Shown: in pieces, positions 1-64,000 of the stretch
Layout of the letters: every line of letters starts with the position of its first letter
How positions within the stretch are numbered: the first letter of the stretch is position 1
Origin: a virus
Taxonomy: Duplodnaviria > Caudoviricetes
Strand: one strand, 5' to 3'
Virus record (IMG/VR): IMGVR_UViG_3300046615_000261
Span: 64,001-128,000 of that record
Length of the DNA stretch: 64,000 bases
Notes under the pieces: generated by a model
Told to the model about the DNA's origin: nothing
The model's database searches: none
Seen by the model: only the letters and a program-made list of their open reading frames with translations
Translations under genes and position numbers: made by a program

Positions 1-80
1 GCATCATCGTCGTACGGAACATCGGTGATCTTGTGCACATCGTGACCAAACTTCGCTTCGAACAGTTCAATTAGCTTCAC
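1..80 (-). CDS. Partial protein with capsid-targeting-like N-terminus, runs off the window edge
   Basis: GTG at 80 overlaps the upstream stop (GTGA); reads MKLIELFEAKFGHDVHKITDVPYDDD. Confidence 0.6.
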   Translation of the reverse strand, partial: MKLIELFEAKFGHDVHKITDVPYDDD

Positions 81-604
81 AGATCTTTCCTAACCATGTA
101 CAGAAGTTCGTCCTTCTGATCGTGCTCTTGGCGGCTCTTCATCAATGAAGCGACCTCTGGTGATTTCTTCGCCAGATGCACGCCATCCTCGTACTCACTG
201 GTGCGAGAGAACTTCTTGATCAGCGATTTGTAGAATGATGTTCGGCTGCTTTCAGTCTTACGTGAGCTGAACGAGATAACAGCTGGACGTTCCTTGGCAG
301 CGAACTCCTCCATGACCTTGATGACTGTCGAGAAGATCTTCAGCGCGTCGCCACCGTTCGTGATTGCGTACGCTGTTTCACCCGTCTCTTTGTCGACCCG
401 AGAGAACATCACCTCAGCCACAGAGAACGAGTCGTCGCTCATGTAATCTTGTTCGTCTTCGTCCTCGAGCTTAACGTACGTCATCGCGAACTCTACGTGA
501 ATCTGGTCACCATCCTCGATCGTGAATCTGGTTTCAGCGCCTTGGCTTCCCCAATAATCAAGCTCGAACTCGTAGCATGAGTTCAGGAGTTCATTCAGCT
601 TCAT
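77..604 (-). CDS. Putative internal head protein, GNAT-like (DUF6934-like) paralog family
   Basis: Start re-assigned to MKLNELL at 604; family motif NGGDALKIFSTV...ISFSSRKTESSRTSFY. Confidence 0.7.
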   Translation of the reverse strand: MKLNELLNSCYEFELDYWGSQGAETRFTIEDGDQIHVEFAMTYVKLEDEDEQDYMSDDSFSVAEVMFSRVDKETGETAYAITNGGDALKIFSTVIKVMEEFAAKERPAVISFSSRKTESSRTSFYKSLIKKFSRTSEYEDGVHLAKKSPEVASLMKSRQEHDQKDELLYMVRKDL

Positions 605-1076
605 TTGAGTCCTTCTTCGTGTACGTGAAGTACGAGTACTCACCATCACTGCTCATGTTCACGGACAACGCGTAATCTTTGAACAGCCGTGTACCAAGCT
701 TCTTGTACAAGTCGGCACGATTATCTTTGCTTCCTTCTTTTTCTGCACCGAAGCGGATCATGTCTGGATTGAACTTCGCGAGAGTTTTCTTGATCATAGA
801 CGAGATGAACGAAAGAACCTGCATTTCACCACCGTTTCCGGTCTTGTCATACACACGACGCGGGTAAATCTCGCCATCAGCTCGCGTTGACATCCTCAGT
901 TCACTGAACTCAATGTACACGTACGGATGGCCACCGCTTTCTTCACCAGCGCTATGGACAGCTGCAGAGAACAGGATCTCTCGATTCTCGATCACGGCCT
1001 TCACCATGAATGTTTTATCGGTGTCGCGTTCAATCGTGTACTTGATCTCACGGTCCATCAATTCTTGAAGCTTCAT
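591..1076 (-). CDS. Putative internal head protein, same paralog family
   Basis: MKLQELMD start coupled (TGATG) to baseplate wedge stop; TGNGGEMQVLSF...RFGAEK..RADLYKK motif. Confidence 0.7.
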   Translation of the reverse strand: MKLQELMDREIKYTIERDTDKTFMVKAVIENREILFSAAVHSAGEESGGHPYVYIEFSELRMSTRADGEIYPRRVYDKTGNGGEMQVLSFISSMIKKTLAKFNPDMIRFGAEKEGSKDNRADLYKKLGTRLFKDYALSVNMSSDGEYSYFTYTKKDSNEAE

Positions 1077-4000
1077 CAGCGCACCTGACGGATGATCGTT
1101 GGGGTCAGAGCTTCGACGATTTCGATGTCAGTCAACTGAGCAGCTGATTGCAGGATTTCATCGAAGCCGCACTCGACCGTGAACATGTCACCGAACGAGT
1201 TCGTGCTGTACAACGGAACGAGAACAACCGAAGCGATCTCAGATGGCAGACGCTGGTGCATCAGAGCGATCAGCTCAGTCACATAGAACGTTTCACCGAA
1301 ATCCCAGTTCGAGATGTCGAAGTACGTGTTCATCGTGTTCAGCAGCTCTTCCTTGATGCGCTCGTTCGTGAGTGTCGCACCTGGAGCACGGACAACCTTG
1401 AACTTCGCGCGGAACTGAGGCTCAGCCAAAGAACCGAACAGCAGACGGAGCTTGCCAGGGTGGAGCACGATCGTGTCAGAGAGCATCTTGTTCTTCAACA
1501 GGTACCCATATGCCGAGCGCAGATCCAGTGGAGTTGGAGCAACTGGAGCTGAAGTCGTCAGACCACGGAGGAAGCTGATCACCGAGTCGTAGTAGCCCTG
1601 TGTCAGGACGTACGCATCATGAATGTTCGTGACCGAAGGATCGATGATGTTCGTGCTTGGTGCAAAGTGCTGCCACATGAAGTCCAGACCGGAGTCAGCT
1701 TGAGCTGCTTCGATCGAAGGCATGCGTTGACGACGGCCGAAGACCATGTCAACATCAACGAACGCCCCAGGCAGGTACGTTGCGTTCTTCGCGTCAGCGT
1801 ACTTCAGCGCATCATCGATTGGATCGAGGAGCGCTGTAGGAATTGCGAGCTCGAAGTACTCGTACGAGTCGTTCGAGAACGTTTCGTACTGGAGCAGACG
1901 GTCAGGAACCAAGTCACCAGACGAGTCTTCTTGAAGCAAATCAGTTGGAACAACTTGAAGCTTGTGGAAGTCAATAAGGCCTTCACCGCTCTTCACAGCG
2001 CCAACAACGTCGTACACTTGGCTCTTGCCGAGTGGAGCACCAGTGCTGTCCAGATTTGAGCGCAAGATCTTGATGTTATCAAATACGCGCTTCTTCGTGT
2101 CTTGGTCAAGGATCTGATCGACCTCATTGAACCAGAACTTCGTGGAAGGCGATTGGATCGTGAGCTTCAGATCGCGGTGATGGACTTCGTAGCCGATCAC
2201 GTTGTTCGTTGGTTGTTGACGAATCTTACGAACGAACACGAGCCAGCTGTGTTGCTTCATGGCAACGCTGTCGTCCATCGTGAACAGCAGTTCGTCACCG
2301 TTGATAACTTGACCGCCAGAGTAATGTGGAAGCTGCGAGTAGCCGAGGATTTCCCACCAACCGTTCAGATTGATCGCACCTGGAGTAGACGACACACCAT
2401 TGTTCCGGTAAGCGCCGCCATGCGAGGATGTCGAGCGTCCAACTGGCGCGCCAGAGACACCAGTGTCGAGAACGAATGCGTCACCTGGTTCGAACAGAAT
2501 CGAGCTCTGCGTAATCAGGAAGAACGGCACTGGAGTCTGATAACCAGTTGGAGTGATGTCGTACGTCGTACCGACCGAGCCCGTTGGGAACGTGCCGCGC
2601 AGATTCGAACGAACATTCAGCGTCTGACCGTCAGCAGCAACTTCAATCGTCCAGACTTCACCTTGCACAGCGCCCTGTGGGCGGTTCAAGATCGTGATTG
2701 TACCCGAACCGATACCCGTCACATAACGATTGTACCGAAGCGCGAAGTAATCCTGCTCAGCGATTGGCTGCAGACCGGAACCGATGTCGCCTGGTGGGAA
2801 CTTGTTCACGCCGTCGATCGTGCGTGGCACAGCCGCAGCGTAGATACGCGAGTCGTCCTTCGGGAACAGATCTGGATCAGGGATGCGAGCGTAAATCTGC
2901 GAGTTCTGACCTTCAACGTACTCGAGTGGTTCACCGTACCAGTGACGGTCAATCAGACCCTGCATCGCTGTCTTTTCTTTCAGCGAGCCGTCAGCAGTGG
3001 AACCATCAAGAAGCTTCACATAGCCGCCAGTAGGCGCCTTGTAAAGACCAGCACGATTGTCCTCAATGAACGAGCGACGTGGCGAGGACACAACACCTTG
3101 CGTTGCAGGATCCGTAGCCGAGATGTGCAGCATTGCGTTGATCACGCCATTCGACTCGAGCAGAGGCTCGATCACGGAGTCAATCAGCGCTTGGCCAGAC
3201 AGGGACGTCGTCAAAGAGTTCAGACCCAGTTCGTACCGCATCACGAGGTCATCACCGAAGATGTTCACGTTCTCGTACGAGCCGGAAGCGTCGTTCCAGT
3301 CGATGTACTTTGGCTGACCAGCGAACGTGCGATTAACCGCCTTCAGGCGAAGGATCGAAGGATCCTTGAGCATGAATGTGTTCGCATCTTGACCGTTCAC
3401 AATACGGTTCTGAGCGTAGTACGTGCTTGGAGCGGACTGACGAACGTGCTCGATCGATTCCGATGCAGCACCGTTCTGGAGAGTGGTTGTCAGGCTGAAC
3501 GTGACCGAGCAGGACTGGGTGTTCCCAGTGTTCGACACGTACGTGAACGTCATTGGCTCGTTCACGATCTTGTTCTTCTGGATCACGATCGCGCGGTTAG
3601 CGGACGAGCGCATCCAGAAGCGGAACAGACCTTGCGGAGCGTTCACGAAGTCGCCGTCGCCGAACACGATCGCAATTTGATCGTTCTCCATCGTGTCGAC
3701 TTCGTACTTCGAGCGTGTAGAACGATCATCGTTGAAGATCAGGTTCTGCTCGTTCACGGTCGAAACTTGCTTCCAGCGTTCCGAGATGTTCTGCTGTTCG
3801 TCGAGCTTCTGAACCCAGACGTCAGTGTGATTCACGTTGTTCGGCAGGAACTCAACGCGACGATTTGGGAGCTTGTCGGCCAGGGTGTAGTCAATGCGAG
3901 CAAGCATACCCTGCTTCACGTACATCAGGAAGCCGGTGTAGTCAGAGCCGTCGCCAATACCGTCGTTCGCGTACAGCAGCGACAGAGGAGCGGACATGTC

Positions 4001-4675
4001 TGGCTCGCGTTCCAGTGGACCATTCTCATCGACGTCAGCAGGAACAACTTCCATTGGGTAGCTGTCAAGGCCGGTCGAAGCGGTGAATGCGTGCACACCG
4101 TTCGTGAACGACGAGGACTCAGCGTTCAGCGCGTACAGATCCATTACAACGTCACCGACTTGGTACGTCTTCTGTGGTTGGCCGAAACGAGTGCTCAGGA
4201 CGCGATTCGCGACGAGGAAGAATTGTTCCTTCCAGTTCGCGTTGTTCGGGTCATTCCAAACGATTGTCAGACCGGACAGGTCAACACCGCGGGAGTCGAT
4301 CACTCGTTCCGAAGTCTTGATCGAGGTCATCTTCACGAGGCCACGGACTGGGATGTTCCGAGTTGCCTTGTACGAAATGAGCTTCGCGAGACGCAGGATC
4401 GATTGCTTACGCTGCGCGGTCGTGATGAAGTTCTCATGGCTGACCATGTCGACACGGTACGCGAGCTGTTCAGCAACGTACGCGAACATCTCGAGCATGG
4501 CGATCAGTTCAGAGGACTGGATCAGGTCATTGAATACTTCTGCGTAATAGATCCGCAGATAGTCAACGAGCGATTGCTTGATCGTGTTCGCGTCGAACGA
4601 GGTGAAGTTCACCTGTGCGAAAGCTTCGTAGATCTTTTCCCAGCTCTCGGCTGAGTTTGTATTGCGAAATGCCAT
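1076..4675 (-). CDS. Baseplate wedge protein, T4 gp6-like, enlarged
   Basis: N-terminal DFTSFD..IK..L.DY / LEMFAY...RVD / ITTAQRKQSILRLAKLISY pattern and YYAQNRIVNGQD, typical of gp6/baseplate J; late promoter upstream. Confidence 0.85.
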   Translation of the reverse strand: MAFRNTNSAESWEKIYEAFAQVNFTSFDANTIKQSLVDYLRIYYAEVFNDLIQSSELIAMLEMFAYVAEQLAYRVDMVSHENFITTAQRKQSILRLAKLISYKATRNIPVRGLVKMTSIKTSERVIDSRGVDLSGLTIVWNDPNNANWKEQFFLVANRVLSTRFGQPQKTYQVGDVVMDLYALNAESSSFTNGVHAFTASTGLDSYPMEVVPADVDENGPLEREPDMSAPLSLLYANDGIGDGSDYTGFLMYVKQGMLARIDYTLADKLPNRRVEFLPNNVNHTDVWVQKLDEQQNISERWKQVSTVNEQNLIFNDDRSTRSKYEVDTMENDQIAIVFGDGDFVNAPQGLFRFWMRSSANRAIVIQKNKIVNEPMTFTYVSNTGNTQSCSVTFSLTTTLQNGAASESIEHVRQSAPSTYYAQNRIVNGQDANTFMLKDPSILRLKAVNRTFAGQPKYIDWNDASGSYENVNIFGDDLVMRYELGLNSLTTSLSGQALIDSVIEPLLESNGVINAMLHISATDPATQGVVSSPRRSFIEDNRAGLYKAPTGGYVKLLDGSTADGSLKEKTAMQGLIDRHWYGEPLEYVEGQNSQIYARIPDPDLFPKDDSRIYAAAVPRTIDGVNKFPPGDIGSGLQPIAEQDYFALRYNRYVTGIGSGTITILNRPQGAVQGEVWTIEVAADGQTLNVRSNLRGTFPTGSVGTTYDITPTGYQTPVPFFLITQSSILFEPGDAFVLDTGVSGAPVGRSTSSHGGAYRNNGVSSTPGAINLNGWWEILGYSQLPHYSGGQVINGDELLFTMDDSVAMKQHSWLVFVRKIRQQPTNNVIGYEVHHRDLKLTIQSPSTKFWFNEVDQILDQDTKKRVFDNIKILRSNLDSTGAPLGKSQVYDVVGAVKSGEGLIDFHKLQVVPTDLLQEDSSGDLVPDRLLQYETFSNDSYEYFELAIPTALLDPIDDALKYADAKNATYLPGAFVDVDMVFGRRQRMPSIEAAQADSGLDFMWQHFAPSTNIIDPSVTNIHDAYVLTQGYYDSVISFLRGLTTSAPVAPTPLDLRSAYGYLLKNKMLSDTIVLHPGKLRLLFGSLAEPQFRAKFKVVRAPGATLTNERIKEELLNTMNTYFDISNWDFGETFYVTELIALMHQRLPSEIASVVLVPLYSTNSFGDMFTVECGFDEILQSAAQLTDIEIVEALTPTIIRQVR

Positions 4676-4699
4676 GGTTTGTCCGGAACTGAAGTAAGC

Positions 4700-4705
4700 T
4701 ATTTA
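4700..4705 (-). promoter_or_regulatory. Late promoter TAAATA, gp55-dependent; representative of 17 copies
   Basis: TAAATA at 4700(-), 13100(-), 18164, 20688, 24235, 27183, 27200(-), 31824, 33317, 33576, 35935, 41136, 48167, 55685, 57668, 58631, 60292, each just upstream of a virion or late gene; resembles T4 late TATAAATA. Confidence 0.85.
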
Positions 4706-4760
4706 CGTTCTGCTCGGAATGGGTGAATGTAACAGTTTTCCTGGTTCGCGCAGGATGCTG

Positions 4761-4766
4761 TATAAT
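4761..4766 (+). promoter_or_regulatory. Sigma70-type -10 box (early), probably leaderless transcript
   Basis: TATAAT followed by ATG at 4772 with no SD; similar boxes at 22425, 36547, 37476, 38803, 40630, 46250, 46813. Confidence 0.6.
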
Positions 4767-4771
4767 TCACC

Positions 4772-4972
4772 ATGCACGCAAAACCTGATCTTGACGACTT
4801 CGTTTGGTACGGCCAGCTCGCCCACTGCGCCGGGATCAAGAACACCGAAGCAGACTACTCGGAAGAACGCGCGTCTGTTCACCGTGGGCAAACGGTCCAG
4901 ATGAACGCGCAGTTCGTGGAAGGCGTTATCGCCGACCCCCGGATGGATCTGGACCTGATTAAGGACTTCTGA
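4772..4972 (+). CDS. Small hypothetical early protein
   Basis: 66-aa ORF directly after TATAAT. Confidence 0.55.
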   Translation: MHAKPDLDDFVWYGQLAHCAGIKNTEADYSEERASVHRGQTVQMNAQFVEGVIADPRMDLDLIKDF

Positions 4973-4974
4973 TC

Positions 4975-5217
4975 ATGAGCCGCTTCTTCCTGTTTAAGAT
5001 GAAGGACCTGGAAATCCCGCCGTTCTTCACGGTAGTGACCACCTCTGGTTGCCTGGAACCGCCGCCGATCGACGCGGATGGCGAGGTCGTTCAGGTCGAG
5101 TGCGACGAGAACTCCCTCGCGTTCTGGCTGCTCGGCATCGGCAAAGTCTGGATGTCCGAGAACCCGGAAGAAGGCTGGTACGCGGTCGAGCTCACCCCAA
5201 CCCCCATGGCGAACTAA
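4975..5217 (+). CDS. Small hypothetical protein, tandem paralog A
   Basis: MSRFFLFKMKDLEIPPFFTV, paralogous to 5226..5453. Confidence 0.7.
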   Translation: MSRFFLFKMKDLEIPPFFTVVTTSGCLEPPPIDADGEVVQVECDENSLAFWLLGIGKVWMSENPEEGWYAVELTPTPMAN

Positions 5218-5225
5218 GGATACCT

Positions 5226-5453
5226 ATGAGCCGCTTCTTCCTGTTCAAGACGAAGGACCTGGAGATCCCGCCGTTCTTCACGGTGCTCGATGGTACGCTC
5301 GATCTGGAACCGCCGATCGCCGCGAAGGGCGATATCGTTCACATCGAGTGTGACGAGAGCGCCCTTACGTTCTGGCTGCGCGGTATGCTCTGTAAAGGCA
5401 TCTGGATGGCCGAGAACACTGAAGATGGTTGGTACATCGAGTTGCCAAACTAG
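5226..5453 (+). CDS. Small hypothetical protein, tandem paralog B
   Basis: SD AAGGA then ATG 5226; MSRFFLFKTKDLEIPPFFTV. Confidence 0.7.
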   Translation: MSRFFLFKTKDLEIPPFFTVLDGTLDLEPPIAAKGDIVHIECDESALTFWLRGMLCKGIWMAENTEDGWYIELPN

Positions 5454-6154
5454 ACCAGTCCGAGCTCGCGCTTGAAGCGGAACTGCACGATCGCCCAGTA
5501 GTTCTGCAGGTCTTTGCTGACCTCGCCCTTGACCTTTTCCCATGCAGCTTCTGCATCGGCAAGGGTCTTCCCGGCTTTCTGAGCCGTGTTCGCGAGCATC
5601 TTCTTGTGCGGTGAAAGATCGCTCCGGAACTTGGCATCCTTCTGGACTGGGTAATCCTGCTCGCCGCTGATGTACGGATCCGAGCGCTTCATTGCGCCTT
5701 CGTCCACGGTCACGCGTCGATTCAGCTCGAACAGGATGTACTTCTCGGCACGACCCAGGCCTGTTTCGAACTCACGAACGAGGTATGCATCGGCGAATCG
5801 CTTGACCATTCGTCTGTACAACTTCACGCGCGACTCTTCGGACTTCTTAGCCGAGAATTCCATTCGCTTCGGATTGTGTTCCTTGATCAGTGAACGGAAG
5901 CAATTCAGAACGAACTGGAAAACCTCGACTTCATTGCCGCTTCCAGTAAGATCGGTCTTTACTTTCTGCTCACCATCGGCCCAGACATCATCAGTCAATT
6001 CAGAGAATAGAACTTCCCAAGTGATTCTGTCTTGGTGCGCGACAAATCGAATGACGCGATCGCCGATCTTCTTTTCAATCTCAAACATTCCATGATTGCG
6101 GTCACGAACGGTACCACCGTGATCAGCAGCTTTAAAAAGTTCATTCAGCTTCAT
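5450..6154 (-). CDS. Putative internal head protein, GNAT-like family plus extra C-terminal domain
   Basis: Start re-assigned to MKLNELF at 6154 (SD AAGGA, ATGA overlap); LTGSGNEVEVF...FSAKKSEESRVKLY. Confidence 0.75.
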   Translation of the reverse strand: MKLNELFKAADHGGTVRDRNHGMFEIEKKIGDRVIRFVAHQDRITWEVLFSELTDDVWADGEQKVKTDLTGSGNEVEVFQFVLNCFRSLIKEHNPKRMEFSAKKSEESRVKLYRRMVKRFADAYLVREFETGLGRAEKYILFELNRRVTVDEGAMKRSDPYISGEQDYPVQKDAKFRSDLSPHKKMLANTAQKAGKTLADAEAAWEKVKGEVSKDLQNYWAIVQFRFKRELGLV

Positions 6155-6632
6155 TTGTCTTTCCTTGTCAGGAGGAATACCGTGGATTCGTACCCAACGC
6201 GGCCTTGCCATGCCTTTTCGACTTCCTGAGTGTCGAAATCATTTGCGAATCGCTTGATCATCCGTTTGTAAAGCTGAACACGTGATTGCTCGGTTTTAAA
6301 CGCACTAAATTCCATGGCCTTTGGATTGAACTTTTGAATGAACTCTCGCATGCACGCCATCACGAACGACATCACTTCAATTTCATTTCCACTACCAGTC
6401 AAGCCGTGATTTGATTTCTCGCCAGACTCGGTTTGCTCAGAGTCTTCGCTGAACGAGATCACGTATCTCACACCCAAATCTTTTTCAACGGTGAACGTGA
6501 TTTCACGGCCGCCAATCTGCTTCGTGACTTCAAAGACAGGGTCATATCCGTTCTTACGATCTACGGCAACTTTACCGCCGTGATCTTCTTTATCAAACAG
6601 CTCATTCAGCTTCATTTGTCTTTCCTTGTCAG
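6141..6632. repeat. 31-nt perfect direct repeat at two gene junctions (6141..6171, 6602..6632)
   Basis: tcattcagcttcatttgtctttccttgtcag occurs twice; its first 17 nt also occur at 591..607. Confidence 0.9.
6151..6615 (-). CDS. Putative internal head protein, GNAT-like family
   Basis: MKLNELF; LTGSGNEIEVMSFV...FSAFKTEQSRVQLY; ends LTRKDK. Confidence 0.75.
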   Translation of the reverse strand: MKLNELFDKEDHGGKVAVDRKNGYDPVFEVTKQIGGREITFTVEKDLGVRYVISFSEDSEQTESGEKSNHGLTGSGNEIEVMSFVMACMREFIQKFNPKAMEFSAFKTEQSRVQLYKRMIKRFANDFDTQEVEKAWQGRVGYESTVFLLTRKDK

Positions 6633-7028
6633 CGCGAACAGGTCAAGGCCATGTTCACCATCATCTGGAGACAATTCGTAGTCGCCACCGAATCGCTTCA
6701 CCAAATGGTGGTACACCGTTGATCGCGACTTGTCGCTGAATTCCGACCCAAAGACAATTCGCTCTGGGTTTCGCCGCTTAATGAAGTCGCGCATGCACGC
6801 CACCACGAATGACATCACCTGGATTTCATTCCCGCTACCTGTCATATCGACAGATACCTTATCACCACGCCATTCAGCGAATGAAACTTCCCAATCGTCT
6901 CTGTCGCTACGGTCTGCAGAGAAGGAAATCAGTCGATCACCAATCATCTTCTTCACGTTGAAGTGGTGCTCTGAGTTCTCAACTTCGGCGCCGTGATCAG
7001 CAGATCCAAAAAGCTCATTCAGTTTCAT
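6612..7028 (-). CDS. Putative internal head protein, GNAT-like family
   Basis: MKLNELF; MTGSGNEIQVMSFV; ends LTRKDK. Confidence 0.75.
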   Translation of the reverse strand: MKLNELFGSADHGAEVENSEHHFNVKKMIGDRLISFSADRSDRDDWEVSFAEWRGDKVSVDMTGSGNEIQVMSFVVACMRDFIKRRNPERIVFGSEFSDKSRSTVYHHLVKRFGGDYELSPDDGEHGLDLFALTRKDK

Positions 7029-7030
7029 GA

Positions 7031-7414
7031 TCAGCCTACGTTGAATTCTAGACGGAGGGTTTCTTTCACATCGAGCTCGACGAACAACAGATCCACGAAC
7101 GCAGCGATTGCATTCAGATCTGGCAGCGCGTTGATCGACATGTCAATCAGACGGACGCGTGGATCATAATCAATGACCTTCGTGAGGTCTTCACGGACGA
7201 TGTCAAGTGTCTTCTGATCGAGCGGTTCGAATGCAAGCAAAGGAATGCGCGTGCCGAAGTTTGGCTGATGCACGCGCTCGCCTGGAATCGTGTACAAGTG
7301 GTTCCACAGATCCTGCTTTACGAGATCCACGCCAGTCAGGCTGAAGCCACGCTTCTTGTTCGACAGGTACGAAGCGGTGCTGAACCCTCGGTACAGTGGT
7401 AGTTTGCTAGCCAT
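7031..7414 (-). CDS. gp25: Baseplate wedge subunit gp25-like
   Basis: VKQDLWNHLYTIPGERVHQPNFGTRIPLLAFEP...DYDPRV is the GPW/gp25 signature. Confidence 0.9.
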   Translation of the reverse strand: MASKLPLYRGFSTASYLSNKKRGFSLTGVDLVKQDLWNHLYTIPGERVHQPNFGTRIPLLAFEPLDQKTLDIVREDLTKVIDYDPRVRLIDMSINALPDLNAIAAFVDLLFVELDVKETLRLEFNVG

Positions 7415-8532
7415 CAAGCTTTCCAGTTCTTATTCCGCTTGCCCTTCGTGCCAGGGCGAGTCCAAGGTTCATGATTCGGTACAACTGTCGGAGCCGTTGG
7501 ACATTCAGCTGCTGCAGCACCAGGGCCGTTCAAGTGAATGTTCGAAGCAGTCTGAAGCAGATCACCTGAAGCAAGGATGTTGAACGCTGCACCGGAGTCC
7601 AGATTGATCCCTTTACCCGAGATGTTCGTTGCACCACAAGCCGCAAGAAGCATCGCTCCGCCAGCCTGGATATTTACAGCACCACCAACACCGACGTTGA
7701 AGTTCCCTGTTGCGGTGAAGTTGAAGTCTCCACCAGTGCTCATGCTGACCGAGTCGGCCGCGTACATGTGGATCCGACCGTCTTGGTCCATTTCGAAGTA
7801 CGACTTCCCGCGAGCTGTGGAAACGTAGATCCGTTCGTTCGCGTCGTCCAGAATGATCTGATGGCCGGCCGAAGTCTTCACTCGAACTCGGCCTGTCTCC
7901 GGATTGTCCTGGAAGATCAACGAGTGACGCCCAGGTGTTGTCAGAACGTAAGTCTGAGGATCATATTGAGCCGCGCCTTCTTTGTCACTCGGCGTCACCA
8001 GGTCCTTTTGGTACCCTTCAGTTCCATCCTTGTCGGTCTTGTCCTGAGCGACAGCACGTTCGTACACGCCACGGGTCTTGGCTTCGCTGGCATCGAGCTT
8101 ACCGTCGAACTGCGCAGCAAGATTCGATGACTGTGGCTCGACCGGCTCGAACGTGTCCGAGAGCGGCATCTTGTTGATGTCGGCTCGATTGCGGCCCTGC
8201 GGCAGGGAACGATTCCCGTGATCACGGAAGTACGAACCCATGTACATCCGACGATTCGGGTCATTGTACAGGAAGCCGACGATCGCTTGAGCACCAGTCT
8301 TTGGCACAGCCCAGAAACCGTACGACATGAGGCCGGACGTTGTCGTACCTCCAGGCCCTGCTGGATAATCACGAGTCTGACCTGCCATTGGAGAGACGTA
8401 CGTCGCCCACGGCAGATCATCAATGTTGTACATGTCGCCGTCAACTGCTGGAACCCAGATCTTGACACGCCCCATTTGCTGAGGATCGTTCGTGTCAACG
8501 ACGACACCTTCCATGAGCGATGAGAGAATCAT
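7414..8532 (-). CDS. Baseplate hub/central spike, gp5/VgrG-like (OB-fold plus beta-helix, no lysozyme domain seen)
   Basis: GVVVDTNDPQQMGRVKIWVP...LPWA OB-fold motif; TPGRHSLIFQD and beta-helix repeats. Confidence 0.8.
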   Translation of the reverse strand: MILSSLMEGVVVDTNDPQQMGRVKIWVPAVDGDMYNIDDLPWATYVSPMAGQTRDYPAGPGGTTTSGLMSYGFWAVPKTGAQAIVGFLYNDPNRRMYMGSYFRDHGNRSLPQGRNRADINKMPLSDTFEPVEPQSSNLAAQFDGKLDASEAKTRGVYERAVAQDKTDKDGTEGYQKDLVTPSDKEGAAQYDPQTYVLTTPGRHSLIFQDNPETGRVRVKTSAGHQIILDDANERIYVSTARGKSYFEMDQDGRIHMYAADSVSMSTGGDFNFTATGNFNVGVGGAVNIQAGGAMLLAACGATNISGKGINLDSGAAFNILASGDLLQTASNIHLNGPGAAAAECPTAPTVVPNHEPWTRPGTKGKRNKNWKA

Positions 8533-10604
8533 TTCAGTGTCGCTCCGTTCTGTGTTGCAGGTGCTGCATTACTCTTTGACGAGGCGCCGAACACGCTGAA
8601 CTTATTCAGCTCAAGTTCCTGTGTGAAGTGCGCACCTTCAATCTTTGTCTTGATCATGCCGCACCAGTAGAAGTTATCCGTCAGGAGCTGCTTCGTGAAG
8701 TTCTCGTTCGAGTCGATTGGATCGAGTGTCATGAAGTCGACGTTCGGGCCGTACACGTTCACCTTCACGAACATCGGTGATTGCGCAATTGACGTACCAT
8801 CGATCTGCTTCGAGAGACGGTCCATCAGATCGGTCCGCCACTTCTCTTTCACGCCTTCATTCGTTTCACTGTTCGCCTTCGCTGATGTGATCGTGACAGC
8901 CGAGACGTGCTGTGGAATGAAACCGAATGTGCAACGAGCGAGCAGATCGGGATTACCGCGAACTGTCATCTTCGCTTGACCGCTCAGATTGTAGAAGTCA
9001 GACAGATTCTGCGTGTACTGTTGCGACACTTGCTGAGGAGTCGCTTCACCGTCAGACTTCGCATTCGCGCCGAGATTGCTGAAGTTCGATCTTTCCTGCT
9101 CAGTGAGCATCCGCAGTGGGATTGGATCATTCCGTGAACGACCGAGAATCGACGTCGTGTCCTTTGCAGCCGTTGAACCGTCTTCTGGCTTCTTAGCTGC
9201 AGTGTCACCGCCCGTAAAGAGCTCACCTTGACCAAGCTTCACACCCTGCATCAGGAGCAGATTGAAGTTCTCGATCTTCAGGTCCAACGTCAGAACGTCC
9301 ATGTTCCGGCCAGAGAAAATGTAGTCGTACTCGAGGTACGATTTAGGCAGGCGCTTGTTCCCAGTGGTCTCGTACAGTGCGTCTTCCGAGGACACGGCGG
9401 TTGAGGTCATGCCCTTCTGCGCATTTGGCACCGTGAACTCAACAACGTCAACGTGCACCGTGAACGAGTCATCGTCCGAGGTGATCGTGATCAGGTGCTT
9501 GTAGAACTTGATTGAGTCAGCCGACTTACCATTCGGCCCGAAGTTCGACAGCTTCTGAATCTGAACGACCTGCTTGAATACGACATCAAGAACTTCAGTG
9601 ATTGTCAGGTAAGGATCGACTGCAATGTACGAGCTCTTTGCTGTAGCAGCCGAGTTCGCTTGCGCCTTCTTCTGCGCTTCAACTGCCGAGTCGTTCTGCT
9701 TCTTCGCGTTCGATGCTTTACGATCAGCTTCCTGCTTCAGGAGCTCAGCGAAATTGATCTCAGTTGCGGCACCTTGAGCTGGTCCGGAGAATGTAAATGC
9801 TTCCCATTCCTTTGGGATCGTGATCATGTACTGCACTGGACGGCCGAGGCGCTGCGCCTTGTCCTTGCTGTCAGCATCGACACCGTTCACGGTCTTGTAC
9901 CGCGTCAAAGACTCATCGTTCAGCCGACCTTCGAACGACTTCACGAGAGCACCCAGGGTGTTCCCCGATCCGCCCGTATAGTAGTTAGATGCCGTTCCGA
10001 TCGATGTCCACGACGTGTTCACTCGTGCATTCGAGGTCATACCGATCAGTGGGAAGCAAGAGCAAGCGTACACGCCCTTCACGTCGTTCAGATCGACCTG
10101 GATCGTGCTGAAGATTGCAGGGATGCCAATCGACTGAACGATCTTCGTGTCGCCTTCGGCCGTGTGTCCAACGAAGATCACACGGATCAGGAGCGACATC
10201 CCATCAAAGCTGACTTGGAGTTTCTCGGCCATCAAGTACTGCAGGAAGTTCGCGAACGAAATGCCTGTGTTGTCGACAATGCTGAAGTCCATCTTCAGGC
10301 CGACGGAATTCGGTGAGTTCGAGCCAGGCACTGACATCCCAGCGATCATTGTATCAATCGAAAAGTTTTCGATCGTGAACTGAGAGAAACGGCGCGTATC
10401 AATCATCAGGAAAGCTGACTCAGCCTTTCCGTCCATTGAGATTGATCCACCAAGTTTCTTGCACGAGTCAATCGCTTTCAGCGAGGCCGAAAGCTTGTTC
10501 TCATCGCTGAAGTCTCTGAGCGCGTCAGTCGACTTCGCAGCAAGCACCACATAGTGGATCGTGTGCGATTGGAACTGATCTAGTTTGTTTGTGACGTTGA
10601 TCAT
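8529..10604 (-). CDS. Putative baseplate hub protein (gp27-like position)
   Basis: 691 aa between the gp53-like and gp5-like genes; assignment mainly by context. Confidence 0.45.
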   Translation of the reverse strand: MINVTNKLDQFQSHTIHYVVLAAKSTDALRDFSDENKLSASLKAIDSCKKLGGSISMDGKAESAFLMIDTRRFSQFTIENFSIDTMIAGMSVPGSNSPNSVGLKMDFSIVDNTGISFANFLQYLMAEKLQVSFDGMSLLIRVIFVGHTAEGDTKIVQSIGIPAIFSTIQVDLNDVKGVYACSCFPLIGMTSNARVNTSWTSIGTASNYYTGGSGNTLGALVKSFEGRLNDESLTRYKTVNGVDADSKDKAQRLGRPVQYMITIPKEWEAFTFSGPAQGAATEINFAELLKQEADRKASNAKKQNDSAVEAQKKAQANSAATAKSSYIAVDPYLTITEVLDVVFKQVVQIQKLSNFGPNGKSADSIKFYKHLITITSDDDSFTVHVDVVEFTVPNAQKGMTSTAVSSEDALYETTGNKRLPKSYLEYDYIFSGRNMDVLTLDLKIENFNLLLMQGVKLGQGELFTGGDTAAKKPEDGSTAAKDTTSILGRSRNDPIPLRMLTEQERSNFSNLGANAKSDGEATPQQVSQQYTQNLSDFYNLSGQAKMTVRGNPDLLARCTFGFIPQHVSAVTITSAKANSETNEGVKEKWRTDLMDRLSKQIDGTSIAQSPMFVKVNVYGPNVDFMTLDPIDSNENFTKQLLTDNFYWCGMIKTKIEGAHFTQELELNKFSVFGASSKSNAAPATQNGATLK

Positions 10605-10976
10605 TTATACGATCGGAGTGATGTTCGAAAGTGGAATTGTCCGGGCGCTCTTGAATCCGCCGACTCGACCGTTCATGAGCATTCCAGCCCGATCCTTCGA
10701 TGGGATACGGAGAACGCGGCCGATCGTGATCTCAGAGAATGGATCAAGGATCGCGTTGTACTGCGCGATCAACCACCAGAGATGAGAGTCGCCAAGGAAT
10801 GCGGCAGCAATCAGATCAAGACGACCTTCAGTCTTGATGTCGACCGTGTACCGCATGTCGCTAGGATCTACTTCGAATTGAATGCGTTCCCACCATTCAA
10901 GGCGAGTGCTGTTCACTTCGGTCTCGCCGCCAGAGACGTACCGAGAGTTCTGAACGTTTACAGAGTTTTTATCCAT
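10605..10976 (-). CDS. Baseplate wedge protein gp53/LysM-like
   Basis: RLDLIAAAFLGDSHLWWLIAQYNAILDPFSEITIGRVLRIP. Confidence 0.8.
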   Translation of the reverse strand: MDKNSVNVQNSRYVSGGETEVNSTRLEWWERIQFEVDPSDMRYTVDIKTEGRLDLIAAAFLGDSHLWWLIAQYNAILDPFSEITIGRVLRIPSKDRAGMLMNGRVGGFKSARTIPLSNITPIV

Positions 10977-12415
10977 TATGCGCTCTTCAATTGATCAATC
11001 TTTGCCTGGGCCGCCGATGCCTGGGTGTTCAGGAACTCCTTCTGCGAGGTCCACTTTGCACGATCTGCATCTGTCGCCGCCGCGGCGAGTGCCTTATCGG
11101 CCGATTCCATACGGGAACCTTGAAGCTCACTGATGTACTTCTCAAGGCGAGCAATCTCAGTTTCGTTCGAAGGAGCAGCAGGAGCGGGGGCCGGTGCTGG
11201 AGCAGCTGCTGGCTCTGGGGTGTCCTTGGTCATGATCGGCGTGCCTGACGCCAGCAGCGAATCGGCCGTGAAACCAGGGTCCGTTGAGGTGTCAGAAGCT
11301 TCAGTTGGATAGTTAGACTCGAACGGCTCGCTCGCTGTCGAGGTTGGGTAATCCGATTCGAACGAAGTAGCTTGCACGCCACTCTCTTGCTTAGCGTCAG
11401 ACTCAAGTTCGCCAGACGGTTCAGAGCGATTAACCTTACGATCACCACCGTATGCTTCGATCATGTCGCCGTTGCTGAACGCCAGCAGGTCAAATGCGTT
11501 GAACTGCACTGCAGAGAACGACTCAACCAGATTGATTTGAACATTAATCACGGATGGGAATGGCTTCGACTCGACTGCATCGTCAATTGGAATCCAGTCA
11601 CAGTCACGCGGCCATTGCCAGTTCAGTGAAGTCAGAACGACCGGAACCTTGCCAACGATACCACGCCAGCCGCTGAATGCCAGCACTGGAGGTGGAGCGC
11701 CTAGCATCTTTCCACGTTGGTTCTCACCGAAGTACGGCATCACCCATGAGCGAAGACGATTGATGAACTCGTAATTCTGACGAGCTTGTTCACGAGTACT
11801 TGCCGTGAACATCGCGTTCACGTTCCACTGGGTAGCCTTCGTGCCCTTGTACTTCTGGAATTCGCCAGGCATCTGGGTAGCAGAGAGTGCTTCGTACTCA
11901 GCGTTCCGTTGCTCACCAACTTCAGGCATGATCACGAACTTCACGAGCGTGTCATCAACCATCGAGACGAGTTGAACGATGTGATCGTCATTCCCGGAAC
12001 TCGTGCCACCGCCAGCAGCATTGATCTGCGAAGCAGAGACTGAACTGCTTTTGACGGCTGAAGTACCTTCAAGTCCAGTGCCATCGAACATGTTCATCGC
12101 ATCGAACTTAGCGATCAGCGAATCGAATTCTGCTTGATCGGCGCCGAATCGATCAGTGACCGCGCCGACAGCCTCATCGAGCAGTTTAGTGCTTCCAGCT
12201 GACGAGTAATCGATCGAGTCATCACGGACCATGATCGGTGTTCGGCTTGCCCAAACAGCGTCAACATCAAAGCCGCCGTCATTCAGATCGGCAGAGTCGA
12301 GGGTACCGAGACCGGCTGGGCTCGAGGTGTACAGATCCTCCGAGTAATCAGGCAGAGTAAGGTTCTCTGGCTCATTCACCTTCGGCAGGCTGAATACGGA
12401 ATCAAGCAGTCCCAT
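10976..12415 (-). CDS. Baseplate/tail-tube initiator-like protein (gp48/gp54-type)
   Basis: Start at ATG 12415 (SD AGGTGG); core YKGT...RLRSWVMPYFG...GAPPPVL...VPVVLTSLNWQWP resembles tube-like baseplate proteins. Confidence 0.55.
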   Translation of the reverse strand: MGLLDSVFSLPKVNEPENLTLPDYSEDLYTSSPAGLGTLDSADLNDGGFDVDAVWASRTPIMVRDDSIDYSSAGSTKLLDEAVGAVTDRFGADQAEFDSLIAKFDAMNMFDGTGLEGTSAVKSSSVSASQINAAGGGTSSGNDDHIVQLVSMVDDTLVKFVIMPEVGEQRNAEYEALSATQMPGEFQKYKGTKATQWNVNAMFTASTREQARQNYEFINRLRSWVMPYFGENQRGKMLGAPPPVLAFSGWRGIVGKVPVVLTSLNWQWPRDCDWIPIDDAVESKPFPSVINVQINLVESFSAVQFNAFDLLAFSNGDMIEAYGGDRKVNRSEPSGELESDAKQESGVQATSFESDYPTSTASEPFESNYPTEASDTSTDPGFTADSLLASGTPIMTKDTPEPAAAPAPAPAPAAPSNETEIARLEKYISELQGSRMESADKALAAAATDADRAKWTSQKEFLNTQASAAQAKIDQLKSA

Positions 12416-13076
12416 CTGTACCACCTGCATTCTTGATCTTGTTGAACATCATCTTTGCCAGCTTCACATTGTCTTTCAGTCCGACTAGGATCGCGAACTT
12501 CTCGAATTCATTCTGTTTCACTGCGAGACGTGCCAGCGATCCGCTGACCATGCTCACAGGAATCGTCTCGTCCACGTACTTCAGGATGTCGGCATTCGCT
12601 GCGTTCTTGTCGAACTTGCTCTGCTTATCATCCGCGTTATCCGAGACGGTCTCGTCTCGGTCAAGAGTGATCGCGACGTGCTTGATCGTCTTACCGTCTT
12701 CACTCTTCTCGAAGTACTTGTCCAGCATCTCGAGGTACTTCGAAGCACGATCAGAGCCTGCAGCGATCGCAACCGGTTCGTATCCTTCTTCACGGACCTT
12801 CTCGAACGCGTCGTATGCAGAGCCGGCGATCAGAAATTTCACACCATCGGCCTTGCCGGAACCCGTCATGAATCGGACTCGTTCGTCTCCGGAGAGCGGG
12901 TTCTTTACCTTGTCTTTGCTGGTCTCTTTACCAGCGATGATCACGACGATCGGCATGGCATCGAGAAGCAGGTTCTGATTGTCGATCACGTACTTCTTGA
13001 CCATGTCGATCACGGCGTAATGCCCCAGCGTCGGTGGCTGGAATCTCCCAATAACGACTGCGGCACGCTTAAGCAT
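12402..13076 (-). CDS. Nucleotidyltransferase, HIGH-motif (cytidylyltransferase/NMNAT-like)
   Basis: VVIGRFQPPTLGHY, KNPLSGDER, AGSDR and VSGSLAR (SxSxxR) motifs; start 13076 after late promoter. Confidence 0.8.
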   Translation of the reverse strand: MLKRAAVVIGRFQPPTLGHYAVIDMVKKYVIDNQNLLLDAMPIVVIIAGKETSKDKVKNPLSGDERVRFMTGSGKADGVKFLIAGSAYDAFEKVREEGYEPVAIAAGSDRASKYLEMLDKYFEKSEDGKTIKHVAITLDRDETVSDNADDKQSKFDKNAANADILKYVDETIPVSMVSGSLARLAVKQNEFEKFAILVGLKDNVKLAKMMFNKIKNAGGTDGTA

Positions 13077-13219
13077 TCTGGAACCCTGTGAACATCTTCT
13101 ATTTAGACCTTGATGAAAAGCGCTCGACGGGTCAACCGCGAGCGTACAATAGTGGTGGAGCGATTCGGTTATCCCGGGTGACCCGCGCGCGGGTGCAGGA
13201 GGAACGTTACAATACACAC

Positions 13220-13249
13220 ATGCCGTCACATTACTTAGACGGCAAATGA
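13220..13249 (+). CDS. 9-codon uORF MPSHYLDGK coupled to gp55
   Basis: ATG 7 nt after TACAAT (13208..13213); stop TGA overlaps the gp55 ATG (ATGA). Confidence 0.45.
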   Translation: MPSHYLDGK

Positions 13250-13734
13250 CCGAAACAACAACCAAGCCCAAGACAGTTAAGCCAGCCAAGAAAGAGCGTT
13301 CAAAGACCACCCAAGGTCATTACGTAAAGAACGCCGAGCTGCTCGCTGAATTCCATATCTGCAAAGCCAAGGGCGAGCTTTCCCCCCTGATGGCGAAGTA
13401 CCTGATGATGATCGCTGAACGGTACTCGTACCATCAGTGGTTCGCAGGATACTCTTTCCGTGAAGACATGGTTTGCACCGCTGTGGTGAATCTGTGTGCG
13501 AACTGGCATAAGTTCAATCCCGAGAAGTCCGATAATCCGTTCGCTTACTACACGACGGCCTGTTATCGCTCTTTCCTATCGTACCTTGACGCTGAAAAGA
13601 AAGAGCGTACGATTCGTGATGAACTCCTGATTGAAGCTGGCGCGAACCCGTCGTTCAACTATCAGGCTCGGCACGGTACTTCGGGTAAGACTTCTGATGA
13701 TACCGCATTCTCTGGCGGTGGTGGAGACGATTGA
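13246..13734 (+). CDS. gp55: Late-transcription sigma factor gp55
   Basis: HYVKNAEL...IAERYS...FAGYSFREDMV...FNPEKSDNPFAYYT...EKKERTIRDEL. Confidence 0.92.
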   Translation: MTETTTKPKTVKPAKKERSKTTQGHYVKNAELLAEFHICKAKGELSPLMAKYLMMIAERYSYHQWFAGYSFREDMVCTAVVNLCANWHKFNPEKSDNPFAYYTTACYRSFLSYLDAEKKERTIRDELLIEAGANPSFNYQARHGTSGKTSDDTAFSGGGGDD

Positions 13735-13940
13735 TGATTCTCAAATACGGTTCATTTGACGATTACTGGAACGGAGACGGCGTTTACGTGTCTCTGCTCT
13801 GGAAGCGCGGTCACTTCCTGATCGGCGTTCGAAAGTGTCTGTTCGTTCTGCGAGCACTGAAGCCGCCAGGCAAGCCTGGTTATGCTCGCCTGTACATCGG
13901 GCCGTTCGAGTTTGAGGTAGCGCATGTCCACAAAGATTGA
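13734..13940 (+). CDS. Small hypothetical protein
   Basis: TGATG-coupled to gp55. Confidence 0.55.
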   Translation: MILKYGSFDDYWNGDGVYVSLLWKRGHFLIGVRKCLFVLRALKPPGKPGYARLYIGPFEFEVAHVHKD

Positions 13941-14742
13941 CGGGAACGGTTACTTCTCGCCAGGAATTGCGTACGGTCAGTGCAGACTTGTTTATACGAG
14001 TTCTAGCGCGATCACTCTGTTCCCGTACCTAGGGAACAAGCTCAGCATCGGCCCGAACGCCGACATTTACACGGTTCCTGATGCAGGTGTTACGTTGGCA
14101 CCTACTGGTCTAACGGCCGGTAGCACGTACAACATTTACGCGTACGCATCTGGCGCGAACATCGTGCTCGAAGCGTCATTGACTGCACGTGCGAAAGACA
14201 CCACGACCGGCATTGCGATCAAGACCGGCGATAACACTCGCACTCTGGTCGGTAAGGCGTACTGCCAAGCTGGTGTTACTTGGGACACGACGGTAGGTGC
14301 AAAGCTTGTGATCAGCTGGTTCAATCGTCGTCCAGTTATGGCGACGCAAAATCTGGCATCGAACGTAACGTTGACCTCTACCACACCGGTCGAGTTGAGC
14401 ACCCAGAACCGTTCGTACGGTCTGTGCTGGGGTGAAGACATCGTTGAAGCTCGCATGAGCGCAGTACTGAGTGGCGGAACACTGAACGTCGTGTACTATG
14501 GGAACGCCACTCTGCACGCGTCCGCTGGCGACACAGCTGGGAATAACTCGTATTTTCAGACAGCATTTGCTGGTCAGTACGGTTCGATGTACAGCACTGT
14601 GGTCGCTCAACCTGCCGAAACTCTTGGCCCGACGAACAATCTGGTCTGGTCGACGCAAATGTCGTGGCTGAACGCTGCTGGGACGTCAACGTTCTACTCG
14701 GGTGCAACGAACACGACGAGCACACTGATCATTCAGGGTTAA
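13924..14742 (+). CDS. Beta-rich, tail-fibre-like protein
   Basis: GQCRL...LFPYLGNKLSIG...LTAGSTYNIYAY pattern recalled from phage fibre-associated domains; T/S/G-rich. Confidence 0.45.
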   Translation: MSTKIDGNGYFSPGIAYGQCRLVYTSSSAITLFPYLGNKLSIGPNADIYTVPDAGVTLAPTGLTAGSTYNIYAYASGANIVLEASLTARAKDTTTGIAIKTGDNTRTLVGKAYCQAGVTWDTTVGAKLVISWFNRRPVMATQNLASNVTLTSTTPVELSTQNRSYGLCWGEDIVEARMSAVLSGGTLNVVYYGNATLHASAGDTAGNNSYFQTAFAGQYGSMYSTVVAQPAETLGPTNNLVWSTQMSWLNAAGTSTFYSGATNTTSTLIIQG

Positions 14743-14821
14743 CCCGACCCTGATCTGAACAGGAATTGTAACGGCAGGGAGTTACAATTTGAACTGAGCT
14801 GTCTAATCCAAGCGACAGCAC

Positions 14822-15874
14822 ATGACTTTGAAAACCCCTATGCGCCTCATGATGTTCACGGACATCCATTGGGGCGCACGTACAAACTCCGATCAGCATC
14901 TGCAGGACTGCCTCGATTACATCGACTGGTTCTGCAAGCTCGCGATCGAACAGGAAGCGACGCACATCGCATTCCTCGGTGACTGGTTCGAGAATCGGAA
15001 TCAGATCAACGTTCGTACCCTGAAGTACTCGCAAGAGGGCGCGCGTCGTCTGAACGCTCTCGGTCTGCCGATCTTCTTCATCGTCGGCAATCACGATCTG
15101 TACCATCGCTCGAATCGCTCGATCTACTCGACCGATCAGTTCGGTGACCTGAAGAACTTCATCATGGTGAATGAACCGGTCGAGATCAGTGACGAGATGT
15201 TCATGTCTCCGTTCCTGTTCAAGGACGAGTACCCTGCTCTAGCTGAGCAGATCAACTCACACAAGTACGTTCTCGGGCACTTCGAGTTCCGGAACTTCGT
15301 CGTTACCGGGAATGACCGAGTGCTCGATCACGGTCCTGACGCGTCGCTGTTCACTGGCCCGAAGTACCTCCTGTCTGGTCACTTCCACAAGCGCCAAGCA
15401 AGCAAGAACATCATCTACATCGGGAACACTTTCCCAACATCGTTCGGCGATGCTGGCGACAACGAACGTGGTGCCGCTCTGCTCGTGACCGACACTGAAG
15501 AACTGTCGTTCTTCAATTACGACGCGGCTCCTCTGTTCTTCAAATGCCGTCTCTCGAACGTTCTGGCCGGTGACGTGCAATTCACGCCCCGCGCTCGGGT
15601 ACGTTGTCTGCTCGATGCTGACGTACAGTACTCAGACGTACAAGCGTTGCGTGAAGAGATGATGACGGCGTTCGAACTCCGTGAGTTCTCCGTTGAAGAG
15701 GATCTGCAATCAAAGAAAGACTCGATCGCCTCGGGTCTCGAGATCGAGGGTGAACTCGATCTGTCATCGCTGGACGGCACGGTCCGCCAGCTGATCAATG
15801 AAGGCGTAACGCCAACCGCAACAATCGATCCGAGCATTCTGGTCGAACTGTACGAAGAACTTAAACTTGATTAA
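14822..15874 (+). CDS. gp47: Recombination endonuclease subunit (Mre11/SbcD-like)
   Basis: TDIHWG, FLGDWF, VGNHDL, GHFE and SGHFH metallophosphoesterase motifs. Confidence 0.92.
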   Translation: MTLKTPMRLMMFTDIHWGARTNSDQHLQDCLDYIDWFCKLAIEQEATHIAFLGDWFENRNQINVRTLKYSQEGARRLNALGLPIFFIVGNHDLYHRSNRSIYSTDQFGDLKNFIMVNEPVEISDEMFMSPFLFKDEYPALAEQINSHKYVLGHFEFRNFVVTGNDRVLDHGPDASLFTGPKYLLSGHFHKRQASKNIIYIGNTFPTSFGDAGDNERGAALLVTDTEELSFFNYDAAPLFFKCRLSNVLAGDVQFTPRARVRCLLDADVQYSDVQALREEMMTAFELREFSVEEDLQSKKDSIASGLEIEGELDLSSLDGTVRQLINEGVTPTATIDPSILVELYEELKLD

Positions 15875-15883
15875 GGAAGCAAA

Positions 15884-16423
15884 ATGACTTGCATCGTTGG
15901 TATTGAATTCAATGACAAGGTTCTGATGGGTGGCGACATCCAAGGGACCGGGTACAACAACAAGGTTGTGCACACGCAACCGAAGGTGTTCAACAAGAAG
16001 GGCGTTCTGTTCGGCTTCACGACCAGCTATCGCTTTGGCCAGCTCCTCGAGCACGGTCTTGCCGATCCAGTCGTTCCAGAAGACGACAATGAGATCTACC
16101 GTTGGCTGATCACTGTCCTGATTCCGGACATCAAGAAAGCGCTGAAGACCGGCGACTACGAAAAGGGTGGCACGTGTCTGATCGGCGTGAAGGGTCAGCT
16201 CTGGGAACTGCAAGACGACTTCAGTGTCTTGCGCTCTGTGAAGGGTTACACCGCTTGCGGCTCTGGCTATGAGTACGCAATGGGCTCGATGTTCACCACT
16301 GCAGGTCAACGCCCAAGCCTTAGCACCCAGCAAGAGTACACGAACGCAGTGAAAGCTGCGATCCTCACGGCCGGTACATTCAGCCCGTCCGTTGGTACCG
16401 ACTCCGTCGTCATTTCGAACTAA
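15884..16423 (+). CDS. Ntn-hydrolase peptidase (proteasome beta/HslV-like)
   Basis: MTCIVG (N-terminal Thr nucleophile), GGD, ACGSGYEYAMG. Confidence 0.8.
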   Translation: MTCIVGIEFNDKVLMGGDIQGTGYNNKVVHTQPKVFNKKGVLFGFTTSYRFGQLLEHGLADPVVPEDDNEIYRWLITVLIPDIKKALKTGDYEKGGTCLIGVKGQLWELQDDFSVLRSVKGYTACGSGYEYAMGSMFTTAGQRPSLSTQQEYTNAVKAAILTAGTFSPSVGTDSVVISN

Positions 16424-16426
16424 ACA

Positions 16427-18166
16427 ATGAGCTCCTCCCTTTATTTCCGCGAACTGTCGATTCGGAACTTCCTCTCGTTCGGCCAGAATGAAACGATCAT
16501 CGATCTGTCTGAGGCCGGTACGATTGAAGTCATTGGACAGAACTTGGACAAGGGCGGCTCGAACGGTTCAGGCAAGACGACGATCATCAACGCGATCTGC
16601 TACGCGTTGTACAACAAGCCGTTCGACAACATCTCGCTTCAGCGGCTGATCAACAGCACGAACGCGACGAAGAACACCTTGATGGAAGTGAAGCTTTCGT
16701 TCGAACGTGCTGGTGACGAGTACGAGATCACTCGTGTTCGTGGTGAGCATTACACGATCCGTCTGACGAAGAACGGTGAAGACATCACGCCAGGTAAGGG
16801 TGTTGCCGAGTGCGATGCCTTGATCGAGAGCGTGATCGGTATCAGCTACGAGTTGTTCACGAAGACGATCATCTTCTCGGGGAACGCGCAAGCTTTCCTC
16901 GAGCTGCCAGTCGCTCAGCAACGTCTGCAGATCGAAGAGCTGTTCAACATCACGTTGCTCTCTGAGAAGGCGAAGGTCCTTCGTGAGAACATCAAGGTCA
17001 CTGAAGGCGACATCAAGGTCCAGAAGGCCGTCGTGAAGCAGCAAGAAGTTGCTGTCGAGCTGTACAAGAAGCACATCACCGAAGCCGAGCAGCGAATCAC
17101 TAAGTGGGATCAGACTCGTCAGAAGGACATCGCCGAGATTGAGAACACTCTGGCAGTGGTCGGTACTGTTGACTTCGAACTGGAGCAGCTCTTGCACGAC
17201 GAGCGCTCGACGCTCGTTCAAGAAGGCGCGTACCTGGCTGCGAAGCTTGCTCCTGCCCGCAAGGATAATCAACAGCTTACTGCGGCTGTTGAGAAGCTTC
17301 TCGGCGAACAGGCTCATCTGGCTGACGCGACCTGCCCGTACTGTGCACAGAGTTTCGCCGATGCTCCAGCACGACTGGCAAAGATCGAAGACGAAATTGA
17401 TGTGAAGGGTAAGCTCCTGATCCAGGTCGAGGCTGATGTTCAATCACTGACCGAGAAGGCACGTGAACAGCAAGCGCGTCTGAAGGAAGTCGAAGCCGGT
17501 ATTCAGCACTCGAATCTGAACGAGCTCCTGTCTGCCCGTGAGAATGCATCTGTCCTTCGCACGAAGATGAACGATCTGAAGAACGCCGTGAATCCTCACG
17601 TCGAAGCTCTGGAACGCCTGCTTGCCGAAGACTGCAAGGAAGCCGATCATGCAAAGGTCGATGCCCTGCACAAGCGGCTCGAGCACATGCAGTTCCTGAT
17701 GAAGCTCTTGACGAACAAGGACTCGTTCCTCCGTCGCCGAATCATCAACAAGACGATTCCGTTCCTGAACGATCGAATCAACGGGTACACCGCTCAACTC
17801 GGGCTGCCACACATCGTTCGATTCGATGCTGACATGAGCTGCACGGTCTCTGAGTTCGGCCGTGAGCTGGACTTCGGTAATCTTTCAGCTGGTGAAAAGA
17901 AGCGAGTGAACGTCGGGCTGGCTCTTGCCTTCCGAGACGTGCTGCATCACATGCACGCGAAGTCGAATCTGATGCTGGTCGATGAACTCGACGGTCAGCT
18001 CGATGGTGGCGGTATTGATGCGGTGATTCGAATCATCAAGGACAAAGCCCGAGACGAAGAGATGTCCGTGTTCATTATCTCGCACCACCCGAACGTGTCT
18101 GGCCGACTGGATCGAACGCTTATCGTTTCGAAACAACATGGCTTCAGTACGATCAGCGACGGCTAA
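16427..18166 (+). CDS. gp46: Recombination ATPase subunit (Rad50/SbcC-like)
   Basis: NGSGKTT Walker A, CPYC zinc hook, LSAGEK signature, LVDE Walker B, ISHH. Confidence 0.93.
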   Translation: MSSSLYFRELSIRNFLSFGQNETIIDLSEAGTIEVIGQNLDKGGSNGSGKTTIINAICYALYNKPFDNISLQRLINSTNATKNTLMEVKLSFERAGDEYEITRVRGEHYTIRLTKNGEDITPGKGVAECDALIESVIGISYELFTKTIIFSGNAQAFLELPVAQQRLQIEELFNITLLSEKAKVLRENIKVTEGDIKVQKAVVKQQEVAVELYKKHITEAEQRITKWDQTRQKDIAEIENTLAVVGTVDFELEQLLHDERSTLVQEGAYLAAKLAPARKDNQQLTAAVEKLLGEQAHLADATCPYCAQSFADAPARLAKIEDEIDVKGKLLIQVEADVQSLTEKAREQQARLKEVEAGIQHSNLNELLSARENASVLRTKMNDLKNAVNPHVEALERLLAEDCKEADHAKVDALHKRLEHMQFLMKLLTNKDSFLRRRIINKTIPFLNDRINGYTAQLGLPHIVRFDADMSCTVSEFGRELDFGNLSAGEKKRVNVGLALAFRDVLHHMHAKSNLMLVDELDGQLDGGGIDAVIRIIKDKARDEEMSVFIISHHPNVSGRLDRTLIVSKQHGFSTISDG

Positions 18167-18191
18167 ATAGCCGTTATACAATGGACTGATC

Positions 18192-19019
18192 ATGAAACTC
18201 TCCGAAATCAAAGCCCCAAAGAAGGACGAAGTCGTTCGCGACTCACAAGGTCGACCACTGCGTGGTCTCGCCAAGGAACGTGCTCTGCAGCAGCGGAAAC
18301 TCGACAAGAACTTCAAGGACTACGATATCAAGGATCATCGGATCGGGGTCGCAAAGGTCGTGAAGGAAGCAGCAATCAAGGAACTGGACAAAATTGCTGC
18401 CGAGCGCTTCGGCAGCTTTGGGTTCGCTGATCTAGAAGAAGACCAGGCAGCGCGACTGATCTACATCGAACGCGCGAACAAAATCGCTGAAAAGGAGTTT
18501 GGTGAGTTCGGTCTTATGTCATGCAACGCCACTGAAATTGCGCAGATCATTAACGCCAATCCTGCGCTGATTAAGAAGGTGAACGAAGAAGAGCTCGAAT
18601 CAAAGACTGCAGAGGACCTGTGGTCGGAGAACTCGAGCTCTGCCTCGAAGTACATCAGCACGGCGACTTATCAGGTCCGTCCAATCAAGGACAGCAAGCC
18701 AGTGAAGTACGAAGCTTTCTCTGTGATCAGCACGACGCGGAAGCCGTACGGCACGTTCACAGCTGACGAGCTGAACGCAGCCCTGAAGCCGATCCGTCCG
18801 AATCAGACTCCTGACGCTGAAGGATTCACGACGTACATCGACCCTGTGAAGGTCGACGCGTTCCAGTACTCTGGTGACCCAGTGAAGGTTGATCTCGGCA
18901 AGGGTGATATTCAGACAGCCGACGATAGCGACTACATTGTTCGCACTGTTGACGGGAACAACTTCGTGTACCGCATTGAAGAAGCCGGTGACTTTGAAGC
19001 TGGACTGAAGAAAGCCTGA
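18192..19019 (+). CDS. Putative internal head protein, two-domain
   Basis: MKLSEIK start after late promoter 18164. Confidence 0.6.
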   Translation: MKLSEIKAPKKDEVVRDSQGRPLRGLAKERALQQRKLDKNFKDYDIKDHRIGVAKVVKEAAIKELDKIAAERFGSFGFADLEEDQAARLIYIERANKIAEKEFGEFGLMSCNATEIAQIINANPALIKKVNEEELESKTAEDLWSENSSSASKYISTATYQVRPIKDSKPVKYEAFSVISTTRKPYGTFTADELNAALKPIRPNQTPDAEGFTTYIDPVKVDAFQYSGDPVKVDLGKGDIQTADDSDYIVRTVDGNNFVYRIEEAGDFEAGLKKA

Positions 19020-19021
19020 TC

Positions 19022-19798
19022 ATGAAACTTGCCGATCTATTCGAGGCAGTCGTCTCCGATTCTGCCCAAGCACTCAAACTTCTTGGTCTCGCATCCGATG
19101 CGTCCATGACCGACGTGAAGGCTTCATACCGCAAGCTTGCGCAAAAGCTTCATCCTGACAAGAATGACGGCAGCGCTGAAGCTACCGAGAAGATGAAGAT
19201 GGTCAATGCGGCGAATGACTTCCTACTGAAGCATGGGTTGTCAAAGGCGACAGCTTCAGCCCAGCCTCCTGCAGAGGATGTGAAGTTCACCAAGGAAGGC
19301 ATCAAAGAGGTCGACGATAAGCTAGAAGTGATTCTTAAGAATCCGGCATGGTTCGACAAGAAGGGCCGCTCAAAGTACATTGGACCAGTTCTTTTTGCAC
19401 GTGAGCGCCTCAAGGTTGCCGAACAGCTGATCGAAATTCTCCCAGCGTACGAAGCTGTCATGAAGAAGATCGTTGCCTCTTGGAAGAATCGTTTCGAGAA
19501 GCCAGAACCTTTCAAGGCTGCAGCGAAGGAATTTGAAGAGTTCTTCAAAGAACATAAGCCAAATGATCTTCAAGCCCTTCTTAATCGCATTGCAAAGAGA
19601 CAGCGCACAGCAGGGTGCACCTACCTTAAGGTGGAAACCCCACTTCGTAACAAGGTCAGCGACGAGCTCAGCGAGATCCTGAGTTCTCGTGAGAAGATCA
19701 AGGAAGCGGTAGTTGCAGTGGACAGAACTCCTGAGCAACGTGAACGTGCTGCGAAGGCTTCTGCTCGAATGAAAGCTCAGTGGGGTTCGACTTTTTAA
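19022..19798 (+). CDS. J-domain (DnaJ-type) protein with capsid-targeting-like leader
   Basis: MKLADLFEA; LLGL..DAS..DVKASYRKLAQKLHPDKN...EKMKMVNAANDFL. Confidence 0.85.
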   Translation: MKLADLFEAVVSDSAQALKLLGLASDASMTDVKASYRKLAQKLHPDKNDGSAEATEKMKMVNAANDFLLKHGLSKATASAQPPAEDVKFTKEGIKEVDDKLEVILKNPAWFDKKGRSKYIGPVLFARERLKVAEQLIEILPAYEAVMKKIVASWKNRFEKPEPFKAAAKEFEEFFKEHKPNDLQALLNRIAKRQRTAGCTYLKVETPLRNKVSDELSEILSSREKIKEAVVAVDRTPEQRERAAKASARMKAQWGSTF

Positions 19799-20673
19799 TG
19801 AAGCTCTCTGAAATCAAACTCTTTGAGGCGCCACTCGCTGACGTCTCGTACCACAAAGCTGCAACGACTGGATCGTTCTCCGCGAGCGACTTGAAGCTGA
19901 TCAAGAAGTACATGGAGAGCGGTCACTACAAGGACAAGCTCAAGGGCCTGCCTTTTGATCTGTACTTGTACATCGTAGACAACGGTGACGAGGGTGCAGC
20001 AGCGGCAGACAGCTATCCTGAGGGTGAAGTCATTCCGTCGATCTGGAAAGATCAGACGCGCAAGCTTTATCACAAGACCGACAGAGAGCGGATTGAGGGT
20101 GGCTATGAGCCTGATCCTGACGGTCTGGACTTCAGCGTTCAGCCATTCCCAGCGATTTTCGCGGCTGTTCGTGAACGAATTCAGAAGAATCCGAACAGCG
20201 TGCACTTCTTGCTTGGCGACAACTACTCAGATGAGCACCAGATGGGTGTGACACCGTGGATCGTCGCGCACAGACTCTGCCATTGCTATTCTGTTGGTGG
20301 CGGTGTGAGCGTCCCGCCTGAGTTGATCGCAGCGTACAAGAAGAAGAAGGGCATTCCAGCAGGCGAAGCGTTCACTGCAGGCTGGAAGGCTCTGCAAGCT
20401 TCACTGACATTCAAGAGCGCAAAGTCGAACAAGCTTATTGAGTCTGAAACCTCCGTCGAAATGAACGCGCAGTTCCTTGTCACTGGAGATATTCCACTTG
20501 ATCTTCCTGCGTACAGCGCGAAACTGAAGGAGCTCAGCGACGTCAGTGGTTTCACTCTGACCGATGATGAAATCGTTCAGCAGACTGAGATCTGGAACAA
20601 TGAAGTTAGCGAGTTCAAGGATCGCTGCAAGAAGGCCGCTGAACGTATTCGCGGCAAAGTGTTCTACGTGTAA
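19798..20673 (+). CDS. Putative internal head protein
   Basis: TAATG-coupled; MKLSEIKLFEA. Confidence 0.6.
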   Translation: MKLSEIKLFEAPLADVSYHKAATTGSFSASDLKLIKKYMESGHYKDKLKGLPFDLYLYIVDNGDEGAAAADSYPEGEVIPSIWKDQTRKLYHKTDRERIEGGYEPDPDGLDFSVQPFPAIFAAVRERIQKNPNSVHFLLGDNYSDEHQMGVTPWIVAHRLCHCYSVGGGVSVPPELIAAYKKKKGIPAGEAFTAGWKALQASLTFKSAKSNKLIESETSVEMNAQFLVTGDIPLDLPAYSAKLKELSDVSGFTLTDDEIVQQTEIWNNEVSEFKDRCKKAAERIRGKVFYV

Positions 20674-20697
20674 GCTCCGGGGGCTGATAAATACAGG

Positions 20698-21099
20698 ATG
20701 CAAAGTCCTGTATCCCCGAAGCTCAAATCCAAAGACGTGAAGAAGACACGCCTTGCACTCCTCGAGTCGCAAGGTTTCAAGTGTGCTATCTGTCAACTCC
20801 CATGTGATGAAGAGCAAGCCGTTCTAGATCACTGCCACAAAGGCGGTTGGATCAGAGCGGTCCTGCACCGTGCCTGCAACGCAGCCGAAGGTAAAGTGAT
20901 GAACTCCCTTCGTCGGTACGGTATCAAGGATCCACAGAACTTCTTGCGTGAATTGATGAAGTACCATGAGGTTCATGCTACTAATCAGACCGGGTTGATA
21001 CACCCGCTGCACTTCACTCCTGAAGAGAAGCTCGAGCGCTCGAAGGCGAAAGCCAAGAAAGCTCGGGCGAAAGCCAAAGCTGCTAAGTCAGCACAATAA
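20698..21099 (+). CDS. gp49: Recombination endonuclease VII (Holliday junction resolvase)
   Basis: CAIC...LDHCH.GG.IRAVLHRACNAAEGK. Confidence 0.9.
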   Translation: MQSPVSPKLKSKDVKKTRLALLESQGFKCAICQLPCDEEQAVLDHCHKGGWIRAVLHRACNAAEGKVMNSLRRYGIKDPQNFLRELMKYHEVHATNQTGLIHPLHFTPEEKLERSKAKAKKARAKAKAAKSAQ

Positions 21100-21114
21100 C
21101 TGAAAAGAGACTCT

Positions 21115-21708
21115 ATGACAGAACTTCCGCGCTGGACAGTGCGGCTTAATGCGACACGTCCAACTCCTGACTACCATGACCTGATCGCAATTGTTGCTCA
21201 GCACTATCACACGTACGTGTCTGCTGAGAACTTCCTTGCTCCGTACAACGCACGGGAACGATCGAAGTCTTTTTATACTCCGCCCGATCGTGAAACCCTG
21301 AAGCAGGTCGTGAAACAAGGTGGCATGAATAACGCCTCGTACTTCGCTCTCCTGAACGGCCTGATCAAGTTCTGCGAGACCACAAAAGGCATGCGCGCTC
21401 TTGCTGCTCCCCACCCAAGCACGATCCATTCGATTCAGGTTCCCCAACCTGCGTTTGAGTTGGTCGAGACGGCTCAAGACTGTACAATGGGAACTCATCA
21501 GCTCACTGTGCCAGGTGCTGAACCGATCTATCTGAAAGGCGTCCGCAATCCGGAGTCGATCAGGTTCGTGATCGTTCGCCCGAAGCTCAGTCAGTTGGGT
21601 ACTCCATCAGCCAAGGAGTGGGAAGCATTGCTGTTCAATCAGAACTACGGATACGTTCCGAACTGGGTGGACAGCACGTTGAACACTCGCTGGGCTGGCA
21701 AGTTTTAA
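21115..21708 (+). CDS. Hypothetical protein
   Basis: 197-aa ORF in a co-oriented run. Confidence 0.6.
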   Translation: MTELPRWTVRLNATRPTPDYHDLIAIVAQHYHTYVSAENFLAPYNARERSKSFYTPPDRETLKQVVKQGGMNNASYFALLNGLIKFCETTKGMRALAAPHPSTIHSIQVPQPAFELVETAQDCTMGTHQLTVPGAEPIYLKGVRNPESIRFVIVRPKLSQLGTPSAKEWEALLFNQNYGYVPNWVDSTLNTRWAGKF

Positions 21709-21723
21709 CCTGAAGAACTGACA

Positions 21724-21936
21724 ATGAACGCAAAGATCGCAAAGCAACTCCGTCGTATCGCCCGTGGCATGGTTGTTGCCGCTGAAGCTGAAGCCGCACC
21801 GAAGGGTCCGGAAGCAACTGGCAAACCTCTCTCGATCAAGAAGGTCGCTTACCAGCAGAACCAAAAGGGCACGATCAGCGTGGCGAAGAACACGTACAAG
21901 GGTGCGTACAAGGCGCTGAAGGCCGGCACTCTGTAA
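21724..21936 (+). CDS. Small basic hypothetical protein
   Basis: K/A-rich 70 aa. Confidence 0.55.
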   Translation: MNAKIAKQLRRIARGMVVAAEAEAAPKGPEATGKPLSIKKVAYQQNQKGTISVAKNTYKGAYKALKAGTL

Positions 21937-21939
21937 CTC

Positions 21940-22410
21940 ATGGGCAAGATCAAGAATAATTCGATTCCGGTCGGATATCAGATCCAAGTTCAATCGTGGG
22001 AAGGTGACGCAGATCGCTACCACACGTGTACCCTGAGCGGGCTGACCTCTCACGAGGTCGACTTTATCGCGTTCATCGTTCGACACTTTCGATCGGTGAA
22101 CGCGATGACCAAGCCTGGCCTTGGGAACATGTACGTTCATGGTTGGCAGTTGAAGCAACTGATCGACGAAGCGACCGTGAAGTTCGGCGTGCCGCAATCG
22201 CAGAGCATGCAGTACTTCGTGTTCGACGAAGAAGATGAGTACAAGGAAGATCACGCGTACAGCATGATCAGCACGCTGCTCGGCGAGGTCCAGTACACTG
22301 GCGACTACTCCGGGTATGCGCCCGATAAGCACTTCTGCCGCGTGTTTGATCTATTTGTGGTGTACGAGTACGAAGCTCCGGTCAAGGACGTTACGAAGCG
22401 ATTCACCTGA
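21940..22410 (+). CDS. Hypothetical protein
   Basis: 156-aa ORF. Confidence 0.6.
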   Translation: MGKIKNNSIPVGYQIQVQSWEGDADRYHTCTLSGLTSHEVDFIAFIVRHFRSVNAMTKPGLGNMYVHGWQLKQLIDEATVKFGVPQSQSMQYFVFDEEDEYKEDHAYSMISTLLGEVQYTGDYSGYAPDKHFCRVFDLFVVYEYEAPVKDVTKRFT

Positions 22411-22452
22411 TCCGCCTCCGGGTGTATAATGCCACATCACCTGGAGGTTTCT

Positions 22453-22965
22453 ATGGACATGCGTGATTCGAGTTGGTACCGTGGGTGCACCAAAGCACGG
22501 CGTGGTTTTGGTGCACGTCGCTTGGAGCTGATCGAAAAGCTCTGGGAAGAGCAGAACCTGCTCACGCACCTGATCATTCAGGGTCAGGCTTCTGGCCGCA
22601 CGCCAGCAGAGCTGGAGCTGGTCAAGAAAGGCATCGACGCGCTCAGGGTCGAGCTCGATGAGATCACGCTTCCGAAGGACGTGCGCTCGAAGCGCGAGAT
22701 CTGGATCGAGGAAACTCAGCTCCAGCGGAACGTCGCGAACCTTCCGAAAATCTCTGACGCTGCTCTCGGCGCAGAGTACGATCGTGATCTCGAAGAGCGG
22801 GTCTGGGCGAAGAAGATCCGCAAAGAGCGAAAGACCGATCACCCGGGCGGCGAGCTCGGGCTGATCGCAGATGGCATCCTCGGAGATCGCAAAGTACGTG
22901 AAGTGCTCCTTGGCGATATTCCGTTCGGCGTTCACCGTGACAAGACCGTACAAACTAAGCGCTAG
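22453..22965 (+). CDS. Hypothetical early protein overlapping the polymerase-like gene
   Basis: TATAAT 22425, SD GGAGG 22443, ATG 22453. Confidence 0.65.
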   Translation: MDMRDSSWYRGCTKARRGFGARRLELIEKLWEEQNLLTHLIIQGQASGRTPAELELVKKGIDALRVELDEITLPKDVRSKREIWIEETQLQRNVANLPKISDAALGAEYDRDLEERVWAKKIRKERKTDHPGGELGLIADGILGDRKVREVLLGDIPFGVHRDKTVQTKR

Positions 22966-24190
22966 AACGCTCCTTCACCCTCAGCACCCGCTGCACTGGA
23001 CTCGGTTCTGGCCGGACCTGCAGCGGTTGCATCGGACGCGCGTCGAAGCTCGCCAAGACCTTGTGCTCTGGCTGGCGAATCTGTACCACGGCGCGATCCA
23101 CTGCGGGAAACCGCTCGGCTTCTGCTCGATCCAAGTTCGCTTGATGGACCTCCGCGAGTGGGTCCGCGACTACAAACCCGCGCTCGATCATTTCTTCGAA
23201 GTGAAGCAGCTCGGTTTCCATTTCGACGAAGACAACACCGAGCTCACGACCCTCGTTCCGAGGAAGCTCCCGCCTGAGGAGCTGAACATCGTGGGCGAGA
23301 CGGCCGAGTCCCTGAGGTACGAGCCTCCGGTGGTGCCGGTGCACTCCGTTATTTCGAAGGTGTACCTATCACCGGGGCTGGACCATAAGAGCCTGGTGGC
23401 CCGGGTGTTGGTCCATGGCCGCCCTGAGCTCGTACCCCAGTTGAACTGGCTCCTGAAGCAGGGGCAGACCGAGCTGAACTTCCATTTCCAGCCGAGCGGG
23501 AAGCTAAAGCAGCGGGACACGAGTGTCTGGCCGATCGCTGCAATCGAGACGTGGCCGTCCTGGCTGCGTGAAGAGCTGTTCGGCCCCGGGATCGATCTCG
23601 ACTCGGCGTACGTGCAGTTCCTGATGCACCACCTGAAGGTCGTGTTCAAGGGTCGAGACACGCTGATGCAGACCCTGTTCCCAGACTTGATTCGACTGCT
23701 GGAAGACAAGGAAAATTTCCGCAAGGAATTATGCACACAAGTTCTCCAGCGGCCGTACAACGAGAAGTACCGATCGCTGATCAAGCAGGTCGTGATGAGT
23801 CTGGCGAACGGTTCGAAGATCAGCCCGGCCCTGCTCACGAACGGAGGCGGGTTCAGCCTGACTGCTGAACTGATCGTCGATGCTGCTCCGGACGCGACGA
23901 TCTCGGACTTGACAGCAATTGGAGAACGACTGAAACGGATCGCAGATCAGTTCGCTTCGGCTCGACGGTACGCATGCATGGATCTGCTGAAAAAATCGCC
24001 AACGCGGAAAAACGTGAAGCAGGTTTTTAGCGGGTATTTTTCGTGGGAAAGAAAAGCGCGGTACGCGTTATGGGAAGAAGTCGGGCGGCACGGGATCATG
24101 GTTCATGACGGGCTGGACGGGGTCCCGAAGGATCAGCTCGCCCGTCTTCCGGAGTTGATCAAGAGCCTGGATCTGAAGCTGACCGCGTAG
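22871..24190 (+). CDS. Compact PolA/T7-RNAP-superfamily polymerase-like protein (TV-Pol-like)
   Basis: Motif A GIDLDSAY (D242), motif B RSLIKQVVMSLANG (301-314), motif C MVHDG (H412/D413); start uncertain (ATG 22871 or GTG 22898). Confidence 0.65.
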   Translation: MASSEIAKYVKCSLAIFRSAFTVTRPYKLSARTLLHPQHPLHWTRFWPDLQRLHRTRVEARQDLVLWLANLYHGAIHCGKPLGFCSIQVRLMDLREWVRDYKPALDHFFEVKQLGFHFDEDNTELTTLVPRKLPPEELNIVGETAESLRYEPPVVPVHSVISKVYLSPGLDHKSLVARVLVHGRPELVPQLNWLLKQGQTELNFHFQPSGKLKQRDTSVWPIAAIETWPSWLREELFGPGIDLDSAYVQFLMHHLKVVFKGRDTLMQTLFPDLIRLLEDKENFRKELCTQVLQRPYNEKYRSLIKQVVMSLANGSKISPALLTNGGGFSLTAELIVDAAPDATISDLTAIGERLKRIADQFASARRYACMDLLKKSPTRKNVKQVFSGYFSWERKARYALWEEVGRHGIMVHDGLDGVPKDQLARLPELIKSLDLKLTA

Positions 24191-24275
24191 GCGCGAATTT
24201 AGAGGCATTAGGTGGCAGATAGCGGCCGGTTCCGTAAATACGGCTGCTATCCTCACAACATTACCGGACACCACA

Positions 24276-25712
24276 ATGGATAAATTCAATTTCGGCAAGC
24301 TGCGCGCGCTGGCTTCCGGCCAAAAGCTCGACGAAGCCAAAACCAAGTACCGCGCCGTAGAAGACTACGAGAAGAACGACGGCACTTGGCATGTCCTTGA
24401 CGACAAGGACAATCAAGACTCCCGCGGTATGCCAGAGTTCGAAGCGAAAGAACGTGCTGAATACCTGAACACCGGTATCCGCAAAGAGCGTCCAGTCTCT
24501 GCGCCTGTAAAGCGCGTAAAGCCAGGCGTCGTCAAGGAAGGCGTTTCGGACGCTGAGGACGTGTTCAATCGTCTCGAAGGCATCGCCAAGAATGGTATTG
24601 ACGCACGAGATGCAGAGAATATCAAGAAAGACATCGCCACCAAGCTCAAGCAAGGTTGGACTGCAACCGAAATCGTTTCGTACGTCCGTTGGACCGAAGA
24701 AATCAATCCTGACATCGAAGAAGATGAAGCGCTTGCAAAGATGAAGCGCGTCAAGACGGTCGTCCAAGATCGCCTCGGCAAGAAGGTTGACGAAGCGAAG
24801 GCCGACGAGCCAGAGAAGAAGATGTCGTGCCCAGGTTGCACCAAGAACGGTAAGAAGCTGTTCAGCAAGTTCACCGTGAACGCTGGTGCATGGTCCTGCG
24901 CTGATTGCGGCTGGGTGAAGGAAATGACCAAGACCGAAAAGAAGTCGCTCAAGGAATCAGCCTTGAACGAAGCCACGCACGAGACGAGCCTTGCAGATGA
25001 CGACACGACTGGCAAGTCCCCCGAGCAGACCGCTCAGTGGTTGGCCAAGAAGTTCAAAGTGCAAGTGAAGCTCATTGACGCTAACCCAAAGCACTCTGGC
25101 GGCTGGCCAATCTACGCGTTCACCGGTTCGGACGAAGCTATCAAGAAGCTCACGACGTACATCGGTGAACAAGACCTGAATGAATCAACCAAGGAAACTA
25201 AAATGAACGAAAGCATCAACAAGGCCCGCGCCCTCGCAGGTCTCCCACCAATGAAGCTCGTCGAAGCTGCTCCAGTCATGGAAGCAGGCGATGCAGCGAT
25301 CCTCGCGAAGGTCAAGGAAATCGGCAATGGCGGTTACATGGACCAGATCATTGTTCGCGCAGTGAAGCAACGCCTGGAATCCGGCAAGGAATCCGGCTTT
25401 GAGCACCCAGCGATTGTTCAAGCTGACAAGGTCATCAAGGCCCTCGGCCTGAAGGTCAAGGTCGCTGAAGCTGTCGTGACTGAAGGTACCGCTGGTCACT
25501 TCATGGAGCCAAGCGTTGGCCAAACCGGATCGATGCTTGTTCTTGACGACAACGCAGTCGTGAAGAAGCTTGCTAAGGTTCTCGGCCTTGATAGCGACTG
25601 GGTCCTGAAGGACATCGGCTCCGGTCTGTTCGCTGCGTACAACAGTGGCGATCGTCTCTCGATCTTCACGAACAAGAGCGACTACGTTGACGATCACCCA
25701 GACGCTGAGTAA
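24276..25712 (+). CDS. Putative prohead core/internal polyprotein with Zn ribbon
   Basis: Late promoter 24235; many L/V-x-E sites; CPGC...CADC. Confidence 0.55.
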   Translation: MDKFNFGKLRALASGQKLDEAKTKYRAVEDYEKNDGTWHVLDDKDNQDSRGMPEFEAKERAEYLNTGIRKERPVSAPVKRVKPGVVKEGVSDAEDVFNRLEGIAKNGIDARDAENIKKDIATKLKQGWTATEIVSYVRWTEEINPDIEEDEALAKMKRVKTVVQDRLGKKVDEAKADEPEKKMSCPGCTKNGKKLFSKFTVNAGAWSCADCGWVKEMTKTEKKSLKESALNEATHETSLADDDTTGKSPEQTAQWLAKKFKVQVKLIDANPKHSGGWPIYAFTGSDEAIKKLTTYIGEQDLNESTKETKMNESINKARALAGLPPMKLVEAAPVMEAGDAAILAKVKEIGNGGYMDQIIVRAVKQRLESGKESGFEHPAIVQADKVIKALGLKVKVAEAVVTEGTAGHFMEPSVGQTGSMLVLDDNAVVKKLAKVLGLDSDWVLKDIGSGLFAAYNSGDRLSIFTNKSDYVDDHPDAE

Positions 25713-25751
25713 GCGCTAGGTACGGCACTTACCGTGCCACCAGAAACGACT

Positions 25752-25775
25752 GAGGGACCCTAGGGTCCCTCTTTT
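25752..25775 (+). terminator. Intrinsic terminator
   Basis: gagggacc-ctag-ggtccctc-tttt. Confidence 0.85.
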
Positions 25776-25817
25776 GTTAGCTAAACACCGATCAGAACCG
25801 GTGTCTCTGAGTGTCGC

Positions 25818-26120
25818 TCAGAACTTGAACGTGACGATCGAGCTTGGTCGCGCGTACGTGTCTGATGTCCAGTCGTACGTGCCCTTGTAATCGGTCGCGT
25901 TCATCACGATCCCGTTCGGGCTCTTCTTCACGAAGTCAGCCAGGTCATCGGCCAATTCACCGTCGTTGTCGAGCTCGATGTAGTACACACCGCCATTCGA
26001 GCTGAACCGCAGATCGCCGAGATTGCACTTCCCTTTCATGCTCTTCACGTAAGCAGTGACCTTACGCTGAATTGCTTCGAAGTCCTTCTCGTTCCGGGCT
26101 TTGACATCAACCAATTTCAT
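25818..26120 (-). CDS. Hypothetical early protein
   Basis: TACAAT at 26144..26149 (-) and SD AGGAG. Confidence 0.65.
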   Translation of the reverse strand: MKLVDVKARNEKDFEAIQRKVTAYVKSMKGKCNLGDLRFSSNGGVYYIELDNDGELADDLADFVKKSPNGIVMNATDYKGTYDWTSDTYARPSSIVTFKF

Positions 26121-26149
26121 GTGTTCTCCTAGTCGGGATCAGGATTGTA

Positions 26150-26380
26150 TCACAACCCGAGACCGCCGAACGGGCTCTTCGATGCTGCCTCAATCCGCTT
26201 GTTGATACTTTCGATCACCAGGTCACGTTCGAACGCAGACATGTTCAAGGCCGTCTCGTACGGCACGCCACCACGGGTGTACGTAGCGATGTCGATCGCG
26301 GCCTGAATCAGGCCCTTGATTTCAATCTGCATTCGATCGATCATCTGAACGATTCTGGTGTGATCGCCAGTCAGAATCAT
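26150..26380 (-). CDS. gp51-like / tail chaperone GT-type C-terminal part
   Basis: GGVPYETALNMSAFERDLVIE pattern; lies in the -1 frame of the upstream gene with no SD. Confidence 0.55.
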   Translation of the reverse strand: MILTGDHTRIVQMIDRMQIEIKGLIQAAIDIATYTRGGVPYETALNMSAFERDLVIESINKRIEAASKSPFGGLGL

Positions 26381-27165
26381 TCGGAGAAAAAAGATACAGG
26401 ATTGAGCGGGAGCTCAACCTTCATCTCACCACCACAGTCCTTGCACTTCAGCGGCACGGTCTGCTCTGGTCCCCAACCGTTCAACTCAGCCGCAGCTTCG
26501 TTGATTCGATTCACCATTGGCGATGTGAGCTTCCGGATCCATTCTTCGATGAACTTCGGATCAGTGACATCGTCAACCTTCTCGACCATCGATACGAGAT
26601 TGATCACGGCCATTTCCTTCACGTCTTCAGCCGTGAATTCCTTCTTGTTCGCTGAACGATGGAACAGCTCGATCACGTCCTTGAACTTCATCGGACGAGT
26701 GTACACCTTCTGACCGGTCACGAGCTCAACGACACGCTTCTCTTCGATCTGAGTTGGGTCTAGCAGAACCATCTTCTGCGCGAGCGCTTCGAGATCAACG
26801 ACGTACGAGTGCTGCTTAGCTTCAGCACAGTCGTGCTTCACTTCGATTCGGTACTCCGAACCGTACGTCACGAGGCGTAGGAAGAACAGGAGCGCGTCGA
26901 TGTCGCGGCCAAAGAGCTCAAGCGGCTTCTTGATCGATGGGACGCAGTCCGCCATCACGGCCTCGAGCGCCTTCCCGTTGAACAGCAGGTCGGGATTCTT
27001 CAAATTGATTTCAGCCAGTGCAGTCATTGGGTGCACATGGATTTCGCCGTTCTTGGTAGACGAATCAAGCTCGCCGTTCACGTACAGCGCTGCTCGGGAT
27101 GGGAGCTGGAACGTTCTGCCTGGCAGTTTGATCTTTGCCAGGAGTGGATTTGTGGTGTCGGACAT
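26377..27165 (-). CDS. Baseplate hub/tail assembly chaperone, gp26-like
   Basis: FQLPSR...HPMTALAEINLKNPDLL...FGRDIDALLFFLRLVTYG..Y...CKDC; adjacent to the tape measure gene. Confidence 0.7.
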   Translation of the reverse strand: MSDTTNPLLAKIKLPGRTFQLPSRAALYVNGELDSSTKNGEIHVHPMTALAEINLKNPDLLFNGKALEAVMADCVPSIKKPLELFGRDIDALLFFLRLVTYGSEYRIEVKHDCAEAKQHSYVVDLEALAQKMVLLDPTQIEEKRVVELVTGQKVYTRPMKFKDVIELFHRSANKKEFTAEDVKEMAVINLVSMVEKVDDVTDPKFIEEWIRKLTSPMVNRINEAAAELNGWGPEQTVPLKCKDCGGEMKVELPLNPVSFFSE

Positions 27166-27239
27166 CAGTGTCGCCTTCGATCTAAATATGGAACCTACCT
27201 ATTTACGGGCTTTAGAAAAGCCCCTCTCGGGACCACTGG

Positions 27240-30098
27240 ATGGCAATCGACAACGACATTCTTAAAACACTGCAGAGCATTGAGAAGCTTCTCAAGAGCA
27301 CGTCGTCTGCTGCTTCCGGTAAGTCAACGTTCTCTCAGAAATTCGACAAGATCCGCGGGAAGAAACAAGACGATAACTCTGGCGACGGTAAGACCTTCCA
27401 AGCTTTCACGAAGAGCATGGATAAGGCTGATGACGCTCTGCTTGGACTGTCAAGCAATCTGTCTGGCTTGAACAAGGAAGTCGGCAGAACGACGTCTGGA
27501 TTCAGCGCTCTGAATGCGCAGATGTCGAAGTTCATGTCGGCTCTGCAAGTCACGCCACCAGGTGTGACACAAGCTGCAGGCGCTCCGAGAACTCGTATCC
27601 CTGGTAAGAACGGGCTTGGTGGTGTCGCACCAGGTATCACGATTCCTGCTCCAGCGGCAGGTGTAGGCGCTGCCTCACCAATGAAGCAAGTCATGGGGCG
27701 AATGCTTCAGAACTTCGGCCAAGCATCCGTTGGTTCTGGCGGCCTTGCACTCGCATTCGGCGCACTGATTGACGCAACAAAGCGTGTCACTGGCGAGTAC
27801 TTTAATTTGGCTGAAATGGGCATGGGCTCAGTCAGCAATCTGGCGACACTCTCTAAGAACGCGCTGATGTCGGGCATGGCTCTGAAAGAGTACACGGCCC
27901 TGATCGGTTCGAGCATTAATGTCGCTTCCCGCGCCGGCAATCTCGAGAACTTCCAGAAGATCATCTCGGCGCAGGATGCCCAGCTCGCAGCAATTGGCGT
28001 GTTCGGTGCAGAAGCCCGCGCAATGCAGGCTTCGCTGGCCCAGAGTTCGGCGCAGCTTGGTGTTCCGATCGGTGATCTGACGAAGGCAACTTCATCGCAG
28101 ATCGACATCTTTGATAAGCTCCGCAAGTCGTCGAACATGACGGCTTCTGAGTTCGCAAGCATGACTCGTTCTGTTGCGAACAGTGAAGAAGCTCAGAAGG
28201 AACTGCTTGGACTTGCGCCATCAGAACGTATCGCTCGCATGAATCAGCTCGTGCAGCTGAACAGCATCGGTACGAAGATGGGTATGGCTGCTGACGCTTC
28301 CGCGAAGCTCGGCCAGGCTCTGATGGCGGCACGTCAATCGACCGTCAAGGAACGTATCGACACTTCCGGCCTGATGTTGCAGATGGGTGCGTTCACTGGG
28401 AACGGCGCCGCTGGCCAACGTGGCATGGAACTTCAAATGAAGGGCCGCCGCCGCACAGAGGCTGAAGACGAAGAACTGCTGCAGATCTCGCAGACCTTTG
28501 AGCGTTCTGCTCAGACGATGTACCAGCAGGGTTCGCTTGGCGTTCAGAATGTTCTTGATCAGTTCGAAGAACAATCCTCAAAGGGTGCGTACGGCCAGAT
28601 GGTCAAGGCTGGCCGAGGAAAGTCGCTCGCTGAAGATACTGGCACGGTAAATCAAGTTGCGTTCGGACAGCACGTTGGTGAATTCGGCCAGGCAGTTGGT
28701 AAGCTCACTTCACTGTTCAACGGTTTCGAACAGAGTGTTCTCGGCCCACTCGTCGCAGGTCTTGGTGGTGGTCTGCTCACGATGTTCCGCGGTCCAATCG
28801 TGAACATCCTGTCTAAGGCACTTGGATTCGGTGGTGGAGCAGCAAAGGCTGCAGGCGCAGTTGCTTCGGCCGCTGGAGGTGGTGGAGCTTCAGCTGCGTA
28901 CGGCGCTGGCCAGGCAGTCGGTAAGACGATGTCTTATTTGTCAAATGCATTCTCGACAGGTAAGAGCGCAATTGCTGGATACATCCAGAACGTAAGACTC
29001 TCGAGCGCAATCATCAAGGATGCTGGCGGCACGACAATGGAAGTCGTCGGTCAGGTCTTCAAGGATGGTATTACCGCAGTGAAGGGTAGCGGCACGATGA
29101 TGGCGGACGGCATGAAGTCATTCACCTCAGTCCTGAAGGCATCCGCACCTGAAATGAAGGCAGCGTTCGTGGGTGGTCTTGATGTGCTCAAAGGTGGCGC
29201 GGGAATGCTCTGGACCGGTTTGAAGGGTATCACGAAGATCTTCGGCCCACTGAGCGGTCTGATTGATGCTGCGATCGAAATGTTCACTGGCGATATGTCG
29301 GATGCGCTGAACCCAAGTGGCGGCGTATTCAACCGCATGGGCGGGATGATCACGGCATTCTTCACAGCAATTCCGAACATGCTCATTGACGCGCTTGCGT
29401 TCGTGTTCGGTGATGAGAACATCCAGCCTCTGAAGCGCGGTTTTGACCTGATCGTCGGGTACATGAACTTCGCGATCAAGGACTTCCTCGCTCGTCTCGC
29501 AGGTGGTGCTGCTGACTTGATGGAATCGCTGCCATTCGTTGGCAAAGACTCTCGCATGGTCAAGATGCTGCGCGGTTGGCAGGATGGTCTGGTTGACTCG
29601 GCGACTGAGAACGTCGCGATGGTCGAGAAGCTTTGGGACAACAACAGCGCGACGATGGCCTCGATCTCGAAGGAGAACAAGGCAGTCGCTGACAAGCAAT
29701 CAGCTACCTCAGAGCAAGCTGCCACGAAGGTCGTCGCTTCTCAGAGCAAGTTCAACAACGTGATGGAGGCCGGTGCAGTGACGGCCGCTTCTGTCTATGC
29801 CGACGCTGCAGCACTTGCTGCACCACAGGTTCAGGTTGCAAAACAGGTCAGCACGGCCCCTGTAAATACTGCTGATCAGCAGACCGCTCAGGCACAGGCC
29901 GCGGCTGCAACCCAACAACAGCAAGCTGCAACAGTGACGTCCGATCTGGCGTCGGTGATGCAGTCCATTCTACAAGTTCTACGTGAGAATCTGCCTCGTC
30001 AAACTGACAGCTCTGAAGCGCTGGTCAAGCTCGTTAAACCGCAGACCTCTTTCCAATCAGCAGAAGACGCCGCAAATCAACTCTTGCGCCGCAGGTAA
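27240..30098 (+). CDS. Tape measure protein
   Basis: 952 aa, A/G/S-rich helical sequence with hydrophobic stretches; late promoter. Confidence 0.7.
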   Translation: MAIDNDILKTLQSIEKLLKSTSSAASGKSTFSQKFDKIRGKKQDDNSGDGKTFQAFTKSMDKADDALLGLSSNLSGLNKEVGRTTSGFSALNAQMSKFMSALQVTPPGVTQAAGAPRTRIPGKNGLGGVAPGITIPAPAAGVGAASPMKQVMGRMLQNFGQASVGSGGLALAFGALIDATKRVTGEYFNLAEMGMGSVSNLATLSKNALMSGMALKEYTALIGSSINVASRAGNLENFQKIISAQDAQLAAIGVFGAEARAMQASLAQSSAQLGVPIGDLTKATSSQIDIFDKLRKSSNMTASEFASMTRSVANSEEAQKELLGLAPSERIARMNQLVQLNSIGTKMGMAADASAKLGQALMAARQSTVKERIDTSGLMLQMGAFTGNGAAGQRGMELQMKGRRRTEAEDEELLQISQTFERSAQTMYQQGSLGVQNVLDQFEEQSSKGAYGQMVKAGRGKSLAEDTGTVNQVAFGQHVGEFGQAVGKLTSLFNGFEQSVLGPLVAGLGGGLLTMFRGPIVNILSKALGFGGGAAKAAGAVASAAGGGGASAAYGAGQAVGKTMSYLSNAFSTGKSAIAGYIQNVRLSSAIIKDAGGTTMEVVGQVFKDGITAVKGSGTMMADGMKSFTSVLKASAPEMKAAFVGGLDVLKGGAGMLWTGLKGITKIFGPLSGLIDAAIEMFTGDMSDALNPSGGVFNRMGGMITAFFTAIPNMLIDALAFVFGDENIQPLKRGFDLIVGYMNFAIKDFLARLAGGAADLMESLPFVGKDSRMVKMLRGWQDGLVDSATENVAMVEKLWDNNSATMASISKENKAVADKQSATSEQAATKVVASQSKFNNVMEAGAVTAASVYADAAALAAPQVQVAKQVSTAPVNTADQQTAQAQAAAATQQQQAATVTSDLASVMQSILQVLRENLPRQTDSSEALVKLVKPQTSFQSAEDAANQLLRRR

Positions 30099-30107
30099 GG
30101 ATATTTC

Positions 30108-31826
30108 ATGTCTCAAATGACTTCGTTCTGGCGCATCGTTGCTCCTAAGACACGTAAGCAACTGTACACAACGCTCAGCACGGATGCGTACGATCCACGC
30201 TCGACAGATATGTCGTCCATGGCTGCAGTTACTTGGTACTCGCAGATCATGCGCGGGCCAGGTACTCGGATGGCTTCGTACAAGCAGTACGACACAATGG
30301 ATACCGACATCGACATCTCGCGTTCCCTCGACATTATCGCCGAAGAAATGTCCGGCAAGGATGACAAGACTGATCTGCCGTTCGTGATCAAGTGGCAGAA
30401 GGAAGACAACCAAGACGTGTCTGACACGACAGTTGTGACAGTTCGTGCTGCTCTTCGTCAGTGGGCGCAGATGCAGGATCTGAAGAAGCGCGTGTTCAGC
30501 ACGGCTCGAACGATGATCAAGTACGGTGATTGCTTCTTCCGCAAGGGTTCTGACACGCGTAAGTGGACGTACGTCGATCCATCGCTCGTGATTGGTATCG
30601 AGGTTGACGAGCTCGGCACGAAGGTCGCTTATCATGTGAAGCGTCCAGCTCAACAGCAACAGCAATCGCAGATGTACACGACCCAGCGTATGGATGACGT
30701 TGACGTCGTTCCAGCGGCTGCGATGATTCACTTCTCGATGTGTGACGACATGGGCGACTCTGCTCCGTTCGGTCACTCAGTGCTGAAGCCAATCTTCCGT
30801 GTCTACCGTCAACTTTCGATGCTTGAAGATGCGGTGATCATTTACCGTATCGTTCGTGCTCCAGAACGCCGTGTGTTCTACATCGACGTCGGGAACATGA
30901 ACCAACAACAGGTCAAGCGTTACCTCGAGTCGGTCAAGAACGAAATCCGTCAGAAGCGCGCGCCAGGAACGACTGCTGGCGGCAAGGCTGAAGTTGACGG
31001 CCAATTCGATCCTACGTCGCTCCAAGAAGATTACTTCTTCCCAGTCACGGCCGCAGGTAAGGGTTCACGTGTTGAGACTCTGCCAGGCGGCACTGAAGAC
31101 TTCGGTACGAATCTGCTCCGCTCGTTTGCTGAGAAGATCTTCCGTGGTCTGCGTATTCCGACCTCGTACCTTGGCGGTCAAGAGGGTGCTGGCGCTCAGA
31201 CGAACGACGGCAAGGTCGGTATCGCGTACATCGAAGAACTTCGGTTCGCGAACTTCATCACGCGTCTGCAAGACCGGATGAACGAAATCTATGACCAAGA
31301 ATTCAAGATCTACTTGAAGGTCTGTGGTCTCCGCATTGACGATGAAGTGTTCCAGGTCCGTCTGCCAGATCCAGCGAACTTCGCGCTGTACCGTCAGGCT
31401 GCGCTCGATGCCGATCTGATTGCATCGTTCCAGAACATTCAGGAAGTTAAGTTCCTGTCGCGTCGCTTCATCTTGAAGCGTTACCTCGGTCTGACGGATG
31501 ACGAAATCCAGATGAACGAAGTGATGATCAAGGAAGAGAAGAACATGTCTGACAACGCGATTGTGCCGATCATGCAGCAGATGTATGACGATGCAGTGTA
31601 CGCGAATCGTGCCGAGATCACGGTTGACGGTGAGAACGTTGATCAAGGTGGCGGTGGTACTGACGAAGCTGGCGATCCAGGAGCAGGTCTCTTGGATAAC
31701 GACTTCGAAGACAAGCCATTCGCATCAGCGCCTGATGAGTCTCCAGAGGCAGCTCCACCTGAAGGTGCTGATGAAACTGGTGCAGAACCACCAGCGGCAG
31801 GTGAAGAACCGCCAGCAGCCGGCTAA
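30108..31826 (+). CDS. gp20: Portal vertex protein
   Basis: MLEDAVIIYRIVRAPERRVFYIDVGNM...EDYFFP...VETLPGG. Confidence 0.95.
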   Translation: MSQMTSFWRIVAPKTRKQLYTTLSTDAYDPRSTDMSSMAAVTWYSQIMRGPGTRMASYKQYDTMDTDIDISRSLDIIAEEMSGKDDKTDLPFVIKWQKEDNQDVSDTTVVTVRAALRQWAQMQDLKKRVFSTARTMIKYGDCFFRKGSDTRKWTYVDPSLVIGIEVDELGTKVAYHVKRPAQQQQQSQMYTTQRMDDVDVVPAAAMIHFSMCDDMGDSAPFGHSVLKPIFRVYRQLSMLEDAVIIYRIVRAPERRVFYIDVGNMNQQQVKRYLESVKNEIRQKRAPGTTAGGKAEVDGQFDPTSLQEDYFFPVTAAGKGSRVETLPGGTEDFGTNLLRSFAEKIFRGLRIPTSYLGGQEGAGAQTNDGKVGIAYIEELRFANFITRLQDRMNEIYDQEFKIYLKVCGLRIDDEVFQVRLPDPANFALYRQAALDADLIASFQNIQEVKFLSRRFILKRYLGLTDDEIQMNEVMIKEEKNMSDNAIVPIMQQMYDDAVYANRAEITVDGENVDQGGGGTDEAGDPGAGLLDNDFEDKPFASAPDESPEAAPPEGADETGAEPPAAGEEPPAAG

Positions 31827-31855
31827 ATACAGGACTATTAGGCTAAGGAGCACTC

Positions 31856-32464
31856 ATGCAGCTGTTGAAAGAATACCTCGATCCAAGCACCACCAATCTG
31901 ACCGAAATGAAGAAGGTTGGCGGCGATCTCTACCTGTCTGGCATCATGATGCAAGCAGCACTGAAGAACGGCAATGGCCGCGTCTATCCAGTGAATGAAA
32001 TCGCCCGTGCAGTTCAAGAGTGTCAAGACAAGATCACCAAGGGTAACTTCATCCTTGGCGAACTGAATCACCCAGACTCGTTGAGCATCAATCTCGCGAA
32101 CGTTTCGCACGCTATCACTGAGATCCGCATGGACGGTAATAACGCTGTTGGCAAGATGAAGCTCTTGAACACGCCAGCTGGTAACATCGCAAAGGCTATC
32201 ATCGAAGGCGGCGTTCGTCTTGGTGTTTCCTCGCGCGGTACCGGTAACGTGAACGAAGGCGGCGAAGTTGGTGACTTCTCGTTCGTCACAATGGACATCG
32301 TTTCTACTCCATCGGCTCCAGATGCATTCCCATCGGTAGTGCAAGAAGCTATGGGCTCGAAGAAGATTCTCTCGCTCGCTGAAGCTGTTGTTGTCGATCC
32401 AAAGGCACAGAAGTTCTTTGCGGCTGAGATCAAGAACCTGATCGCATCCCTCACAAAGAAGTAA
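31856..32464 (+). CDS. gp21: Prohead core protease
   Basis: NGNGRVYP, GELNHP, NLANVSH, LGVSSRGTG, DIVSTPSAPDA. Confidence 0.95.
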   Translation: MQLLKEYLDPSTTNLTEMKKVGGDLYLSGIMMQAALKNGNGRVYPVNEIARAVQECQDKITKGNFILGELNHPDSLSINLANVSHAITEIRMDGNNAVGKMKLLNTPAGNIAKAIIEGGVRLGVSSRGTGNVNEGGEVGDFSFVTMDIVSTPSAPDAFPSVVQEAMGSKKILSLAEAVVVDPKAQKFFAAEIKNLIASLTKK

Positions 32465-32467
32465 TCC

Positions 32468-33301
32468 ATGAAGCTCCTTCAAGAAATGCTGGGGCTGCTT
32501 GAAGCCTCGGCTAAGTTCGCAACTGATGCGGACGGTAATCTGATTCCAGCAAAGCTGCCTAAGCTCAGCCTTGGCGCGATCAATGCAGCAATCTATCGTG
32601 TCGCAATCGCTTCGGTGAAGCTTCCAGCTGACGTGAAGGCTGACGCTCAGTTCACTGCAAAAGAAACAGATCGTTTCTTCAGCTCCCAGAACGACGAAGT
32701 GCTTTCGCAACTCGAGAAGTTCGCAGACGGCCGCGGGAACTATCAAGACGACGTGCTTGAAGCGTTCTACCGAGCGCTCGAAGATGTGGGTAACGAGATC
32801 ATCGAGTACTACTCGAACAAAATGAATCACGCTCCAGGCTATCAAGCGCCAAAGATCGCTGCCTTCGATGCTGAAAAGGTTCCATCGTCCCGCGTGATCG
32901 CTGAGCTGAAGAAGTTCCCACACTGGGAAGAAGGTGTTCGCATTGAGAAGTGGACCGAGCAGAATCAAAAGAATGCGCGTAAAGCAAAGCACGCTTCTAT
33001 GGTCTCTCCAGCGCTGATCGACAAGGTCGTGAAGGAATTCGACGCTCGCTTTGATGGCGAATTCACTGACAAGATCGCGAAAGAAATCACGCGCGATCCA
33101 GGCATGTTCGGCCTTCCAAATGGGTACGCTCCAAAGACTGGTGCAGAAGTTCGCGCCAAGATTCTTACATGGAAGCCACGTGACATCATCGAGTGGATCA
33201 TCGAGAACTCACGCAAGCTCAGCCACGATGAAATTTCTGCAGCCTTGAGCAGCAAGAAAACAGTCGACGCGATCTGGGCTAAGGTCTCCAAGGGTAAGTG
33301 A
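32468..33301 (+). CDS. Putative internal head protein
   Basis: MKLLQEMLGLLEA leader; lies between gp21 and gp22. Confidence 0.6.
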   Translation: MKLLQEMLGLLEASAKFATDADGNLIPAKLPKLSLGAINAAIYRVAIASVKLPADVKADAQFTAKETDRFFSSQNDEVLSQLEKFADGRGNYQDDVLEAFYRALEDVGNEIIEYYSNKMNHAPGYQAPKIAAFDAEKVPSSRVIAELKKFPHWEEGVRIEKWTEQNQKNARKAKHASMVSPALIDKVVKEFDARFDGEFTDKIAKEITRDPGMFGLPNGYAPKTGAEVRAKILTWKPRDIIEWIIENSRKLSHDEISAALSSKKTVDAIWAKVSKGK

Positions 33302-33354
33302 CCCAACCGGCCCCGGTAAATACTAACTTCATACAACAGACGAAAGGTACCGCT

Positions 33355-33522
33355 ATGAGCGATCCACGCGAACAACTGAAATCAATGCTTCAAGACCTGA
33401 TCAATGATCGTCCAGAGCAAGCTTCTGCCACCATCCACGATTACATCGTGGCGAAGACGCAAGCCCTCGCAGGCTTTGCAGCTCCAGAAGCTGACGTTGA
33501 TACTGAAGTCACCCCAGAGTGA
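33355..33522 (+). CDS. Small prohead core protein (gp67-like)
   Basis: Late promoter 33317, SD AAAGG; short helical protein with acidic tail in the head operon. Confidence 0.5.
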   Translation: MSDPREQLKSMLQDLINDRPEQASATIHDYIVAKTQALAGFAAPEADVDTEVTPE

Positions 33523-33671
33523 TCACTATGTGCTGAAAACATCCCCGTTTTCAGCACATTTTCCGAACTGCGCGCTAAATACCACCACATGATAAAGAGT
33601 TGGTAACAACTTTAGTCACGCAGAAATTCAAATGTGGTAGCTTCATGCTACCGAAACTTAGGAGAAAGCTA

Positions 33672-34556
33672 ATGGACGAAATCCTGCAGAAACTGCTTCA
33701 GTCCGAGCTGCTCAGCGAAGAAACCAAAACTGAACTCTCCGAGCAATGGACCACTTCGGTCGAAGCCTACAAGACGCAAGTCCGTGAAGAAACTTCGCTC
33801 CAAGTTCGTTCGGAACTCGCAGAACAGTGGATCGGCGAACGCGACGAACTCGTCGCCAAGGTCGATGGTTTTGTGTCTGAAGCACTCATGAACGAAGTTG
33901 CTGAACTGAAGGCTGACATCGAGCGCTTCCGTGATCTCGAAGCTGAATACGCTGAAAAGATTGTTGAAGAGAAGCACAAGCTCGCAGAAGAAGTCGCATC
34001 TGAACTCGACCAACTGGTTGACAAGATCGATGCATTCTTCGAAGCACGCCTGAACGACGAACTCGATGAGCTCAAGGAAGACCTCGAAGTCGTGAAGCAA
34101 AACGAATTCGGTCGCAAGATCTACGAAGCATTCGCAAACACGTTCGCTGGCGCTCACATCGACGAATCGTCGATCGCTGGTAAGCTCAAGATTGCTGAAG
34201 CTAAGCTCGCAGATGCTACCTCCGCTCTTGCTGATTCGGAAGAATCCCGCTCGACGATGGTTCGCGAAGCAAAGATGAACACGCTCCTCGCTAGCCTCAC
34301 AGGCAAGAAGCGCGAAGCGATGGAAATGGTTCTCAAGAATGTCGAAACCGGCCGTCTTGAAGAGTCGTACAAGTTCTTTATCGGTCGTGTCCTGAAGGAA
34401 GATGCTGCACCAGCTGCTGCTCTGACTGAAGGTAAGACGGTCGACAAGAAGACAACGGTTGTGACTGGTGACACGCAAGTCGAACAAGTCGCAAAACAAC
34501 CTGCAGCCCTCAGTGAAAGCCTGCTCCAGCTGCAGCGCCTCGCCGGTATCAAGTAA
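33672..34556 (+). CDS. gp22: Prohead scaffolding protein
   Basis: SD AGGAG, ATG 33672; acidic coiled coil, GRKIYEAF motif; directly upstream of the capsid gene. Confidence 0.85.
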   Translation: MDEILQKLLQSELLSEETKTELSEQWTTSVEAYKTQVREETSLQVRSELAEQWIGERDELVAKVDGFVSEALMNEVAELKADIERFRDLEAEYAEKIVEEKHKLAEEVASELDQLVDKIDAFFEARLNDELDELKEDLEVVKQNEFGRKIYEAFANTFAGAHIDESSIAGKLKIAEAKLADATSALADSEESRSTMVREAKMNTLLASLTGKKREAMEMVLKNVETGRLEESYKFFIGRVLKEDAAPAAALTEGKTVDKKTTVVTGDTQVEQVAKQPAALSESLLQLQRLAGIK

Positions 34557-34581
34557 CCCCTGTCCCCATTAGGAGATAAAA

Positions 34582-35835
34582 ATGCAACTCAATGAAAACT
34601 GGACCGAAACCAAAGAGGCTCTGCTCGAAGGCCTGACCGGTTCGAAGAAGACTCTCGCTTCGACGCTGATGGATAACCAGCGTCGCCACCTCCTGGAAAC
34701 TGCAGGCGCCACTCAAAACGGCACCGGCGACATCCAAGGCTTCCAGAAGATCGCGATCCCAATGATCCGTCGTATCATCCCAGGTACGATCGGTACGGAA
34801 CTCGTCGGTGTTCAGCCACTCACCGGCCCAGTCGGTCTGGCTTACTCCCTGCGCTTCGCTTTCGCTGAAGCCCTCGACGTCGCTGGCACAGGCAACGACA
34901 TCGGTGTGAACGACGAAGCATTCTCGAACAACGTTTCGAAGATGAAGCGCTTCTACTCGGCAAACCTGCTCACCGGTTCGGTTGGTACGTCTGATGGTTC
35001 CACGACCAATGACTCCACTGGTCTGGAAGCTCAAGGTGGCCGCACGATGCGCCTGCAAGTTCTGAAGCAAACCATCTCCGCTGGCTCGCGTAAGCTGCAA
35101 GCGAAGTGGACTGTTGAAGCTCAGCAAGACATCGGTTCGCAACACGGTCTGAACCTCGAAAACGAACTGGTCGCTGCTCTGTCGGCCCAGATCGCGCACG
35201 AAATCGACAACGAAATCCTGACCGACCTCGTCGCTCTGGCTTCGACCGTCGCTACGTACGACTTCGCAGCTCCAGTCGCTGGCATGGCTCCAGCATTCAT
35301 CGGTGATCGTTACGCTGAACTCGGCGTTCTCGTGAACAAGATGGCAAACGAAATCGGTGTGAAGACACGCCGTGGCCCAGCTAACTGGCTGGTCGGTTCC
35401 CACCTGACGACGTCCCTCCTGCAGTCCGCTGCAAAGTCGGTGTTCGCTCCAGCAGTCCAAGGCTCGTTCGCTGACCCAGTCGGCAACAAGATGGTTGGTA
35501 CTCTGAACGGCCAACTGAAGGTGTACTCGTACCAGTGGGGTCTGGGTGATGCATGGACGATCGGTTCCGGCGCTGCTACGGCAGACTCCGCAGCTGGTGA
35601 GCAGATTCTGCTCGGCTACAAGGGCGGTTCTTCGGAACTCGACTCCGGCTACTTCTACTGCCCATACGTGCCACTCATGTCCTCGGGCGTGATCATGGAC
35701 CCAGCAACGTTCTCGCCAGCAGTTTCGCTGATGACCCGTTACGGCAAGGCAACGTTCACGAACGCTGCTACGTCGCTCGGTAACTCGGCTGACTACTACG
35801 CACGTATCCTCGTCAAGAACGTTGCATTCAGCTAA
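34582..35835 (+). CDS. gp23: Major capsid protein
   Basis: IPMIRRIIP...VGVQPLTGPVG, SRKLQAKWTVEAQQD, EIDNEIL, GYFYCPYVPL, MTRYG. Confidence 0.97.
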   Translation: MQLNENWTETKEALLEGLTGSKKTLASTLMDNQRRHLLETAGATQNGTGDIQGFQKIAIPMIRRIIPGTIGTELVGVQPLTGPVGLAYSLRFAFAEALDVAGTGNDIGVNDEAFSNNVSKMKRFYSANLLTGSVGTSDGSTTNDSTGLEAQGGRTMRLQVLKQTISAGSRKLQAKWTVEAQQDIGSQHGLNLENELVAALSAQIAHEIDNEILTDLVALASTVATYDFAAPVAGMAPAFIGDRYAELGVLVNKMANEIGVKTRRGPANWLVGSHLTTSLLQSAAKSVFAPAVQGSFADPVGNKMVGTLNGQLKVYSYQWGLGDAWTIGSGAATADSAAGEQILLGYKGGSSELDSGYFYCPYVPLMSSGVIMDPATFSPAVSLMTRYGKATFTNAATSLGNSADYYARILVKNVAFS

Positions 35836-35873
35836 TCAAACGCAGCTTCGGCTGCTTTGACAAAGCCTCGAAC

Positions 35874-35902
35874 AAGGGACTCTTCGGAGTCCCTTTTCTT
35901 TT
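35874..35902 (+). terminator. Intrinsic terminator after capsid gene (cUUCGg loop)
   Basis: aagggactc-ttcg-gagtccctt-ttctttt. Confidence 0.9.
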
Positions 35903-36007
35903 GTGTGTCATCTTGCCCATTGAAAATTTCGATCTAAATAGAGTTCCACCGTTGCTTTTGACTGTGGTAATTTGACCACTTTGGTCTTTATTCTTTTAGG
36001 AAAATTT

Positions 36008-36484
36008 ATGTCTAATCAAACTTGGGTAACTGGCGTCATTGAATACAAGGATGTTCTCCTTCCACTTGACACCGAGGTTCTCCATCACAACATCGTTATC
36101 TCTGATCCAGAAGACGCTGATCACACCTTCAATGTTCAGCTAATGACCGGCCAAAGCGCTGGCGGTTTTATCGGACCAGCCAATACCTACCCGTACACTG
36201 TACTTTCAGATCGATCTATCTTCCAAGCTCAAGGCCTGTGGGGTACTGACTACCCACCTGCGCGTTTTCTGCCAGGCAAAACATACAACGTCACAGTAAC
36301 CACAATGGTCAGAGATCCAATGAATCAATACAACTATGAAGGCATCGTGCTTGAAGGTGCGCCGGTTCTAACATCCTCGTTCACGGTTCCTGAGACGCTG
36401 ACCGCTCCTGTGAATCTTAAGGTTGTGCGCATGCCCGGCACCATTGAGTTCATGTTTGACAATGTGACGAACGCCTCAGATTAA
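36008..36484 (+). CDS. Late hypothetical protein, possible capsid decoration
   Basis: Own late promoter 35935; beta-rich sequence. Confidence 0.55.
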   Translation: MSNQTWVTGVIEYKDVLLPLDTEVLHHNIVISDPEDADHTFNVQLMTGQSAGGFIGPANTYPYTVLSDRSIFQAQGLWGTDYPPARFLPGKTYNVTVTTMVRDPMNQYNYEGIVLEGAPVLTSSFTVPETLTAPVNLKVVRMPGTIEFMFDNVTNASD

Positions 36485-36505
36485 AACTCTAGCATCTTCG
36501 CAATC

Positions 36506-36526
36506 AAAGGGCCCATAGGGCCCTTT
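36506..36526. terminator. Intrinsic terminator
   Basis: aaagggccc-ata-gggcccttt. Confidence 0.75.
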
Positions 36527-36575
36527 CTGGTATCCGGAATTTGGTGTATAATCCACCCATCAACCTGGAGGCCGT

Positions 36576-36857
36576 ATGAAGTACATCGTCGAAATTCGTT
36601 CCCGCGATCGGAAGTGGTCTGATTGGGAGGAGCTCTGCGAAGAGCGCCTGGAACGTGATGAGGTTCTCGAGTTCTTCAAGGACTGCGATGACGGAATCAA
36701 CGTCCAGTACCGAGCTCGCCTGCTCCCACAGTTCGGATACGAGGTCCTCACCCCGTGCAAGACATTCGTTGACGAGCCTGATCAGCGGCTCTCGCGCGAG
36801 ATGCCAGCGTCTGTGCACCGCTTGAACGACCAGATCCTCTCCGCCCTCGGCGTGTAA
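36576..36857 (+). CDS. Hypothetical early protein
   Basis: TATAAT 36547, SD GGAGG. Confidence 0.7.
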   Translation: MKYIVEIRSRDRKWSDWEELCEERLERDEVLEFFKDCDDGINVQYRARLLPQFGYEVLTPCKTFVDEPDQRLSREMPASVHRLNDQILSALGV

Positions 36858-36985
36858 TGCCGCCGTAATTGCGTGTCAGAGATTTCGGGTTCACGGGCGT
36901 TACAATTGTTACAACCTACGACCCGAAATCAGGTTAAGATCCACTCAACGTTAAACCTTTTGTATTACTCTGAAGGAACTTTGAG

Positions 36986-37219
36986 ATGAACGCCAAGCTG
37001 ACCGCAATGCACACTCGGACGATCGAGAAGCACCCCGGCTTCGCAGTCGAGATCGAGGTGCTGAAGCATCAACTCGACGGCCGCGCTCCGTACGTTTCCA
37101 ATCGCGTCACGTCCGCTCCGGTGTTCACCACGAAGTTCGCTGCCGATTCCGCTGCCGTTCGAGCTGTGATGCAGTTCAACAGCGGTGGGAACCTGCCGAA
37201 CATGTGCGAACTTTTCTAA
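36986..37219 (+). CDS. Hypothetical early protein
   Basis: SD AAGGA; 77 aa. Confidence 0.6.
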   Translation: MNAKLTAMHTRTIEKHPGFAVEIEVLKHQLDGRAPYVSNRVTSAPVFTTKFAADSAAVRAVMQFNSGGNLPNMCELF

Positions 37220-37234
37220 CCACCGGAGAAGACC

Positions 37235-37417
37235 ATGAAGCGTTTCCAAGCGAAGGCATTCGTTCCTCACCCTGGTTCGATGCCTCTCCCGAAGCCGGCG
37301 AAGCCGTACGACGCAACAACGAGCACCCGGATAATTCTGCTTCGCGAGCAGAGCGACCTGTCGTACAGCTTCGCCGCGGCCCGCCGCGCTGGAGCGAAGA
37401 TTCACACCCTGCACTGA
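37235..37417 (+). CDS. Hypothetical early protein
   Basis: SD GGAG; 60 aa. Confidence 0.55.
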   Translation: MKRFQAKAFVPHPGSMPLPKPAKPYDATTSTRIILLREQSDLSYSFAAARRAGAKIHTLH

Positions 37418-37486
37418 GCGACCCAGAGCGTCAGCTCTAACCTGATCTGTGCTACCGACATGGTAGTGCAAGCGTTACAATGAAGC

Positions 37487-38701
37487 ATGAAAATTGCTGT
37501 CATTGGGGCTGGAATCGCTGGTACGCTTTCCGCCTATTTCTTGGCCGAGGATGGCCACCAAGTTACTGTCATTGATCGAGAACCTGAGCCCGCGATGGCT
37601 TGCACTCGAGCGAATGGCGGTCAAATCTCTGTCTGCAACGCCAGCACCTGGAACACGTGGTTGAACGTGCGCAAGGGTTTGAAGTGGCTCACACAAGCAG
37701 ACGCCCCTCTCCTGATTCGTCCGAAGCCTGAACTCGCGAAGCTGAAATGGCTCGCTGGTTTCATGCGGCACGTCGTGAACGGCACGCACGAGGCGAACAC
37801 GATCGAGACGATCGGTCTCGGCCTGACATCACGTTCCTTGTACGAGAAGATCGCTGAGCGCGAAGGTCTGCAGTTCGACAAGTCGAGCACTGGCCTGCTG
37901 AATGTGTACACGAGCGACAAGTCGTTCGAAGACGCGCTCGATGAGAACTGGATGTTCGCGTACGCTGGTCTTGAGCGGAAAGAGCTCACTACTGAGGAGG
38001 TGATAGCGCTTGATCCAGGTCTGAAGAACTTCAAACATCTCGTTGGCGGCATCCTGACCGAGTCCGATTGGACGGGCGATCCGCACAAGTTCTGCCAGCA
38101 GCTCAGAACGATTCTCGAGTCACGCGGTACCCAGTTCCAATTCAATCAAGAGATCGAGCTTGGAACCGTGCACGATGCGAACACATTCACGCAGAACGGC
38201 CATGACTTGCTCGGCCTGTATGATCTGGTCGTCGTCTCGAACGGTCATGAGATCAGCCAGTTCGCATCGCACCTTGGCGACTCGATGAATGTGTACCCTG
38301 TGAAGGGGTACTCGATTACGATCGATGTGGAAGGTGATGAAGCTCCTCAGTTCTCGCTCCTTGATGACGATCGCAAGATCGTCTCCTCGCGTCTTGGCGA
38401 TCGCTTCCGCATTGCCGGAACTGCTGAGCTCACTGGTGTGAATTACGACATCCGCCGAGATCGAATCGATCCGCTTTTGAACTGGGTCCGTGAGAACTTC
38501 CCGAACGTTCGAACAAGCACGTACAACCCGTGGGCCTGCCTCCGCCCAATGAACTCGAACATGATGCCAATCGTTCGTCGTTCCAAGAACCCGCGCGTCT
38601 GGTACCATGGCGGTCACGGCCATCTGGGCTGGACCCTTGGTGCGGCAACTGCGAATCAGCTCGCCGAGAAGATTCAAATCGCCGTGACAGTGGGTGGCTA
38701 G
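37487..38701 (+). CDS. dadA: FAD-dependent D-amino acid dehydrogenase (DadA/DAO family)
   Basis: GAGIAG Rossmann motif, ANGGQIS, YPVKGYSIT, RIAGTAE, WACLRP, GHGHLGWTLG. Confidence 0.85.
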   Translation: MKIAVIGAGIAGTLSAYFLAEDGHQVTVIDREPEPAMACTRANGGQISVCNASTWNTWLNVRKGLKWLTQADAPLLIRPKPELAKLKWLAGFMRHVVNGTHEANTIETIGLGLTSRSLYEKIAEREGLQFDKSSTGLLNVYTSDKSFEDALDENWMFAYAGLERKELTTEEVIALDPGLKNFKHLVGGILTESDWTGDPHKFCQQLRTILESRGTQFQFNQEIELGTVHDANTFTQNGHDLLGLYDLVVVSNGHEISQFASHLGDSMNVYPVKGYSITIDVEGDEAPQFSLLDDDRKIVSSRLGDRFRIAGTAELTGVNYDIRRDRIDPLLNWVRENFPNVRTSTYNPWACLRPMNSNMMPIVRRSKNPRVWYHGGHGHLGWTLGAATANQLAEKIQIAVTVGG

Positions 38702-38830
38702 CACGTAGGCTCGGCTCACTCAGAACACCCGAGGGACCTTTGCGTCCCTCGTTCAGTATGCTCTGCATCCTAGAACTCGGGTGCACCCTGCGCACTGATC
38801 GTTACAATTGATCTTTCAAGGAGAACAAGA

Positions 38831-39031
38831 ATGACAACTTACGCACGGAAGGTGCTCGACGTAGCAGTCCACAATCTGGATCGCTCGATCGAAGTACAAG
38901 AAGCGTCTATCAAAGAGCTGCGGAATGATCTTGGCATCGCAGAGAACGATCTGCAGAACAGCTACAACCACCGCGTCGAGCTGATCAACTCGATCATCGC
39001 GCTCGACGCTCTGAAGCGAGATGCTGTCTAA
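38831..39031 (+). CDS. Small coiled-coil hypothetical protein
   Basis: TACAAT 38803, SD GGAG. Confidence 0.65.
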   Translation: MTTYARKVLDVAVHNLDRSIEVQEASIKELRNDLGIAENDLQNSYNHRVELINSIIALDALKRDAV

Positions 39032-39575
39032 GATCACGATCCCGTTCATTAGGAAGATCATTCCTAGTGTGATCGCGTCTGAACTTGTCAGTGTTCAACC
39101 GCTGACAGGCCCCGTAGGCGAGATCTTTTCGATCCGCCATAATTTAGAACTTTACTTTGGACCAGGAACAAACCAAGCCATGATGAATATCCGCCAACGC
39201 TCTGTGAACGTCAATCGTCTCGAGCTGCTCGAGAAGCTCCGCGCCAATCTCGCTGTACATCGCGCCGAGTACGAAACCGCTCTGAGCGAGTACAAGCAAC
39301 GTCTGATCGACGACCTGAAGCTTGCTGTGAAGAAGGTCGGCAAGGTCGAGAATCCACTCGAGCTGAAGAGCTTCCGATTCGCTCTGCCATTCCCACAGGA
39401 TTACTCCTCGCAGTACGAGGAAGTGATCGACATGCTCGAGATGTCGGTTGATGAGAACATCAATCTCGACTCCGAATCGTTCAAGGCGTACCTGAAGAAC
39501 GAGTGGTCGTGGAAGGGTAACTTCGAAGCTTCCGCCGCGATGTACAAGTCGGTCGGCTCTTCGCTCTCGCTGTAA
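39021..39575 (+). CDS. Protein with an N-terminal copy of the gp23 Gol-like segment fused to a helical phage domain
   Basis: aa 4-39 are 24/36 identical to capsid aa 56-91. Confidence 0.7.
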   Translation: MLSKITIPFIRKIIPSVIASELVSVQPLTGPVGEIFSIRHNLELYFGPGTNQAMMNIRQRSVNVNRLELLEKLRANLAVHRAEYETALSEYKQRLIDDLKLAVKKVGKVENPLELKSFRFALPFPQDYSSQYEEVIDMLEMSVDENINLDSESFKAYLKNEWSWKGNFEASAAMYKSVGSSLSL

Positions 39576-39811
39576 TGGCACAGACCCAAGGATACTGGAT
39601 TTCTTGGGTCCCCCAGAACACTGGTTGGTCTGGGGGAATCTCCTGGTTTGACACCAAGTCAGGGCCGATCTCGCGGTACAAAGCGACCGTATGCGCCTCG
39701 AAAGAGGAAGCTCAGAGGGTGAACGCTGAGCTGAAGGAAGCGATGAAGACATCCGAGGTTCTGTACCGCGTTGTGAAGCGAACCGTGACTGAGGAATACT
39801 TCTATGACTGA
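39575..39811 (+). CDS. Hypothetical protein
   Basis: TAATG-coupled. Confidence 0.6.
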   Translation: MAQTQGYWISWVPQNTGWSGGISWFDTKSGPISRYKATVCASKEEAQRVNAELKEAMKTSEVLYRVVKRTVTEEYFYD

Positions 39812-40091
39812 TGACGAACGTCGCGCGAAGACGAAGGAAATCCAGGCAGAGCTCGCTCGACTGTCGGCTGAGACGAAGATCATGGAGCTTCGTCGGAAGG
39901 CGCTTAACGCCAGGTACGATGCTGCTGAGACCGAATTGCAGCTGTTCTGCCTGCATGAGGACATTGAGAACAAGGTCGAGCACTATGAAGGCGGCTACTA
40001 CGATCGAGCCAGCACCGAGCGGTGGCGTCGTTGCAAGACCTGCGGAACAACCTCGGAGCGAGTGACTGAAACGCACTCGTGGTACGGATGA
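39804..40091 (+). CDS. Hypothetical protein with C-terminal CxxC
   Basis: Overlapping run of early ORFs. Confidence 0.6.
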   Translation: MTDDERRAKTKEIQAELARLSAETKIMELRRKALNARYDAAETELQLFCLHEDIENKVEHYEGGYYDRASTERWRRCKTCGTTSERVTETHSWYG

Positions 40092-40594
40092 TCCGCAATG
40101 ATTGGATTGACCTCTGGCGTCGATTCACTTTCAATCTCGACGATCCGCATATTCTTGCTGAGGCGCACGAAATTTTGATCCATGGAGCTCGTGGTGAACG
40201 ATCTGATGACGTTCGGCTTGAGGACTCCAAGCGTGGATTAGCAGTGCAGTACGCAGTGGCCGATCATCTCTTCAAGCAAGGGAACGCAGTCTGTCGTCCA
40301 GAGGATGGGGTGTATCATTACGACTTGATAGTGAACGGATATTTCGTTGACGTGAAGTGTCGTTTCACTGGCAAGTTCTGGCAACAGACGAAGTACGAAG
40401 CAAAGAAGGTTCCTGAGTCAGGTGACCGGGTTCTCTATCTCTGCATTGACGCATTTCCAGAGACTCGCCCTGAAGATCAGCGCTTCAAGTACATGGGCGG
40501 GTGCTGGTCAGAAAACCTCTCGCCAAGTGATTACGGGTGTCCGTACGTTGATCAGAAGAACTTCATTGATCTGGATGAACTGATGGTAATCTGA
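40088..40594 (+). CDS. PD-(D/E)xK nuclease-like protein
   Basis: YDLIVNGYFVDVK motif; ATGA-coupled start 40088. Confidence 0.55.
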   Translation: MIRNDWIDLWRRFTFNLDDPHILAEAHEILIHGARGERSDDVRLEDSKRGLAVQYAVADHLFKQGNAVCRPEDGVYHYDLIVNGYFVDVKCRFTGKFWQQTKYEAKKVPESGDRVLYLCIDAFPETRPEDQRFKYMGGCWSENLSPSDYGCPYVDQKNFIDLDELMVI

Positions 40595-40680
40595 CCCACG
40601 TTAGGGACTACCGATCGTAACACCCGACTTAGAATAGTCATTCCTCTCCAGTGTCTCAAGACACATTTATTGGAGAGAAA

Positions 40681-41112
40681 ATGACTGAAAATACTTTAAA
40701 GACTGATTGGGTTCAAGACATCGCAGCAATGCACACCAAGTTCGGTGTGAACACCGTTGTTCGAGGTCTGGACAAAGAGAAGCTCTCGAAGTTCCTGCAG
40801 TTCCGCCTGGATTTCCTTCAGGAAGAACTGGACGAAGCGAAAGAAGCTCTGGCATCCGGTGAAGTCGATCGTGCAGAAGACGTGGTTGACGCCATGATCG
40901 ATCTGTGTGTCGTCGCAATCGGTACGCTCGATGCTTTCGACGTGAATGCGTATGAAGCTTGGAATCGCGTGCACGGCAAGAACATGGAAAAGACTCCTGG
41001 CATCAAGCCAGAACGTCCGAATCCGCTGGGTCTGCCAGATCTGATCAAACCAGCTGGCTGGACAGCTCCTACACACGCGGACAACGTCGGGATTCTTGCA
41101 CGGGTTTTCTAA
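40681..41112 (+). CDS. MazG/all-alpha NTP pyrophosphohydrolase
   Basis: FRLDFLQEELDEAKEA...DVVDAMIDLCVVAIGTL...VHGKNMEK...DLIKPAGWTAP. Confidence 0.8.
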   Translation: MTENTLKTDWVQDIAAMHTKFGVNTVVRGLDKEKLSKFLQFRLDFLQEELDEAKEALASGEVDRAEDVVDAMIDLCVVAIGTLDAFDVNAYEAWNRVHGKNMEKTPGIKPERPNPLGLPDLIKPAGWTAPTHADNVGILARVF

Positions 41113-41140
41113 ACCTGAGGGTTCCGTCGGCGATGTAAAT

Positions 41141-41168
41141 AGGCCTGTACTTACGTATAGGCCTTTTT
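41141..41168 (+). terminator. Intrinsic terminator overlapping a late promoter
   Basis: aggcctgtac-ttac-gtataggcct-tttt; TAAATA at 41136..41141. Confidence 0.7.
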
Positions 41169-41171
41169 CGC

Positions 41172-42023
41172 ATGCGCCAGCTTGACATCATCACCATCAC
41201 ACCCAGCACTAACCCGGCCGTCCCATCGACGTTCGAGGTTGCTGGCGACTTCACTTCAATTTTCCACGGTAAAGAGTGGATCGACGAGGATGGAGTACGC
41301 TTCCCGTTCTACGACACTGTGGCTGGAGGTACGCTTCTTGTCGCAACTACGTTCGATGTAATCGGAAATCCAAAGTACGCAGGTCGGTACACGGTTTACA
41401 CGAAGCCGACTCTTGGCGGTCTGGATTCCTCAACGTACCAATCTGGTCCTAATCGCACGATTGTTCGTGTGAATGAGGCGATGCCAGCCGGTACCTCAGG
41501 TGAACTGATCATCGGGAAGATCACGCGCGTTTCGACGTACCTGCTCTCGATCGCTGGTGAGTCAGACTTCGTTCTCACTGAACAGCAGAGCGTCACTGAT
41601 CGTCCGATCGAACTCTCTGGTCGTTTGACCGTCGGTTGGGGTGAGTCGATGATGCAGAACATGCTTCGTCAAGCTCAGTCGTTCGCAGGTCCTACAGCTC
41701 CTGAGAATCCTTTCCTTGGTCAGCTCTGGCTTGACACAACGACCAGCGTTCTGATGATCCGTGGCGCTTCGGCTTGGAGCATCGTGAATGCTCAAGTGTT
41801 CGGTGCTTCGTACCGTTTCACACAAGGCGCAGCATCAACGACTTGGACCGTGAATCACGGTCTTGCTTTGCCAGCTCCATTCCACGCGGGCTTCGAGTTC
41901 TTCGTTGATACTCCAGGCGGGCTGAAGCCGATTCTTCCTCTTGACGTGACGTTCAACTCTGCGAATCAGCTCACCGCTACGTTCTCGAACGCCAGCACCG
42001 GGTACGCGATCGTTCGCGCATAA
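41172..42023 (+). CDS. Virion structural protein (fibre/collar-associated)
   Basis: FAGPTAPENPFLGQLWLDT and QGAASTTWTVNHGL motifs; late promoter. Confidence 0.6.
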   Translation: MRQLDIITITPSTNPAVPSTFEVAGDFTSIFHGKEWIDEDGVRFPFYDTVAGGTLLVATTFDVIGNPKYAGRYTVYTKPTLGGLDSSTYQSGPNRTIVRVNEAMPAGTSGELIIGKITRVSTYLLSIAGESDFVLTEQQSVTDRPIELSGRLTVGWGESMMQNMLRQAQSFAGPTAPENPFLGQLWLDTTTSVLMIRGASAWSIVNAQVFGASYRFTQGAASTTWTVNHGLALPAPFHAGFEFFVDTPGGLKPILPLDVTFNSANQLTATFSNASTGYAIVRA

Positions 42024-42031
42024 GGAATAAC

Positions 42032-43474
42032 ATGCTGTACGATGGTATCAATCTAGCCGAGCACGCGTCGATCTTGAACATCACCGTGCAGTCTGGCACG
42101 GTGTTCCCGACAAATGCAAACGTCGCTGAGCTGTTCTATCGAACAGATTCGTCCACGCTGTACGCGCACGATGGCACCACTTGGCAGGCCCTCGGCGGAG
42201 GCGGTTCTGGTGGTGGATCGGTTGCTGCTGAAGCTGCGAAACTGAGCACGCCTCGATTGATCAACGGCGTCGCGTTCGACGGTACAGCGAACATCACAAT
42301 CACAGATAGCTCGGCACTGCCACTCGCTGGTGGCACACTCACTGGCTTGCTCGTTACACGCGCTTCAAATGGAACCACCGCTGGTCTGCGTCTTCCAGTA
42401 GGAACAGGTCCAGCAGCTCCAGTGAATGGCGATCTGTGGAACAGCGGATCGGCACTACAGCTCCGCGTCTCTGGGAACACGAAGACGATCGCGTTCACTG
42501 ACTCGAATATGGCATCAGCAGACAAATGGTCTGCTGCTCGAACGATTACTCTCGCTGGTGATGTCACTGGCTCGACATCGATTGACGGTTCGGCGAACGT
42601 TTCGCTAACGGCTGTTCTGTCTCCATCTGCCGTTCTTGCTGCGTTCATTGCCTCTGGCGGTGGTGGTGAAGCAAGCACGTTGAATGGCCAGCCTGGTTCG
42701 TTCTATACGAACATCACTGCTCGCCTTGGCTATACTCCGCTGAACGCATCAGCGTACACCGCAGCCGATGTGCTGTCGAAGCTGATCACAGTGGATGGTG
42801 CTGCTTCCGGTCTTGACGCTGATCTGCTTGATGGTCAGCACGGTGCGTACTATCGTGACTTGGCGAACATGAGCGGTACGCTCGCTGTGAATCAAGGCGG
42901 CACAGGTGTCGGAACGATTACTGGTTTGATCAAGGGAAATGGCACAAGCCCGGTGACTGCTGCAGTTGCTGGCACTGACTACGTTCTTCCAACAGGCTCG
43001 ATCACAGGGAACGCAAGCACGGCCTCGCGGATCAACGTTGGTGGCACTGCGTACCAGACGTACCGCATGAACAGCACAGGAACAACTCAAGAGTGGGGTG
43101 GAGCGATCCAGCCAATCTTGATTGCAGCCAGCGATGAGACAACTGATCTCACGGTTGGAGATGCGAAGGTCACGTTCAGAATGCCATTTGCGTTCACGCT
43201 GACTCAGCTTCCGCGAATTAGTCTTGCGGCCGCCGCCGTAGGTGAAGGTGACTTTGAAGTGGACATCAAGAAGAATGGCGTCTCGATTTTCAGCACGAAT
43301 TTGACGATCAACTCAAGTGACACAACAAGCAAAACTGCTTCAACTCCTGCGGTGCTTGTAAGCAATCCAACGGTATTTGCAGACGACGATGAAGTGACGA
43401 TTGATGTTATTCACGTTGGTATCAGCGTTGCTGGTGCAGGTCTGAAGGTTGCATTGGTGGGGTACCCATCATGA
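42032..43474 (+). CDS. Tail-fibre-like protein
   Basis: KLSTPRLINGVAFDGTANITI, ASGLDADLLDGQHG, VNQGGTG and AAVAGTDYV fibre motifs. Confidence 0.75.
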   Translation: MLYDGINLAEHASILNITVQSGTVFPTNANVAELFYRTDSSTLYAHDGTTWQALGGGGSGGGSVAAEAAKLSTPRLINGVAFDGTANITITDSSALPLAGGTLTGLLVTRASNGTTAGLRLPVGTGPAAPVNGDLWNSGSALQLRVSGNTKTIAFTDSNMASADKWSAARTITLAGDVTGSTSIDGSANVSLTAVLSPSAVLAAFIASGGGGEASTLNGQPGSFYTNITARLGYTPLNASAYTAADVLSKLITVDGAASGLDADLLDGQHGAYYRDLANMSGTLAVNQGGTGVGTITGLIKGNGTSPVTAAVAGTDYVLPTGSITGNASTASRINVGGTAYQTYRMNSTGTTQEWGGAIQPILIAASDETTDLTVGDAKVTFRMPFAFTLTQLPRISLAAAAVGEGDFEVDIKKNGVSIFSTNLTINSSDTTSKTASTPAVLVSNPTVFADDDEVTIDVIHVGISVAGAGLKVALVGYPS

Positions 43475-46209
43475 GCAGAGGTTGGATGAACGGAGAGGTG
43501 ATCGCTCCAGAAGATGCAGTGACCAGTGGTCGTTATCGAGTGATGAACTACCGTTTGTACGGGCATCCTGAAATGTTCCTGAACCCTTACCGGTTCGGTG
43601 GAGGCACGATCACTCCTCCTCCATCATCGCCGTACTTCATTTACGACACGTTCACTGGTGCGGACGGCACGTACATCTTCGATCACGTTGGTGACAGTGG
43701 TGTGGTCTGGACTATGAAGGCTGCTGCCCGCGAGTACAAGATCACGGATAACATCGGCATTAAGCTGTCGGGGAATACACTTCTCACAGACGGTTACTAC
43801 GGTGGGTACACCACAATCCTGCCGACGATTGCACTTCCAGCAGATACGCCATACTACGTTGAGTTCGATCTGACCTTCATTGAGGGAGCAGGTAACGGCC
43901 CGAACATTACGTTGTACCGCGCGAGTGGCACTGACGATACCTCCATGGACAACGCGGACTGGATCGGTCAGGTGATCCACACAGGGACTACCGGTGAACT
44001 GTTCATTAGCAGCAACATGCTTTCATCGGACACTTTGCCTGCGGCTGCTGAAACGCCTCACACATTTCGGTTCATCTTCGACGGGCTGAGCATGACGGTT
44101 AGAATGAATGGCACGACCATTCTCACCGATACCGATTCGTATTACGTGGGTCTCCCTGGCGGGTACATGGGCTTTGCTGTTGAGGATCGAGATGTACCGC
44201 CACAAATGTCGCTTGACAACTACAAGGTTGTCGTTCCTTCAACTGGTCTCGTGATCTTCAGAGATGATTTCACTGACAGTTCAGGCACGGTCCTTGAAGG
44301 CCGCGTTCCTAACATCCGCGAAGCTGGATCGACCGCGACTTGGAGCGACACCTCGAAGTTGTCTGATACGTCTCCTGAGTTCCAACTCACTGGTGCCGGT
44401 GAGGTGGGCGTCGTTCTTTCATCTGGGGCGCCAAGCGATACGGTAGCATGGACGTTCGCGTATCTGCCATTGGGCGGTGAAGTCTTGCGCTTCGAGACGT
44501 CTATTCGTAATGCTAACGGAACGAGCGCGCTCGTGCGCAGCAGCGACGAAGAAATTTTCTCTGTTGAGTTGAATCAAACCGACACTGGCGAGAATGTCAA
44601 GTTCGGTATCTTGAACGTTGGGTGGGTGTACATCGGCTCATCGGCAGACGGAGATGGTAGCGTCGCGTACGAACCTATTTTGGGTGTTGGCGGCGCGGCA
44701 GTTAAGTTCGCAGCAGAATGGGGTGGTGGATTCCTTCGGATCTTCATTGATGATGTTCAGATTTCAGAGATGGTCTGCACGACAGAGACACTGTCATCCG
44801 GTTCGCCAGGGTACATGTACTTCGAGTTCGCTAATGGGAACGTAGTTGACTATGTTGAGCTTAAGCGATTCGGATCTTCGACACCGCCTCCTGCTCCTCC
44901 AGCCCCACCAGTACCAATGTTCACGGTGAGTGCTTCATCTGGAATTCCACCGCTGACTGTGACCTTCACAGACACCTCGACAGGTGGACCGACCTCTTGG
45001 GCATGGGACTTCCAAAATGATGGTACTGTAGACAGCACTGCGCAGAATCAAATTTTCACGTTCACCGATCCTGGAACGTACGATGTGAAGCTCACGGTGA
45101 CGAACAGCGGTGGTTCAAGCAACGTAGTTCAAACGGCAGCGGTCACCGTCGCTTACCCAGCGTATACGATTTACGATTCGTTCAGCGGTGCGCCGCAAGA
45201 TCAGCAATTGACCGCTCACACTGGTGAAATCAATGCGTCTTGGACTTCGCCTTCTGGGTATCATCCAGTGGTGAATCCATCGTATCCGTATCCACCAGGT
45301 ACCGGCTATGCGCAGTTCACGTATGCCACTGGTAAGTCAGTCGGAACCATGACCTCAGCGACAGGTTTTGTTGAGGTTGGTTTTTCAGTGTTGAATTCGA
45401 ACGATAGCTTCATGCTCACGTTCTGCGACTCTCCTGCAATTGACAACTTCTTTACGCCTACGAATCGGAACGCGCCGACTGTGTTGTTCGTGAATGCCGA
45501 TCCGCCAAGGCTTGAGTTCACCAAGAGCGGTGAAGGCCCTGCGTACACGTACATGACGTACAACTCCGAAGTCAAGATCGATGGAACACTGAACAGATTC
45601 CGTCTGCAAGTGACGGCCAGTACGATCGACGTGATCATCAACGGCAGTACAGTGTACACGATGGCAAGCACATTCGATTTGACAGGGAAGCACGTCAGTA
45701 TTCGAAGCGACAGCGTCACGTCTTACAACGCATTGTTCTTCGACTACATCGTCGCAGGTCCTGGCAATCTGCCGTCACCACCTCCGACACCAATGGCAGC
45801 GCCACCGGCTCCGCCTCCACCGCCTCCTCCACCACCACCTCCGGCACCGCCTCCAGGAGCTGCACCATCTGCTACGCTGATCACGCTGCCGTACTCGGCA
45901 TCGGTTCCGCTGGACAGCAATCTGAAGTGGTACAAGTTCGTCCTGTCTGCGACAGCTACTGTCACAATGTCTACATTGAATTCGCCAGACACGAACGGTG
46001 ATACGTTCTTGGCGCTGTACGACAGTGCTGGCAACGGGCTCCAGGAGAATGACGATTCTGGCGCCAGGTACCTCAGTGAGATCGTTACTTCACTGAGTGC
46101 AGGCACGTACTACCTCGGCCTCACGTACTGGCCTGGCAATGTGAACTCTGGTTGGAATCTCACTGGTGGCTCTGTTGCTGGCTCTGATATTCTGCTGGAA
46201 GTGTCTTAA
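43471..46209 (+). CDS. Multi-domain fibre/adhesin-like protein with PKD and PPC domains
   Basis: PKD (TVTFTDTSTGGPTSWAWDF...PGTYDVKLTVTN), poly-Pro linkers, PPC-like C-terminus (DTFLALYD...NDD...LSAGTYYL); true start may be 43573 (MFLNPYRF). Confidence 0.65.
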   Translation: MSRGWMNGEVIAPEDAVTSGRYRVMNYRLYGHPEMFLNPYRFGGGTITPPPSSPYFIYDTFTGADGTYIFDHVGDSGVVWTMKAAAREYKITDNIGIKLSGNTLLTDGYYGGYTTILPTIALPADTPYYVEFDLTFIEGAGNGPNITLYRASGTDDTSMDNADWIGQVIHTGTTGELFISSNMLSSDTLPAAAETPHTFRFIFDGLSMTVRMNGTTILTDTDSYYVGLPGGYMGFAVEDRDVPPQMSLDNYKVVVPSTGLVIFRDDFTDSSGTVLEGRVPNIREAGSTATWSDTSKLSDTSPEFQLTGAGEVGVVLSSGAPSDTVAWTFAYLPLGGEVLRFETSIRNANGTSALVRSSDEEIFSVELNQTDTGENVKFGILNVGWVYIGSSADGDGSVAYEPILGVGGAAVKFAAEWGGGFLRIFIDDVQISEMVCTTETLSSGSPGYMYFEFANGNVVDYVELKRFGSSTPPPAPPAPPVPMFTVSASSGIPPLTVTFTDTSTGGPTSWAWDFQNDGTVDSTAQNQIFTFTDPGTYDVKLTVTNSGGSSNVVQTAAVTVAYPAYTIYDSFSGAPQDQQLTAHTGEINASWTSPSGYHPVVNPSYPYPPGTGYAQFTYATGKSVGTMTSATGFVEVGFSVLNSNDSFMLTFCDSPAIDNFFTPTNRNAPTVLFVNADPPRLEFTKSGEGPAYTYMTYNSEVKIDGTLNRFRLQVTASTIDVIINGSTVYTMASTFDLTGKHVSIRSDSVTSYNALFFDYIVAGPGNLPSPPPTPMAAPPAPPPPPPPPPPPAPPPGAAPSATLITLPYSASVPLDSNLKWYKFVLSATATVTMSTLNSPDTNGDTFLALYDSAGNGLQENDDSGARYLSEIVTSLSAGTYYLGLTYWPGNVNSGWNLTGGSVAGSDILLEVS

Positions 46210-46261
46210 GCTGACCTGATTTGAAGGCCTTGCAGGTTCATAGATTCGGTACAATAGGCCG

Positions 46262-46564
46262 ATGAAGAAGTTCCTGCAGGCCTTGACCAATCAAAGGCTC
46301 GAAAAACCGATCAGCGAAATTCCCGCCGAAAAACCGGCGCAAATTTTTTCGCCGATTAGTTTCGAGCGCACGGTCTTCCTGAGGGAACGCATTCAGGTTC
46401 TGCAGTCGATGTACAACGAATTCCTGCAGAAACCTGCGAAGTACGTTGTTGGGGGTCAGCACGAGCTCCAACGATCGGTCCTGAGCACGATCATGGCCGA
46501 GAAACTTCAGCTCATGGTCGAGCTGAACGTCTTGAGCGAGCATCTGGAGAAGACTAATGTTTAA
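46262..46564 (+). CDS. Hypothetical early protein (leaderless)
   Basis: TACAAT 46250..46255, ATG 7 nt later. Confidence 0.55.
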   Translation: MKKFLQALTNQRLEKPISEIPAEKPAQIFSPISFERTVFLRERIQVLQSMYNEFLQKPAKYVVGGQHELQRSVLSTIMAEKLQLMVELNVLSEHLEKTNV

Positions 46565-46772
46565 GCTGATCAAGTGTTCTGCGCCTGGGTGGGAGAAGGA
46601 ATTCCAAACCAGTGAAGAGATGAAAGCCGCGCTGTACAGTCACATCTGCGGCCTCTGCCGAGATGGGGCTGAGTCGTCGTACTGCGATCCAGTCCACGAG
46701 GGTTCCTCGTTCGGCGAACTGCTCAGCACCGGTTGCGGTTGCGAATTCGACGTGGAGCCTTACCCTCTGTAA
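46557..46772 (+). CDS. Small Cys-rich hypothetical protein
   Basis: SD GGAG; CxxC and CxC motifs. Confidence 0.55.
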   Translation: MFKLIKCSAPGWEKEFQTSEEMKAALYSHICGLCRDGAESSYCDPVHEGSSFGELLSTGCGCEFDVEPYPL

Positions 46773-46824
46773 CACGTTACAGATTAGTTGTGTACGTCAT
46801 CCTGTGGTGGAGTAGAATTCACCC

Positions 46825-47199
46825 ATGAACTTGAACGAAGCAACTGAACTGGATATCCGCTCCGACATCGTCGTGACCGGGTACAACGGTGAAATGGCTG
46901 ATTTCGATAATCCGCGCGGAGAAATCCACGGATTCCGCGCCTACCTGACGATCACCGCCGAAGACGGTTCTCGTTGGGCACACTTCGCGCACTGCACCAA
47001 ACACTGGGAGCAGGAGGCGATCGCAGAGGTCGAGAAGCTGAAAGCTCGTGTTCAAGCATTCCTTGATCACGGTGCGCAACCCCTCGATCCTGCGTGTTGG
47101 ACCCCGATTCAGCCGTGCTACGGTTCCGATGCGTACCAGTCCGGCGGTTGGGAAGCAGAAACGGTCGCGTGGGAACGCGAAATGGACGAAAGATTCTGA
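46825..47199 (+). CDS. Hypothetical early protein (leaderless)
   Basis: TAGAAT 46813..46818, ATG 7 nt later; PCYGS motif. Confidence 0.65.
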   Translation: MNLNEATELDIRSDIVVTGYNGEMADFDNPRGEIHGFRAYLTITAEDGSRWAHFAHCTKHWEQEAIAEVEKLKARVQAFLDHGAQPLDPACWTPIQPCYGSDAYQSGGWEAETVAWEREMDERF

Positions 47200-47200
47200 C

Positions 47201-47401
47201 ATGCCCGATTTGAAAACCCAAGTCTTCGAGGCGCTCGACACCGCCACGAAGGAGAACGATTTCTCGTACTTCGGCATGACGCCGCTCGAAGTAGCCGATG
47301 ACATCGTCGAGTTCAACGCCACATTCGAGAACGTGCAGCCCGAAGAACTCGTGCCGCACATCGAGGCCTGGCTCGAAGGCAATCCGCAGGAGGACAAATG
47401 A
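47201..47401 (+). CDS. Small acidic hypothetical protein
   Basis: MPDLKTQVFEAL..., follows the previous stop. Confidence 0.55.
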   Translation: MPDLKTQVFEALDTATKENDFSYFGMTPLEVADDIVEFNATFENVQPEELVPHIEAWLEGNPQEDK

Positions 47402-47529
47402 TCAGACCAATCGGCCCGTCGATGGCGTACCTGGATTTCCGTGCAATGAAGATGCACTGGGAAGCGATCTGGGAAGCGAACGACATGCGCTGGAACTACA
47501 CGCTCCTGCCACCGGAGAAATTCCTGTGA
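47398..47529 (+). CDS. 43-aa hypothetical protein
   Basis: SD GGAGG, ATGA overlap upstream and GTGA overlap downstream. Confidence 0.5.
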   Translation: MIRPIGPSMAYLDFRAMKMHWEAIWEANDMRWNYTLLPPEKFL

Positions 47530-48026
47530 ACAAGATCATCGAACGAGCCTTGGAGCTCGTGAAACCCCAATTTCGCCTGGACCTCCACCATGGCTGGCAT
47601 GGGATCGGCCACTGGTCTCGCGTCTGGCATAACGCCCGGTTTCTGTGCAGCGAGTTGAAGCTCGATCCGACGGTTCCCTGTTGGTTCGCGTTCACGCACG
47701 ACTCGCAGCGGTTCAACGAGGACAAGGACGAGGAGCATGGCCATCGAGCCGCGGCCTGGATCGAAAGTCTGGACGGCCATCAGCTCCGCTTGAACACGTT
47801 CGATCTGCACCTCCTGAAGACCGCGATGCGTGGTCACTCTGACGGAAAGACAGAAGCGCACCCGATCATCCAGGTCTGCTGGGACGCCGATCGCCTCGAT
47901 CTCGGCCGAGTGGGGATCATGCCGCACAAGTCTTACCTCTGCACCGAACCAGCGAAGCGGCCAGAGGTGATCGCGCTAGCGTGGGAACGATCAACCAGTC
48001 CTCCCGCCAGACGACTGGTTCGCTGA
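47526..48026 (+). CDS. HD-domain phosphohydrolase
   Basis: HGIGHWSRV, FTHDSQR, HGHRAA, HSDG, CWDADRLDLGRVG; GTG start. Confidence 0.8.
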   Translation: MNKIIERALELVKPQFRLDLHHGWHGIGHWSRVWHNARFLCSELKLDPTVPCWFAFTHDSQRFNEDKDEEHGHRAAAWIESLDGHQLRLNTFDLHLLKTAMRGHSDGKTEAHPIIQVCWDADRLDLGRVGIMPHKSYLCTEPAKRPEVIALAWERSTSPPARRLVR

Positions 48027-48047
48027 CCCTCTGTCAGACTCCTTAAG

Positions 48048-48068
48048 AAAGGGCCTTCGGGCCCTTTT
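48048..48068 (+). terminator. Intrinsic terminator
   Basis: aaagggcc-ttcg-ggcccttt-t. Confidence 0.85.
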
Positions 48069-48198
48069 CCGTTTCCGGAATTAGACTCTTCACCGACGCC
48101 GGTCAGGTGTCTCCGGTGTCGCCTCGTGTCGCCGATCGGTGCCGGGTCTTTGGTGCTGGCATGACGTAAATAGGTCTCTACTCCTATGAGCGTCATTC

Positions 48199-50073
48199 AT
48201 GTCAGAAAATCTAAACACCGCTTCTACGCACGATCTCTGGGTTGAAGCGCGGCAGTTCAAGCTGGACCTCAATCGTCCAACGCCGACCTCAATTGAAATT
48301 ACGATCACGCGGCCAGTCGGTCTGAAGATCGCGGACGGAGCGGTCGTTCTGCTCGGCGAGCAGGCAATCGACGCGTCGAGCTGGCCAGAAGACGGTAAGA
48401 AGTATCTCGCCTCGACCACGTGGAATGACCAGAGCGAAGGCGCTGGATCGCTTATCAACACGTTCCAGGTCGTTGGGTTCTACAGCGGAATCATGGGTCA
48501 GCCTCTGCCTGAAGGCACGGTCACTGGCACTGAGACCACATGGACGATCACCGTCGAAGGCACGGATCCAGACACGCTGTACTACGCGTCGATCCACCCT
48601 GCAACGAAGGTCTTGCAGTACTACCCGATTGGCGTCCAATCGTACCCACTTGACGGTTCGCAGATCGAGAAGAGCTCGAACTCGTACACTGGTTCGATCC
48701 CATCGCTTCCTGCTGCTCCAACCTCGCCAACTCCTGGCATGGTCTACTTCGATCAGGCGCTGAAGTTCGTTCAGTACTGGGACGCAACGCGGAACGTCTG
48801 GATCCCAACGCGCTCTGACACCATCCAAGCAGGTGAAACAAATCCTGGCGTGATCGGTCATGTGTTCATGATCGGCGGATCGCTGAAGGTGTTCGATGGT
48901 CTGAACTGGATTTCAGTCACGGCAGCGAACATGCAGTTCTCAGCAGCTGGATCGTGGGTGCCGTTCAACTCGGTCTCTGGCGCGACGAAGCTCCCTGATG
49001 CTCCAGTTGCTGGTGACCTCGTGTACAACTACACGTCGCAACAAGTTCAGTACTTTGACGGTACAAGCTGGCAAATCCCTGGCCCAGCTACGGCTCTGCT
49101 CACAACGAGCACCGCAACGGTTCCTGCGTTCACGGTTCCATTCGCTGTTGAGTACGAAGACCTCGTCACGCCGTACATCGGAATGTTGTTCTACAACACG
49201 AAGAACCATCAGCTGAACGTGTTCAATGGCACGACATGGGAGCGCGCAAATACAGCCCAAGCCGGCACGCCAACATCCGACAAGGTCGGTATCGGCAATG
49301 ACGGTTCGTACGATCAACGCATTCGCCTTGTGAACATTTTGAAGGCTCAGCTTGGTTGGCCAGCGCAATGCGTTGAGCTCACTGAAGAGCAGTTCAACAT
49401 CGCGATCGATAACGCGCTTGACACTTACCGTCAGCTCAGCATCGGTGCGTACGAGCCACGGTTCATGGTCATTCAGCTGATCGCTGGACAGCAGACGTAC
49501 TTCCTGAACTCGCCAACTGATCGCTCTGACGCAATTGTGTCGGTCCAGAAGATCAATCGCATGGGGTACGCCTCGATCGGCTCGACTGGCTCCGACAACA
49601 TCTGGAACCAAGCGTTCATTCAACAGAACTTCACGCAGTCAATTACGAGCGGGCCGATGGTTGAGCTTCAACTGCTGTCGAACTGGACTGATGACATGAC
49701 ACGTATGTTCGCTGGTGACATTCCATTCGTTTGGAATGAAGCGCGCCGCGAGTTGTTCCTGAAGCGCATGATCCGCAATCATGAGAAGGTTGTGCTTGAA
49801 GTTGAACTTGAGCGCACCGAGCAAGAAATCATGATGGACCGTTGGTGCAAGCAGTGGATTCAAGGTTGGGCTATTGCCGAGTGCAAGGAAAATCTCGGCT
49901 TGATCCGTTCGAAGTTCAGCTCCGGTACTCCTGGTCCCGCTGGCACGATCACCCTGAACGGTGACACACTGCTCTCCGAAGCTCGCCAAGACTTCACGGA
50001 CCTGCGCCAGCAGATCTTTGATTACGAGGTTCAGAACGCCGAGCACGGGAACGTCGCGTTCCTGATGGGCTGA
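48199..50073 (+). CDS. gp13: Neck protein gp13-like with long N-terminal repeat extension
   Basis: C-terminal ILKAQLGWP..CVELTEEQFNIAIDNAL...WIQGWAIAECKENLGLIRSKF...ITLNGDTLL. Confidence 0.75.
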   Translation: MSENLNTASTHDLWVEARQFKLDLNRPTPTSIEITITRPVGLKIADGAVVLLGEQAIDASSWPEDGKKYLASTTWNDQSEGAGSLINTFQVVGFYSGIMGQPLPEGTVTGTETTWTITVEGTDPDTLYYASIHPATKVLQYYPIGVQSYPLDGSQIEKSSNSYTGSIPSLPAAPTSPTPGMVYFDQALKFVQYWDATRNVWIPTRSDTIQAGETNPGVIGHVFMIGGSLKVFDGLNWISVTAANMQFSAAGSWVPFNSVSGATKLPDAPVAGDLVYNYTSQQVQYFDGTSWQIPGPATALLTTSTATVPAFTVPFAVEYEDLVTPYIGMLFYNTKNHQLNVFNGTTWERANTAQAGTPTSDKVGIGNDGSYDQRIRLVNILKAQLGWPAQCVELTEEQFNIAIDNALDTYRQLSIGAYEPRFMVIQLIAGQQTYFLNSPTDRSDAIVSVQKINRMGYASIGSTGSDNIWNQAFIQQNFTQSITSGPMVELQLLSNWTDDMTRMFAGDIPFVWNEARRELFLKRMIRNHEKVVLEVELERTEQEIMMDRWCKQWIQGWAIAECKENLGLIRSKFSSGTPGPAGTITLNGDTLLSEARQDFTDLRQQIFDYEVQNAEHGNVAFLMG

Positions 50074-50112
50074 TCGCTATTTGTCACCTAATGCCTGTAT
50101 AACTCTCACCCT

Positions 50113-51936
50113 ATGAGCTCTCTCCCTATCACCACATGTCCAGACGGCGCAGGTTCAGTGAACACGACCGGAAATGGACTCGCCCCTGTACAGACGTACA
50201 TCCAACCTGACATTTGCGTCGGTGAGTGGGAAATTCCGGCGTGCTCGGATTCGTATCAAGAGCAGCTCGCAGCAGAGAACCTGAACATCAGTGGGGCGCC
50301 ACTGAATGTGTTCAAGCTCCTGGGTGTGCACGAGCAAGGGAAGTTGATTGACCTTGTCGGTCTTGGGCAAGCGCTGAACAGCTCGGCAGATGCGTTCGAT
50401 CTGCTCGGAAACAATTGGCTGTCAGCAGAGACGGGCATGGCCGTGCTCACGACCCCTGCTTGGATGGGGTACGATTTTGGAACGACTAAGACGTCGTTCG
50501 GTCAGGACGTGAACGCAAAGGGCCAACCTGCCGCGCAGCACATCACATCGTTCCGAATTACGCAACCGACTGAGGGTCGCAGAGCACTTCAAGTGCGAAT
50601 TGAACGATCGACGGGCGGGTACAAGGTTGACCCTCTGAAGATCCGCTTTACCGGATCTGGGAATGGTTCAGTGCAAGGTTACACTCCGGGCGTTCAGGCG
50701 GTTCCGGGCACCTTCATGCTTGCTGCAAGTAGCGCTACAAACTTCTCGGTTCTTTTCACCGGGGCCACCACGGAGGTGGTCGGTGTTTGCACGGTAGGAG
50801 TACGCTTCAATAGTCTGCACGGTTCTTTCACGATCATTCCTGGTTCGATTCCATTCGAGGCTGGCGACATGTTCTCCCTTCCGGTTGAACTTGATTGGTA
50901 CCGAGTAGATGTCTTGAACTTGCCAGACGTCGCAGGTGCGGTCCTTGCCCGCATCAAGCAATCCTCAGCTTCCCGTTACTGGCGAATCGTCCCTACTTCC
51001 TTCAGTGGAGTTCATGACGATCAACCTTGGGAGGTTGAGAAGTTGGAGCTGTTCGACTACCAGACAACTCGTCTGGATGACGTTCAAGACCAACTGTACC
51101 TGGAGAATCGCGATCGGGACTATGCTAAGCAATCAGTCCAGTTCAAAGTTTCGTACCAGCCGTTCGACGCCATTTCTGACCTGTCGAAGTTTGGTTTCCA
51201 AGTTTCTGACATGTACTCGTTCACAACTGTATTCTCTACCATGATCGCGGCTTTGGGCCGTCCGATCGTGGTTGGGGACGTGCTTGAAGTACCGTCTGAG
51301 ATGCAGTACGACCAGAACCTGAAACCAGTCCGGAAGTTCCTTGAAGTCACAGACACTTCGTGGGGCTCTGACGGGTACACCACTTCGTGGCGCCCAATCA
51401 CGTTCAAGTTCCAAGCGACTCAATTGATCCCGAGCCAGGAAACACGCGACATTCTCGGCACCGTTGATACCCAGAAGTATGTGGTCGACGATGGTAACTT
51501 CTTCGCTGGCATCGAGCAGATCAGCACCGGTCCTCTGACATCCTCCGAAGCTGTGAAGGCCGAGGCTGAGCTGGCAGTTCCTGAGACTGGCGCGAATGTC
51601 CGTGAAGTCGCTTCCGGTATGAATCGCTTCAATCAACCTGGCAGCTACGACGGCACTGGTTTGTACGTTGAAGATGGTCTGCCGCCAGATGCGCAGCCAT
51701 ACACCGAAGGCTTCAAGCTTCCAGACGTCGCTGGAGTTCAGGATGGCGCGTTCTTCCGTTTGAACTACGACCCAAAACTAAATATCGCTGCACGCCTGTA
51801 CAAGTTCAGCAACGTGAAGAACCAGTGGATGTACGTTGAGACCGATCGTCGGAACGAACGCTCTGCACTGAAGCCATCACAGCGCGAAATGTTCAATCAG
51901 ACGAAGACAATCTCTCTCACATCTAAGACCGTCTAA
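50113..51936 (+). CDS. gp14: Neck protein gp14-like
   Basis: QLAAENLNISGAPL, DQLYLENRDRDY, DLSKFGF, ALGRPIVVGDVLEVP. Confidence 0.7.
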   Translation: MSSLPITTCPDGAGSVNTTGNGLAPVQTYIQPDICVGEWEIPACSDSYQEQLAAENLNISGAPLNVFKLLGVHEQGKLIDLVGLGQALNSSADAFDLLGNNWLSAETGMAVLTTPAWMGYDFGTTKTSFGQDVNAKGQPAAQHITSFRITQPTEGRRALQVRIERSTGGYKVDPLKIRFTGSGNGSVQGYTPGVQAVPGTFMLAASSATNFSVLFTGATTEVVGVCTVGVRFNSLHGSFTIIPGSIPFEAGDMFSLPVELDWYRVDVLNLPDVAGAVLARIKQSSASRYWRIVPTSFSGVHDDQPWEVEKLELFDYQTTRLDDVQDQLYLENRDRDYAKQSVQFKVSYQPFDAISDLSKFGFQVSDMYSFTTVFSTMIAALGRPIVVGDVLEVPSEMQYDQNLKPVRKFLEVTDTSWGSDGYTTSWRPITFKFQATQLIPSQETRDILGTVDTQKYVVDDGNFFAGIEQISTGPLTSSEAVKAEAELAVPETGANVREVASGMNRFNQPGSYDGTGLYVEDGLPPDAQPYTEGFKLPDVAGVQDGAFFRLNYDPKLNIAARLYKFSNVKNQWMYVETDRRNERSALKPSQREMFNQTKTISLTSKTV

Positions 51937-52814
51937 TGAAGCTCCTCGATCTTTTTGAATCAGCGAAATACACCCTCGAGCAGGAGTTTATCATCCGCTC
52001 GTGGGGTCAGGTCTTGTACCTTGACTACTTCGATTTGCCTGCTGGCCGCAGCACTATTGGCACCTATGATTTGGCTGTTCTCGTTCGTGAGTACAACGAG
52101 GCAATCAAGTCTGGCGATGAAGACAAGATCACCGAGCTGGATGAGTGGATCGCTGAAGGCGCGCCATTGAAGAACGGTAAGCACGTGCTCACAAAGGAAA
52201 CTGTTGACGTTCTGCTCACGCGAGCGCAACATAAAGCTGGCAAGGAGATCACGCTCTATCGGTTCGATGAACGAGACAATCCATTGAAGCCAGATGCGTG
52301 GATCAGCATGACCACGAAAGATAACGGATACGCAGGCGCACGTCGTGAATACCATCTGAAGGCAGATGACCTGATCATTGACGCACATGGTCTTGCTGAT
52401 GACCAGGAAGTGATCGTGAATACGAACGTGCTTCTTAAGTCTACAAACGAAGCGTACCAGCCAGAGTGGGAGAAGCCATGCTGGATCGTCGCAATCAAGA
52501 ACACCCTTGGCGTCTCTGAAGAGAAGATCAAGGAGCTTGCTCTGAAGCATGACTGGGACGGAAAGAGCGATGGTCTTGCTGTCAAGAACGTGATCATGAT
52601 CGTGTGGGATTTGATCGGCCATATGCCTGATCTGTCGCTCACGAAGGACTCGAGAGGCATGACACCAAAGGAGTTCTCTGGCACTCAAGGCAAGACTGGT
52701 CTCGTGTTCACGAAGGCGCACGTGATGCCGATGATCAATGGCAAGGTATCAAATTTCAACGGGCACGGCGAAGAAGAAATCGCGGCGGTCGCCACGTACA
52801 AAGGTAAGAAATGA
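51936..52814 (+). CDS. Putative internal head polyprotein: ART-like plus papain-like domains
   Basis: MKLLDLFESA; LYR...WISMT...QEVIV; then PCWIVAI...AHVMPMING..SN. Confidence 0.5.
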   Translation: MKLLDLFESAKYTLEQEFIIRSWGQVLYLDYFDLPAGRSTIGTYDLAVLVREYNEAIKSGDEDKITELDEWIAEGAPLKNGKHVLTKETVDVLLTRAQHKAGKEITLYRFDERDNPLKPDAWISMTTKDNGYAGARREYHLKADDLIIDAHGLADDQEVIVNTNVLLKSTNEAYQPEWEKPCWIVAIKNTLGVSEEKIKELALKHDWDGKSDGLAVKNVIMIVWDLIGHMPDLSLTKDSRGMTPKEFSGTQGKTGLVFTKAHVMPMINGKVSNFNGHGEEEIAAVATYKGKK

Positions 52815-53281
52815 TTCTGCAGGAGATCCTTGACAGCGTATATCCGTTCAAGCTGAAGAAGCATGCTGACGGTATGTCGGCGTCGTTCGTGAATGCGAAC
52901 AAGAAGCGCGTCTCGGTCTCCTTGGTTGGGTACCACATTCCAGAAACTGGTTGGTCGTACGAGATCCAGTTCGCGATCAAGAACAGCACTGAGTTAACAG
53001 GTGATGGTGATCAGTTCAAAATCTTTGCGACTGTTTCTGCAATCGTGCAGGAGTTCTTGAAGGTCAAGAGCGATTGGCGAGCATCAGGAGTTCCTGTGCT
53101 ACTGTTCTGCACGGCAGATTCAGGTGGCCGTCATGGACTGTACAGGAAGCTTGTTCAGCGAGTAATCGCTGGTACGAAATTCAAAATCAAAGAACCAACC
53201 GCTCTGCCGAAGAACGTGCAAGAGTGGTGGTCGCAGCTGGAGTTCTCCGGCGACTCATACATTATGGCAACAACACTATGA
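52811..53281 (+). CDS. Putative internal head protein, GNAT-like family
   Basis: MILQEILDS; LTGDGDQFKIFATV...FCTADSGGRHGLYRKLV. Confidence 0.65.
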   Translation: MILQEILDSVYPFKLKKHADGMSASFVNANKKRVSVSLVGYHIPETGWSYEIQFAIKNSTELTGDGDQFKIFATVSAIVQEFLKVKSDWRASGVPVLLFCTADSGGRHGLYRKLVQRVIAGTKFKIKEPTALPKNVQEWWSQLEFSGDSYIMATTL

Positions 53282-54063
53282 TCAATAACTACTGGTTCGA
53301 TAATCAACTGCGGAGCTACATCCTGCAGTTCGTCTCGATCTTCCAAGGTCTGCAAGTACAGACTGGTTCTGGCGAGTGCGATGAGGTTCAGCGAATCACC
53401 GTACCATGCGTGATCGGTAACAAGGACCGTGTCGTCGCAGCTCTGCACACTGGGAATACAGACAATCGCGTGTTCAGCCTGCCAACAATGTCCGTGCACA
53501 TGCAAGGTCTGCAGCTCGCTCCTGAACGTCGGAAGGTTCAAGCATTCGTGGATCAGCGAGTGACCATGAAGGCTGGTGGCGTGTTCCCGCAAGACTTGAC
53601 GACCGTTAAGCGCGCGATGCCAATCCCGTACAACATGACGATCGAACTGAGCATCTACGCGTCGAACACTCTGCAACGCGATCAGATCCTAGAGCAAATC
53701 CTCGTGCTGTTCAATCCGGATCTGCAGATCCAGAAGTCTGATGGTGCATTCGACTGGACACGTCTGACAAAGGTTGAACTGACTGACATCGCGAACGAAG
53801 AGAACTATCCATCGGCGACTGATCGCCGCATGATCGTCTGGACTCTGTCGTTCGAGCTGCCGATCTTCCTGAGCGTTCCGATGGGCGTGAAGGATGACTT
53901 GGTCCGGAAGGTCATTATCCAGATTGGTTCGCTAGATACTCTAGTAGTGAATGAAGTTGACGAGAATGGAGAACTGACTCCGTTCGGCACTCCAATTGCT
54001 CGTATCGAGTACGACACCCGCGACCCTGTAGGTCCAATTCCTGACGGCCCAGTCCAAGTATGA
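53278..54063 (+). CDS. gp15: Tail terminator/sheath stabiliser gp15-like
   Basis: YWFDNQLRSYILQFVSIF, PIPYNMTIELSIYA...QILEQILVLFNP. Confidence 0.85.
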   Translation: MINNYWFDNQLRSYILQFVSIFQGLQVQTGSGECDEVQRITVPCVIGNKDRVVAALHTGNTDNRVFSLPTMSVHMQGLQLAPERRKVQAFVDQRVTMKAGGVFPQDLTTVKRAMPIPYNMTIELSIYASNTLQRDQILEQILVLFNPDLQIQKSDGAFDWTRLTKVELTDIANEENYPSATDRRMIVWTLSFELPIFLSVPMGVKDDLVRKVIIQIGSLDTLVVNEVDENGELTPFGTPIARIEYDTRDPVGPIPDGPVQV

Positions 54064-55646
54064 TTTCATTCAAGCAATTCCTCGCCGAAAAGGCAATGAA
54101 CAAAGGCGCGTACGCTAAGGCTGCGGCCCGCGTAGGCGGAGACGCACGTATCGGTTTTGAGATCGAAGTCGTTGTTCCAGCAAAAACCGCAATGCACGTC
54201 GGTCCTTCTGAAACGAAGGACGATCCGTCGAACATCGAAGACATCCGTAAGTACGACTCTCTGAGCGAGTTCGAGGTCACGTTCTATGTGACGCAGAATG
54301 ATCGTGCAAAGATCAATCGTGACTTCGGAGACTGGGTGGCAGCCCAGGAAGATGACTGGGTTGAGGGGAACTGGCACTCATTCGTTGATGACGACGAGCA
54401 TGAAGACAATCCAGATCGCGCTGAGAAGAATGCGCGCCGTGAAGCCGCACGTGAGTACGACAAGTCTGACGACACCTTTGATGTCTGGGTTGATCGTGAA
54501 TTCAGAACCTCAAAGTCATTCGTTGATTTCTACGATCTTGAGCCAAACTACGGCTGGCACAACGACTACACGGTGTACACGTCTGATCCACAAGGCGAGT
54601 CCGAGATGTACATGAACGGCTGGGGTGAGACAGCAAAGTACATGGCACAGCAGCTCGAGCTGATCGTAAAGAACAAGGTCGTCGTGAACGGTTCCGGCTA
54701 TTCAAGCTGGAACCTTACCCATGACACCTCGATCAAAGACGATCAAGGCACTGATTACGAATCAGGCATGAACGGGTACGGTATTGAAATCGTCTCTCCT
54801 CCGCTGAAGTTCGAAACCGCGTTCACTCTCCTTGAAGCTGTTCTCCGTTGGGTAGATCGGAACGGCATGAACACGAATGAGACGACTGGCATTCACATGA
54901 ACATGTCTCTGAACGACATGGCTGATTTCGATCCATTGAAGCTCGTGCTGTTCATGGGTGACAAGCACATCCTTGAGAAGTTCAATCGTCTTTCGAACAC
55001 GTTCACTCGCTCGCAGATTCAGCTTGCTGCTGACGGCGTCGAGATGACTGGCACTCTGCCAAAGGGCGTGGCTGAGATTGAGAAGGCTGCTCGTGAATCG
55101 CTGAAGACTTCAGGTAAGTACTTCTCGGTTAATCTGAACCACATGCCGAAGTACCTCGAGTTCCGCGCTGCTGGCGGTCCAGGATACCACAAGCGAATCG
55201 CTGATCTGCACGAATTGATGGGCCGTTGGCTGACCGCCATGGAGATCGCAACCGATCCGGCACGTGAACGGAAAGAGTACCTGAAAAAGATCGCGAAGCT
55301 CGCAGGGCTGACATCGATCGGTAAGGCGCAACAAGGCGATTCAGTCGAGAAGTCATTCAAGGACGCAGTTCTTGGTCCACGCGGTCGTCGCTGGCTCTGG
55401 GACGGCGTCCAAAAGGCTCTTGAGTCTGGTGATGCAGCAAAGATCAAGACGGCTCTGAAGTCGCTCGTGATGGAGATCATTTCCGATTACGAAGACGGAT
55501 CGCCAAAGAAGCCGACCTTTAAACAGGTAAAAGAAGCCCGTGCAATGTTCAAGCAGGCCGGAGTGAAACTGAATGATTTGCAGGGAGACGACAAAGAACT
55601 GCGCGGCGCGTACGCAAAATTCAATCACATTTGGAGTGTCGACTGA
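54060..55646 (+). CDS. Putative amidoligase (COOH-NH2 ligase) with capsid-targeting leader
   Basis: MISFKQFLAE; GFEIE, HDTSIK, GIEIVSPP, TTGIHMNMS, KYFSVNL, LEFR. Confidence 0.75.
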   Translation: MISFKQFLAEKAMNKGAYAKAAARVGGDARIGFEIEVVVPAKTAMHVGPSETKDDPSNIEDIRKYDSLSEFEVTFYVTQNDRAKINRDFGDWVAAQEDDWVEGNWHSFVDDDEHEDNPDRAEKNARREAAREYDKSDDTFDVWVDREFRTSKSFVDFYDLEPNYGWHNDYTVYTSDPQGESEMYMNGWGETAKYMAQQLELIVKNKVVVNGSGYSSWNLTHDTSIKDDQGTDYESGMNGYGIEIVSPPLKFETAFTLLEAVLRWVDRNGMNTNETTGIHMNMSLNDMADFDPLKLVLFMGDKHILEKFNRLSNTFTRSQIQLAADGVEMTGTLPKGVAEIEKAARESLKTSGKYFSVNLNHMPKYLEFRAAGGPGYHKRIADLHELMGRWLTAMEIATDPARERKEYLKKIAKLAGLTSIGKAQQGDSVEKSFKDAVLGPRGRRWLWDGVQKALESGDAAKIKTALKSLVMEIISDYEDGSPKKPTFKQVKEARAMFKQAGVKLNDLQGDDKELRGAYAKFNHIWSVD

Positions 55647-55750
55647 AAGTGCACTGGTTCTCGAAGCACTTTCCGGCACGGTCCTAAATACCTAGAACCA
55701 AAACCCAGCAGTCAGAATTCTGACTCTTAACCCCTCGTAGGAGATCTAAC

Positions 55751-57592
55751 ATGCCATCCCTCGTTTCTCCAGGTGTATCCGTATCGGTCACCAACGAAGC
55801 GCTCTACTTCGCAGCTGCAGCACCGACTGTCCCGCTGTTCTTCATCGCCACCAAGGCCGGCAAGACCCAACCAAATGGCGTTACCCCAGCCGCCGGTACA
55901 CTTGAATCTGGTGTTGTCCGCACTGTCACGTCGCTTCAGCAATCGCTCGAGCTGTACGGTGTGCCATCGTTCCGCAAGGACTCGTCCGGCAATGAATTCC
56001 ACGGCGATTCCCGCAATGAATACGGCCTGTTCGCTCTGAACCAAGCTCTCGGCGCTCTGTCGCGTGCTTATGTTGTCCGCGCTGACGTTGACCTCTCTGA
56101 CGCTCCAGACACGTTCATCTCGTTCGGCACTCCAGTCGTTCTCGCAGGCTCGACCCTGTACAACGGTATCGGCAATGGCACGATCGCAACGATCACCGCA
56201 ACCGACAGCAAGGTGAAGCCACAAACGATCTCGATTCTGTTCACGTCCGCAACGACGTTCGCAGTATCCGGTTCGGTCTCCGGCTACATCGGTGCTGGTG
56301 TCGTTGGTACGCCTTTTGCTTCGTCGAAGGTGAACTTCACGATCACAGCAGGCGTTGTTCCATTCGTCGCTGGTGACGCATACCTGTTCGATCTGGTTTA
56401 CACCTCGGTCTTCACCGGCACCGGTAACGGCAAGCTGGTTTCCCTGGTTCCAGACACGCTCGCAGTTCCAGAAACTGTCACGATCAAGTTCACTTCGCCA
56501 ACGGCATTCACGGTCGTCGGTTCGGTCTCCGGCTCCGGTACTCCAGGCACTGTTGGTACTCCGTACGACAACATGCGCATGCAGTTCACTGTGAACGCAG
56601 GCACGACTCCATTCGCAGTGGATGACCAGTTCGTTGTGACCGTCACGGAAGTTACTGTCGCTGCTCAACTCGGTTCGAACGATGCTGCAAAGCGCGTCAC
56701 GATCGTTACGGCTCTCCAAGCTGCAATCAACGGCAATCTGGATGTTCGCTCGGAACGCTACGAGTACAACATCATCGCTGCTCCTGGTTACCCAGAAGTT
56801 TCCGATGAACTGGCTGCTCTCGCATCCGACGTTCTGTACGAAGCAGTTGTTATCGCTGACACCCCAATGAACAAGACGCCTGACCAAGTCGCTCAATGGG
56901 CACTGACTTCGTCGCGTACTTCGAACGAAAGCGTCGCGTACTACTACCCATGGGGTCTCGCATCGAACCTCGACGGTCGTGATGTCCTGATCGCTCCATC
57001 GGGTATCGCTATCCGTACGATCGCTGTGTCTGATCAACAAGGTTACGTCTGGTCTGCAGCCGCAGGTGCTCAGCGTGGTGTTGTTACTGGTGTCTCGAAG
57101 GTTGGTTATGTTTCCGGCATGCTCGGTACCGCTACCACGTTCGTTGAAGCCAATCTGAACAACGGTCAGCGCGACAATCTGTACGAAGCACAGAAGAACA
57201 TCAACCCAATCACGTTCTTCCCAGGTCGCGGTATCTTGGTTTGGGGTCAGAAGACTTCCGCTCCAGCAAACTCGGCAATGGACCGCCTGAACGTTGTTCG
57301 TCTGGTTGCTTACCTCCGTCGTGTTCTCCGTAAGGGTGGCATGCCGTTCGTGTTCGAACCAAATGACCAGATCACTCGCGACAACTTGAAGGCAGCTGCC
57401 GATGGCATGCTGAACGACATCATGTCGAAGCGCGGTCTGTACGACTACGCAACGAAGTGCGATGCATCGAACAACACCGGCACTCGTATCGACAACAACG
57501 AGCTCTGGCTCGACGTTGGTATCAAGCCAGTGAAGACGGCGGAATTCTTGTACATTCCTATCCGTCTGGTTAGCACTGACACTAGCTTCTAA
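55751..57592 (+). CDS. gp18: Tail sheath protein
   Basis: LVSPGVSVS N-terminus; YYPW, APSG, WSAAAGAQRG, RDNLYEAQKNINPI, VWGQKT, DRLNVVRL. Confidence 0.95.
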   Translation: MPSLVSPGVSVSVTNEALYFAAAAPTVPLFFIATKAGKTQPNGVTPAAGTLESGVVRTVTSLQQSLELYGVPSFRKDSSGNEFHGDSRNEYGLFALNQALGALSRAYVVRADVDLSDAPDTFISFGTPVVLAGSTLYNGIGNGTIATITATDSKVKPQTISILFTSATTFAVSGSVSGYIGAGVVGTPFASSKVNFTITAGVVPFVAGDAYLFDLVYTSVFTGTGNGKLVSLVPDTLAVPETVTIKFTSPTAFTVVGSVSGSGTPGTVGTPYDNMRMQFTVNAGTTPFAVDDQFVVTVTEVTVAAQLGSNDAAKRVTIVTALQAAINGNLDVRSERYEYNIIAAPGYPEVSDELAALASDVLYEAVVIADTPMNKTPDQVAQWALTSSRTSNESVAYYYPWGLASNLDGRDVLIAPSGIAIRTIAVSDQQGYVWSAAAGAQRGVVTGVSKVGYVSGMLGTATTFVEANLNNGQRDNLYEAQKNINPITFFPGRGILVWGQKTSAPANSAMDRLNVVRLVAYLRRVLRKGGMPFVFEPNDQITRDNLKAAADGMLNDIMSKRGLYDYATKCDASNNTGTRIDNNELWLDVGIKPVKTAEFLYIPIRLVSTDTSF

Positions 57593-57609
57593 TCCAAGCT
57601 AACTGTACA

Positions 57610-57637
57610 AAGGGTCCGGCTTTGCTGGGCCCTTTTC
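57610..57637 (+). terminator. Intrinsic terminator after sheath gene
   Basis: aagggtccggc-ttt-gctgggccctt-tt. Confidence 0.75.
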
Positions 57638-57706
57638 CATTTCTGCTATCGGAAATGGCTTACGCACTAAATAAGGCTGTAAAGCTTATCTCAACTGGAG
57701 TCAATT

Positions 57707-58300
57707 ATGGCAACACTTTCGAATTTCGGTATCCCAGGCGCTGGCTCTGGCGTGCTGCATCCGAAGCTCAAGAACAAGTGGCGCATCACGTTCCAAGACA
57801 TTGGCCGTTTGGTTGCTGGGCATAACAGCCGCAATCTGACGATGCAGTCTACCACCGTGTCGCGCCCTCAAGTAGAATTTGAAGAAGTCGCAATCCATCG
57901 CTACAACTCGACGGCATACGTCGCTGGGAAGCACACATGGTCGCCAATGAGCCTGACGCTCGAAGACGACATCGGTGGTCTCGCTTCGAAGGTCGTGAAG
58001 GCACAACTTGAAACGCAACAGCGTCTCGTTGGTGTGGATCTCGACGGTCGTTGGTTGAACACCGCTGCTACCGGTTCCGACTACAAGTTCGGCGTTAAGC
58101 TCGAACAACTGGATGGTGACGAAGGCGTTGTTGAAACGTGGATTCTGGAAGGCGTGTTCATTCAGTCCGCAGAATTCGGCGATCTGGATTACTCCGCTTC
58201 GGAAGCTGCTACGATTCAGCTCTCCCTGCGCTTTGACCACGCTCGCTCGGTCGATAGCGGTGAAGGTTACGGTACGGCTCTGGGCGGTAACGTCGCTTAA
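57707..58300 (+). CDS. gp19: Tail tube protein
   Basis: PKLKNKWRITF, SRPQVEFEEV, AGKHTWSPMSL.LEDD, WILEGVFI...GDLDY..SE..TIQLSLRFDHA. Confidence 0.9.
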   Translation: MATLSNFGIPGAGSGVLHPKLKNKWRITFQDIGRLVAGHNSRNLTMQSTTVSRPQVEFEEVAIHRYNSTAYVAGKHTWSPMSLTLEDDIGGLASKVVKAQLETQQRLVGVDLDGRWLNTAATGSDYKFGVKLEQLDGDEGVVETWILEGVFIQSAEFGDLDYSASEAATIQLSLRFDHARSVDSGEGYGTALGGNVA

Positions 58301-58551
58301 TTAGTCGCGCTGTCTGACAGATTTAGAGGACCTTTCGAGGTCCTCTTTTGTTTTGCCTTCGAGCATGCATTTCGCTCTGCCTCCTCCCAGGTTTCACCAT
58401 ATCCCCAGGCGCAGGTCCCGTCTTTGAGCTCCACGTACACGCCACACGTTTGGTGATGGTGGTGATTTTGCAGCATCGCGGCAGGCAAGAACGCACGCTG
58501 ATGGACCTCGTGATCTACATCACCGCCGAATAGGTAGCTCAATAGTGTCAT
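58297..58551 (-). CDS. Small hypothetical early protein (leaderless)
   Basis: TAAAAT (58558..58563, -) 7 nt before ATG. Confidence 0.5.
   Translation of the reverse strand: MTLLSYLFGGDVDHEVHQRAFLPAAMLQNHHHHQTCGVYVELKDGTCAWGYGETWEEAERNACSKAKQKRTSKGPLNLSDSATN
58325..58354 (+). terminator. Intrinsic terminator after tail tube gene
   Basis: agaggacct-ttcg-aggtcctct-tttgtttt. Confidence 0.85.
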
Positions 58552-58667
58552 GAACCGATTTTAACCCGAACCCCTGTATCGGACTTGTTATCAGTTGTAA
58601 AACCGGTACAGACTGCTTGGCACTGTTCGCTAAATACATGACATCATAATTCACTAAAAAGTGTCAC

Positions 58668-60221
58668 ATGCTTTCCTTCATTGATTTCCTGGCAGAAGCC
58701 CAGTTCAGCGACGACGATTTTGCTCGCGTTCTGAGCGTCTTCGAACGCCGTCTCCCAAAGCTCCTTGGCGCTAAGCTGTACCGTTACGGTGGTAAAAACC
58801 ACGTTGAAAAGGTCGGCTCCGCTTCCCGGATCGTGTACATTTTCAATGACCGCGCATTCGGTGTTCGCTTCAAGGGCGGTCACGTTATTGGCATCGACGT
58901 CTGGTCCTCGTTCAAGGGTGGTCCAAGCCACTTCATCGACGTGCACACGCTCGCCGCTTCTTCCCTGATTGCTTCGATCAGCAAGCTCGCTGCTCTGATC
59001 AAGAATCCAAAGGAAGGTACGCACGAAGTGAACGCGGTGAATGAATCCGTTCAGCTCGATGAGATGGCACGTCGCGTTGACGACAGCGCTTTCTACAAGT
59101 TCATGGTCGCTGCGTACGGTGAAGACGGTGCACAGAAGGTTACTTGGGCTCAGATCAAGACTGTCGCTGACGACAATGACGTTCTGATTCCACGCTACAT
59201 CCGTGACCAGAAGATTGGCCGCGGTCTCTGGACCTCGAAGCCAGGTGCTGGTGGTTCTTCCGAAGGTGGTGACGCCGCTGCTCCAGAAGCTGCTCCAAAG
59301 GCCGCTAAGAAGGAACCAATCCTGTACATCAAGGTCACGGCTCAGGACCCTGACACGAAGCGCTTCATCCCTGCTGGTGAAGTGAAGCAAGCCCAAGCTC
59401 TGTACAAGCAGATCGCTTCTGGCATGGCTGATCACAAGCCTTCCGAAAAGGAAATGCGCGATCCAGACACTCTGTACGGTCACTTGTCGCAACTCGTCGA
59501 CATGACTTGTAAGGGTACGCTCCGCTCGCTGCTGATCTACGGTGGTCCAGGTACCGGTAAGACGTACACGATTATGCAGACGATCAAGCAAGCTGGCATG
59601 ACGTCTGGTAAAGAGTACATCAAGATGTCGGGTAAGGCATCTCCACTGTCGATCTACCAAACACTGTTCATGTTCCGCGAAGGCGGTCTCGTTGTGTTCG
59701 ACGACTTGGACTCGATGTGGGGTAATGAAGACGCAACGAACATCTTGAAGGGTGCTCTCGATACGTCACCAGTCCGCGAAATCACATGGGGTTCTTCGAG
59801 CACTGTGAACGTTTCGAAGATGGACAAGGAAGAGCGCGAGCAATTCAATCGTCAAGTGGACGACAAGCTCGAAACGAACCCAGAGAAGGTCAAGCTGCCT
59901 AATCAGTTCGAATTCAAGGGCCGCGTTGTGTTCATCTCGAACCTGAAGAAGGACGAGTTCGACACCGCGATCATGTCGCGTTCCGCAAAGATCTGTATGG
60001 ACCTGACTCCAGAGGAAATTCTGAAGCGCATGCGTTCCGTTCTGCCAGGTCTCGGTGGTGACGACGTTCCACTGAAGGATAAGGAAGCTCTGCTTGATCA
60101 CCTGATCAAGATGCACGGTAATGGCGAACTCGATGCTGTCACAATGCGTGAGTTCGTTAAGGGTCTGAACATCTTCCGCTCGGGTGCTCCGAACTGGAAG
60201 GACCTGATCCAGTATTCCTAA
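58668..60221 (+). CDS. AAA+ ATPase with capsid-targeting leader
   Basis: MLSFIDFLAEA; GGPGTGKT Walker A, VVFDDLD Walker B, ILKGALD, FISN, AIMSRS. Confidence 0.85.
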   Translation: MLSFIDFLAEAQFSDDDFARVLSVFERRLPKLLGAKLYRYGGKNHVEKVGSASRIVYIFNDRAFGVRFKGGHVIGIDVWSSFKGGPSHFIDVHTLAASSLIASISKLAALIKNPKEGTHEVNAVNESVQLDEMARRVDDSAFYKFMVAAYGEDGAQKVTWAQIKTVADDNDVLIPRYIRDQKIGRGLWTSKPGAGGSSEGGDAAAPEAAPKAAKKEPILYIKVTAQDPDTKRFIPAGEVKQAQALYKQIASGMADHKPSEKEMRDPDTLYGHLSQLVDMTCKGTLRSLLIYGGPGTGKTYTIMQTIKQAGMTSGKEYIKMSGKASPLSIYQTLFMFREGGLVVFDDLDSMWGNEDATNILKGALDTSPVREITWGSSSTVNVSKMDKEEREQFNRQVDDKLETNPEKVKLPNQFEFKGRVVFISNLKKDEFDTAIMSRSAKICMDLTPEEILKRMRSVLPGLGGDDVPLKDKEALLDHLIKMHGNGELDAVTMREFVKGLNIFRSGAPNWKDLIQYS

Positions 60222-60241
60222 TCCTTGATTTAAGGATTATG

Positions 60242-60272
60242 ATAGCCGATCCTTTATGGGTCGGCTATTTTT
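60242..60272 (+). terminator. Intrinsic terminator
   Basis: atagccgatcc-tttat-gggtcggctat-tttt. Confidence 0.85.
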
Positions 60273-60321
60273 GCATCTGCTCGCTCCGCTCTAAATAAGC
60301 GTACATCCGATCGGAATCACC

Positions 60322-61350
60322 ATGAAACTCATCCAAGAAATTCAAACCATTGTTGAAGCCAAGGGCGTCAAAGACTCGCTCTCTGATACTCAACTGAAGT
60401 ATGTTCTCCGTGGCGCAGCCACTGGTAGCCGTATCGAAGCTGATGGAAAGATCGTTTGGCCAGGCACTGCGTCGACAATCTTCAATTCACGTGAAGCTAA
60501 AGAAAAGTATGCTCGTAAGGGTGATGCATTTGCCGAGAAGATGAAGACCGGCAAGTTCAACAAGGTCGTGATCAAGGATTACCAAGCACGTGGCGCCGGC
60601 GGTCAATGGCTGACTGCTGAAACGTACGAACTGACGATCAACGAATCGTTCACGCTTGGCTCGAAGCAACACGCTGAACTCGCAGCAGCTGCAAAGGGTC
60701 TGGACAAGATGACCGTTCGTCGCTTCAAGACGATCGTCAAGTACTCGACCATGAGCCAGCACGATTGCACTGAAATCACCGACATGTTGAACACTGTCGA
60801 CGCTGACAAGGTTCTGACGCGTCATGACATCGAGCAAATTGCAGCTTCAACGAACACTGATCTTGGCGAACTGCTTGATCTTTCGAATCTGAATGAGGCG
60901 GAAGAGAAGAAGACAGCAAACCCAGAATTTGCCAAGGGTCTCGAAGCAGGTATGAAGGCGCTCAAGAAGCTTCGTCCCCAAGGCAAGATCATCCCAGGTT
61001 TCGTTCATAACATCGGCAGTGCGAGCCACGAACGTCATGATGCATCGTTCGAGTACGATTTCGAATATGACGGCAAAACATACGAAGCTGCGATCCGTGT
61101 AGATTACTCGAAGTCTGGTGGCGTCAGCCGCCCACCACAGTACCACTACTCGTACTACAGCTTCAAGGACAAGAACGAAAAGAACGCTCGTATGTTCAAC
61201 CCACAAGCTGACTCCGGCCCGTTCATCACGGATCTGAGCGAGCTCGGCAAGGAACTGAACTCCTGGGAAAAGCACATTGCTGATGGCTTGATCGCTCAGA
61301 AGAAGCGTTGGGAAGCTGATCTCGAAAAGATGCGTCCAAAGAAGAAGTAA
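60322..61350 (+). CDS. Putative internal head polyprotein
   Basis: MKLIQEIQTIVEA; internal TINES and NLNEA sites; late promoter 60292. Confidence 0.6.
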   Translation: MKLIQEIQTIVEAKGVKDSLSDTQLKYVLRGAATGSRIEADGKIVWPGTASTIFNSREAKEKYARKGDAFAEKMKTGKFNKVVIKDYQARGAGGQWLTAETYELTINESFTLGSKQHAELAAAAKGLDKMTVRRFKTIVKYSTMSQHDCTEITDMLNTVDADKVLTRHDIEQIAASTNTDLGELLDLSNLNEAEEKKTANPEFAKGLEAGMKALKKLRPQGKIIPGFVHNIGSASHERHDASFEYDFEYDGKTYEAAIRVDYSKSGGVSRPPQYHYSYYSFKDKNEKNARMFNPQADSGPFITDLSELGKELNSWEKHIADGLIAQKKRWEADLEKMRPKKK

Positions 61351-62640
61351 ATGGCCGATATTTCGCAACTCCTGAGATCCTCAGGCATTGACGCTCAGCG
61401 CACTGCGACTGATCTGTTCGGTGCCGCTGTTGAGGACTTCGCGGCAAAGCCACTGAACGGCTTGCTGAACTCCGTCACTGGACGGAACGGCACGGCGGCT
61501 CAGGGGCGAAATGATCCAGGTACATGGTACGCAACATCGTACGCTGCCTCTTTGGCGAACTCGCAGTACCGTCCGAAGTTGAAGTTCATGTTCCGCGTGG
61601 AGTTCTTGTTCGAGCCAAAGGTGCTCGAGACATTCGGCCGCGCCGAATGGCAAAAGAACTTCACCTTCCTCGTGAAGACTGTAGATCGTCCAAAGGTCGA
61701 CTTCGAGTACGAGGACGTGAATCAGTACAACTTTAGAACGAAGGTCTTGAAGCAGATCAAGCACCGTGAACTGACGCTCTCATTCACTGACGACGTCGGC
61801 AATCACGTGTACGAGTTCTTCCGTTTCATGATGATGGTTCACTCACCAATTACCCGTCGCTCTGCTTACGCATCAAGTGACATCTCGGCTGCGTACGCAA
61901 CGTACACCGCTGGTTCGGGCATGGAGTTCACGAAGGGTCTCGGTCCTATCAATGACTTCGCGCACCGTGGTGCTGTTGACACCGATCTTGGCAATGCGAT
62001 CCGCGCAATCAAGATCACTCAGATCTTCATCAACCCTTCCGATACGCCGCCAAATGCAGCGAAGGAAGTGTCGTTCTTCTTCATCAATCCACGCGTAACC
62101 TCGTTCGACTTGGATGATGTGTCGCATGAAGCATCTGATCCGAATCTGTTCACGATGCAGTTCGATTATGACTTCATGGTCATGAGCAAGCAAGAACTCT
62201 TGAAGCCACTGAGCGCTGACAAGTCTCTCCCACCAGTTGGCACTGCTCCAGGTGAAGCTGCTCCTACACCAGGTTCTGGCACTAGCACTGGGTACGGTTC
62301 TGGCGCAATGGATCCGTACATTGGAATGCTCGCTGGTATTGGTGGCCGTGCTGTACAGAAGATCACCTCAGATACCGTTGGCAAAGCTCTGCGAACCATT
62401 CCTGGTCTCGGTTCTGTCGCTGACAACATCGGTGGTATCACGCAAGGTATTGCGCGTGACCAGCTTGCAGGGATCGGTCAAACTGTGAACCAAGCGTTCG
62501 CTCGACCAGGTCGCGACATCGTGACTGATTTGTCGACTGCTGGCCGTGATGCAGCGTCGTACATCACTTCTATTGGTTCAGGTGGATTCGGCTCAGGCCA
62601 ACCATCCGTGAACGTAACTGATCTTGGCGGATATCTCTAA
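61351..62640 (+). CDS. Tail-tube-like baseplate protein (gp19/gp54 paralog)
   Basis: PKLKFMFRVEF, VKTVDRPKVDFEYEDVNQYN, LTLSFTDD, FTMQFDYD parallel the tube protein. Confidence 0.65.
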   Translation: MADISQLLRSSGIDAQRTATDLFGAAVEDFAAKPLNGLLNSVTGRNGTAAQGRNDPGTWYATSYAASLANSQYRPKLKFMFRVEFLFEPKVLETFGRAEWQKNFTFLVKTVDRPKVDFEYEDVNQYNFRTKVLKQIKHRELTLSFTDDVGNHVYEFFRFMMMVHSPITRRSAYASSDISAAYATYTAGSGMEFTKGLGPINDFAHRGAVDTDLGNAIRAIKITQIFINPSDTPPNAAKEVSFFFINPRVTSFDLDDVSHEASDPNLFTMQFDYDFMVMSKQELLKPLSADKSLPPVGTAPGEAAPTPGSGTSTGYGSGAMDPYIGMLAGIGGRAVQKITSDTVGKALRTIPGLGSVADNIGGITQGIARDQLAGIGQTVNQAFARPGRDIVTDLSTAGRDAASYITSIGSGGFGSGQPSVNVTDLGGYL

Positions 62641-63125
62641 TGCTTCTCACTGAACTCCTGGCCTATCATGGCACTGGTAAGAAACCAACAACGAAGCTGA
62701 AGCCGCCTATCTTCGTGACAACTCAACGTGAAGGCGCTGAGTGGTATGCTGCTGAGCGCGGGAACGGCGAGAATGGTGTTATCCTCGTTGGCGATCTTCA
62801 AGTGAAGAAGCCGTTCGATCTGCGTAGGTTCGATGGGTACGAGAAATACCTAGAGTTGGCTAAGTCTGCGGGGATCGAGTTCGAGGGCATGGATGTCCAT
62901 AACGAGCAGTTCTTCTGCAAGGAAATTCAAGATCACTCGCCATACGATGGCACGAACTCCTCTGACCTCGTGTACATTCCGAAGTTTCAAGCGGCACTGA
63001 AGGCCGCTGGATATGATTCATTGCACATGAGTGACGTGCTCACGAATGATGAGATCGACACGTACGTGATCTTTGATCCATCACTGTTCAAGATTAAGCG
63101 CGCTGAGAAGCATCTGTACTACTAA
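62640..63125 (+). CDS. ADP-ribosyltransferase-like protein (ART-PolyVal-like), paralog 1
   Basis: MLLTELL; YHGT...PIFVT...AEWYA...L.VKKPFD...GYDS...YVIFDP. Confidence 0.6.
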   Translation: MLLTELLAYHGTGKKPTTKLKPPIFVTTQREGAEWYAAERGNGENGVILVGDLQVKKPFDLRRFDGYEKYLELAKSAGIEFEGMDVHNEQFFCKEIQDHSPYDGTNSSDLVYIPKFQAALKAAGYDSLHMSDVLTNDEIDTYVIFDPSLFKIKRAEKHLYY

Positions 63126-63132
63126 GAACGCA

Positions 63133-63621
63133 ATGCTTCTCTCTGAAATCACCGTCTATCACGGCTCTGAAGCTGCTCCTAAGGGGAAGTTCAAGATGCC
63201 TCTGTTCTTGACACCAAACAAGAATGGTGCTTCGTGGTATGCTCGCGAGCATGCTGGCGCCGGCAGAACTGGTGTCCTCGTGACTGGTGAGCTGAACGTG
63301 AAGAAGCCGCTTGAGGCTTATGGATACGGTCTGTGGAAGAAGATGCTTGACGTCGCTCAGTACGCAGGCATTCGTTTCAAGAACGATCCGTACTTCCAGT
63401 GCGATGAGATCAGCGACGCTGGACACTCTGGTTCGAACATCGGTGATCTCGTCTATCTTCCGAAGTTCCAGCAAGAGCTGAAGAGACAGGGATACGACTC
63501 AGTGCACATGAGTGACGAGCTAGTCGGTAGCTCGATCGAAGTGTACGTGATCTTCAAACCATCACAATTCAAAATCACCAGCATCGGCGATCCAATTTCG
63601 ACCGATGACGCTTGGAAATAA
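63133..63621 (+). CDS. ADP-ribosyltransferase-like protein, paralog 2
   Basis: MLLSEI; YHGS...PLFLT...ASWYA...L.VKKPLE...GYDS...YVIFKPSQFK. Confidence 0.6.
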   Translation: MLLSEITVYHGSEAAPKGKFKMPLFLTPNKNGASWYAREHAGAGRTGVLVTGELNVKKPLEAYGYGLWKKMLDVAQYAGIRFKNDPYFQCDEISDAGHSGSNIGDLVYLPKFQQELKRQGYDSVHMSDELVGSSIEVYVIFKPSQFKITSIGDPISTDDAWK

Positions 63622-63622
63622 T

Positions 63623-64000
63623 ATGGCAGCATCACGTGGCACAATGAAGGGTCGGTTCATTCCGAAGAACCCACAGAAATACCTTGGGAACTCCGATCGA
63701 ATCATCGGTCGCTCGAGCTGGGAATTCCGCCTGTTCCAATGGTGTGACAGCACTCCAGCAGTTCTGCAATGGGCTAGTGAAGAGTTCTCCGTTCCGTACC
63801 TGTCGCCAATTGACAACAAGGTTCATCAGTACTACCCTGACGCGCTCGTTGTTTACCGTGACAAGTTCGGGAACATCAAGAAAGAAATCGTTGAAGTGAA
63901 GCCGTACAAAGAGACGGTCAGAACTCCAAAGTCAACTGAACGGGATCTGATCGCTCTTGCAATCAATGAAGCTAAGTGGAAAGCCGCTGTGCGTTTCGCT
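63623..64000 (+). CDS. gp4: Head completion nuclease gp4-like, partial
   Basis: GRFIPKNPQKYLG...RSSWE...WCD...WASEEF.VPY...HQYYPD...EVKP...NEAKWKAA; runs off the window end. Confidence 0.9.
   Translation, partial: MAASRGTMKGRFIPKNPQKYLGNSDRIIGRSSWEFRLFQWCDSTPAVLQWASEEFSVPYLSPIDNKVHQYYPDALVVYRDKFGNIKKEIVEVKPYKETVRTPKSTERDLIALAINEAKWKAAVRFA

Follow-up and report, generated by a model that had tools for sequence, protein, structure and literature searches.

The window, a 64,000-nucleotide stretch, comes from a jumbo phage of the T4 superfamily that is represented in IMG/VR by a contig of 234.5 kb. The major capsid protein is ~51% identical to its counterpart in Ralstonia phage RsoM2USA, and the phage is placed in the T4-core XacN1/RsoM2USA-like group. 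According to the initial annotation, 17 ORFs of the window encode proteins that begin with a common short tag. All 17 start codons and N-termini were located as claimed (arrows mark predicted cleavage points):

1..80 (-), MKLIELFE↓AK, 26 aa inside the window, 160 aa in the full contig
77..604 (-), MKLNE↓LLNS, 175 aa, GNAT-fold paralog; Pfam DUF6934, 1e-7
591..1076 (-), MKLQE↓LMD, 161 aa, GNAT-fold paralog, the member that was modelled
5450..6154 (-), MKLNE↓LFKA, 234 aa, GNAT-fold paralog with C-terminal extension
6151..6615 (-), MKLNE↓LFDK, 154 aa, GNAT-fold paralog
6612..7028 (-), MKLNE↓LFGS, 138 aa, GNAT-fold paralog
18192..19019 (+), MKLSE↓IKA, 275 aa, without known family
19022..19798 (+), MKLADLFE↓A, 258 aa, J-domain at residues 19-68
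19798..20673 (+), MKLSEIKLFE↓A, 291 aa, without known family
32468..33301 (+), MKLLQE↓MLGLLE↓A, 277 aa, directly 3' of the protease gene
51936..52814 (+), MKLLDLFE↓S, 292 aa, without known family
52811..53281 (+), MILQE↓ILD, 156 aa, GNAT-fold paralog
54060..55646 (+), MISFKQFLAE↓K, 528 aa, Amidoligase_2
58668..60221 (+), MLSFIDFLAE↓A, 517 aa, P-loop/AAA in the C-terminal half
60322..61350 (+), MKLIQE↓IQTIVE↓A, 342 aa, without known family
62640..63125 (+), MLLTE↓LLAYHGT, 161 aa, ART-fold, tag overlapping strand beta-1
63133..63621 (+), MLLSE↓ITVYHGS, 162 aa, ART-fold (predicted)

The first of these starts with GTG and extends past the window edge. Independent Logan/JGI gene calls for 58668-63621 gave identical lengths (517, 342, 429, 161 and 162 aa). 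The tag observation as such is real. The ORFs do not represent 17 independent cargoes, as had been assumed, but ~10 families: 7-8 of them form a single GNAT-fold paralog family, with members also outside the window; the ART-fold paralog pair accounts for another two. Further tagged genes lie outside the window, bringing the candidates to 31 contig-wide, in 23 BLAST-independent families.

Nor is there one common tag. Two interchangeable classes are present: class A, MK(L/V/I)x(E/D)L(F/L)E (MKLxELFE-like), and class B, M(x)1-3(T/S)FKx(F/Y)LxE (MxxFKxFLxE-like). The T4 N-termini in NC_000866 are MKTYQEFIAE↓A (IPII/IPIII), MKTFKEF...ITE↓A (IPI), MELITE↓LFDE (Alt) and MAKINELLRE↓S (gp24), and the capsid-targeting sequence of IPI, IPII, IPIII and Alt has been reviewed (PMC9026906, PMC3012670). 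Class B agrees with MKTYQEFIAE at positions 4, 7, 8 and 10 (here F4, F/Y7, L/I8 and E10). In T4, mutagenesis has assigned residues 4 and 7 to targeting and residues 8 and 10 to processing (PMC9026906).

The strict motif was found in 22 of the 288 called genes of the contig and at none of 1,384 internal Met positions, and [KIL]L.[EDQ][LIMF] occurs about 87 times as often at residue 2 as it does in protein interiors. A motif-free comparison of residues 2-9 among BLAST-unrelated genes gave 12 similar pairs in the contig, against 0-1 at interior offsets, and 27 against 1-3 and 57 against 0-1 in two complete genomes of relatives. PSSM matches numbered 12, 13 and 37 at a threshold of 0.5 expected false positives. 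Such a bias might reflect not a peptide signal but codon or amino-acid preferences after the ATG that optimise translation initiation in late genes with strong expression: Lys (AAA/AAG) is a frequent second codon, a strong Shine-Dalgarno sequence is missing from many tagged genes, which are translationally coupled, and [LIVMF]xE occurs near the start in 30% of late genes versus 18%. We find this explanation barely credible. The motif is missing from the proteins that make up the bulk of the virion (capsid, tail sheath, tail tube and portal); conservation is as strong at positions 5-8, with E, L, F and E, as at positions 2-3, and Lys at position 2 is missing in class B. Moreover, synonymous codons vary freely inside the tags although the amino acids are conserved, which indicates that conservation acts on the peptide.

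The tagged ORFs lie in TAAATA late operons, as had been proposed. The sequence TATAAATA is absent, the late sites carrying TAAATA in the form [C/G]TAAATA. Most of the 58 TAAATA sites are followed within ~50 nt by an ATG on the same strand, many of them at 27-45 nt, and the genes preceded by such sites include those of the baseplate wedge, protease, tail sheath and tail tube. A separate promoter, GTTACA-N17-TACAAT, serves the early genes. Neither Pfam nor PHROGs confirmed a late sigma factor of the gp55 type. The sites serving the tagged ORFs are:

4700..4705 (-), late promoter of a baseplate-wedge gene, then tagged ORFs 1076, 604 and 80
13100..13105 (-), late promoter of a baseplate operon ending in tagged ORFs 7028, 6615 and 6154
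18164..18169 (+), late promoter 22 nt 5' of ORF 18192; the unit includes ORFs 19022 and 19798
31824..31829 (+), late promoter preceding the protease gene and tagged ORF 32468
48167..48172 (+), late promoter of a neck/adaptor unit including tagged ORFs 51936, 52811 and 54060
58631..58636 (+), late promoter preceding tagged ORF 58668
60292..60297 (+), late promoter preceding tagged ORF 60322, with ORFs 62640 and 63133 downstream

Across the genome the tag is enriched in late operons (late versus early, p = 3.5e-4; p = 0.005 by family, with paralogs collapsed). When the structural block is excluded, 5 of 13 late-promoter-proximal genes are tagged, compared to 2 of 153 others (p = 2.5e-5). The assertion that no early gene carries the tag was almost correct: 21 of the 22 strict tags are in late units, and the one early exception, at genome position 139307, lies outside the window and does not keep its tag in orthologues.

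The GNAT-fold paralogs follow gp6-like, gp25-like and gp5-like baseplate genes in common late units, and their tag might thus direct these paralogs to the baseplate or tail, or mark them for another late process. We consider this improbable, since the same tag occurs beside the protease gene and on genes scattered outside the tail clusters, and family member 52811 is in the neck/adaptor unit. We know of no N-terminal addressing system for T4-type tails. The common start of these paralogs could be partly due to descent, and their destination could be the tail.

One tagged ORF, 32468, is embedded in a head-assembly region:

30108..31826 (+), portal protein, T4 gp20 family
31856..32464 (+), prohead protease, Peptidase_S77, 32% identical to T4 gp21
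33672..34556 (+), scaffold-like protein, 294 aa, in the T4 gp22 position 5' of the capsid gene
34582..35835 (+), major capsid protein, Pfam Gp23, 2e-83

The protease gene adjoins the portal gene, and its product shares the conserved GELNHP and GVSSRG motifs with T4 gp21 and itself begins MQLLKEYL...NLTE. The scaffold-like protein is 21% acidic and has 23 [LIVMF]xE sites; no sequence similarity to T4 gp22 was found. The capsid propeptide has an L-x-E↓TAG site at residue 39, conserved across three genomes. The product of ORF 32468 is a candidate prohead-core or internal protein.

Of the enzymatic activities initially assigned to the tagged proteins, the J-domain, amidoligase and P-loop/AAA were recovered with Pfam and the GNAT-like and H-Y-E ART-like ones by predicted fold, while the peptidase left only faint structural hints. 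In ORF 51936, hints of ART and papain-like domains are only faint. Compared with PDB folds, ORF 63133 best matches an anti-CRISPR protein (6kyf), PARPs and diphtheria toxin. Many of the tagged proteins are small ORFans in which no catalytic domain can be recognised.

These folds bear on whether the common start is merely an inherited or structural element, such as a first helix or strand or a leftover of duplication, with no addressing role. Two paralog families do account for ten tagged genes. In the ART-like model, residues 3-8 form strand beta-1, of which the tag of the pair is part, and the homologues of the pair all start exactly at the tag, MLL(S/T/N)E; its conservation there could be explained by structural constraint. 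As a general account this is nevertheless very improbable, because tags are present on 23 BLAST-independent families and interior segments show no comparable similarity. Pfam domains begin well past the tag (DnaJ at residue 19), and in the AF2 model of the GNAT-fold ORF 591..1076 the fold begins at about residue 8-11, leaving the tag outside it (pLDDT 60).

The same explanation is also opposed by orthologues in which the tag class is swapped and the body kept. The amidoligase starts with MISFKQFLAE in the present phage, MITFKQFLSE in the close relative G001, MKLDVLFE in a second close relative, G002, and MKLIQKLSE in RsoM2USA; RsoM2USA ORF89 is of class B and its G002 homologues of class A. 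In a 774-aa protein family, conservation begins immediately past xxE↓G, with three different leaders in front. Seven IMG/VR orthologues of ORF 58668 retain both tag and late promoter, and the G001 orthologue of ORF 18192 keeps MLLKEIKA with a BLAST alignment limited to the C-terminal ~147 residues. As judged from these comparisons, the tags behave as modules separable from the protein bodies. Many tagged genes lack an orthologue in G001 or G002 (ORF 19798 has one in neither), and the cargo varies widely among close relatives.

Published virion proteomics of relatives includes tagged proteins. Gel-band MS of RsoM2USA lists ORF89 (MKTFKQFLSES) and ORF132 (MKTFKQFLNT, with a AATAAATA site upstream); the identifications come from excised bands, and the published masses agree with the CDSs for these two and disagree for ORF257 and ORF438. 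Atu_ph07 virions contain the amidoligase homologue gp196, its gp number assigned via protein mass, for which 14 unique peptides gave 30% coverage. The DnaJ of that phage is missing from the virion table, and the XacN1 virion enzymes (chitinase, lipase) do not have the tag.

The tags might target the prohead, yet mark assembly parts (core, scaffold or inner body) that are degraded, expelled or kept as structural filling, and not host effectors. The N-termini of the T4 core proteins gp21, gp22, gp67 and gp68 are similar, ORF 32468 is placed between the protease and scaffold genes, many tagged proteins are the small ORFans mentioned above, and the GNAT fold also matches inactive antizyme. We judge this unlikely, though worth serious consideration: the J-domain, amidoligase, P-loop ATPase and H-Y-E ART fold have no obvious assembly role, and RsoM2USA ORF89 and ORF132 and Atu_ph07 gp196 are still present in mature virions. 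The variable cargo among relatives also resembles an arms-race periphery, not an assembly core. Some tagged proteins may still be prohead-core parts.

The initial interpretation is thus partly supported. Its central element, a T4-type capsid-targeting propeptide common to unrelated late proteins, is well supported by the match to T4 at the mutagenesis-defined positions, the encoded gp21-type protease, the tags kept or swapped among orthologues, and the tagged proteins or homologues in related virions. We consider it likely that the short N-termini are such propeptides, acting as follows. Late in infection, [C/G]TAAATA promoters would drive the synthesis of ~30 proteins of unrelated folds (the GNAT-like family, H-Y-E ART-like proteins, a J-domain protein, an amidoligase, a P-loop ATPase and many ORFans), each beginning with an interchangeable class A or class B label. 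The label would bind the growing scaffold core, so that the protein is enclosed as the gp23-type shell forms. The gp21-type serine protease would then cleave after the Glu of (L/I/F)-x-E, at residue 5-12, freeing the mature protein in the head. At least part of the cargo would exit with the DNA and act on the host before phage gene expression, as do T4 IPI-III and Alt. For the present phage we infer core binding, cleavage, head retention, injection and host-directed activity; injection and action before transcription are suggested purely by analogy with T4.

The system amounts to a much enlarged version of the internal-protein system known from T4, whose capsid-targeting sequence reportedly goes back to Mullaney and Black in 1996. 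Shared features are an N-terminal propeptide of 5-19 residues ending in (L/I)-x-E, the class-B aromatic residues at positions 4 and 7, the gp21 (S77) protease, gp20 portal and gp23 capsid module, late-promoter expression, and diverse, fast-evolving cargo including an ADP-ribosyltransferase. T4 has four such proteins, whereas the present partial genome has ~30 tagged genes, and a relative with a complete genome has at least 37 tags of class A. The present phage, known from sequence alone, also differs in its two interchangeable tag classes, its shortened [C/G]TAAATA late promoter, and a cargo with a GNAT-fold expansion, J-domain protein, amidoligase and P-loop ATPase. Its ART belongs to the H-Y-E (PARP/diphtheria toxin) fold group, whereas T4 Alt is an R-S-E type ART. 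No description of such an expanded tag system for this clade was found in the literature.

The jumbo phages phiKZ, 201phi2-1 and SPN3US likewise load many proteins into the head, with inner-body or ejection proteins processed after Glu by a T4-related prohead protease (gp175/gp245) and propeptides proposed for targeting (PMC5694885, PMC7411985, PMC10052503). Their propeptides are mostly 80-130 residues long with no common short tag, in contrast to the 5-12-residue tags described here, and virion RNA polymerases and a phage nucleus are features of their clade, while the present phage is in the T4-core group. Phages and conjugative elements also encode polyvalent proteins (Iyer et al. 2017, PMC5512222; jumbo-phage survey, PMC7824862), which contain conflict domains of the same kinds (ART-PolyVal, GNAT) and are likewise proposed to enter the host with DNA. 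These proteins fuse 2-15 domains in one giant polypeptide, whereas here each domain has a separate gene with its own tag, so that cargo could be gained and lost gene by gene. Since ~30 otherwise unrelated late proteins bear the tags, the packaged, possibly injected, protein set of this phage would be readable from its sequence.

The contig from which the window derives (bases 64,001-128,000) is an IMG/VR viral contig, 234,547 bp long and ~66% complete (CheckV), and the G+C content of the window is 51-58%. The stretch corresponds to the structural block of a jumbo phage belonging to the T4 superfamily.

T4-type genes recognised in the window
baseplate wedge and hub genes
gp46-like and gp47-like recombination nuclease subunits
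portal (Portal_T4, 1e-84)
prohead protease (Pfam PF03420 Peptidase_S77, 1.2e-26)
capsid, neck/adaptor, tail sheath stabiliser and tail sheath genes
tail tube gene (N-terminal resemblance only)

The major capsid protein is a member of Pfam family Gp23 (2e-83). It shares 51-53% identity with its counterparts in Ralstonia phage RsoM2USA, Xanthomonas phage Xoo-sp13 and Stenotrophomonas phages CM1 and RAS14, 46% with that of XacN1, and 40% with those of the Rak2-like phages 121Q and PBECO4. Megablast comparison of window segments with GenBank phages gave no useful near-identity match. Flanked by the gp47-like and gp46-like genes is an ORF for a 179-aa HslV-family peptidase (15884-16423, +; PHROG 1040, 2e-22; start MTC(I/V)VG).

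The initial annotation had ascribed a common N-terminal tag to 17 ORFs of the window, named here by their start positions. All 17 starts are present and read as first stated; the ORF at 80 (-) has a GTG start and extends past the window edge, reaching 160 aa in the contig. Public gene calls for other assemblies of the same phage gave identical lengths for five consecutive genes. Using a self-trained codon model, 288 genes were called on the contig. In this gene set a strict tag pattern matched 22 N-termini and none of 1,384 internal Met residues, and the tag pattern was 87-fold more frequent at residue 2 than in the interior. A motif-free test compared residues 2-9 of all BLAST-unrelated gene pairs with BLOSUM62, offsets 20, 40 and 60 serving as controls. 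It yielded 12 similar pairs in the window phage versus 0-1 at the control offsets; for two related complete genomes, analyzed whole (G001, 336 kb; G002, 342 kb with direct terminal repeats), the values were 27 versus 1-3 and 57 versus 0-1. The K, L and E codons vary freely within the tags, so that selection acts on the tag peptide. An [LIVMF]-x-E motif ending at residue 5-12 was found in 17/17 tagged ORFs; its background frequency is 30% among late genes and 18-19% among early genes and interior controls. The 17/17 value is partly circular, since the tag definition already contains the Glu. The tags are real and highly non-random.

The tags fall into two classes: class A, resembling MK(L/V/I)x(E/D)L(F/L)E, and class B, resembling M(x)1-3(T/S)FKx(F/Y)LxE. 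The proposal of a single T4-type label thus holds as regards the reality of the tags and their likeness to T4, but not as regards one label. The largest cluster in the window phage and G001 is MK(L/V/I)x(E/D)LFE(A/S), and that in G002 is MKLxxLLE (29 genes), so that the consensus is LLE in G002 versus LFE in the window phage. A PSSM set at 0.5 expected false positives recovered 12, 13 and 37 class-A tags in the three genomes. Two other ORFs in the window have similar starts. The first (25818-26120, -), of 100 aa and outside the original 17, begins with the tag-like MKLVDVKARNE (Asp at position 5) and lies in a late unit, 3' of the baseplate-hub gene; it has no family match. The second (46825-47199, +) follows an early-type promoter and begins with MNLNEATELD, a resemblance that is probably due to chance because the G001 orthologue (MNIEQVTQIF) does not keep it.

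For comparison, the N-termini of T4 proteins were taken from NC_000866.

N-termini of T4 proteins (↓, cut after Glu; in other phages, the predicted cut)
IPII and IPIII: MKTYQEFIAE↓A
IPI: MKTFKEFTST...ITE↓A
Alt: MELITE↓LFDE
gp24: MAKINELLRE↓S
gp22: MLKEQLIAEA
gp67: MEGLIEA
gp21: MNEPQLLIE

As reviewed by Kuhn and Thomas, the first 10 residues of IPIII are sufficient for packaging, and in T4 targeting depends on residues 4 and 7 and processing on residues 8 and 10 (PMC9026906). The capsid-targeting pattern was scored as hydrophobic or aromatic residues at 4 and 7, an aliphatic residue at 8 and Glu at 10, within a propeptide of 10-20 residues. ORFs 54060 (MISFKQFLAE) and 58668 (MLSFIDFLAE) both carry F4, F7, L8 and E10. 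In the case of 58668, the promoter and the leader M..(T/S)F(K)D(Y)L(V/I)E↓A are kept in seven IMG/VR orthologues of 54-66% identity. Class A resembles the N-termini of T4 Alt, gp24 and gp67, but has no mutagenesis precedent.

The T4-type head module is also present, comprising (i) a gp20 portal, (ii) a gp23 capsid protein with a conserved site, and (iii) a scaffold recognised by position and composition only. The protease is 32% identical to T4 gp21 (BLASTP, E = 2e-21), with conservation of GELNHP and GVSSRG, which we take to carry the catalytic His and Ser of the S77 protease. The site L-(L/T/K)-E↓TAG is common to the capsid proteins of the window phage, G001 and G002 at residues 39-44, just before the start of the Pfam Gp23 model (residue 51 in the window phage). 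The candidate scaffold, a 294-aa protein encoded 5' of the capsid gene, shows no sequence similarity to T4 gp22; its composition (21% acidic, 23 [LIVMF]xE sites) is as expected for a putative scaffold that would be cut into fragments.

The canonical T4 late box, TATAAATA, was rejected as the late promoter (0 sites), the actual motif being the shorter [C/G]TAAATA. The total of 58 TAAATA sites is not above the composition expectation; most lie within ~50 nt 5' of a same-strand ATG, many of them at 27-45 nt, and they precede the baseplate wedge, protease, tail sheath and tail tube genes, among others. Genes without TAAATA often have GTTACA-N17-TACAAT or CGTTACAAT. The early/middle consensus, distinct from the late motif, reads (C)GTTACA(G/A)ATT-N~17-(G)TACAAT(TCACC), with a shorter form CGTTACAATTG; contig-wide examples lie upstream of window 4772 and 14840 and at genome positions 60095, 136570 and 166769. 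No gp55 homologue was found by Pfam or PHROGs.

Each gene was assigned to the nearest same-strand promoter upstream. The claim that tags are confined to late units applied to 21 of the 22 strict tags, the remaining one being early (Fisher p = 3.5e-4). With paralogs collapsed, 14/153 late families were tagged versus 1/105 early families (p = 0.005). Outside the structural block, tags were found in 5/13 genes directly behind a late promoter versus 2/153 others (p = 2.5e-5), and two further tagged ORFs absent from the gene calls (genome 184548 and 198541) are likewise located behind TAAATA. The promoter directly 5' of each tagged gene, tested alone, gave p = 0.19 because most tagged genes lie within operons; this test was superseded by the transcription-unit and family-level tests. 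A promoter-anchored scan of first genes was uninformative. The [C/G]TAAATA sites are correctly positioned and linked to the tags. The one early case, genome ORF 139307 (MEKFEQFLAE), was ruled out as a tagged gene, as it belongs to an early unit and its orthologues do not keep this start.

When families were defined by BLAST with the first 14 residues masked, the 31 tagged candidates of the contig resolved into 23 families, one of which has eight members, seven in the window (the small paralogs); the two ART-like genes group together. Orthologues of the same cargo can differ in tag class, as is best seen in the amidoligase.

N-termini of amidoligase orthologues
window phage: MISFKQFLAE, class B
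G001: MITFKQFLSE, class B
G002: MKLDVLFE, class A, at the true upstream start
RsoM2USA: MKLIQKLSE, behind GGATAAATAG

Similarly, RsoM2USA ORF89 has a class-B tag and its G002 homologues have class-A tags. The family of a 774-aa protein has three different leaders, MRIISE↓, MTILRRLNE↓ and M..LTFKQYAQPILTE↓, and its conservation starts exactly past the Glu, with G(AG)I(T/S/D)H(I/L/V)(E/D)D. M(K/L)L(S/K)EIKA is retained at the start of both ORF 18192 and its G001 orthologue, and the BLAST alignment of the two is limited to the C-terminal ~147 residues. For many tagged genes, neither G001 nor G002 has an orthologue, a pattern already known from the T4 internal proteins. The contig's own 774-aa late protein is encoded 36 kb upstream of the window (genome 27714-30038; L057:115-2439) and starts with MRIISE↓GAGITHIEDL. 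It is a homologue of RsoM2USA ORF438 (34% identity, 1e-76) and contains QEKLDGAQ, a sequence resembling the KxDG motif (motif I) of covalent nucleotidyltransferases (ligase/capping enzymes); it had no Pfam match and no PDB sequence match. The complete 342-kb G002 genome (IMGVR_UViG_3300036781_000418) contains at least 37 genes with MKLxxL(L/F/H)E starts, including arrays of adjacent small genes (100-350 aa) that all begin in this way (e.g. 11444-12666, 75982-78537, 209199-214764 and 335435-337865).

The cargo that follows the tags in the window is diverse.

Tagged ORFs of the window and their assignment
19022: J-domain, residues 19-68 (2e-13)
54060: Amidoligase_2 (5e-10)
58668: AAA/P-loop (PHROG 1250, 1e-32)
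small paralogs: GNAT-like fold (predicted structure)
62640 and 63133 (ART pair): ART fold, H-Y-E type (predicted structure, sub-cutoff Pfam)
18192, 19798, 32468, 51936 and 60322: no recognisable family

Pfam matches on 19022, 54060 and 58668 bear out the J-domain, amidoligase and AAA assignments proposed earlier, and the GNAT-like assignment agrees with the fold predicted for the small paralogs. These paralogs share a mean identity of 33%, yet M1, L3 and E5 never vary among them, and TGSGxE and R..LY are conserved. Their AF2 model (pLDDT 82; 60 in the tag) places the beginning of the fold at about residue 8-11. Its top PDB matches include many GNATs (Naa10, Naa60, AAC(6') and tabtoxin resistance protein; probability ~1.0, TM 0.35-0.46), and an inactive antizyme is also among the fold matches.

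For the ART pair, PF18760 (ART-PolyVal) scored 25.0 and 21.1 bits, under the 31.2 cutoff, and precomputed matches to this family exist for two homologues. The AF2 model (pLDDT 82) matched anti-CRISPR protein 6kyf, PARP1/2, tankyrase, diphtheria toxin and MbcT (E = 3e-3 to 8e-2); 6kyf is presumably AcrIF11, an ADP-ribosyltransferase. As possible counterparts of the catalytic His, Tyr and Glu of the H-Y-E clade, the 5 homologues have an invariant Y9-H10-G11 and a conserved E-I-E-x-Y-V motif. The 'tag' of the pair may be structural, since residues 3-8 form strand β1 in the model.

Neither Pfam nor PHROGs had a match for ORFs 18192, 19798, 32468, 51936 and 60322, and an Atlas search of 18192, 51936 and 60322 provided no usable lead; papain-like and DRAT-like structure was hinted at only faintly in 51936. 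Outside the window, ten genes that are tagged or neighbouring had no Pfam match except a weak one to DUF6934. The P-loop half of 58668 (58668-60221, +; residues 250-517) has homologues in >1,300 phage records, annotated as hypothetical and mostly from T4-like phages of enterobacteria, Vibrio and Acinetobacter; the matches span the C-terminal half only, leaving the tag and the first 250 residues without a counterpart in these records. An endonuclease VII/HNH-type gene (20698-21099, +; PHROG 423, 6e-38) lies immediately after the three tagged ORFs of 18192-20673.

Published virion proteomes of related phages were compared with these predictions. In RsoM2USA, ORFs 38, 86, 89, 132, 257 and 438 were identified by MS of virion bands, beside canonical structural proteins (PMC8504454). 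The published ORF numbers correspond to the GenBank locus tags, as the coordinates of ORF253 agree, and for ORFs 38, 86, 89 and 132 the published and CDS masses agree within 0.2 kDa. ORF89 starts with MKTFKQFLSES and ORF132 with MKTFKQFLNTLMEA, the latter behind AATAAATA. The neighbours of ORF89 (ORFs 87, 88 and 90) are tagged too, as are ORFs 254-258 and eleven ~200-aa genes (ORFs 274-284). The leader of ORF257 ends in ITE at residue 15 and that of ORF438 in LTE after an internal Met; the likelier start of ORF438 is Met8 (MLTFKQY...), because the annotated start is only 6 nt after the late promoter. These two ORFs were dropped as virion evidence, since their published masses do not fit the CDSs of MG752970 (ORF257, 166235-166771: 17.57 versus 19.65 kDa; ORF438, 309479-311161: 51.69 versus 62.43 kDa) and no simple truncation accounts for the gap. 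In Atu_ph07, the amidoligase homologue AUZ94978 is gp196, as mapped by its mass (57.93 kDa) and neighbours gp197-199, and the published virion table lists it with 14 unique peptides and 30% coverage; DnaJ (gp293) is missing from that table. XacN1 gives no support, because neither of its virion enzymes, the chitinase (ORF272) and the lipase (ORF279), is tagged.

Taken together, the best explanation of the tags is probably that they are capsid-targeting propeptides of the T4 type, which the gp21-type protease would cut, and the system of the window phage is an expanded, two-class variant of the known T4-type system. The propeptides would be cleaved and the tagged proteins retained in the head, for which the virion presence of RsoM2USA ORF89 and ORF132 and of Atu_ph07 gp196 is indirect support. 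By analogy with T4, the cargo may be ejected into the host with the DNA. Membership is least secure for the ART pair and for the GNAT-fold paralogs that lie in baseplate operons. Open-access papers describe capsid-targeting sequences in T4 and, in the form of longer propeptides, in phiKZ-like phages, and ART and GNAT conflict domains have been noted in a comparative jumbo-phage survey (PMC7824862). No description of a short shared tag in XacN1/RsoM2USA-like phages was found in the open-access literature searched.

A broader reading, which we put forward tentatively and hold to be somewhat less probable than its opposite, is that in jumbo phages of the T4 superfamily's XacN1/RsoM2USA-like branch a two-variant N-terminal 'zip code', coevolving with the lineage, loads 30-40 proteins (~10% of genes) into the head. 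A late promoter, a tag and a cargo would then make up, for each cargo gene, a unit that can be exchanged independently, and the phage would inject much of this cargo as a kit, made in advance, for counter-defence and takeover. Candidates for this kit include an ART of the H-Y-E fold group, the expanded GNAT-fold proteins, the amidoligase, the J-domain protein and the nucleotidyltransferase-like enzyme.

The non-DNA contents of jumbo-phage heads are usually learned proteome by proteome. If the zip-code reading is true, the injected proteome of uncultivated jumbo phages would be predictable from sequence alone: the address tag, the late promoter and the gp21-type protease would together allow cargo prediction for a whole clade known mostly from metagenomes. 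Such prediction would yield a list of candidate first-minute effectors against bacterial defence, among them many ORFans and proteins of the ART, GNAT, amidoligase and J-domain types. The findings also suggest natural tag variants that might serve for protein packaging beyond T4.

Follow-up and report, generated by a model that had tools for sequence, protein, structure and literature searches.

Textbooks illustrate replication by a family-B polymerase and a DnaG-type primase with the T4-type phages. Outside that scheme, minimal polymerases related to PolA and to T7 RNA polymerase (RNAP) have been described. The TV-Pol proteins (Iyer, Abhiman and Aravind 2008, PMC2579912) combine an RRM-like palm that carries two conserved Asp residues, fingers with a conserved Asp and an RxxxK motif, and an N-terminal thumb of two antiparallel helices; their genes are accompanied by that of a D5-like helicase, or lie in mobile elements together with an integrase, resolvase or transposase. 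The group includes the V13-type proteins of virophages and, in SCCmec, CcPol (PMC10061031). CcPol is also the catalytic part of the PolA-SSB primase CcPol-MP (Bebel et al. 2020; Rice 2023, PMC10061031), in which a PolA protein binds a small ssDNA-binding partner encoded next to it, beside a helicase and a recombinase; CcPol requires the OB-fold protein MP to prime. A third group, divPolA2 (Yutin et al. 2024, Virol J 21:200, PMC11348598), is represented by AUR84708 of Vibrio phage 1.063.O and has homologs in ICP1 and barbaviruses. These proteins of ~420 to 435 aa lack an exonuclease; their PolA palm and fingers follow an N-terminal globular region whose fold is unknown. They accompany a regular DNA polymerase (DNAP), and the authors weighed roles as a repair DNAP or as an RNAP.

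Here we describe a polymerase gene carried by an uncultured T4-like giant (jumbo) phage from rhizosphere soil. The window (the whole stretch of DNA analyzed, 64,000 nucleotides) had been given a sequence-only reading that proposed a compact polymerase of the PolA/T7-RNAP superfamily with an overlapping partner ORF. We asked how this gene compares with the systems above.

Results

Searches at the sequence level placed the polymerase in no known family. Pfam hmmscan gave no family at E ≤ 10; no exonuclease family was matched, as the sequence-only reading had claimed. PF00476 was not found in the record at E ≤ 1, whereas 10 control genomes did give PF00476. Pfam and PHROG searches returned nothing useful for either the polymerase or the upstream ORF. 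Searched against PDB sequences, the protein and its family profile gave chance matches only (E > 0.1), and against a phage collection the gene had no megablast match and no tblastn match (50,697 phage records); carriers among cultured phages were not found there. The protein has at least 253 homologs (E ≤ 0.01), and all of them lack a Pfam domain; they fall into 40 clusters at 50% identity (1.84 billion proteins searched), and 70 IMG/VR loci carry relatives of the polymerase. A search of 185,579 species genomes gave three matches only, all on short MAG contigs, and every family member lies on a T4-like jumbo-phage or metagenome contig. We conclude that the family is unannotated and phage-only.

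The open frame from 22871 to 24190 on the plus strand is indeed present, and it encodes 439 aa counted from the first ATG. From the conserved start, the product is shorter. Homologs are about 416 aa long with an N terminus of MTRPY, which aligns to V23 of the window protein (some 120 such homologs among the matches listed). Because relatives begin at this point, the GTG at 22937 is most likely the true start, and the product would then be 417 aa. The ATG at 22871 was rejected as a start codon: none of the relatives has anything that corresponds to its 22 extra residues, and by codon score the extra stretch codes in the frame of the upstream ORF, not in that of the polymerase. Features of the locus are collected in Table 1.

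Table 1. Features of the polymerase locus (positions in the window)
Feature	Position	Strand	Basis
Minimal family-A-type polymerase gene, 417 aa (predicted)	22937..24190	+	ORF; start by alignment with ~416-aa homologs; AF2 model; fold matches
Beta-hairpin segment GKLKQRDTS with R215	23498..23524	+	Model strands 179-187 and 193-198; R215 in 39/39; collinear hhalign against PolA profile
Motif A GIDLDSAY, D242 invariant	23588..23611	+	Conservation; short strand then helix in model
Motif B (O-helix) RSLIKQVVMSLANGSK, R301-K316	23771..23818	+	hhalign, 39-sequence conservation, fetched reference sequences
WERKAR segment	24044..24061	+	W392, E393, R397 invariant; hhalign, conservation, fetched sequences
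Motif C MVHDG on beta-hairpin, H412-D413 invariant	24098..24112	+	Model, hhalign, conservation
orf70, 70-aa basic protein, MNxKxAKxLRR...GxYKxLK family	21724..21936	+	Iterated HMM; PHROG 15472
orf197, 197 aa, TnpB/Cas12f N-terminal WED+REC fold without RuvC (predicted)	21115..21708	+	Alignment A3; AF2; fold search
Upstream ORF, 170 aa (178 aa from ATG 22429)	22453..22965	+	Codon score, variants, database search
Sigma-70-like promoter match TTCACC-17-TATAAT	22402..22430	+	Consensus match only

An AF2 model built from a 39-sequence alignment was confident (pLDDT 93.5, pTM 0.85). The best Foldseek matches to this model in the PDB were all Bst or Taq Pol I (E ~1e-3, probability 1.0). In a structure search independent of Foldseek, 17 of the 18 best chains were family-A DNAPs or single-subunit RNAPs (ssRNAPs), covering model residues 131 to 417, with Z scores of 10.1 for a Taq variant (252 residues aligned), 10.0 for Pol theta, 9.7 for Klenow, 8.6 for yeast mtRNAP and 8.0 for T7 RNAP. 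Re-alignment of the Foldseek matches with VIA-align put 136 chains at Z ≥ 8, and the best 50 of the 136 were all family-A DNAPs. Pol theta was the best fold match here (Z 10.9, 245 aligned, rmsd 4.3); Taq reached 10.5 and Klenow 9.8. The yeast mtRNAP alignment spans the most residues (318 aligned, model 9 to 416, Z 8.6), while the N4 RNAPII chain (6dt7_B, 404 aa) scored 5.4. The fold match is confined to the C-terminal ~285 residues, starting at about 131, and structure searches of the full model matched the N-terminal ~130 residues to no fold. The helices that precede the hairpin in the model are a long one (33-54) and two short ones (150-159 and 163-173); a thumb is not recognizable.

Among viral models in BFVD, the best matches were uncharacterized phage proteins of 400 to 550 aa, followed by virophage TV-Pol-helicase proteins (Zamilon, E 2e-4). 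Members of divPolA2 matched at E values of 5e-3 to 2e-2, more weakly than the virophage TV-Pols. A fold search of the ESM Atlas returned only an unnamed viral cluster (TM 0.49). Hence T7 RNAP, Pol I and TV-Pol, the three comparisons proposed at the outset, were all matched, with family-A DNAPs higher than the T7-like RNAPs (8.0 to 8.6). A palm fold bringing D242 and D413 together had been named beforehand as the check on the superfamily call; of this, the predicted model has the palm fold, matched by family-A polymerases at Z 9.6 to 10.9; apart from the family-A/T7-like palm and fingers, nothing comparable was matched. These data support a place for the predicted protein in the family-A/T7-like superfamily. 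The assignment rests on the predicted structure and on motif positions, because profile-profile probabilities were ~1% or lower.

Are the catalytic residues of this superfamily retained? We scored conservation in 39 family sequences, with identity down to 22%, and confirmed the reference residue numbers on fetched sequences. Twelve residues are invariant: R215, R233, F237, D242, R284, K305, G314, W392, E393, R397, H412 and D413; D272 and D279 are mostly conserved. Alignment of the family profile by hhalign with single sequences, with a 9-sequence PolA profile and with an ssRNAP profile gave probabilities of about 1% or less, and only the collinearity of the path was used. The best path against the PolA profile is collinear, with R215 on the GRLSS segment, K305 on K758, H412-D413 on H881-D882 and D242 at most one residue from D705. 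In this path the conserved residues keep the order of the Pol I motifs.

The hairpin with R215 parallels TGR668LSS of Klenow, which is Pol I motif 2 and the "hairpin arginine" of TV-Pol. The two candidate catalytic Asp residues of the sequence-only reading, D242 (codon at nt 23594) and D413 (codon at nt 24107), were placed correctly, and both are invariant in the 39 sequences; in the model, D242 stands at a strand end and D413 on a beta-hairpin. H412-D413 parallel H881-D882 of Klenow and H811-D812 of T7 RNAP, and the W392/E393/R394/R397 segment parallels Klenow E840-R841-x-A843. Five residues past D242, Y247 is Y, F, M or L across the family; judged by sequence position only, it corresponds to the steric-gate residue E710 in Klenow and to G542 in T7 RNAP.

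Motif B proved to be as close to T7 RNAP as had been noticed. Of the 16 residues of the segment RSLIKQVVMSLANGSK, 10 are identical in T7 RNAP residues 627 to 642 (RSVTKRSVMTLAYGSK). This segment gives the best local hhalign match to T7 RNAP, and the two share the pattern K-x-x-x-M-(S/T)-L-A-x-G-S. N313 aligns with T7 Y639 and Klenow Y766, and the position is Asn in 37 of the 39 sequences, Met in the other two and never Tyr. K305 is invariant, and M309 occupies the F762/M635 position. The Arg position of RxxxK (R301) varies among I, R, K, L, V and E; Arg is found in 10 of 39 members, including the window protein. The PolA motif B, RxxxKxxxFxxxYG with conserved Arg and Tyr, was thus not found as such: K305 and G314 are kept, and the Phe position is Met.

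An ORF of 170 aa upstream of the polymerase, in another frame, had been proposed as its overlapping partner under a single early promoter. The ORF exists and overlaps the polymerase gene, but the overlap is 29 nt from the GTG at 22937 to the ORF's stop at 22965, not 68 to 95 nt; 95 nt would apply only with the nonconserved ATG at 22871. We prefer the 170-aa reading, in which the ATG at 22453 is preceded by GGAGG 5 nt upstream. Codon score is best in the ORF's own frame, and 12 of 14 natural variants are synonymous in that frame. An antisense ORF of 200 aa (22351 to 22953) was rejected as a gene, with 4 of 14 variants synonymous and a poor codon score. By codon usage and variants, then, the upstream ORF is a genuine gene under purifying selection, and it is lineage-specific. 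In 5.8 billion proteins its sole match was 99% identical and 170 aa long, and is apparently the same ORF. Just one of the 70 related loci, L015, holds a relative: at the same place there, the N-terminal 66 aa are matched (40% identical), and a small ORF also overlaps the polymerase start. Contigs from three samples, at least one of them independent of the source, cover the overlap (X1 to X3) and have no indel there. The candidate sigma-70-like promoter is well placed just upstream of the 170-aa ORF; such sites number 2 in the region against 0.9 ± 1.0 in shuffled sequence, which is not above expectation.

The polymerase gene always lies between recombination-nuclease genes (gp47/gp46-like, endonuclease VII) and baseplate genes, and its conserved neighbors across relatives are a gp46-like gene, orf197, orf70 and a baseplate gene. 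The most constant upstream neighbor is orf70, related to PHROG 15472 of unknown function (E 4e-6): its family is found in 58 of 70 loci, on the same strand, mostly 0 to 500 nt upstream and often abutting the polymerase. In one database protein, P0122, an orf70-like N terminus is fused to the polymerase. orf197 is found upstream in 49 of 60 loci. Its AF2 model (pLDDT 92.6) gave Cas12, TnpB or Fanzor proteins as all of its best 29 fold matches (Z ≤ 10.4, 157 to 160 aligned). It was not found in five polymerase-bearing records, one of them a complete 358-kb genome, in a search that had no positive control. Conversely, Ralstonia phage RsoM2USA has orf197-like and orf70-like genes and no polymerase, and its 1.4-kb ORF-free gap held no polymerase remnant. 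Because this phage has both genes without the polymerase, orf70 and orf197 may be core genes of the clade in conserved synteny. A complex prediction for the polymerase with orf197, made without controls, gave no verdict (score 0.00) and counts neither for nor against a complex. An Rfam scan of positions 18000 to 27500 gave no match at E ≤ 1. The gp55 context assumed by the sequence-only reading was borne out by a gp55 homolog at window positions ~13400 to 13600, and the same phage record also encodes PolB.

Discussion

With family-A DNAPs (Klenow/Taq/Bst, Pol theta and T7 DNAP), the protein shares a predicted palm-and-fingers fold (Z 9.6 to 10.9 over ~245 to 254 aligned residues) and collinear counterparts of R668, the R690..F693 segment, D705, K758, E840-R841 and H881-D882. 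It differs from them in its size of 417 aa without a 3'-5' or 5'-3' exonuclease domain, in the lack of a recognizable two-helix thumb, and in its active-site residues: Asn replaces Y766, Met F762, Gly E883 and Tyr/Phe E710, and R754 is not conserved. It also fails the Pfam PF00476 model. The resemblance to divPolA2 extends to size, a PolA core behind an unmatched N-terminal region, the lack of an exonuclease and presence in addition to PolB. However, divPolA2 retains forms of motif A (DYxxxE) and motif C (FDE/HDS) like those of Pol I, belongs to another phage group and lacks the constant neighborhood seen here. Homology was not detected by tblastn against the 50,697 phage records or by profile search of Vibrio phage record MG592441.1, and hhalign against a 5-sequence divPolA2 profile gave a probability of 0.07%.

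TV-Pol, which we compared by features, has in common with this family that the PolA/T7-like catalytic core is minimal and free of nucleases, that an invariant Arg sits on a beta-hairpin, that the palm has two invariant Asp residues and that motif B has its Lys. In the viral fold search, virophage TV-Pol-helicase proteins ranked with the best matches. In contrast to TV-Pol, no D5-like helicase, integrase, resolvase or transposase lies nearby in the window or in the relatives, the RxxxK Arg is not conserved, no two-helix thumb was identified, and the carrier is a large phage with a full replisome. T7-like RNAPs and N4 RNAPII share the motif B identities, the His-Asp pair of motif C and the fold (Z 8.0 to 8.6 for T7 RNAP and mtRNAP, 5.4 for N4 RNAPII). 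Compared with T7 RNAP, the protein is less than half the size, has no promoter-binding N-terminal domain or specificity loop, has Asn for Y639 and a bulky residue at the G542 position, and gave no PF00940 match by hmmscan; the full ssRNAP architecture was not found (417 aa against 777 to 885 aa in eight fetched RNAPs, hhalign ~1%). With regard to CcPol-MP, small conserved neighbors are present here (orf70 in 58 loci, orf197 in 49 of 60), and no helicase or recombinase is adjacent.

We conclude that the gene probably encodes an active, stand-alone accessory polymerase of 417 residues in the family-A/T7-like superfamily, as the model and its conserved residues suggest. We call it accessory because a PolB and a gp55 homolog are already encoded by the phage. 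The palm-and-fingers core would bring together a predicted catalytic set of hairpin R215, motif A D242, motif B K305 and motif C H412-D413, behind an N-terminal region of ~130 residues and with no proofreading or 5'-nuclease domain. Since the phage already has a family-B replicase and the late sigma factor gp55, the enzyme would most likely serve as an extra nucleotide polymerase acting on recombination or repair intermediates. This role is read only from the gene neighborhood, which syntenic relatives may share by ancestry and not by function. Its product could well be DNA, made by primer extension or gap filling; primers, as with TV-Pol and CcPol, would be an unlikely product, and RNA a slightly less probable one. 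The Asn in place of the O-helix Tyr, the variable RxxxK Arg and the unrecognizable thumb may point to unusual chemistry, or to templated synthesis that is weak or absent.

Might the enzyme make RNA instead of DNA, as a primase or as a small phage RNAP comparable to the 404-aa catalytic chain of N4 RNAPII? Its motif B is nearer to T7 RNAP than to Pol I, the match to yeast mtRNAP covers the most residues, N4 RNAPII is itself matched, and an Asn in place of the Tyr could make contact with a 2'-OH; moreover, TV-Pol and CcPol-MP are precedents for minimal PolA enzymes that prime (PMC2579912, PMC10061031). However, family-A DNAPs score above the ssRNAPs as fold matches (10 to 10.9 against 8.0 to 8.6), and the hairpin, LRxxLF and ERxA segments resemble Pol I motifs. 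A bulky Y, F, M or L at the E710 steric-gate position, as aligned, contrasts with Gly in T7 RNAP, and 417 aa leave no room for a promoter-recognition domain. Late transcription by host RNAP is provided for by the gp55 homolog. We therefore regard an RNA-synthesizing enzyme as unlikely. We consider it very unlikely that the protein is a catalytically inactive or nonpolymerase derivative of the PolA fold, such as a structural or DNA-binding factor. Loss of the motif B Tyr, a variable RxxxK Arg, the unrecognizable thumb and the lack of a sequence-level family match are all consistent with such a protein, but the hairpin Arg, the Lys of motif B, the His of motif C and the two Asp residues that would bind metal do not vary down to 22% identity, and invariance of this kind is expected of an active site and not of a scaffold.

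The sequence-only reading had suggested that the overlapping ORF supplies a second subunit or is joined to the polymerase by a +1 frameshift. That ORF is real and under purifying selection, it overlaps the polymerase start with a plausible shared promoter, and the related locus L015 has a small overlapping ORF as well. Yet it is specific to this lineage and hence not a conserved second subunit. With a 66-residue match in 1 of 70 loci, nothing but a self-like match in 5.8 billion proteins and no fusing indel in any of the three covering contigs, the proposal is unsupported; relatives begin at MTRPY, and the only N-terminal extension of the polymerase seen, in P0122, derives from the orf70 family and not from this ORF. 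We judge a two-subunit or fused enzyme extremely unlikely: the polymerase would work without the upstream gene, which would be separate.

By analogy with the OB-fold protein MP and CcPol (PMC10061031), orf70, orf197 or both might instead supply nucleic-acid binding to the polymerase as a module. The constant position of orf70, the fusion in P0122, the frequency of orf197 and its predicted likeness to the half of TnpB/Cas12f that binds guide RNA and target DNA all speak for this. We nonetheless find it doubtful, as orf197 escaped a control-free search in five polymerase-bearing records, RsoM2USA keeps both neighbors without the polymerase, and the single fusion may be an artifact of gene calling or assembly. 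A bolder form, in which the polymerase, orf70 and the RuvC-less orf197 make a three-part module for nucleic-acid-guided or structure-specific priming and extension that (re)starts DNA synthesis at recombination intermediates in T4-like jumbo phages, seems quite improbable. If true, it would be a phage counterpart of the PolA-SSB primases, built with a domesticated nucleic-acid-binding half of TnpB.

Conservation of a second polymerase, of the Pol I/T7 type, in a whole clade of T4-like jumbo phages means that their DNA or RNA metabolism includes a part not yet described. The family is an example of the extent to which a family-A active site can be stripped and altered with its predicted catalytic residues invariant. 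With no exonuclease, no canonical thumb, Asn for Tyr and a variable triphosphate-binding Arg, it lends itself to tests of what determines sugar selectivity, fidelity and primer dependence in this superfamily. Comparable small polymerases that lack proofreading have served as reagents. Finally, the domestication of TnpB domains could be followed up separately from the frequent pairing of the polymerase with a protein predicted to be TnpB-like and RuvC-less.

The predicted polymerase and its fold

The sequence-only reading had proposed that a compact gene of the window encodes a polymerase of the PolA/T7 RNA polymerase (RNAP) superfamily, with no exonuclease domain. No named family was found by sequence or profile searches of Pfam, PHROGs and PDB or by tblastn against 50,697 phage records; neither the Pfam PolA nor the T7 RNAP model matched. 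We then compared an AlphaFold2 model (39-sequence alignment; pLDDT 93.5, pTM 0.85) with known structures. The top Foldseek matches in the PDB were all Bst or Taq Pol I (E ~1e-3, probability 1.0). In a Foldseek-independent fold search, 17 of the first 18 chains were family-A DNA polymerases (DNAPs) or single-subunit RNAPs, and all matches spanned model residues ~131-417. Z scores were 10.1 for a Taq variant, 10.0 for Pol theta, 9.7 for Klenow and 8.2 for T7 DNAP; among RNAPs they were 8.6 for yeast mtRNAP, 8.0 for T7 RNAP, 5.8 for N4 mini-vRNAP and 5.4 for N4 RNAPII. Re-aligning the Foldseek list gave 136 chains with Z >= 8, and all 50 of the 50 rows listed were family-A DNAPs (best, Pol theta, 10.9). 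The closest predicted viral structures were those of uncharacterised 400- to 550-aa proteins of uncultured phages, followed by virophage TV-Pol-helicase proteins (Zamilon, E 2e-4) and then ordinary phage Pol I; divPolA2 members matched more weakly. The fold searches concur on a polymerase fold for the predicted model, in support of the superfamily assignment and of a palm-and-fingers core. The protein indeed has no exonuclease domain, and its N-terminal ~130 residues had no fold match in searches with the whole model.

A motif B close to that of T7 RNAP, an Asn in place of the conserved Tyr, and two aspartates had also been noted, and each observation held. Motif B (RSLIKQVVMSLANGSK) shares 10 of 16 residues with T7 RNAP 627-642 (T7 sequence from NC_001604), and hhalign of the family profile against T7 RNAP gave this segment as the best local match. 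N313 lies at the position of T7 Y639 and Klenow Y766, and the D242 and D413 codons lie where they had been placed. In 39 family sequences, down to 22% identity, R215, P229, R233, F237, D242, R284, K305, G314, W392, E393, R397, H412, D413 and G417 are invariant. The invariant residues are collinear with the Klenow motif series (numbering checked against the fetched E. coli sequence): GKLxxR215DTS...P...P parallels TGR668LSS..PNLQNIP, LR233xxLF237 parallels IR690QAF693, D242 parallels D705, K305...M309...N313-G314 parallels K758...F762...Y766-G767, E393-R394-x-A396 parallels E840-R841-x-A843, and H412-D413 parallels H881-D882. Against a PolA profile of nine sequences, the best hhalign path tracks this series, at a probability of only ~1%. 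The model places D242 at the end of a short strand leading into a helix, K305 within a helix and H412-D413 in a beta-hairpin; this predicted arrangement is that of motifs A, B and C. Across the family, the O-helix Tyr position never carries Tyr: 37 of 39 sequences have Asn and 2 have Met. Five residues after D242, where Pol I has its steric gate E710 and T7 RNAP has G542, the family has Tyr, Phe, Met or Leu, and motif C reads HDG instead of HDE. The window protein has the Arg of RxxxK, but only 10 of 39 relatives do.

Gene boundaries and family

The long open frame is present as claimed. Nearly all full-length relatives are ~416 aa and start MTRPY, which aligns with V23 of that frame, a GTG codon. 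Because of this alignment, because the 22 residues before V23 have no counterpart in any relative, and because coding scores for that stretch favor the other frame, we consider the GTG the likely start, with the ATG as an alternative (see the table).

Features of the window and of related DNA (window positions unless stated)
Feature	Position	Strand	Remarks
gp55 homologue (T4 late sigma factor)	13246-13734	+	match ~13400-13600; 34% identity over residues 46-117, E 4e-8
HslV-family peptidase homologue	15884-16423	+	179 aa; PHROG 1040, E 2e-22
orf197	21115-21708	+	197 aa
orf70	21724-21936	+	~70 aa, basic; motifs MNxKxAKxLRR and GxYKxLK; PHROG 15472, an entry with no assigned function
sigma-70-like site	22402-22430		consensus match only, not above shuffle expectation
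upstream ORF	22453-22965		170 aa
microdiversity patch	22527-22671		substitutions within 22557-22641
polymerase, long frame	22871-24190	+	439 aa, ATG (alternative)
polymerase, likely start	22937-24190	+	417 aa, GTG
D242 codon	23594
D413 codon	24107
32-nt element	24193-24224	+	GCGAATTTAGAGGCATTAGGTGGCAGATAGCG
element copy, phage record	152372-152403	+
element copy, phage record	202314-202345	-
478-aa ORF	24276-25712	+	acidic/lysine-rich
RsoM2USA gap	L102 (RsoM2USA locus):5841-7241		MG752970.1 251624-253024

The family is a large and well-conserved one. A search at E <= 0.01 gave 253 proteins, many from 200- to 375-kb contigs and all without a Pfam domain; the family forms 40 clusters at 50% identity among 1.84 billion proteins, and 70 IMG/VR loci carry it. 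Among 185,579 species genomes there were only three matches, each on a short MAG contig and in unrelated taxa, most simply explained as mis-binned phage DNA.

Phage context and proposed role of the polymerase

The window spans bases 64001-128000 of an IMG/VR virus record of 234.5 kb (estimated 66% complete), and several rhizosphere metagenomes contain the window DNA. The window encodes a T4-type portal (nearest, Ralstonia jumbo phage RsoM2USA, 49% identity), a T4 baseplate protein, endonuclease VII and gp46/gp47-like nuclease subunits. Together with the gp55 homologue, these genes bear out the earlier view of a T4-like phage relying on host RNAP and gp55. An HslV-family peptidase gene lies between the gp47-like (SbcD) and gp46-like (SbcC/Rad50) genes. 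A family-B DNA polymerase (PolB) is also encoded by the record.

The protein, then, is conserved, has a family-A fold in the predicted model and an intact active-site signature, and occurs in phages that carry their own replicase. Its gene position is fixed, between recombination-nuclease and baseplate genes. We infer an active accessory polymerase. Its product may be RNA or primers, given the T7-like motif B, the replacement of Tyr by Asn and the TV-Pol/CcPol precedents. We somewhat prefer DNA synthesis, with recombination or repair intermediates as substrates, because the DNAP matches are stronger than the RNAP matches, because the protein has Pol I-type hairpin, LRxxLF and ERxA segments, and because a bulky residue occupies the steric-gate position.

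The putative accessory polymerase belongs with the extra, minimal family-A polymerases of phages, a kind already known, and differs as a variant. It resembles divPolA2 (PMC11348598), which is ~430 aa, lacks an exonuclease, has an unmatched N-terminal domain and is encoded alongside PolB; however, no sequence relationship between them was detectable by tblastn, profile search or hhalign. With TV-Pol (PMC2579912) it shares a minimal core, the hairpin Arg and two Asp, but it lacks the helicase/integrase context and a conserved RxxxK.

Neighboring genes

The overlapping 170-aa upstream ORF is a real gene, given a GGAGG 5 nt ahead of its ATG, an upstream sigma-70-like site (a consensus match only), a codon score that is best in its frame and on par with neighboring genes, and its natural variation: in contigs from other rhizosphere samples, 12 of 14 substitutions are synonymous in its frame, against 4 of 14 in an antisense ORF. 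In 5.8 billion proteins, the sole match was a 99%-identical 170-aa entry, apparently the ORF itself. Among the 70 related loci, only one (L015) matches it, over the first 66 residues at 40% identity; in closer relatives the polymerase gene is directly preceded by other small genes or by none. By these searches the ORF is an orphan. No indel crosses the overlap in contigs from three samples (X1-X3), at least one of them independent and two possibly the DNA source, and polymerase relatives carry no N-terminal extension derived from the ORF. Hence, the partner ORF in another frame stood, while its readings as a subunit of a two-subunit enzyme or as part of a +1-frameshift fusion are not supported. 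Within the ORF, samples X2 and X4 contain a minor variant with 13 substitutions in 85 nt, almost all synonymous; only a few bases differ in the flanking genes.

Two other neighbors are more widely kept. An iterated HMM detected orf70-family genes in 58 of the 70 related loci; they share the strand of the polymerase gene and mostly lie 0-500 nt ahead of it. In a single case, the 506-aa database protein P0122, an orf70-like N terminus is fused in frame to the polymerase. Of 60 loci, 49 have orf197 ahead of the polymerase gene. For the orf197 model (pLDDT 92.6), each of the top 29 fold matches is to the N-terminal WED+REC part of Cas12f, TnpB or Fanzor (157-160 residues aligned, Z up to 10.4); the model has no RuvC nuclease part. 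The WED+REC part binds guide RNA and target DNA. On this model, orf197 may be a domesticated TnpB half. RsoM2USA has both genes (gene 374, an orf70-family member; gene 373, an orf197 copy, 22% identical) and a 1.4-kb ORF-free gap at the polymerase position. A search run without a positive control did not detect orf197 in five polymerase-bearing records, one of them a complete 358-kb genome. This absence and the RsoM2USA gap advise caution in reading orf70 and orf197 as obligate partners. In RsoM2USA, the closest cultured relative, the gap has no annotated gene, its ORFs do not exceed 77 aa, and no polymerase remnant was detected in it.

The next ORF after the polymerase gene, of 478 aa, matches nothing in Pfam or PHROG and has a counterpart in none of the 70 related loci. 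Directly 3' of the polymerase stop codon lies an intergenic 32-nt element. The phage record contains this element three times, with 0-3 mismatches, and contigs from other parts of the metagenome assemblies match it in either orientation; a regulatory site and a small mobile-element end are possibilities.

Follow-up and report, generated by a model that had tools for sequence, protein, structure and literature searches.

A detached copy of the capsid Gol region in front of a small helical protein of a giant T4-like phage: a possible address to the assembling head

The DNA analysed here is a stretch of 64,000 nt (hereafter the window) from a 234.5-kb record, 66% complete, of an uncultivated T4-like giant phage of rhizosphere soil. 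It contains an open frame, ORF184, whose first part resembles a piece of the phage's own major capsid protein and whose second part is a protein of the phrog_34511 family. The features on which the analysis rests are the following:

34582..35835, + strand: major capsid protein of the Gp23 family (Pfam Gp23, E 2e-83)
34747..34854, + strand: capsid aa 56-91, the source stretch of the module
38801..38808, + strand: promoter-like GTTACAAT motif before the ORF184 operon, found by motif count
38831..39031, + strand: upstream ORF of 66 aa, with an 11-nt overlap between its stop and the start of ORF184 (ATGCTGTCTAA), read from the sequence
39021..39575, + strand: ORF184, long form, an open frame of 184 aa made of Gol-like module, linker and phrog_34511 domain
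39030..39137, + strand: Gol/N-arm module, ORF184 aa 4-39, copied from capsid aa 56-91 (BLASTP, Pfam Gp23)
39138..39179, + strand: variable linker, ORF184 aa 40-53, containing an SD-like AGGA at 39164..39167
39180..39575, + strand: short form, the canonical phrog_34511 protein of 131 aa, beginning ATGATG

ORF184 starts at the first ATG downstream of an in-frame TGA at 39012, and an identical protein is encoded on three contigs, the longest of 331,776 bp. Its gene follows the capsid gene at a distance of 3.2 kb, with the head module on one side and the neck module on the other. This synteny is conserved in relatives, where the fusion-family gene is found 2-4 kb downstream of the capsid gene and the order is portal, protease, scaffold, capsid, small variable genes, often an acyl carrier protein, the phrog_34511 gene, MazG-like, RNase T-like, gp13 and gp15. 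In the window the portal gene occupies 30108..31826 and the scaffold gene 33600..34556. The 66-aa ORF immediately upstream has a good SD (AAGGAG); a family search with it gave no match, and no homology was seen between it and the ORF upstream of the fused homologue in the relative P0008. The capsid gene is the sole full copy in the 234.5-kb record, a search of the phage's own genome returning one full copy plus the fragment.

We found by BLASTP that ORF184 aa 4-39 and capsid aa 56-91 align without gaps, with 24/36 residues identical and 28/36 similar (pairwise E 2e-14), which confirms the identity given in a preliminary description of this DNA. Pfam Gp23 (PF07068) matches ORF184 residues 3-56 above the cut-off (E 7e-10), and the match is limited to profile positions 5-53 of 376; as membership in Gp23 means the whole HK97-fold profile of about 376 positions, ORF184 carries a fragment copy and is not a capsid paralogue. 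The same description had equated the module with the Gol segment of T4 gp23. In agreement, an alignment with the T4-type gp23 of phage RB7 places ORF184 aa 4-39 at gp23 positions ~93-128, the span of the Gol peptide, with positional homology to gp23 94-122 and 11/29 Gol residues identical. Conserved gp23 residues present in ORF184 are R100, I103, P104, I107, V114-Q115-P116, P120 and G122, and the skeleton R..IP..I......VQP...P.G is retained. These alignments show the module to be a copy of the most conserved N-terminal stretch of the capsid protein, in T4 terms the end of the N-arm and the first ordered residues (the Gol region). A word-indexed protein search with the module alone retrieved only the query, and an AF2 model of the capsid protein (11-row alignment) reached a pLDDT of 37.

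The T4 Gol peptide binds domains II-III of EF-Tu and triggers the e14 Lit protease; no phage peptide recognised by bacterial immunity is better known. ORF184 aa 4-39 correspond to this same capsid stretch. In T4, however, the Gol stretch occurs only inside the capsid protein, whereas in ORF184 a separate, selected copy is fused to another protein. Moreover, the immune role of Gol in T4 was found as host exclusion, while ORF184 is likened to it by sequence only, at 11/29 identity. A second, detached and selected Gol copy points to a use of capsid peptides that has not been described, which may be as a decoy, as a label that directs proteins to the head during assembly, or as a handle on EF-Tu or GroEL.

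The remainder of ORF184 is of other origin. A C-domain derived from a diverged piece of the capsid protein was ruled out (hhalign probability of 0.9% against the capsid alignment), and AF2 with a 38-row alignment predicts residues 57-178 as a confident helical bundle (pLDDT >90), in line with the unrelated helical domain, fused in frame, that had been noticed beforehand. In the same model the N-terminal 55 residues stay below pLDDT 50, and the Gol module is accordingly predicted to be disordered. Residues 54-178 match phrog_34511 profile positions 1-121 of 126 (E 9e-36), and this full-length match, together with homologue starts that align with M54, makes this part a member of the family. Stand-alone homologues of 116-130 aa are gp172 of Pseudomonas phage pf16, ORF198 of Ralstonia phage RP13 and gp032 of Stenotrophomonas phage DLP_6; their first residues, and those of most metagenomic homologues, align with M54-M55 of ORF184. 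The C-terminal 131 aa thus share with phrog_34511 the profile, the predicted fold, the start Met and the conserved neighbours. The predicted fold matches the pf16 homologue with a TM of 0.88 by target, and this homologue was the only match in a BFVD search. Foldseek against the PDB gave no match at E<=0.001, a wide VIA-align search returned only generic helical bundles (Z<=7.1), and the ESM Atlas held no usable match. The family comprises 641 clusters at E<=1e-10 among 1.84 billion representatives searched, being one of the larger uncharacterised accessory families of T4-like phages.

The start of the family protein is kept within the longer frame. A second start at 39179 had been proposed in the preliminary description; we found that such a start exists, with its SD and ATGATG preserved, although the ATG is at 39180, where it encodes M54. 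GGAG or AGGA precedes ATGATG by 8-12 nt in eight fused and ten unfused loci, the window having AGGA at 39164, so that a conserved internal SD and start codon are found inside ORF184. The outer ATG at 39021 is preceded by a weak SD only, the purine run GAAGCGAG abutting the ATG, and initiation there would therefore depend on coupling to the upstream 66-aa ORF. In this sense, the overlap between the stop of that ORF and the start of ORF184 is possibly one of translational coupling; in P0008 the outer start also overlaps the stop of an upstream ORF. Since the family SD and the ATG at 39180 are retained, translation in two forms is likely, and we infer a plain isoform of 131 aa and a less abundant, coupled and tagged isoform of 184 aa. 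In-frame dual starts are well known in phage genes such as lambda C/Nu3, T7 4A/4B and the holin/antiholin pair S107/S105, which share with ORF184 one frame, two starts and a common C-terminal part. Unlike in these genes, dual translation of ORF184 is deduced from sequence conservation alone, and its N-terminal addition is a peptide taken from the capsid.

The same arrangement could also be explained if the real product were the 131-aa protein from the ATG at 39180 and the upstream piece the remains of a partly duplicated capsid gene that stand in frame by chance. The retained family start and SD next to a weak outer SD would fit such a non-functional relic. So would a series of truncation and decay among relatives, with P0008 still carrying the capsid N-terminus and P0019, P0012, L050 and L015 degenerate, and so would the loss of the extension across most of the clade. 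We nevertheless regard a relic as improbable, for the module itself is under purifying selection between copies outside the capsid gene, its synonymous sites are saturated while its amino acids are kept, no frameshift or stop interrupts it in eight loci and eight further representatives, and independent Gol-only families exist, one of which is conserved end to end between two genomes.

Over the 36 codons of module and capsid, the Nei-Gojobori method gave pS 0.65 and pN 0.24, that is dN/dS of about 0.19 (Fisher p 1.8e-4). Codon identity was 0.82 at positions 1+2 and 0.43 at third positions, as compared with 0.6-0.9 at third positions among the capsids of related phages, and a third-position identity of only 0.43 excludes recent gene conversion from the capsid gene. 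Detached copies were also compared with one another among four phages (the window, L006, L011 and L056), comparisons in which no capsid lineage is involved; here pS was 0.64-0.87 and pN 0.25-0.36, with p from 0.013 to 3e-5, all <0.014. Because pS far exceeds pN between detached copies too, the likeness of the module to the capsid is due to constraint on the protein sequence and not to recent conversion. Its pN equals that of the first 45 codons of the helical domain. Taken as codon comparisons, these data show that the module is under purifying selection of its own, as a protein. The protein-level selection claimed in the preliminary description was thus found again, also between copies of different phages, and neutral evolution, which that description had set against its own reading, is not what the constrained copy displays.

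The frame of the extension was examined in a census of 57 loci, for which the 360 nt preceding the family start were scored in all three frames against a capsid 40-mer. Noise ranged from 13 to 29, and eight loci scored 119, 117, 85, 78, 46, 40, 39 and 31. A Gol signal was therefore present upstream in 8/57 loci, in all eight of them in frame and with no intervening stop, and the other two frames gave no Gol signal across the 57 loci. The core [VA]QP[MLI] persists even in the degenerate copies. By clusters, the extension was found in 6/68 of the phrog_34511 family, and eight more cases, with no frameshift or stop, were found among the 150 best family representatives; some of them belong to branches whose helical domain is only 28-43% identical to that of the window, and several retain the internal Met. 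Linkers of fused homologues vary in length and sequence. In P0130 the extension consists of three capsid pieces in non-native order, a C-terminal Y.PYVPL strand, Gol and an RKLQAKWTVE strand. In rhizosphere contigs, whose coverage is too thin to carry weight, 39021..39179 shows neither variant nor indel, and the C-domain differs at three third codon positions.

In a helical-domain tree, all eight fused loci from the census fall in one subclade of 18 rows, mixed with unfused genes, and at least three changes of fusion state are forced. The window's sister, L015, carries only a degenerate relic of the extension, as is also the case in P0019, P0012 and L050. Most family members, including the proteins of the isolates pf16, RP13 and DLP_6 and most metagenomic ones, lack the capsid-derived extension that ORF184 has; by its distribution, the Gol extension is dispensable. 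In P0008 the extension begins with the capsid's own N-terminal residues, which shows that the first copy extended from the start codon of the capsid. The founding event was therefore a duplication of the 5' ~270 nt of a capsid gene, placed in frame before the phrog_34511 gene.

The search for other Gol-only ORFs and their fusion partners that the preliminary description had proposed returned many in related giant phages. A profile of the module was run over 18 related large viral records, and a DNA pattern scan for IAx[EQ]LVSVQP over viral contigs added two ORFs from unrelated T4-like contigs (L130 and L144):

G002: Gol-only ORF of 148 aa in a complete 424-kb genome, adjoining an array of paralogues
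G001: Gol-only ORF of 71 aa, between primase and replicative helicase
G005: Gol-only ORFs of 87 aa and ~179 aa
G009: Gol-only ORF of 82 aa, an end-to-end homologue of the 87-aa protein of G005 (E 3e-11)
L130: Gol-only ORF of 74 aa, directly before a DNA polymerase gene
L144: Gol-only ORF of 90 aa with a Tat-like leader

All of them match Pfam Gp23 at positions ~4-48 only, and in every case the module is at or near the N-terminus while the partners are unrelated. The pattern scan returned mostly true capsids, which means that detached copies are not distinguished by the serine in LVSVQP. Like ORF184, the Gol-only mini-ORFs carry the same Gol stretch, detached, on small accessory proteins of huge T4-like phages; they are, however, dedicated mini-genes, whereas in ORF184 the stretch is an optional N-terminal extension of a widespread gene with its own start. 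Additionally, the window's genome encodes, outside the window, a 140-aa ORF with 15/33 residues of the conserved segment of the portal protein. Judged by these matches, detached capsid and portal peptides are a recurrent class in giant T4-like phages. Among 50,697 records of cultured phages, 2391 module places were found in 2386 matching records, which indicates that detached copies are rare among isolates; the best match there, in RAS14, is the capsid gene of that phage. We also considered whether the fragment might be what remains of a second, gp24-like capsid gene located after g23. The relatives examined and the 234.5-kb record, which is 66% complete, yielded no second full gene of the Gp23 family, and Gol-only ORFs lie at many unrelated genome positions, so no single deletion relic explains the pattern. 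Neither genes for detached capsid peptides nor decoys that mimic the capsid turned up in our search of the literature. Tentatively, such copies may be portable N-terminal address or mimic peptides of giant T4-like phages, ORF184 perhaps giving one free product and one that is directed to the reader of the capsid N-arm.

The GTTACAAT motif occurs six times in the window against 0.64 expected, and three of its copies lie 5-80 nt before the consecutive + strand gene starts at 36986, 37487 and 38831. ATCTAAATA-like boxes precede 27240, 35972 and 41172, ATCTAAATA being found before structural genes. The T4 late promoter consensus TATAAATA is absent from the window, and a sigma-70 scan around the ORF184 gene did no better than shuffles. 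The presence of GTTACAAT rather than ATCTAAATA before the operon hints that ORF184 is outside the late class. The preliminary description had spoken of an early operon; the non-late-type motif agrees with this as far as it goes, but an early class is not established by the motifs. The candidate readers of the module are of four kinds: head-assembly partners, EF-Tu, GroEL and immune sensors.

A capsid peptide made before the capsid might occupy or desensitise a host sensor, such as a Lit-like protease, Avs7/8/10, Dsr1 or a CapRel-type protein, and thereby serve as a counter-defence decoy. No other linear part of T4-type capsids is as conserved as the copied stretch, which is also the known trigger of Lit; the same genome also displays a portal fragment, and the patchy distribution with gains and losses is typical of accessory arms-race genes. 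The non-late-type motif before the ORF184 operon and the several Gol-only mini-ORFs in replication (early-type) clusters would suit a peptide of this kind. Georgiou and colleagues are said to have reported in 1998 that the free T4 Gol 29-mer activates Lit; if so, a plain copy would trigger the sensor rather than blunt it, and a faithful Gol copy would in this respect be the wrong molecule for a decoy. We know of no sensor in the host of the window's phage. Many defence families do sense capsid and portal proteins (bioRxiv 10.64898/2026.01.04.697583; PMC9712102), which speaks for a decoy. Capsid sensing is by now recognised as widespread, and one family reads the capsid together with EF-Tu (bioRxiv 10.64898/2026.01.04.697583). 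However, the characterised Avs-type sensors read folded proteins while the module is predicted to be disordered, the fusion partner and the retained short isoform would be needless for a decoy, and decoys of this type were not found in the literature. On balance we consider a decoy unlikely. If the reader were nonetheless a host capsid sensor, the module would represent a new class of counter-defence by self-mimicry.

Another explanation may be that the module binds EF-Tu or GroEL and either recruits the helical domain to the machinery of translation or folding or depletes that machinery by titration. Its position equivalent to that of the Gol peptide and its N-terminal location, which suits a co-translational tag, are in favour, as is the binding of EF-Tu by the T4 capsid protein (cited in bioRxiv 10.64898/2026.01.04.697583). 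The gp23 N-terminus moreover directs fusion proteins to GroEL (PMC3012670). Only 11/29 Gol residues are held in common with T4-type gp23, however, and ORF184 lacks the propeptide, where the element that targets GroEL may be located; GroEL targeting has indeed been attributed to propeptides (PMC10052503). A reading specific to EF-Tu would also leave the portal-fragment mini-ORF unexplained. When E. coli EF-Tu and the alignment of the Gol module were modelled as a complex, without controls, the score was 0.00, which carries no weight either way.

Some residues of the detached copies follow the capsid of the same phage. The window's fragment and its capsid have VQPL and ELV in common where relatives have VQPM and DLV; the mini-ORF and capsid of G002 share VQPL, IAN and PV.R, and those of G009 share IVGVQPM. 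This tracking, which concerns few positions in three genomes, helps a little in fitting a phage-specific reader, or a need to mimic the resident capsid, better than a conserved host factor, and it might also have arisen if each copy stemmed independently from the capsid of the phage that carries it. If the partner were as highly conserved as EF-Tu or GroEL, tracking of capsid residues typical of one lineage would be unexpected, and recruitment of these host factors seems to us improbable, about as much so as a relic. Likewise, the fragment might be a dominant-negative capsid piece that poisons head assembly in co-infecting or superinfecting T4-like phages, to which the copying of the most conserved capsid and portal segments would give a broad reach. 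Yet the copy is most like the phage's own capsid, so that self-poisoning would be expected, and no experimental precedent in phages was found in the literature; we hold this to be very improbable.

The reading that we prefer, with a probability of only about 35%, is that the tag serves to tether the protein, or address it, to the phage's own head during assembly. In our ranking it is followed by the decoy, then by EF-Tu/GroEL recruitment and the relic at the same level, and last by interference with rival phages, the remainder falling to explanations that were not considered. In T4, residues 66-105 of gp23* are disordered in the unexpanded head and face inward, probably onto the scaffolding core, and this region becomes the N-arm and N-fist after expansion (PMC9546572). 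The T4 substitutions A94V and G97S alter head length, and M98 anchors the portal whiskers (PMC9546572). As a peptide mimic, a disordered tag would bind the usual partner of the N-arm stretch of unassembled or prohead-state capsid protein, and it would either tether the helical domain to that partner or occupy the partner. The partner would preferably belong to the phage's own head-assembly machinery, that is the scaffolding core, the portal or neighbouring capsid subunits, and the long isoform might join proheads while these are being built, either to assist in their assembly or to be packaged as cargo. Some of the Gol-only mini-ORFs lie among replication genes, a setting that does not suggest head assembly. 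If the reader were the prohead, the module would be a new capsid-derived cargo-loading signal. The case can be tested directly, with a module of 36 residues, a partner that folds confidently in prediction, and tagged and untagged forms one start codon apart; phrog_34511 also has cultured members for genetics in pf16, RP13 and DLP_6.

One known parallel for an address to the head is the capsid targeting sequence (CTS) of T4 IPI-III and Alt, of ~10 residues, which is cut by the prohead protease after hydrophobic-x-Glu. The T4 CTS and the ORF184 module are both short N-terminal tags on small accessory proteins and could both direct these to the prohead core. The module, in contrast, has ~36 residues and derives from the capsid, whereas the CTS is of unrelated sequence. 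No cleavage motif of the gp21 type (hydrophobic-x-Glu; L/I-x-E) was found after the ORF184 module, where ..NLE/L and ..ASE/L occur without a hydrophobic P3, and the analogy to T4 capsid targeting is therefore loose. Among the relatives, P0008 alone has LLKE/L near its N-terminus.

Small ORFs bearing the Gol module, the capsid N-arm stretch copied in the fusion ORF184, were also found on other contigs. On one T4-like contig, one such ORF and a small neighbour are flanked by the genes for a helicase and a family B DNA polymerase:

L130 7725..7949 and 8574..8900, minus strand: two neighbouring small ORFs, one with Gol

Both ORFs share a near-identical acidic-aromatic C-terminal tail, EEFFK.EEF..E, which may be a replisome-docking motif. 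In a 90-aa ORF of another T4-like contig (L144 10867..11139), a Gol-like segment is combined with a twin-arginine-like leader (NRRDLFKGALG...). The related 424-kb phage genome G002 contains a series of small ORFs that are paralogues of one another (L075 1659..2998) and have the C-terminal motif ..LAF.LKWG or a similar one; the Gol module is present at the N-terminus of only one of them.

The metagenomic phrog_34511 homologue P0130 (227 aa) contains, in an N-terminal extension ahead of the phrog_34511 domain, three conserved segments of the capsid protein, arranged in an order that differs from the native one and corresponding to capsid aa ~343-366, 54-81 and 163-191. We infer that these pieces may be adjacent in the P-domain sheet of the HK97 fold. 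A portal fragment was recognized in the phage's own genome (G000) by its match to the own portal protein:

G000:C1:2606-3028 (L208 807..1229), outside the window: portal-fragment mini-ORF, 140 aa

Its aa 21-53 are identical to portal aa 254-286 at 15/33 positions (pairwise E 1e-7), and it matches Pfam Portal_T4 positions 205-237 with a score below the cut-off. One genome holds both this mini-ORF and the capsid-fragment fusion ORF184.

Between the capsid gene and ORF184 lies an additional gene:

37487..38701: FAD-dependent oxidoreductase-like gene, 404 aa, with a GAGIAG dinucleotide-binding start

Since it is missing from the syntenic region of relatives, it is probably an accessory gene of recent acquisition. 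Two promoter-like motifs occur in the window:

36899, 37474, 38801; also 13206, 14765, 14781: GTTACAAT
27180, 35932, 41133: (A)TCTAAATA boxes, upstream of structural-type genes

The six copies of GTTACAAT compare with 0.64 expected; the first three listed lie 5-80 nt upstream of the starts of consecutive plus-strand genes. A stem-loop often precedes these three, an arrangement reminiscent of the cassettes of promoter and stem-loop in T4-type phages. The window lacks the T4 late consensus TATAAATA, and the (A)TCTAAATA box is a candidate for the late promoter in this group of phages. In a relative, the capsid gene call (L009 5049..6389) is probably over-extended, as it begins 22 codons before the conserved start at MQLMENW.
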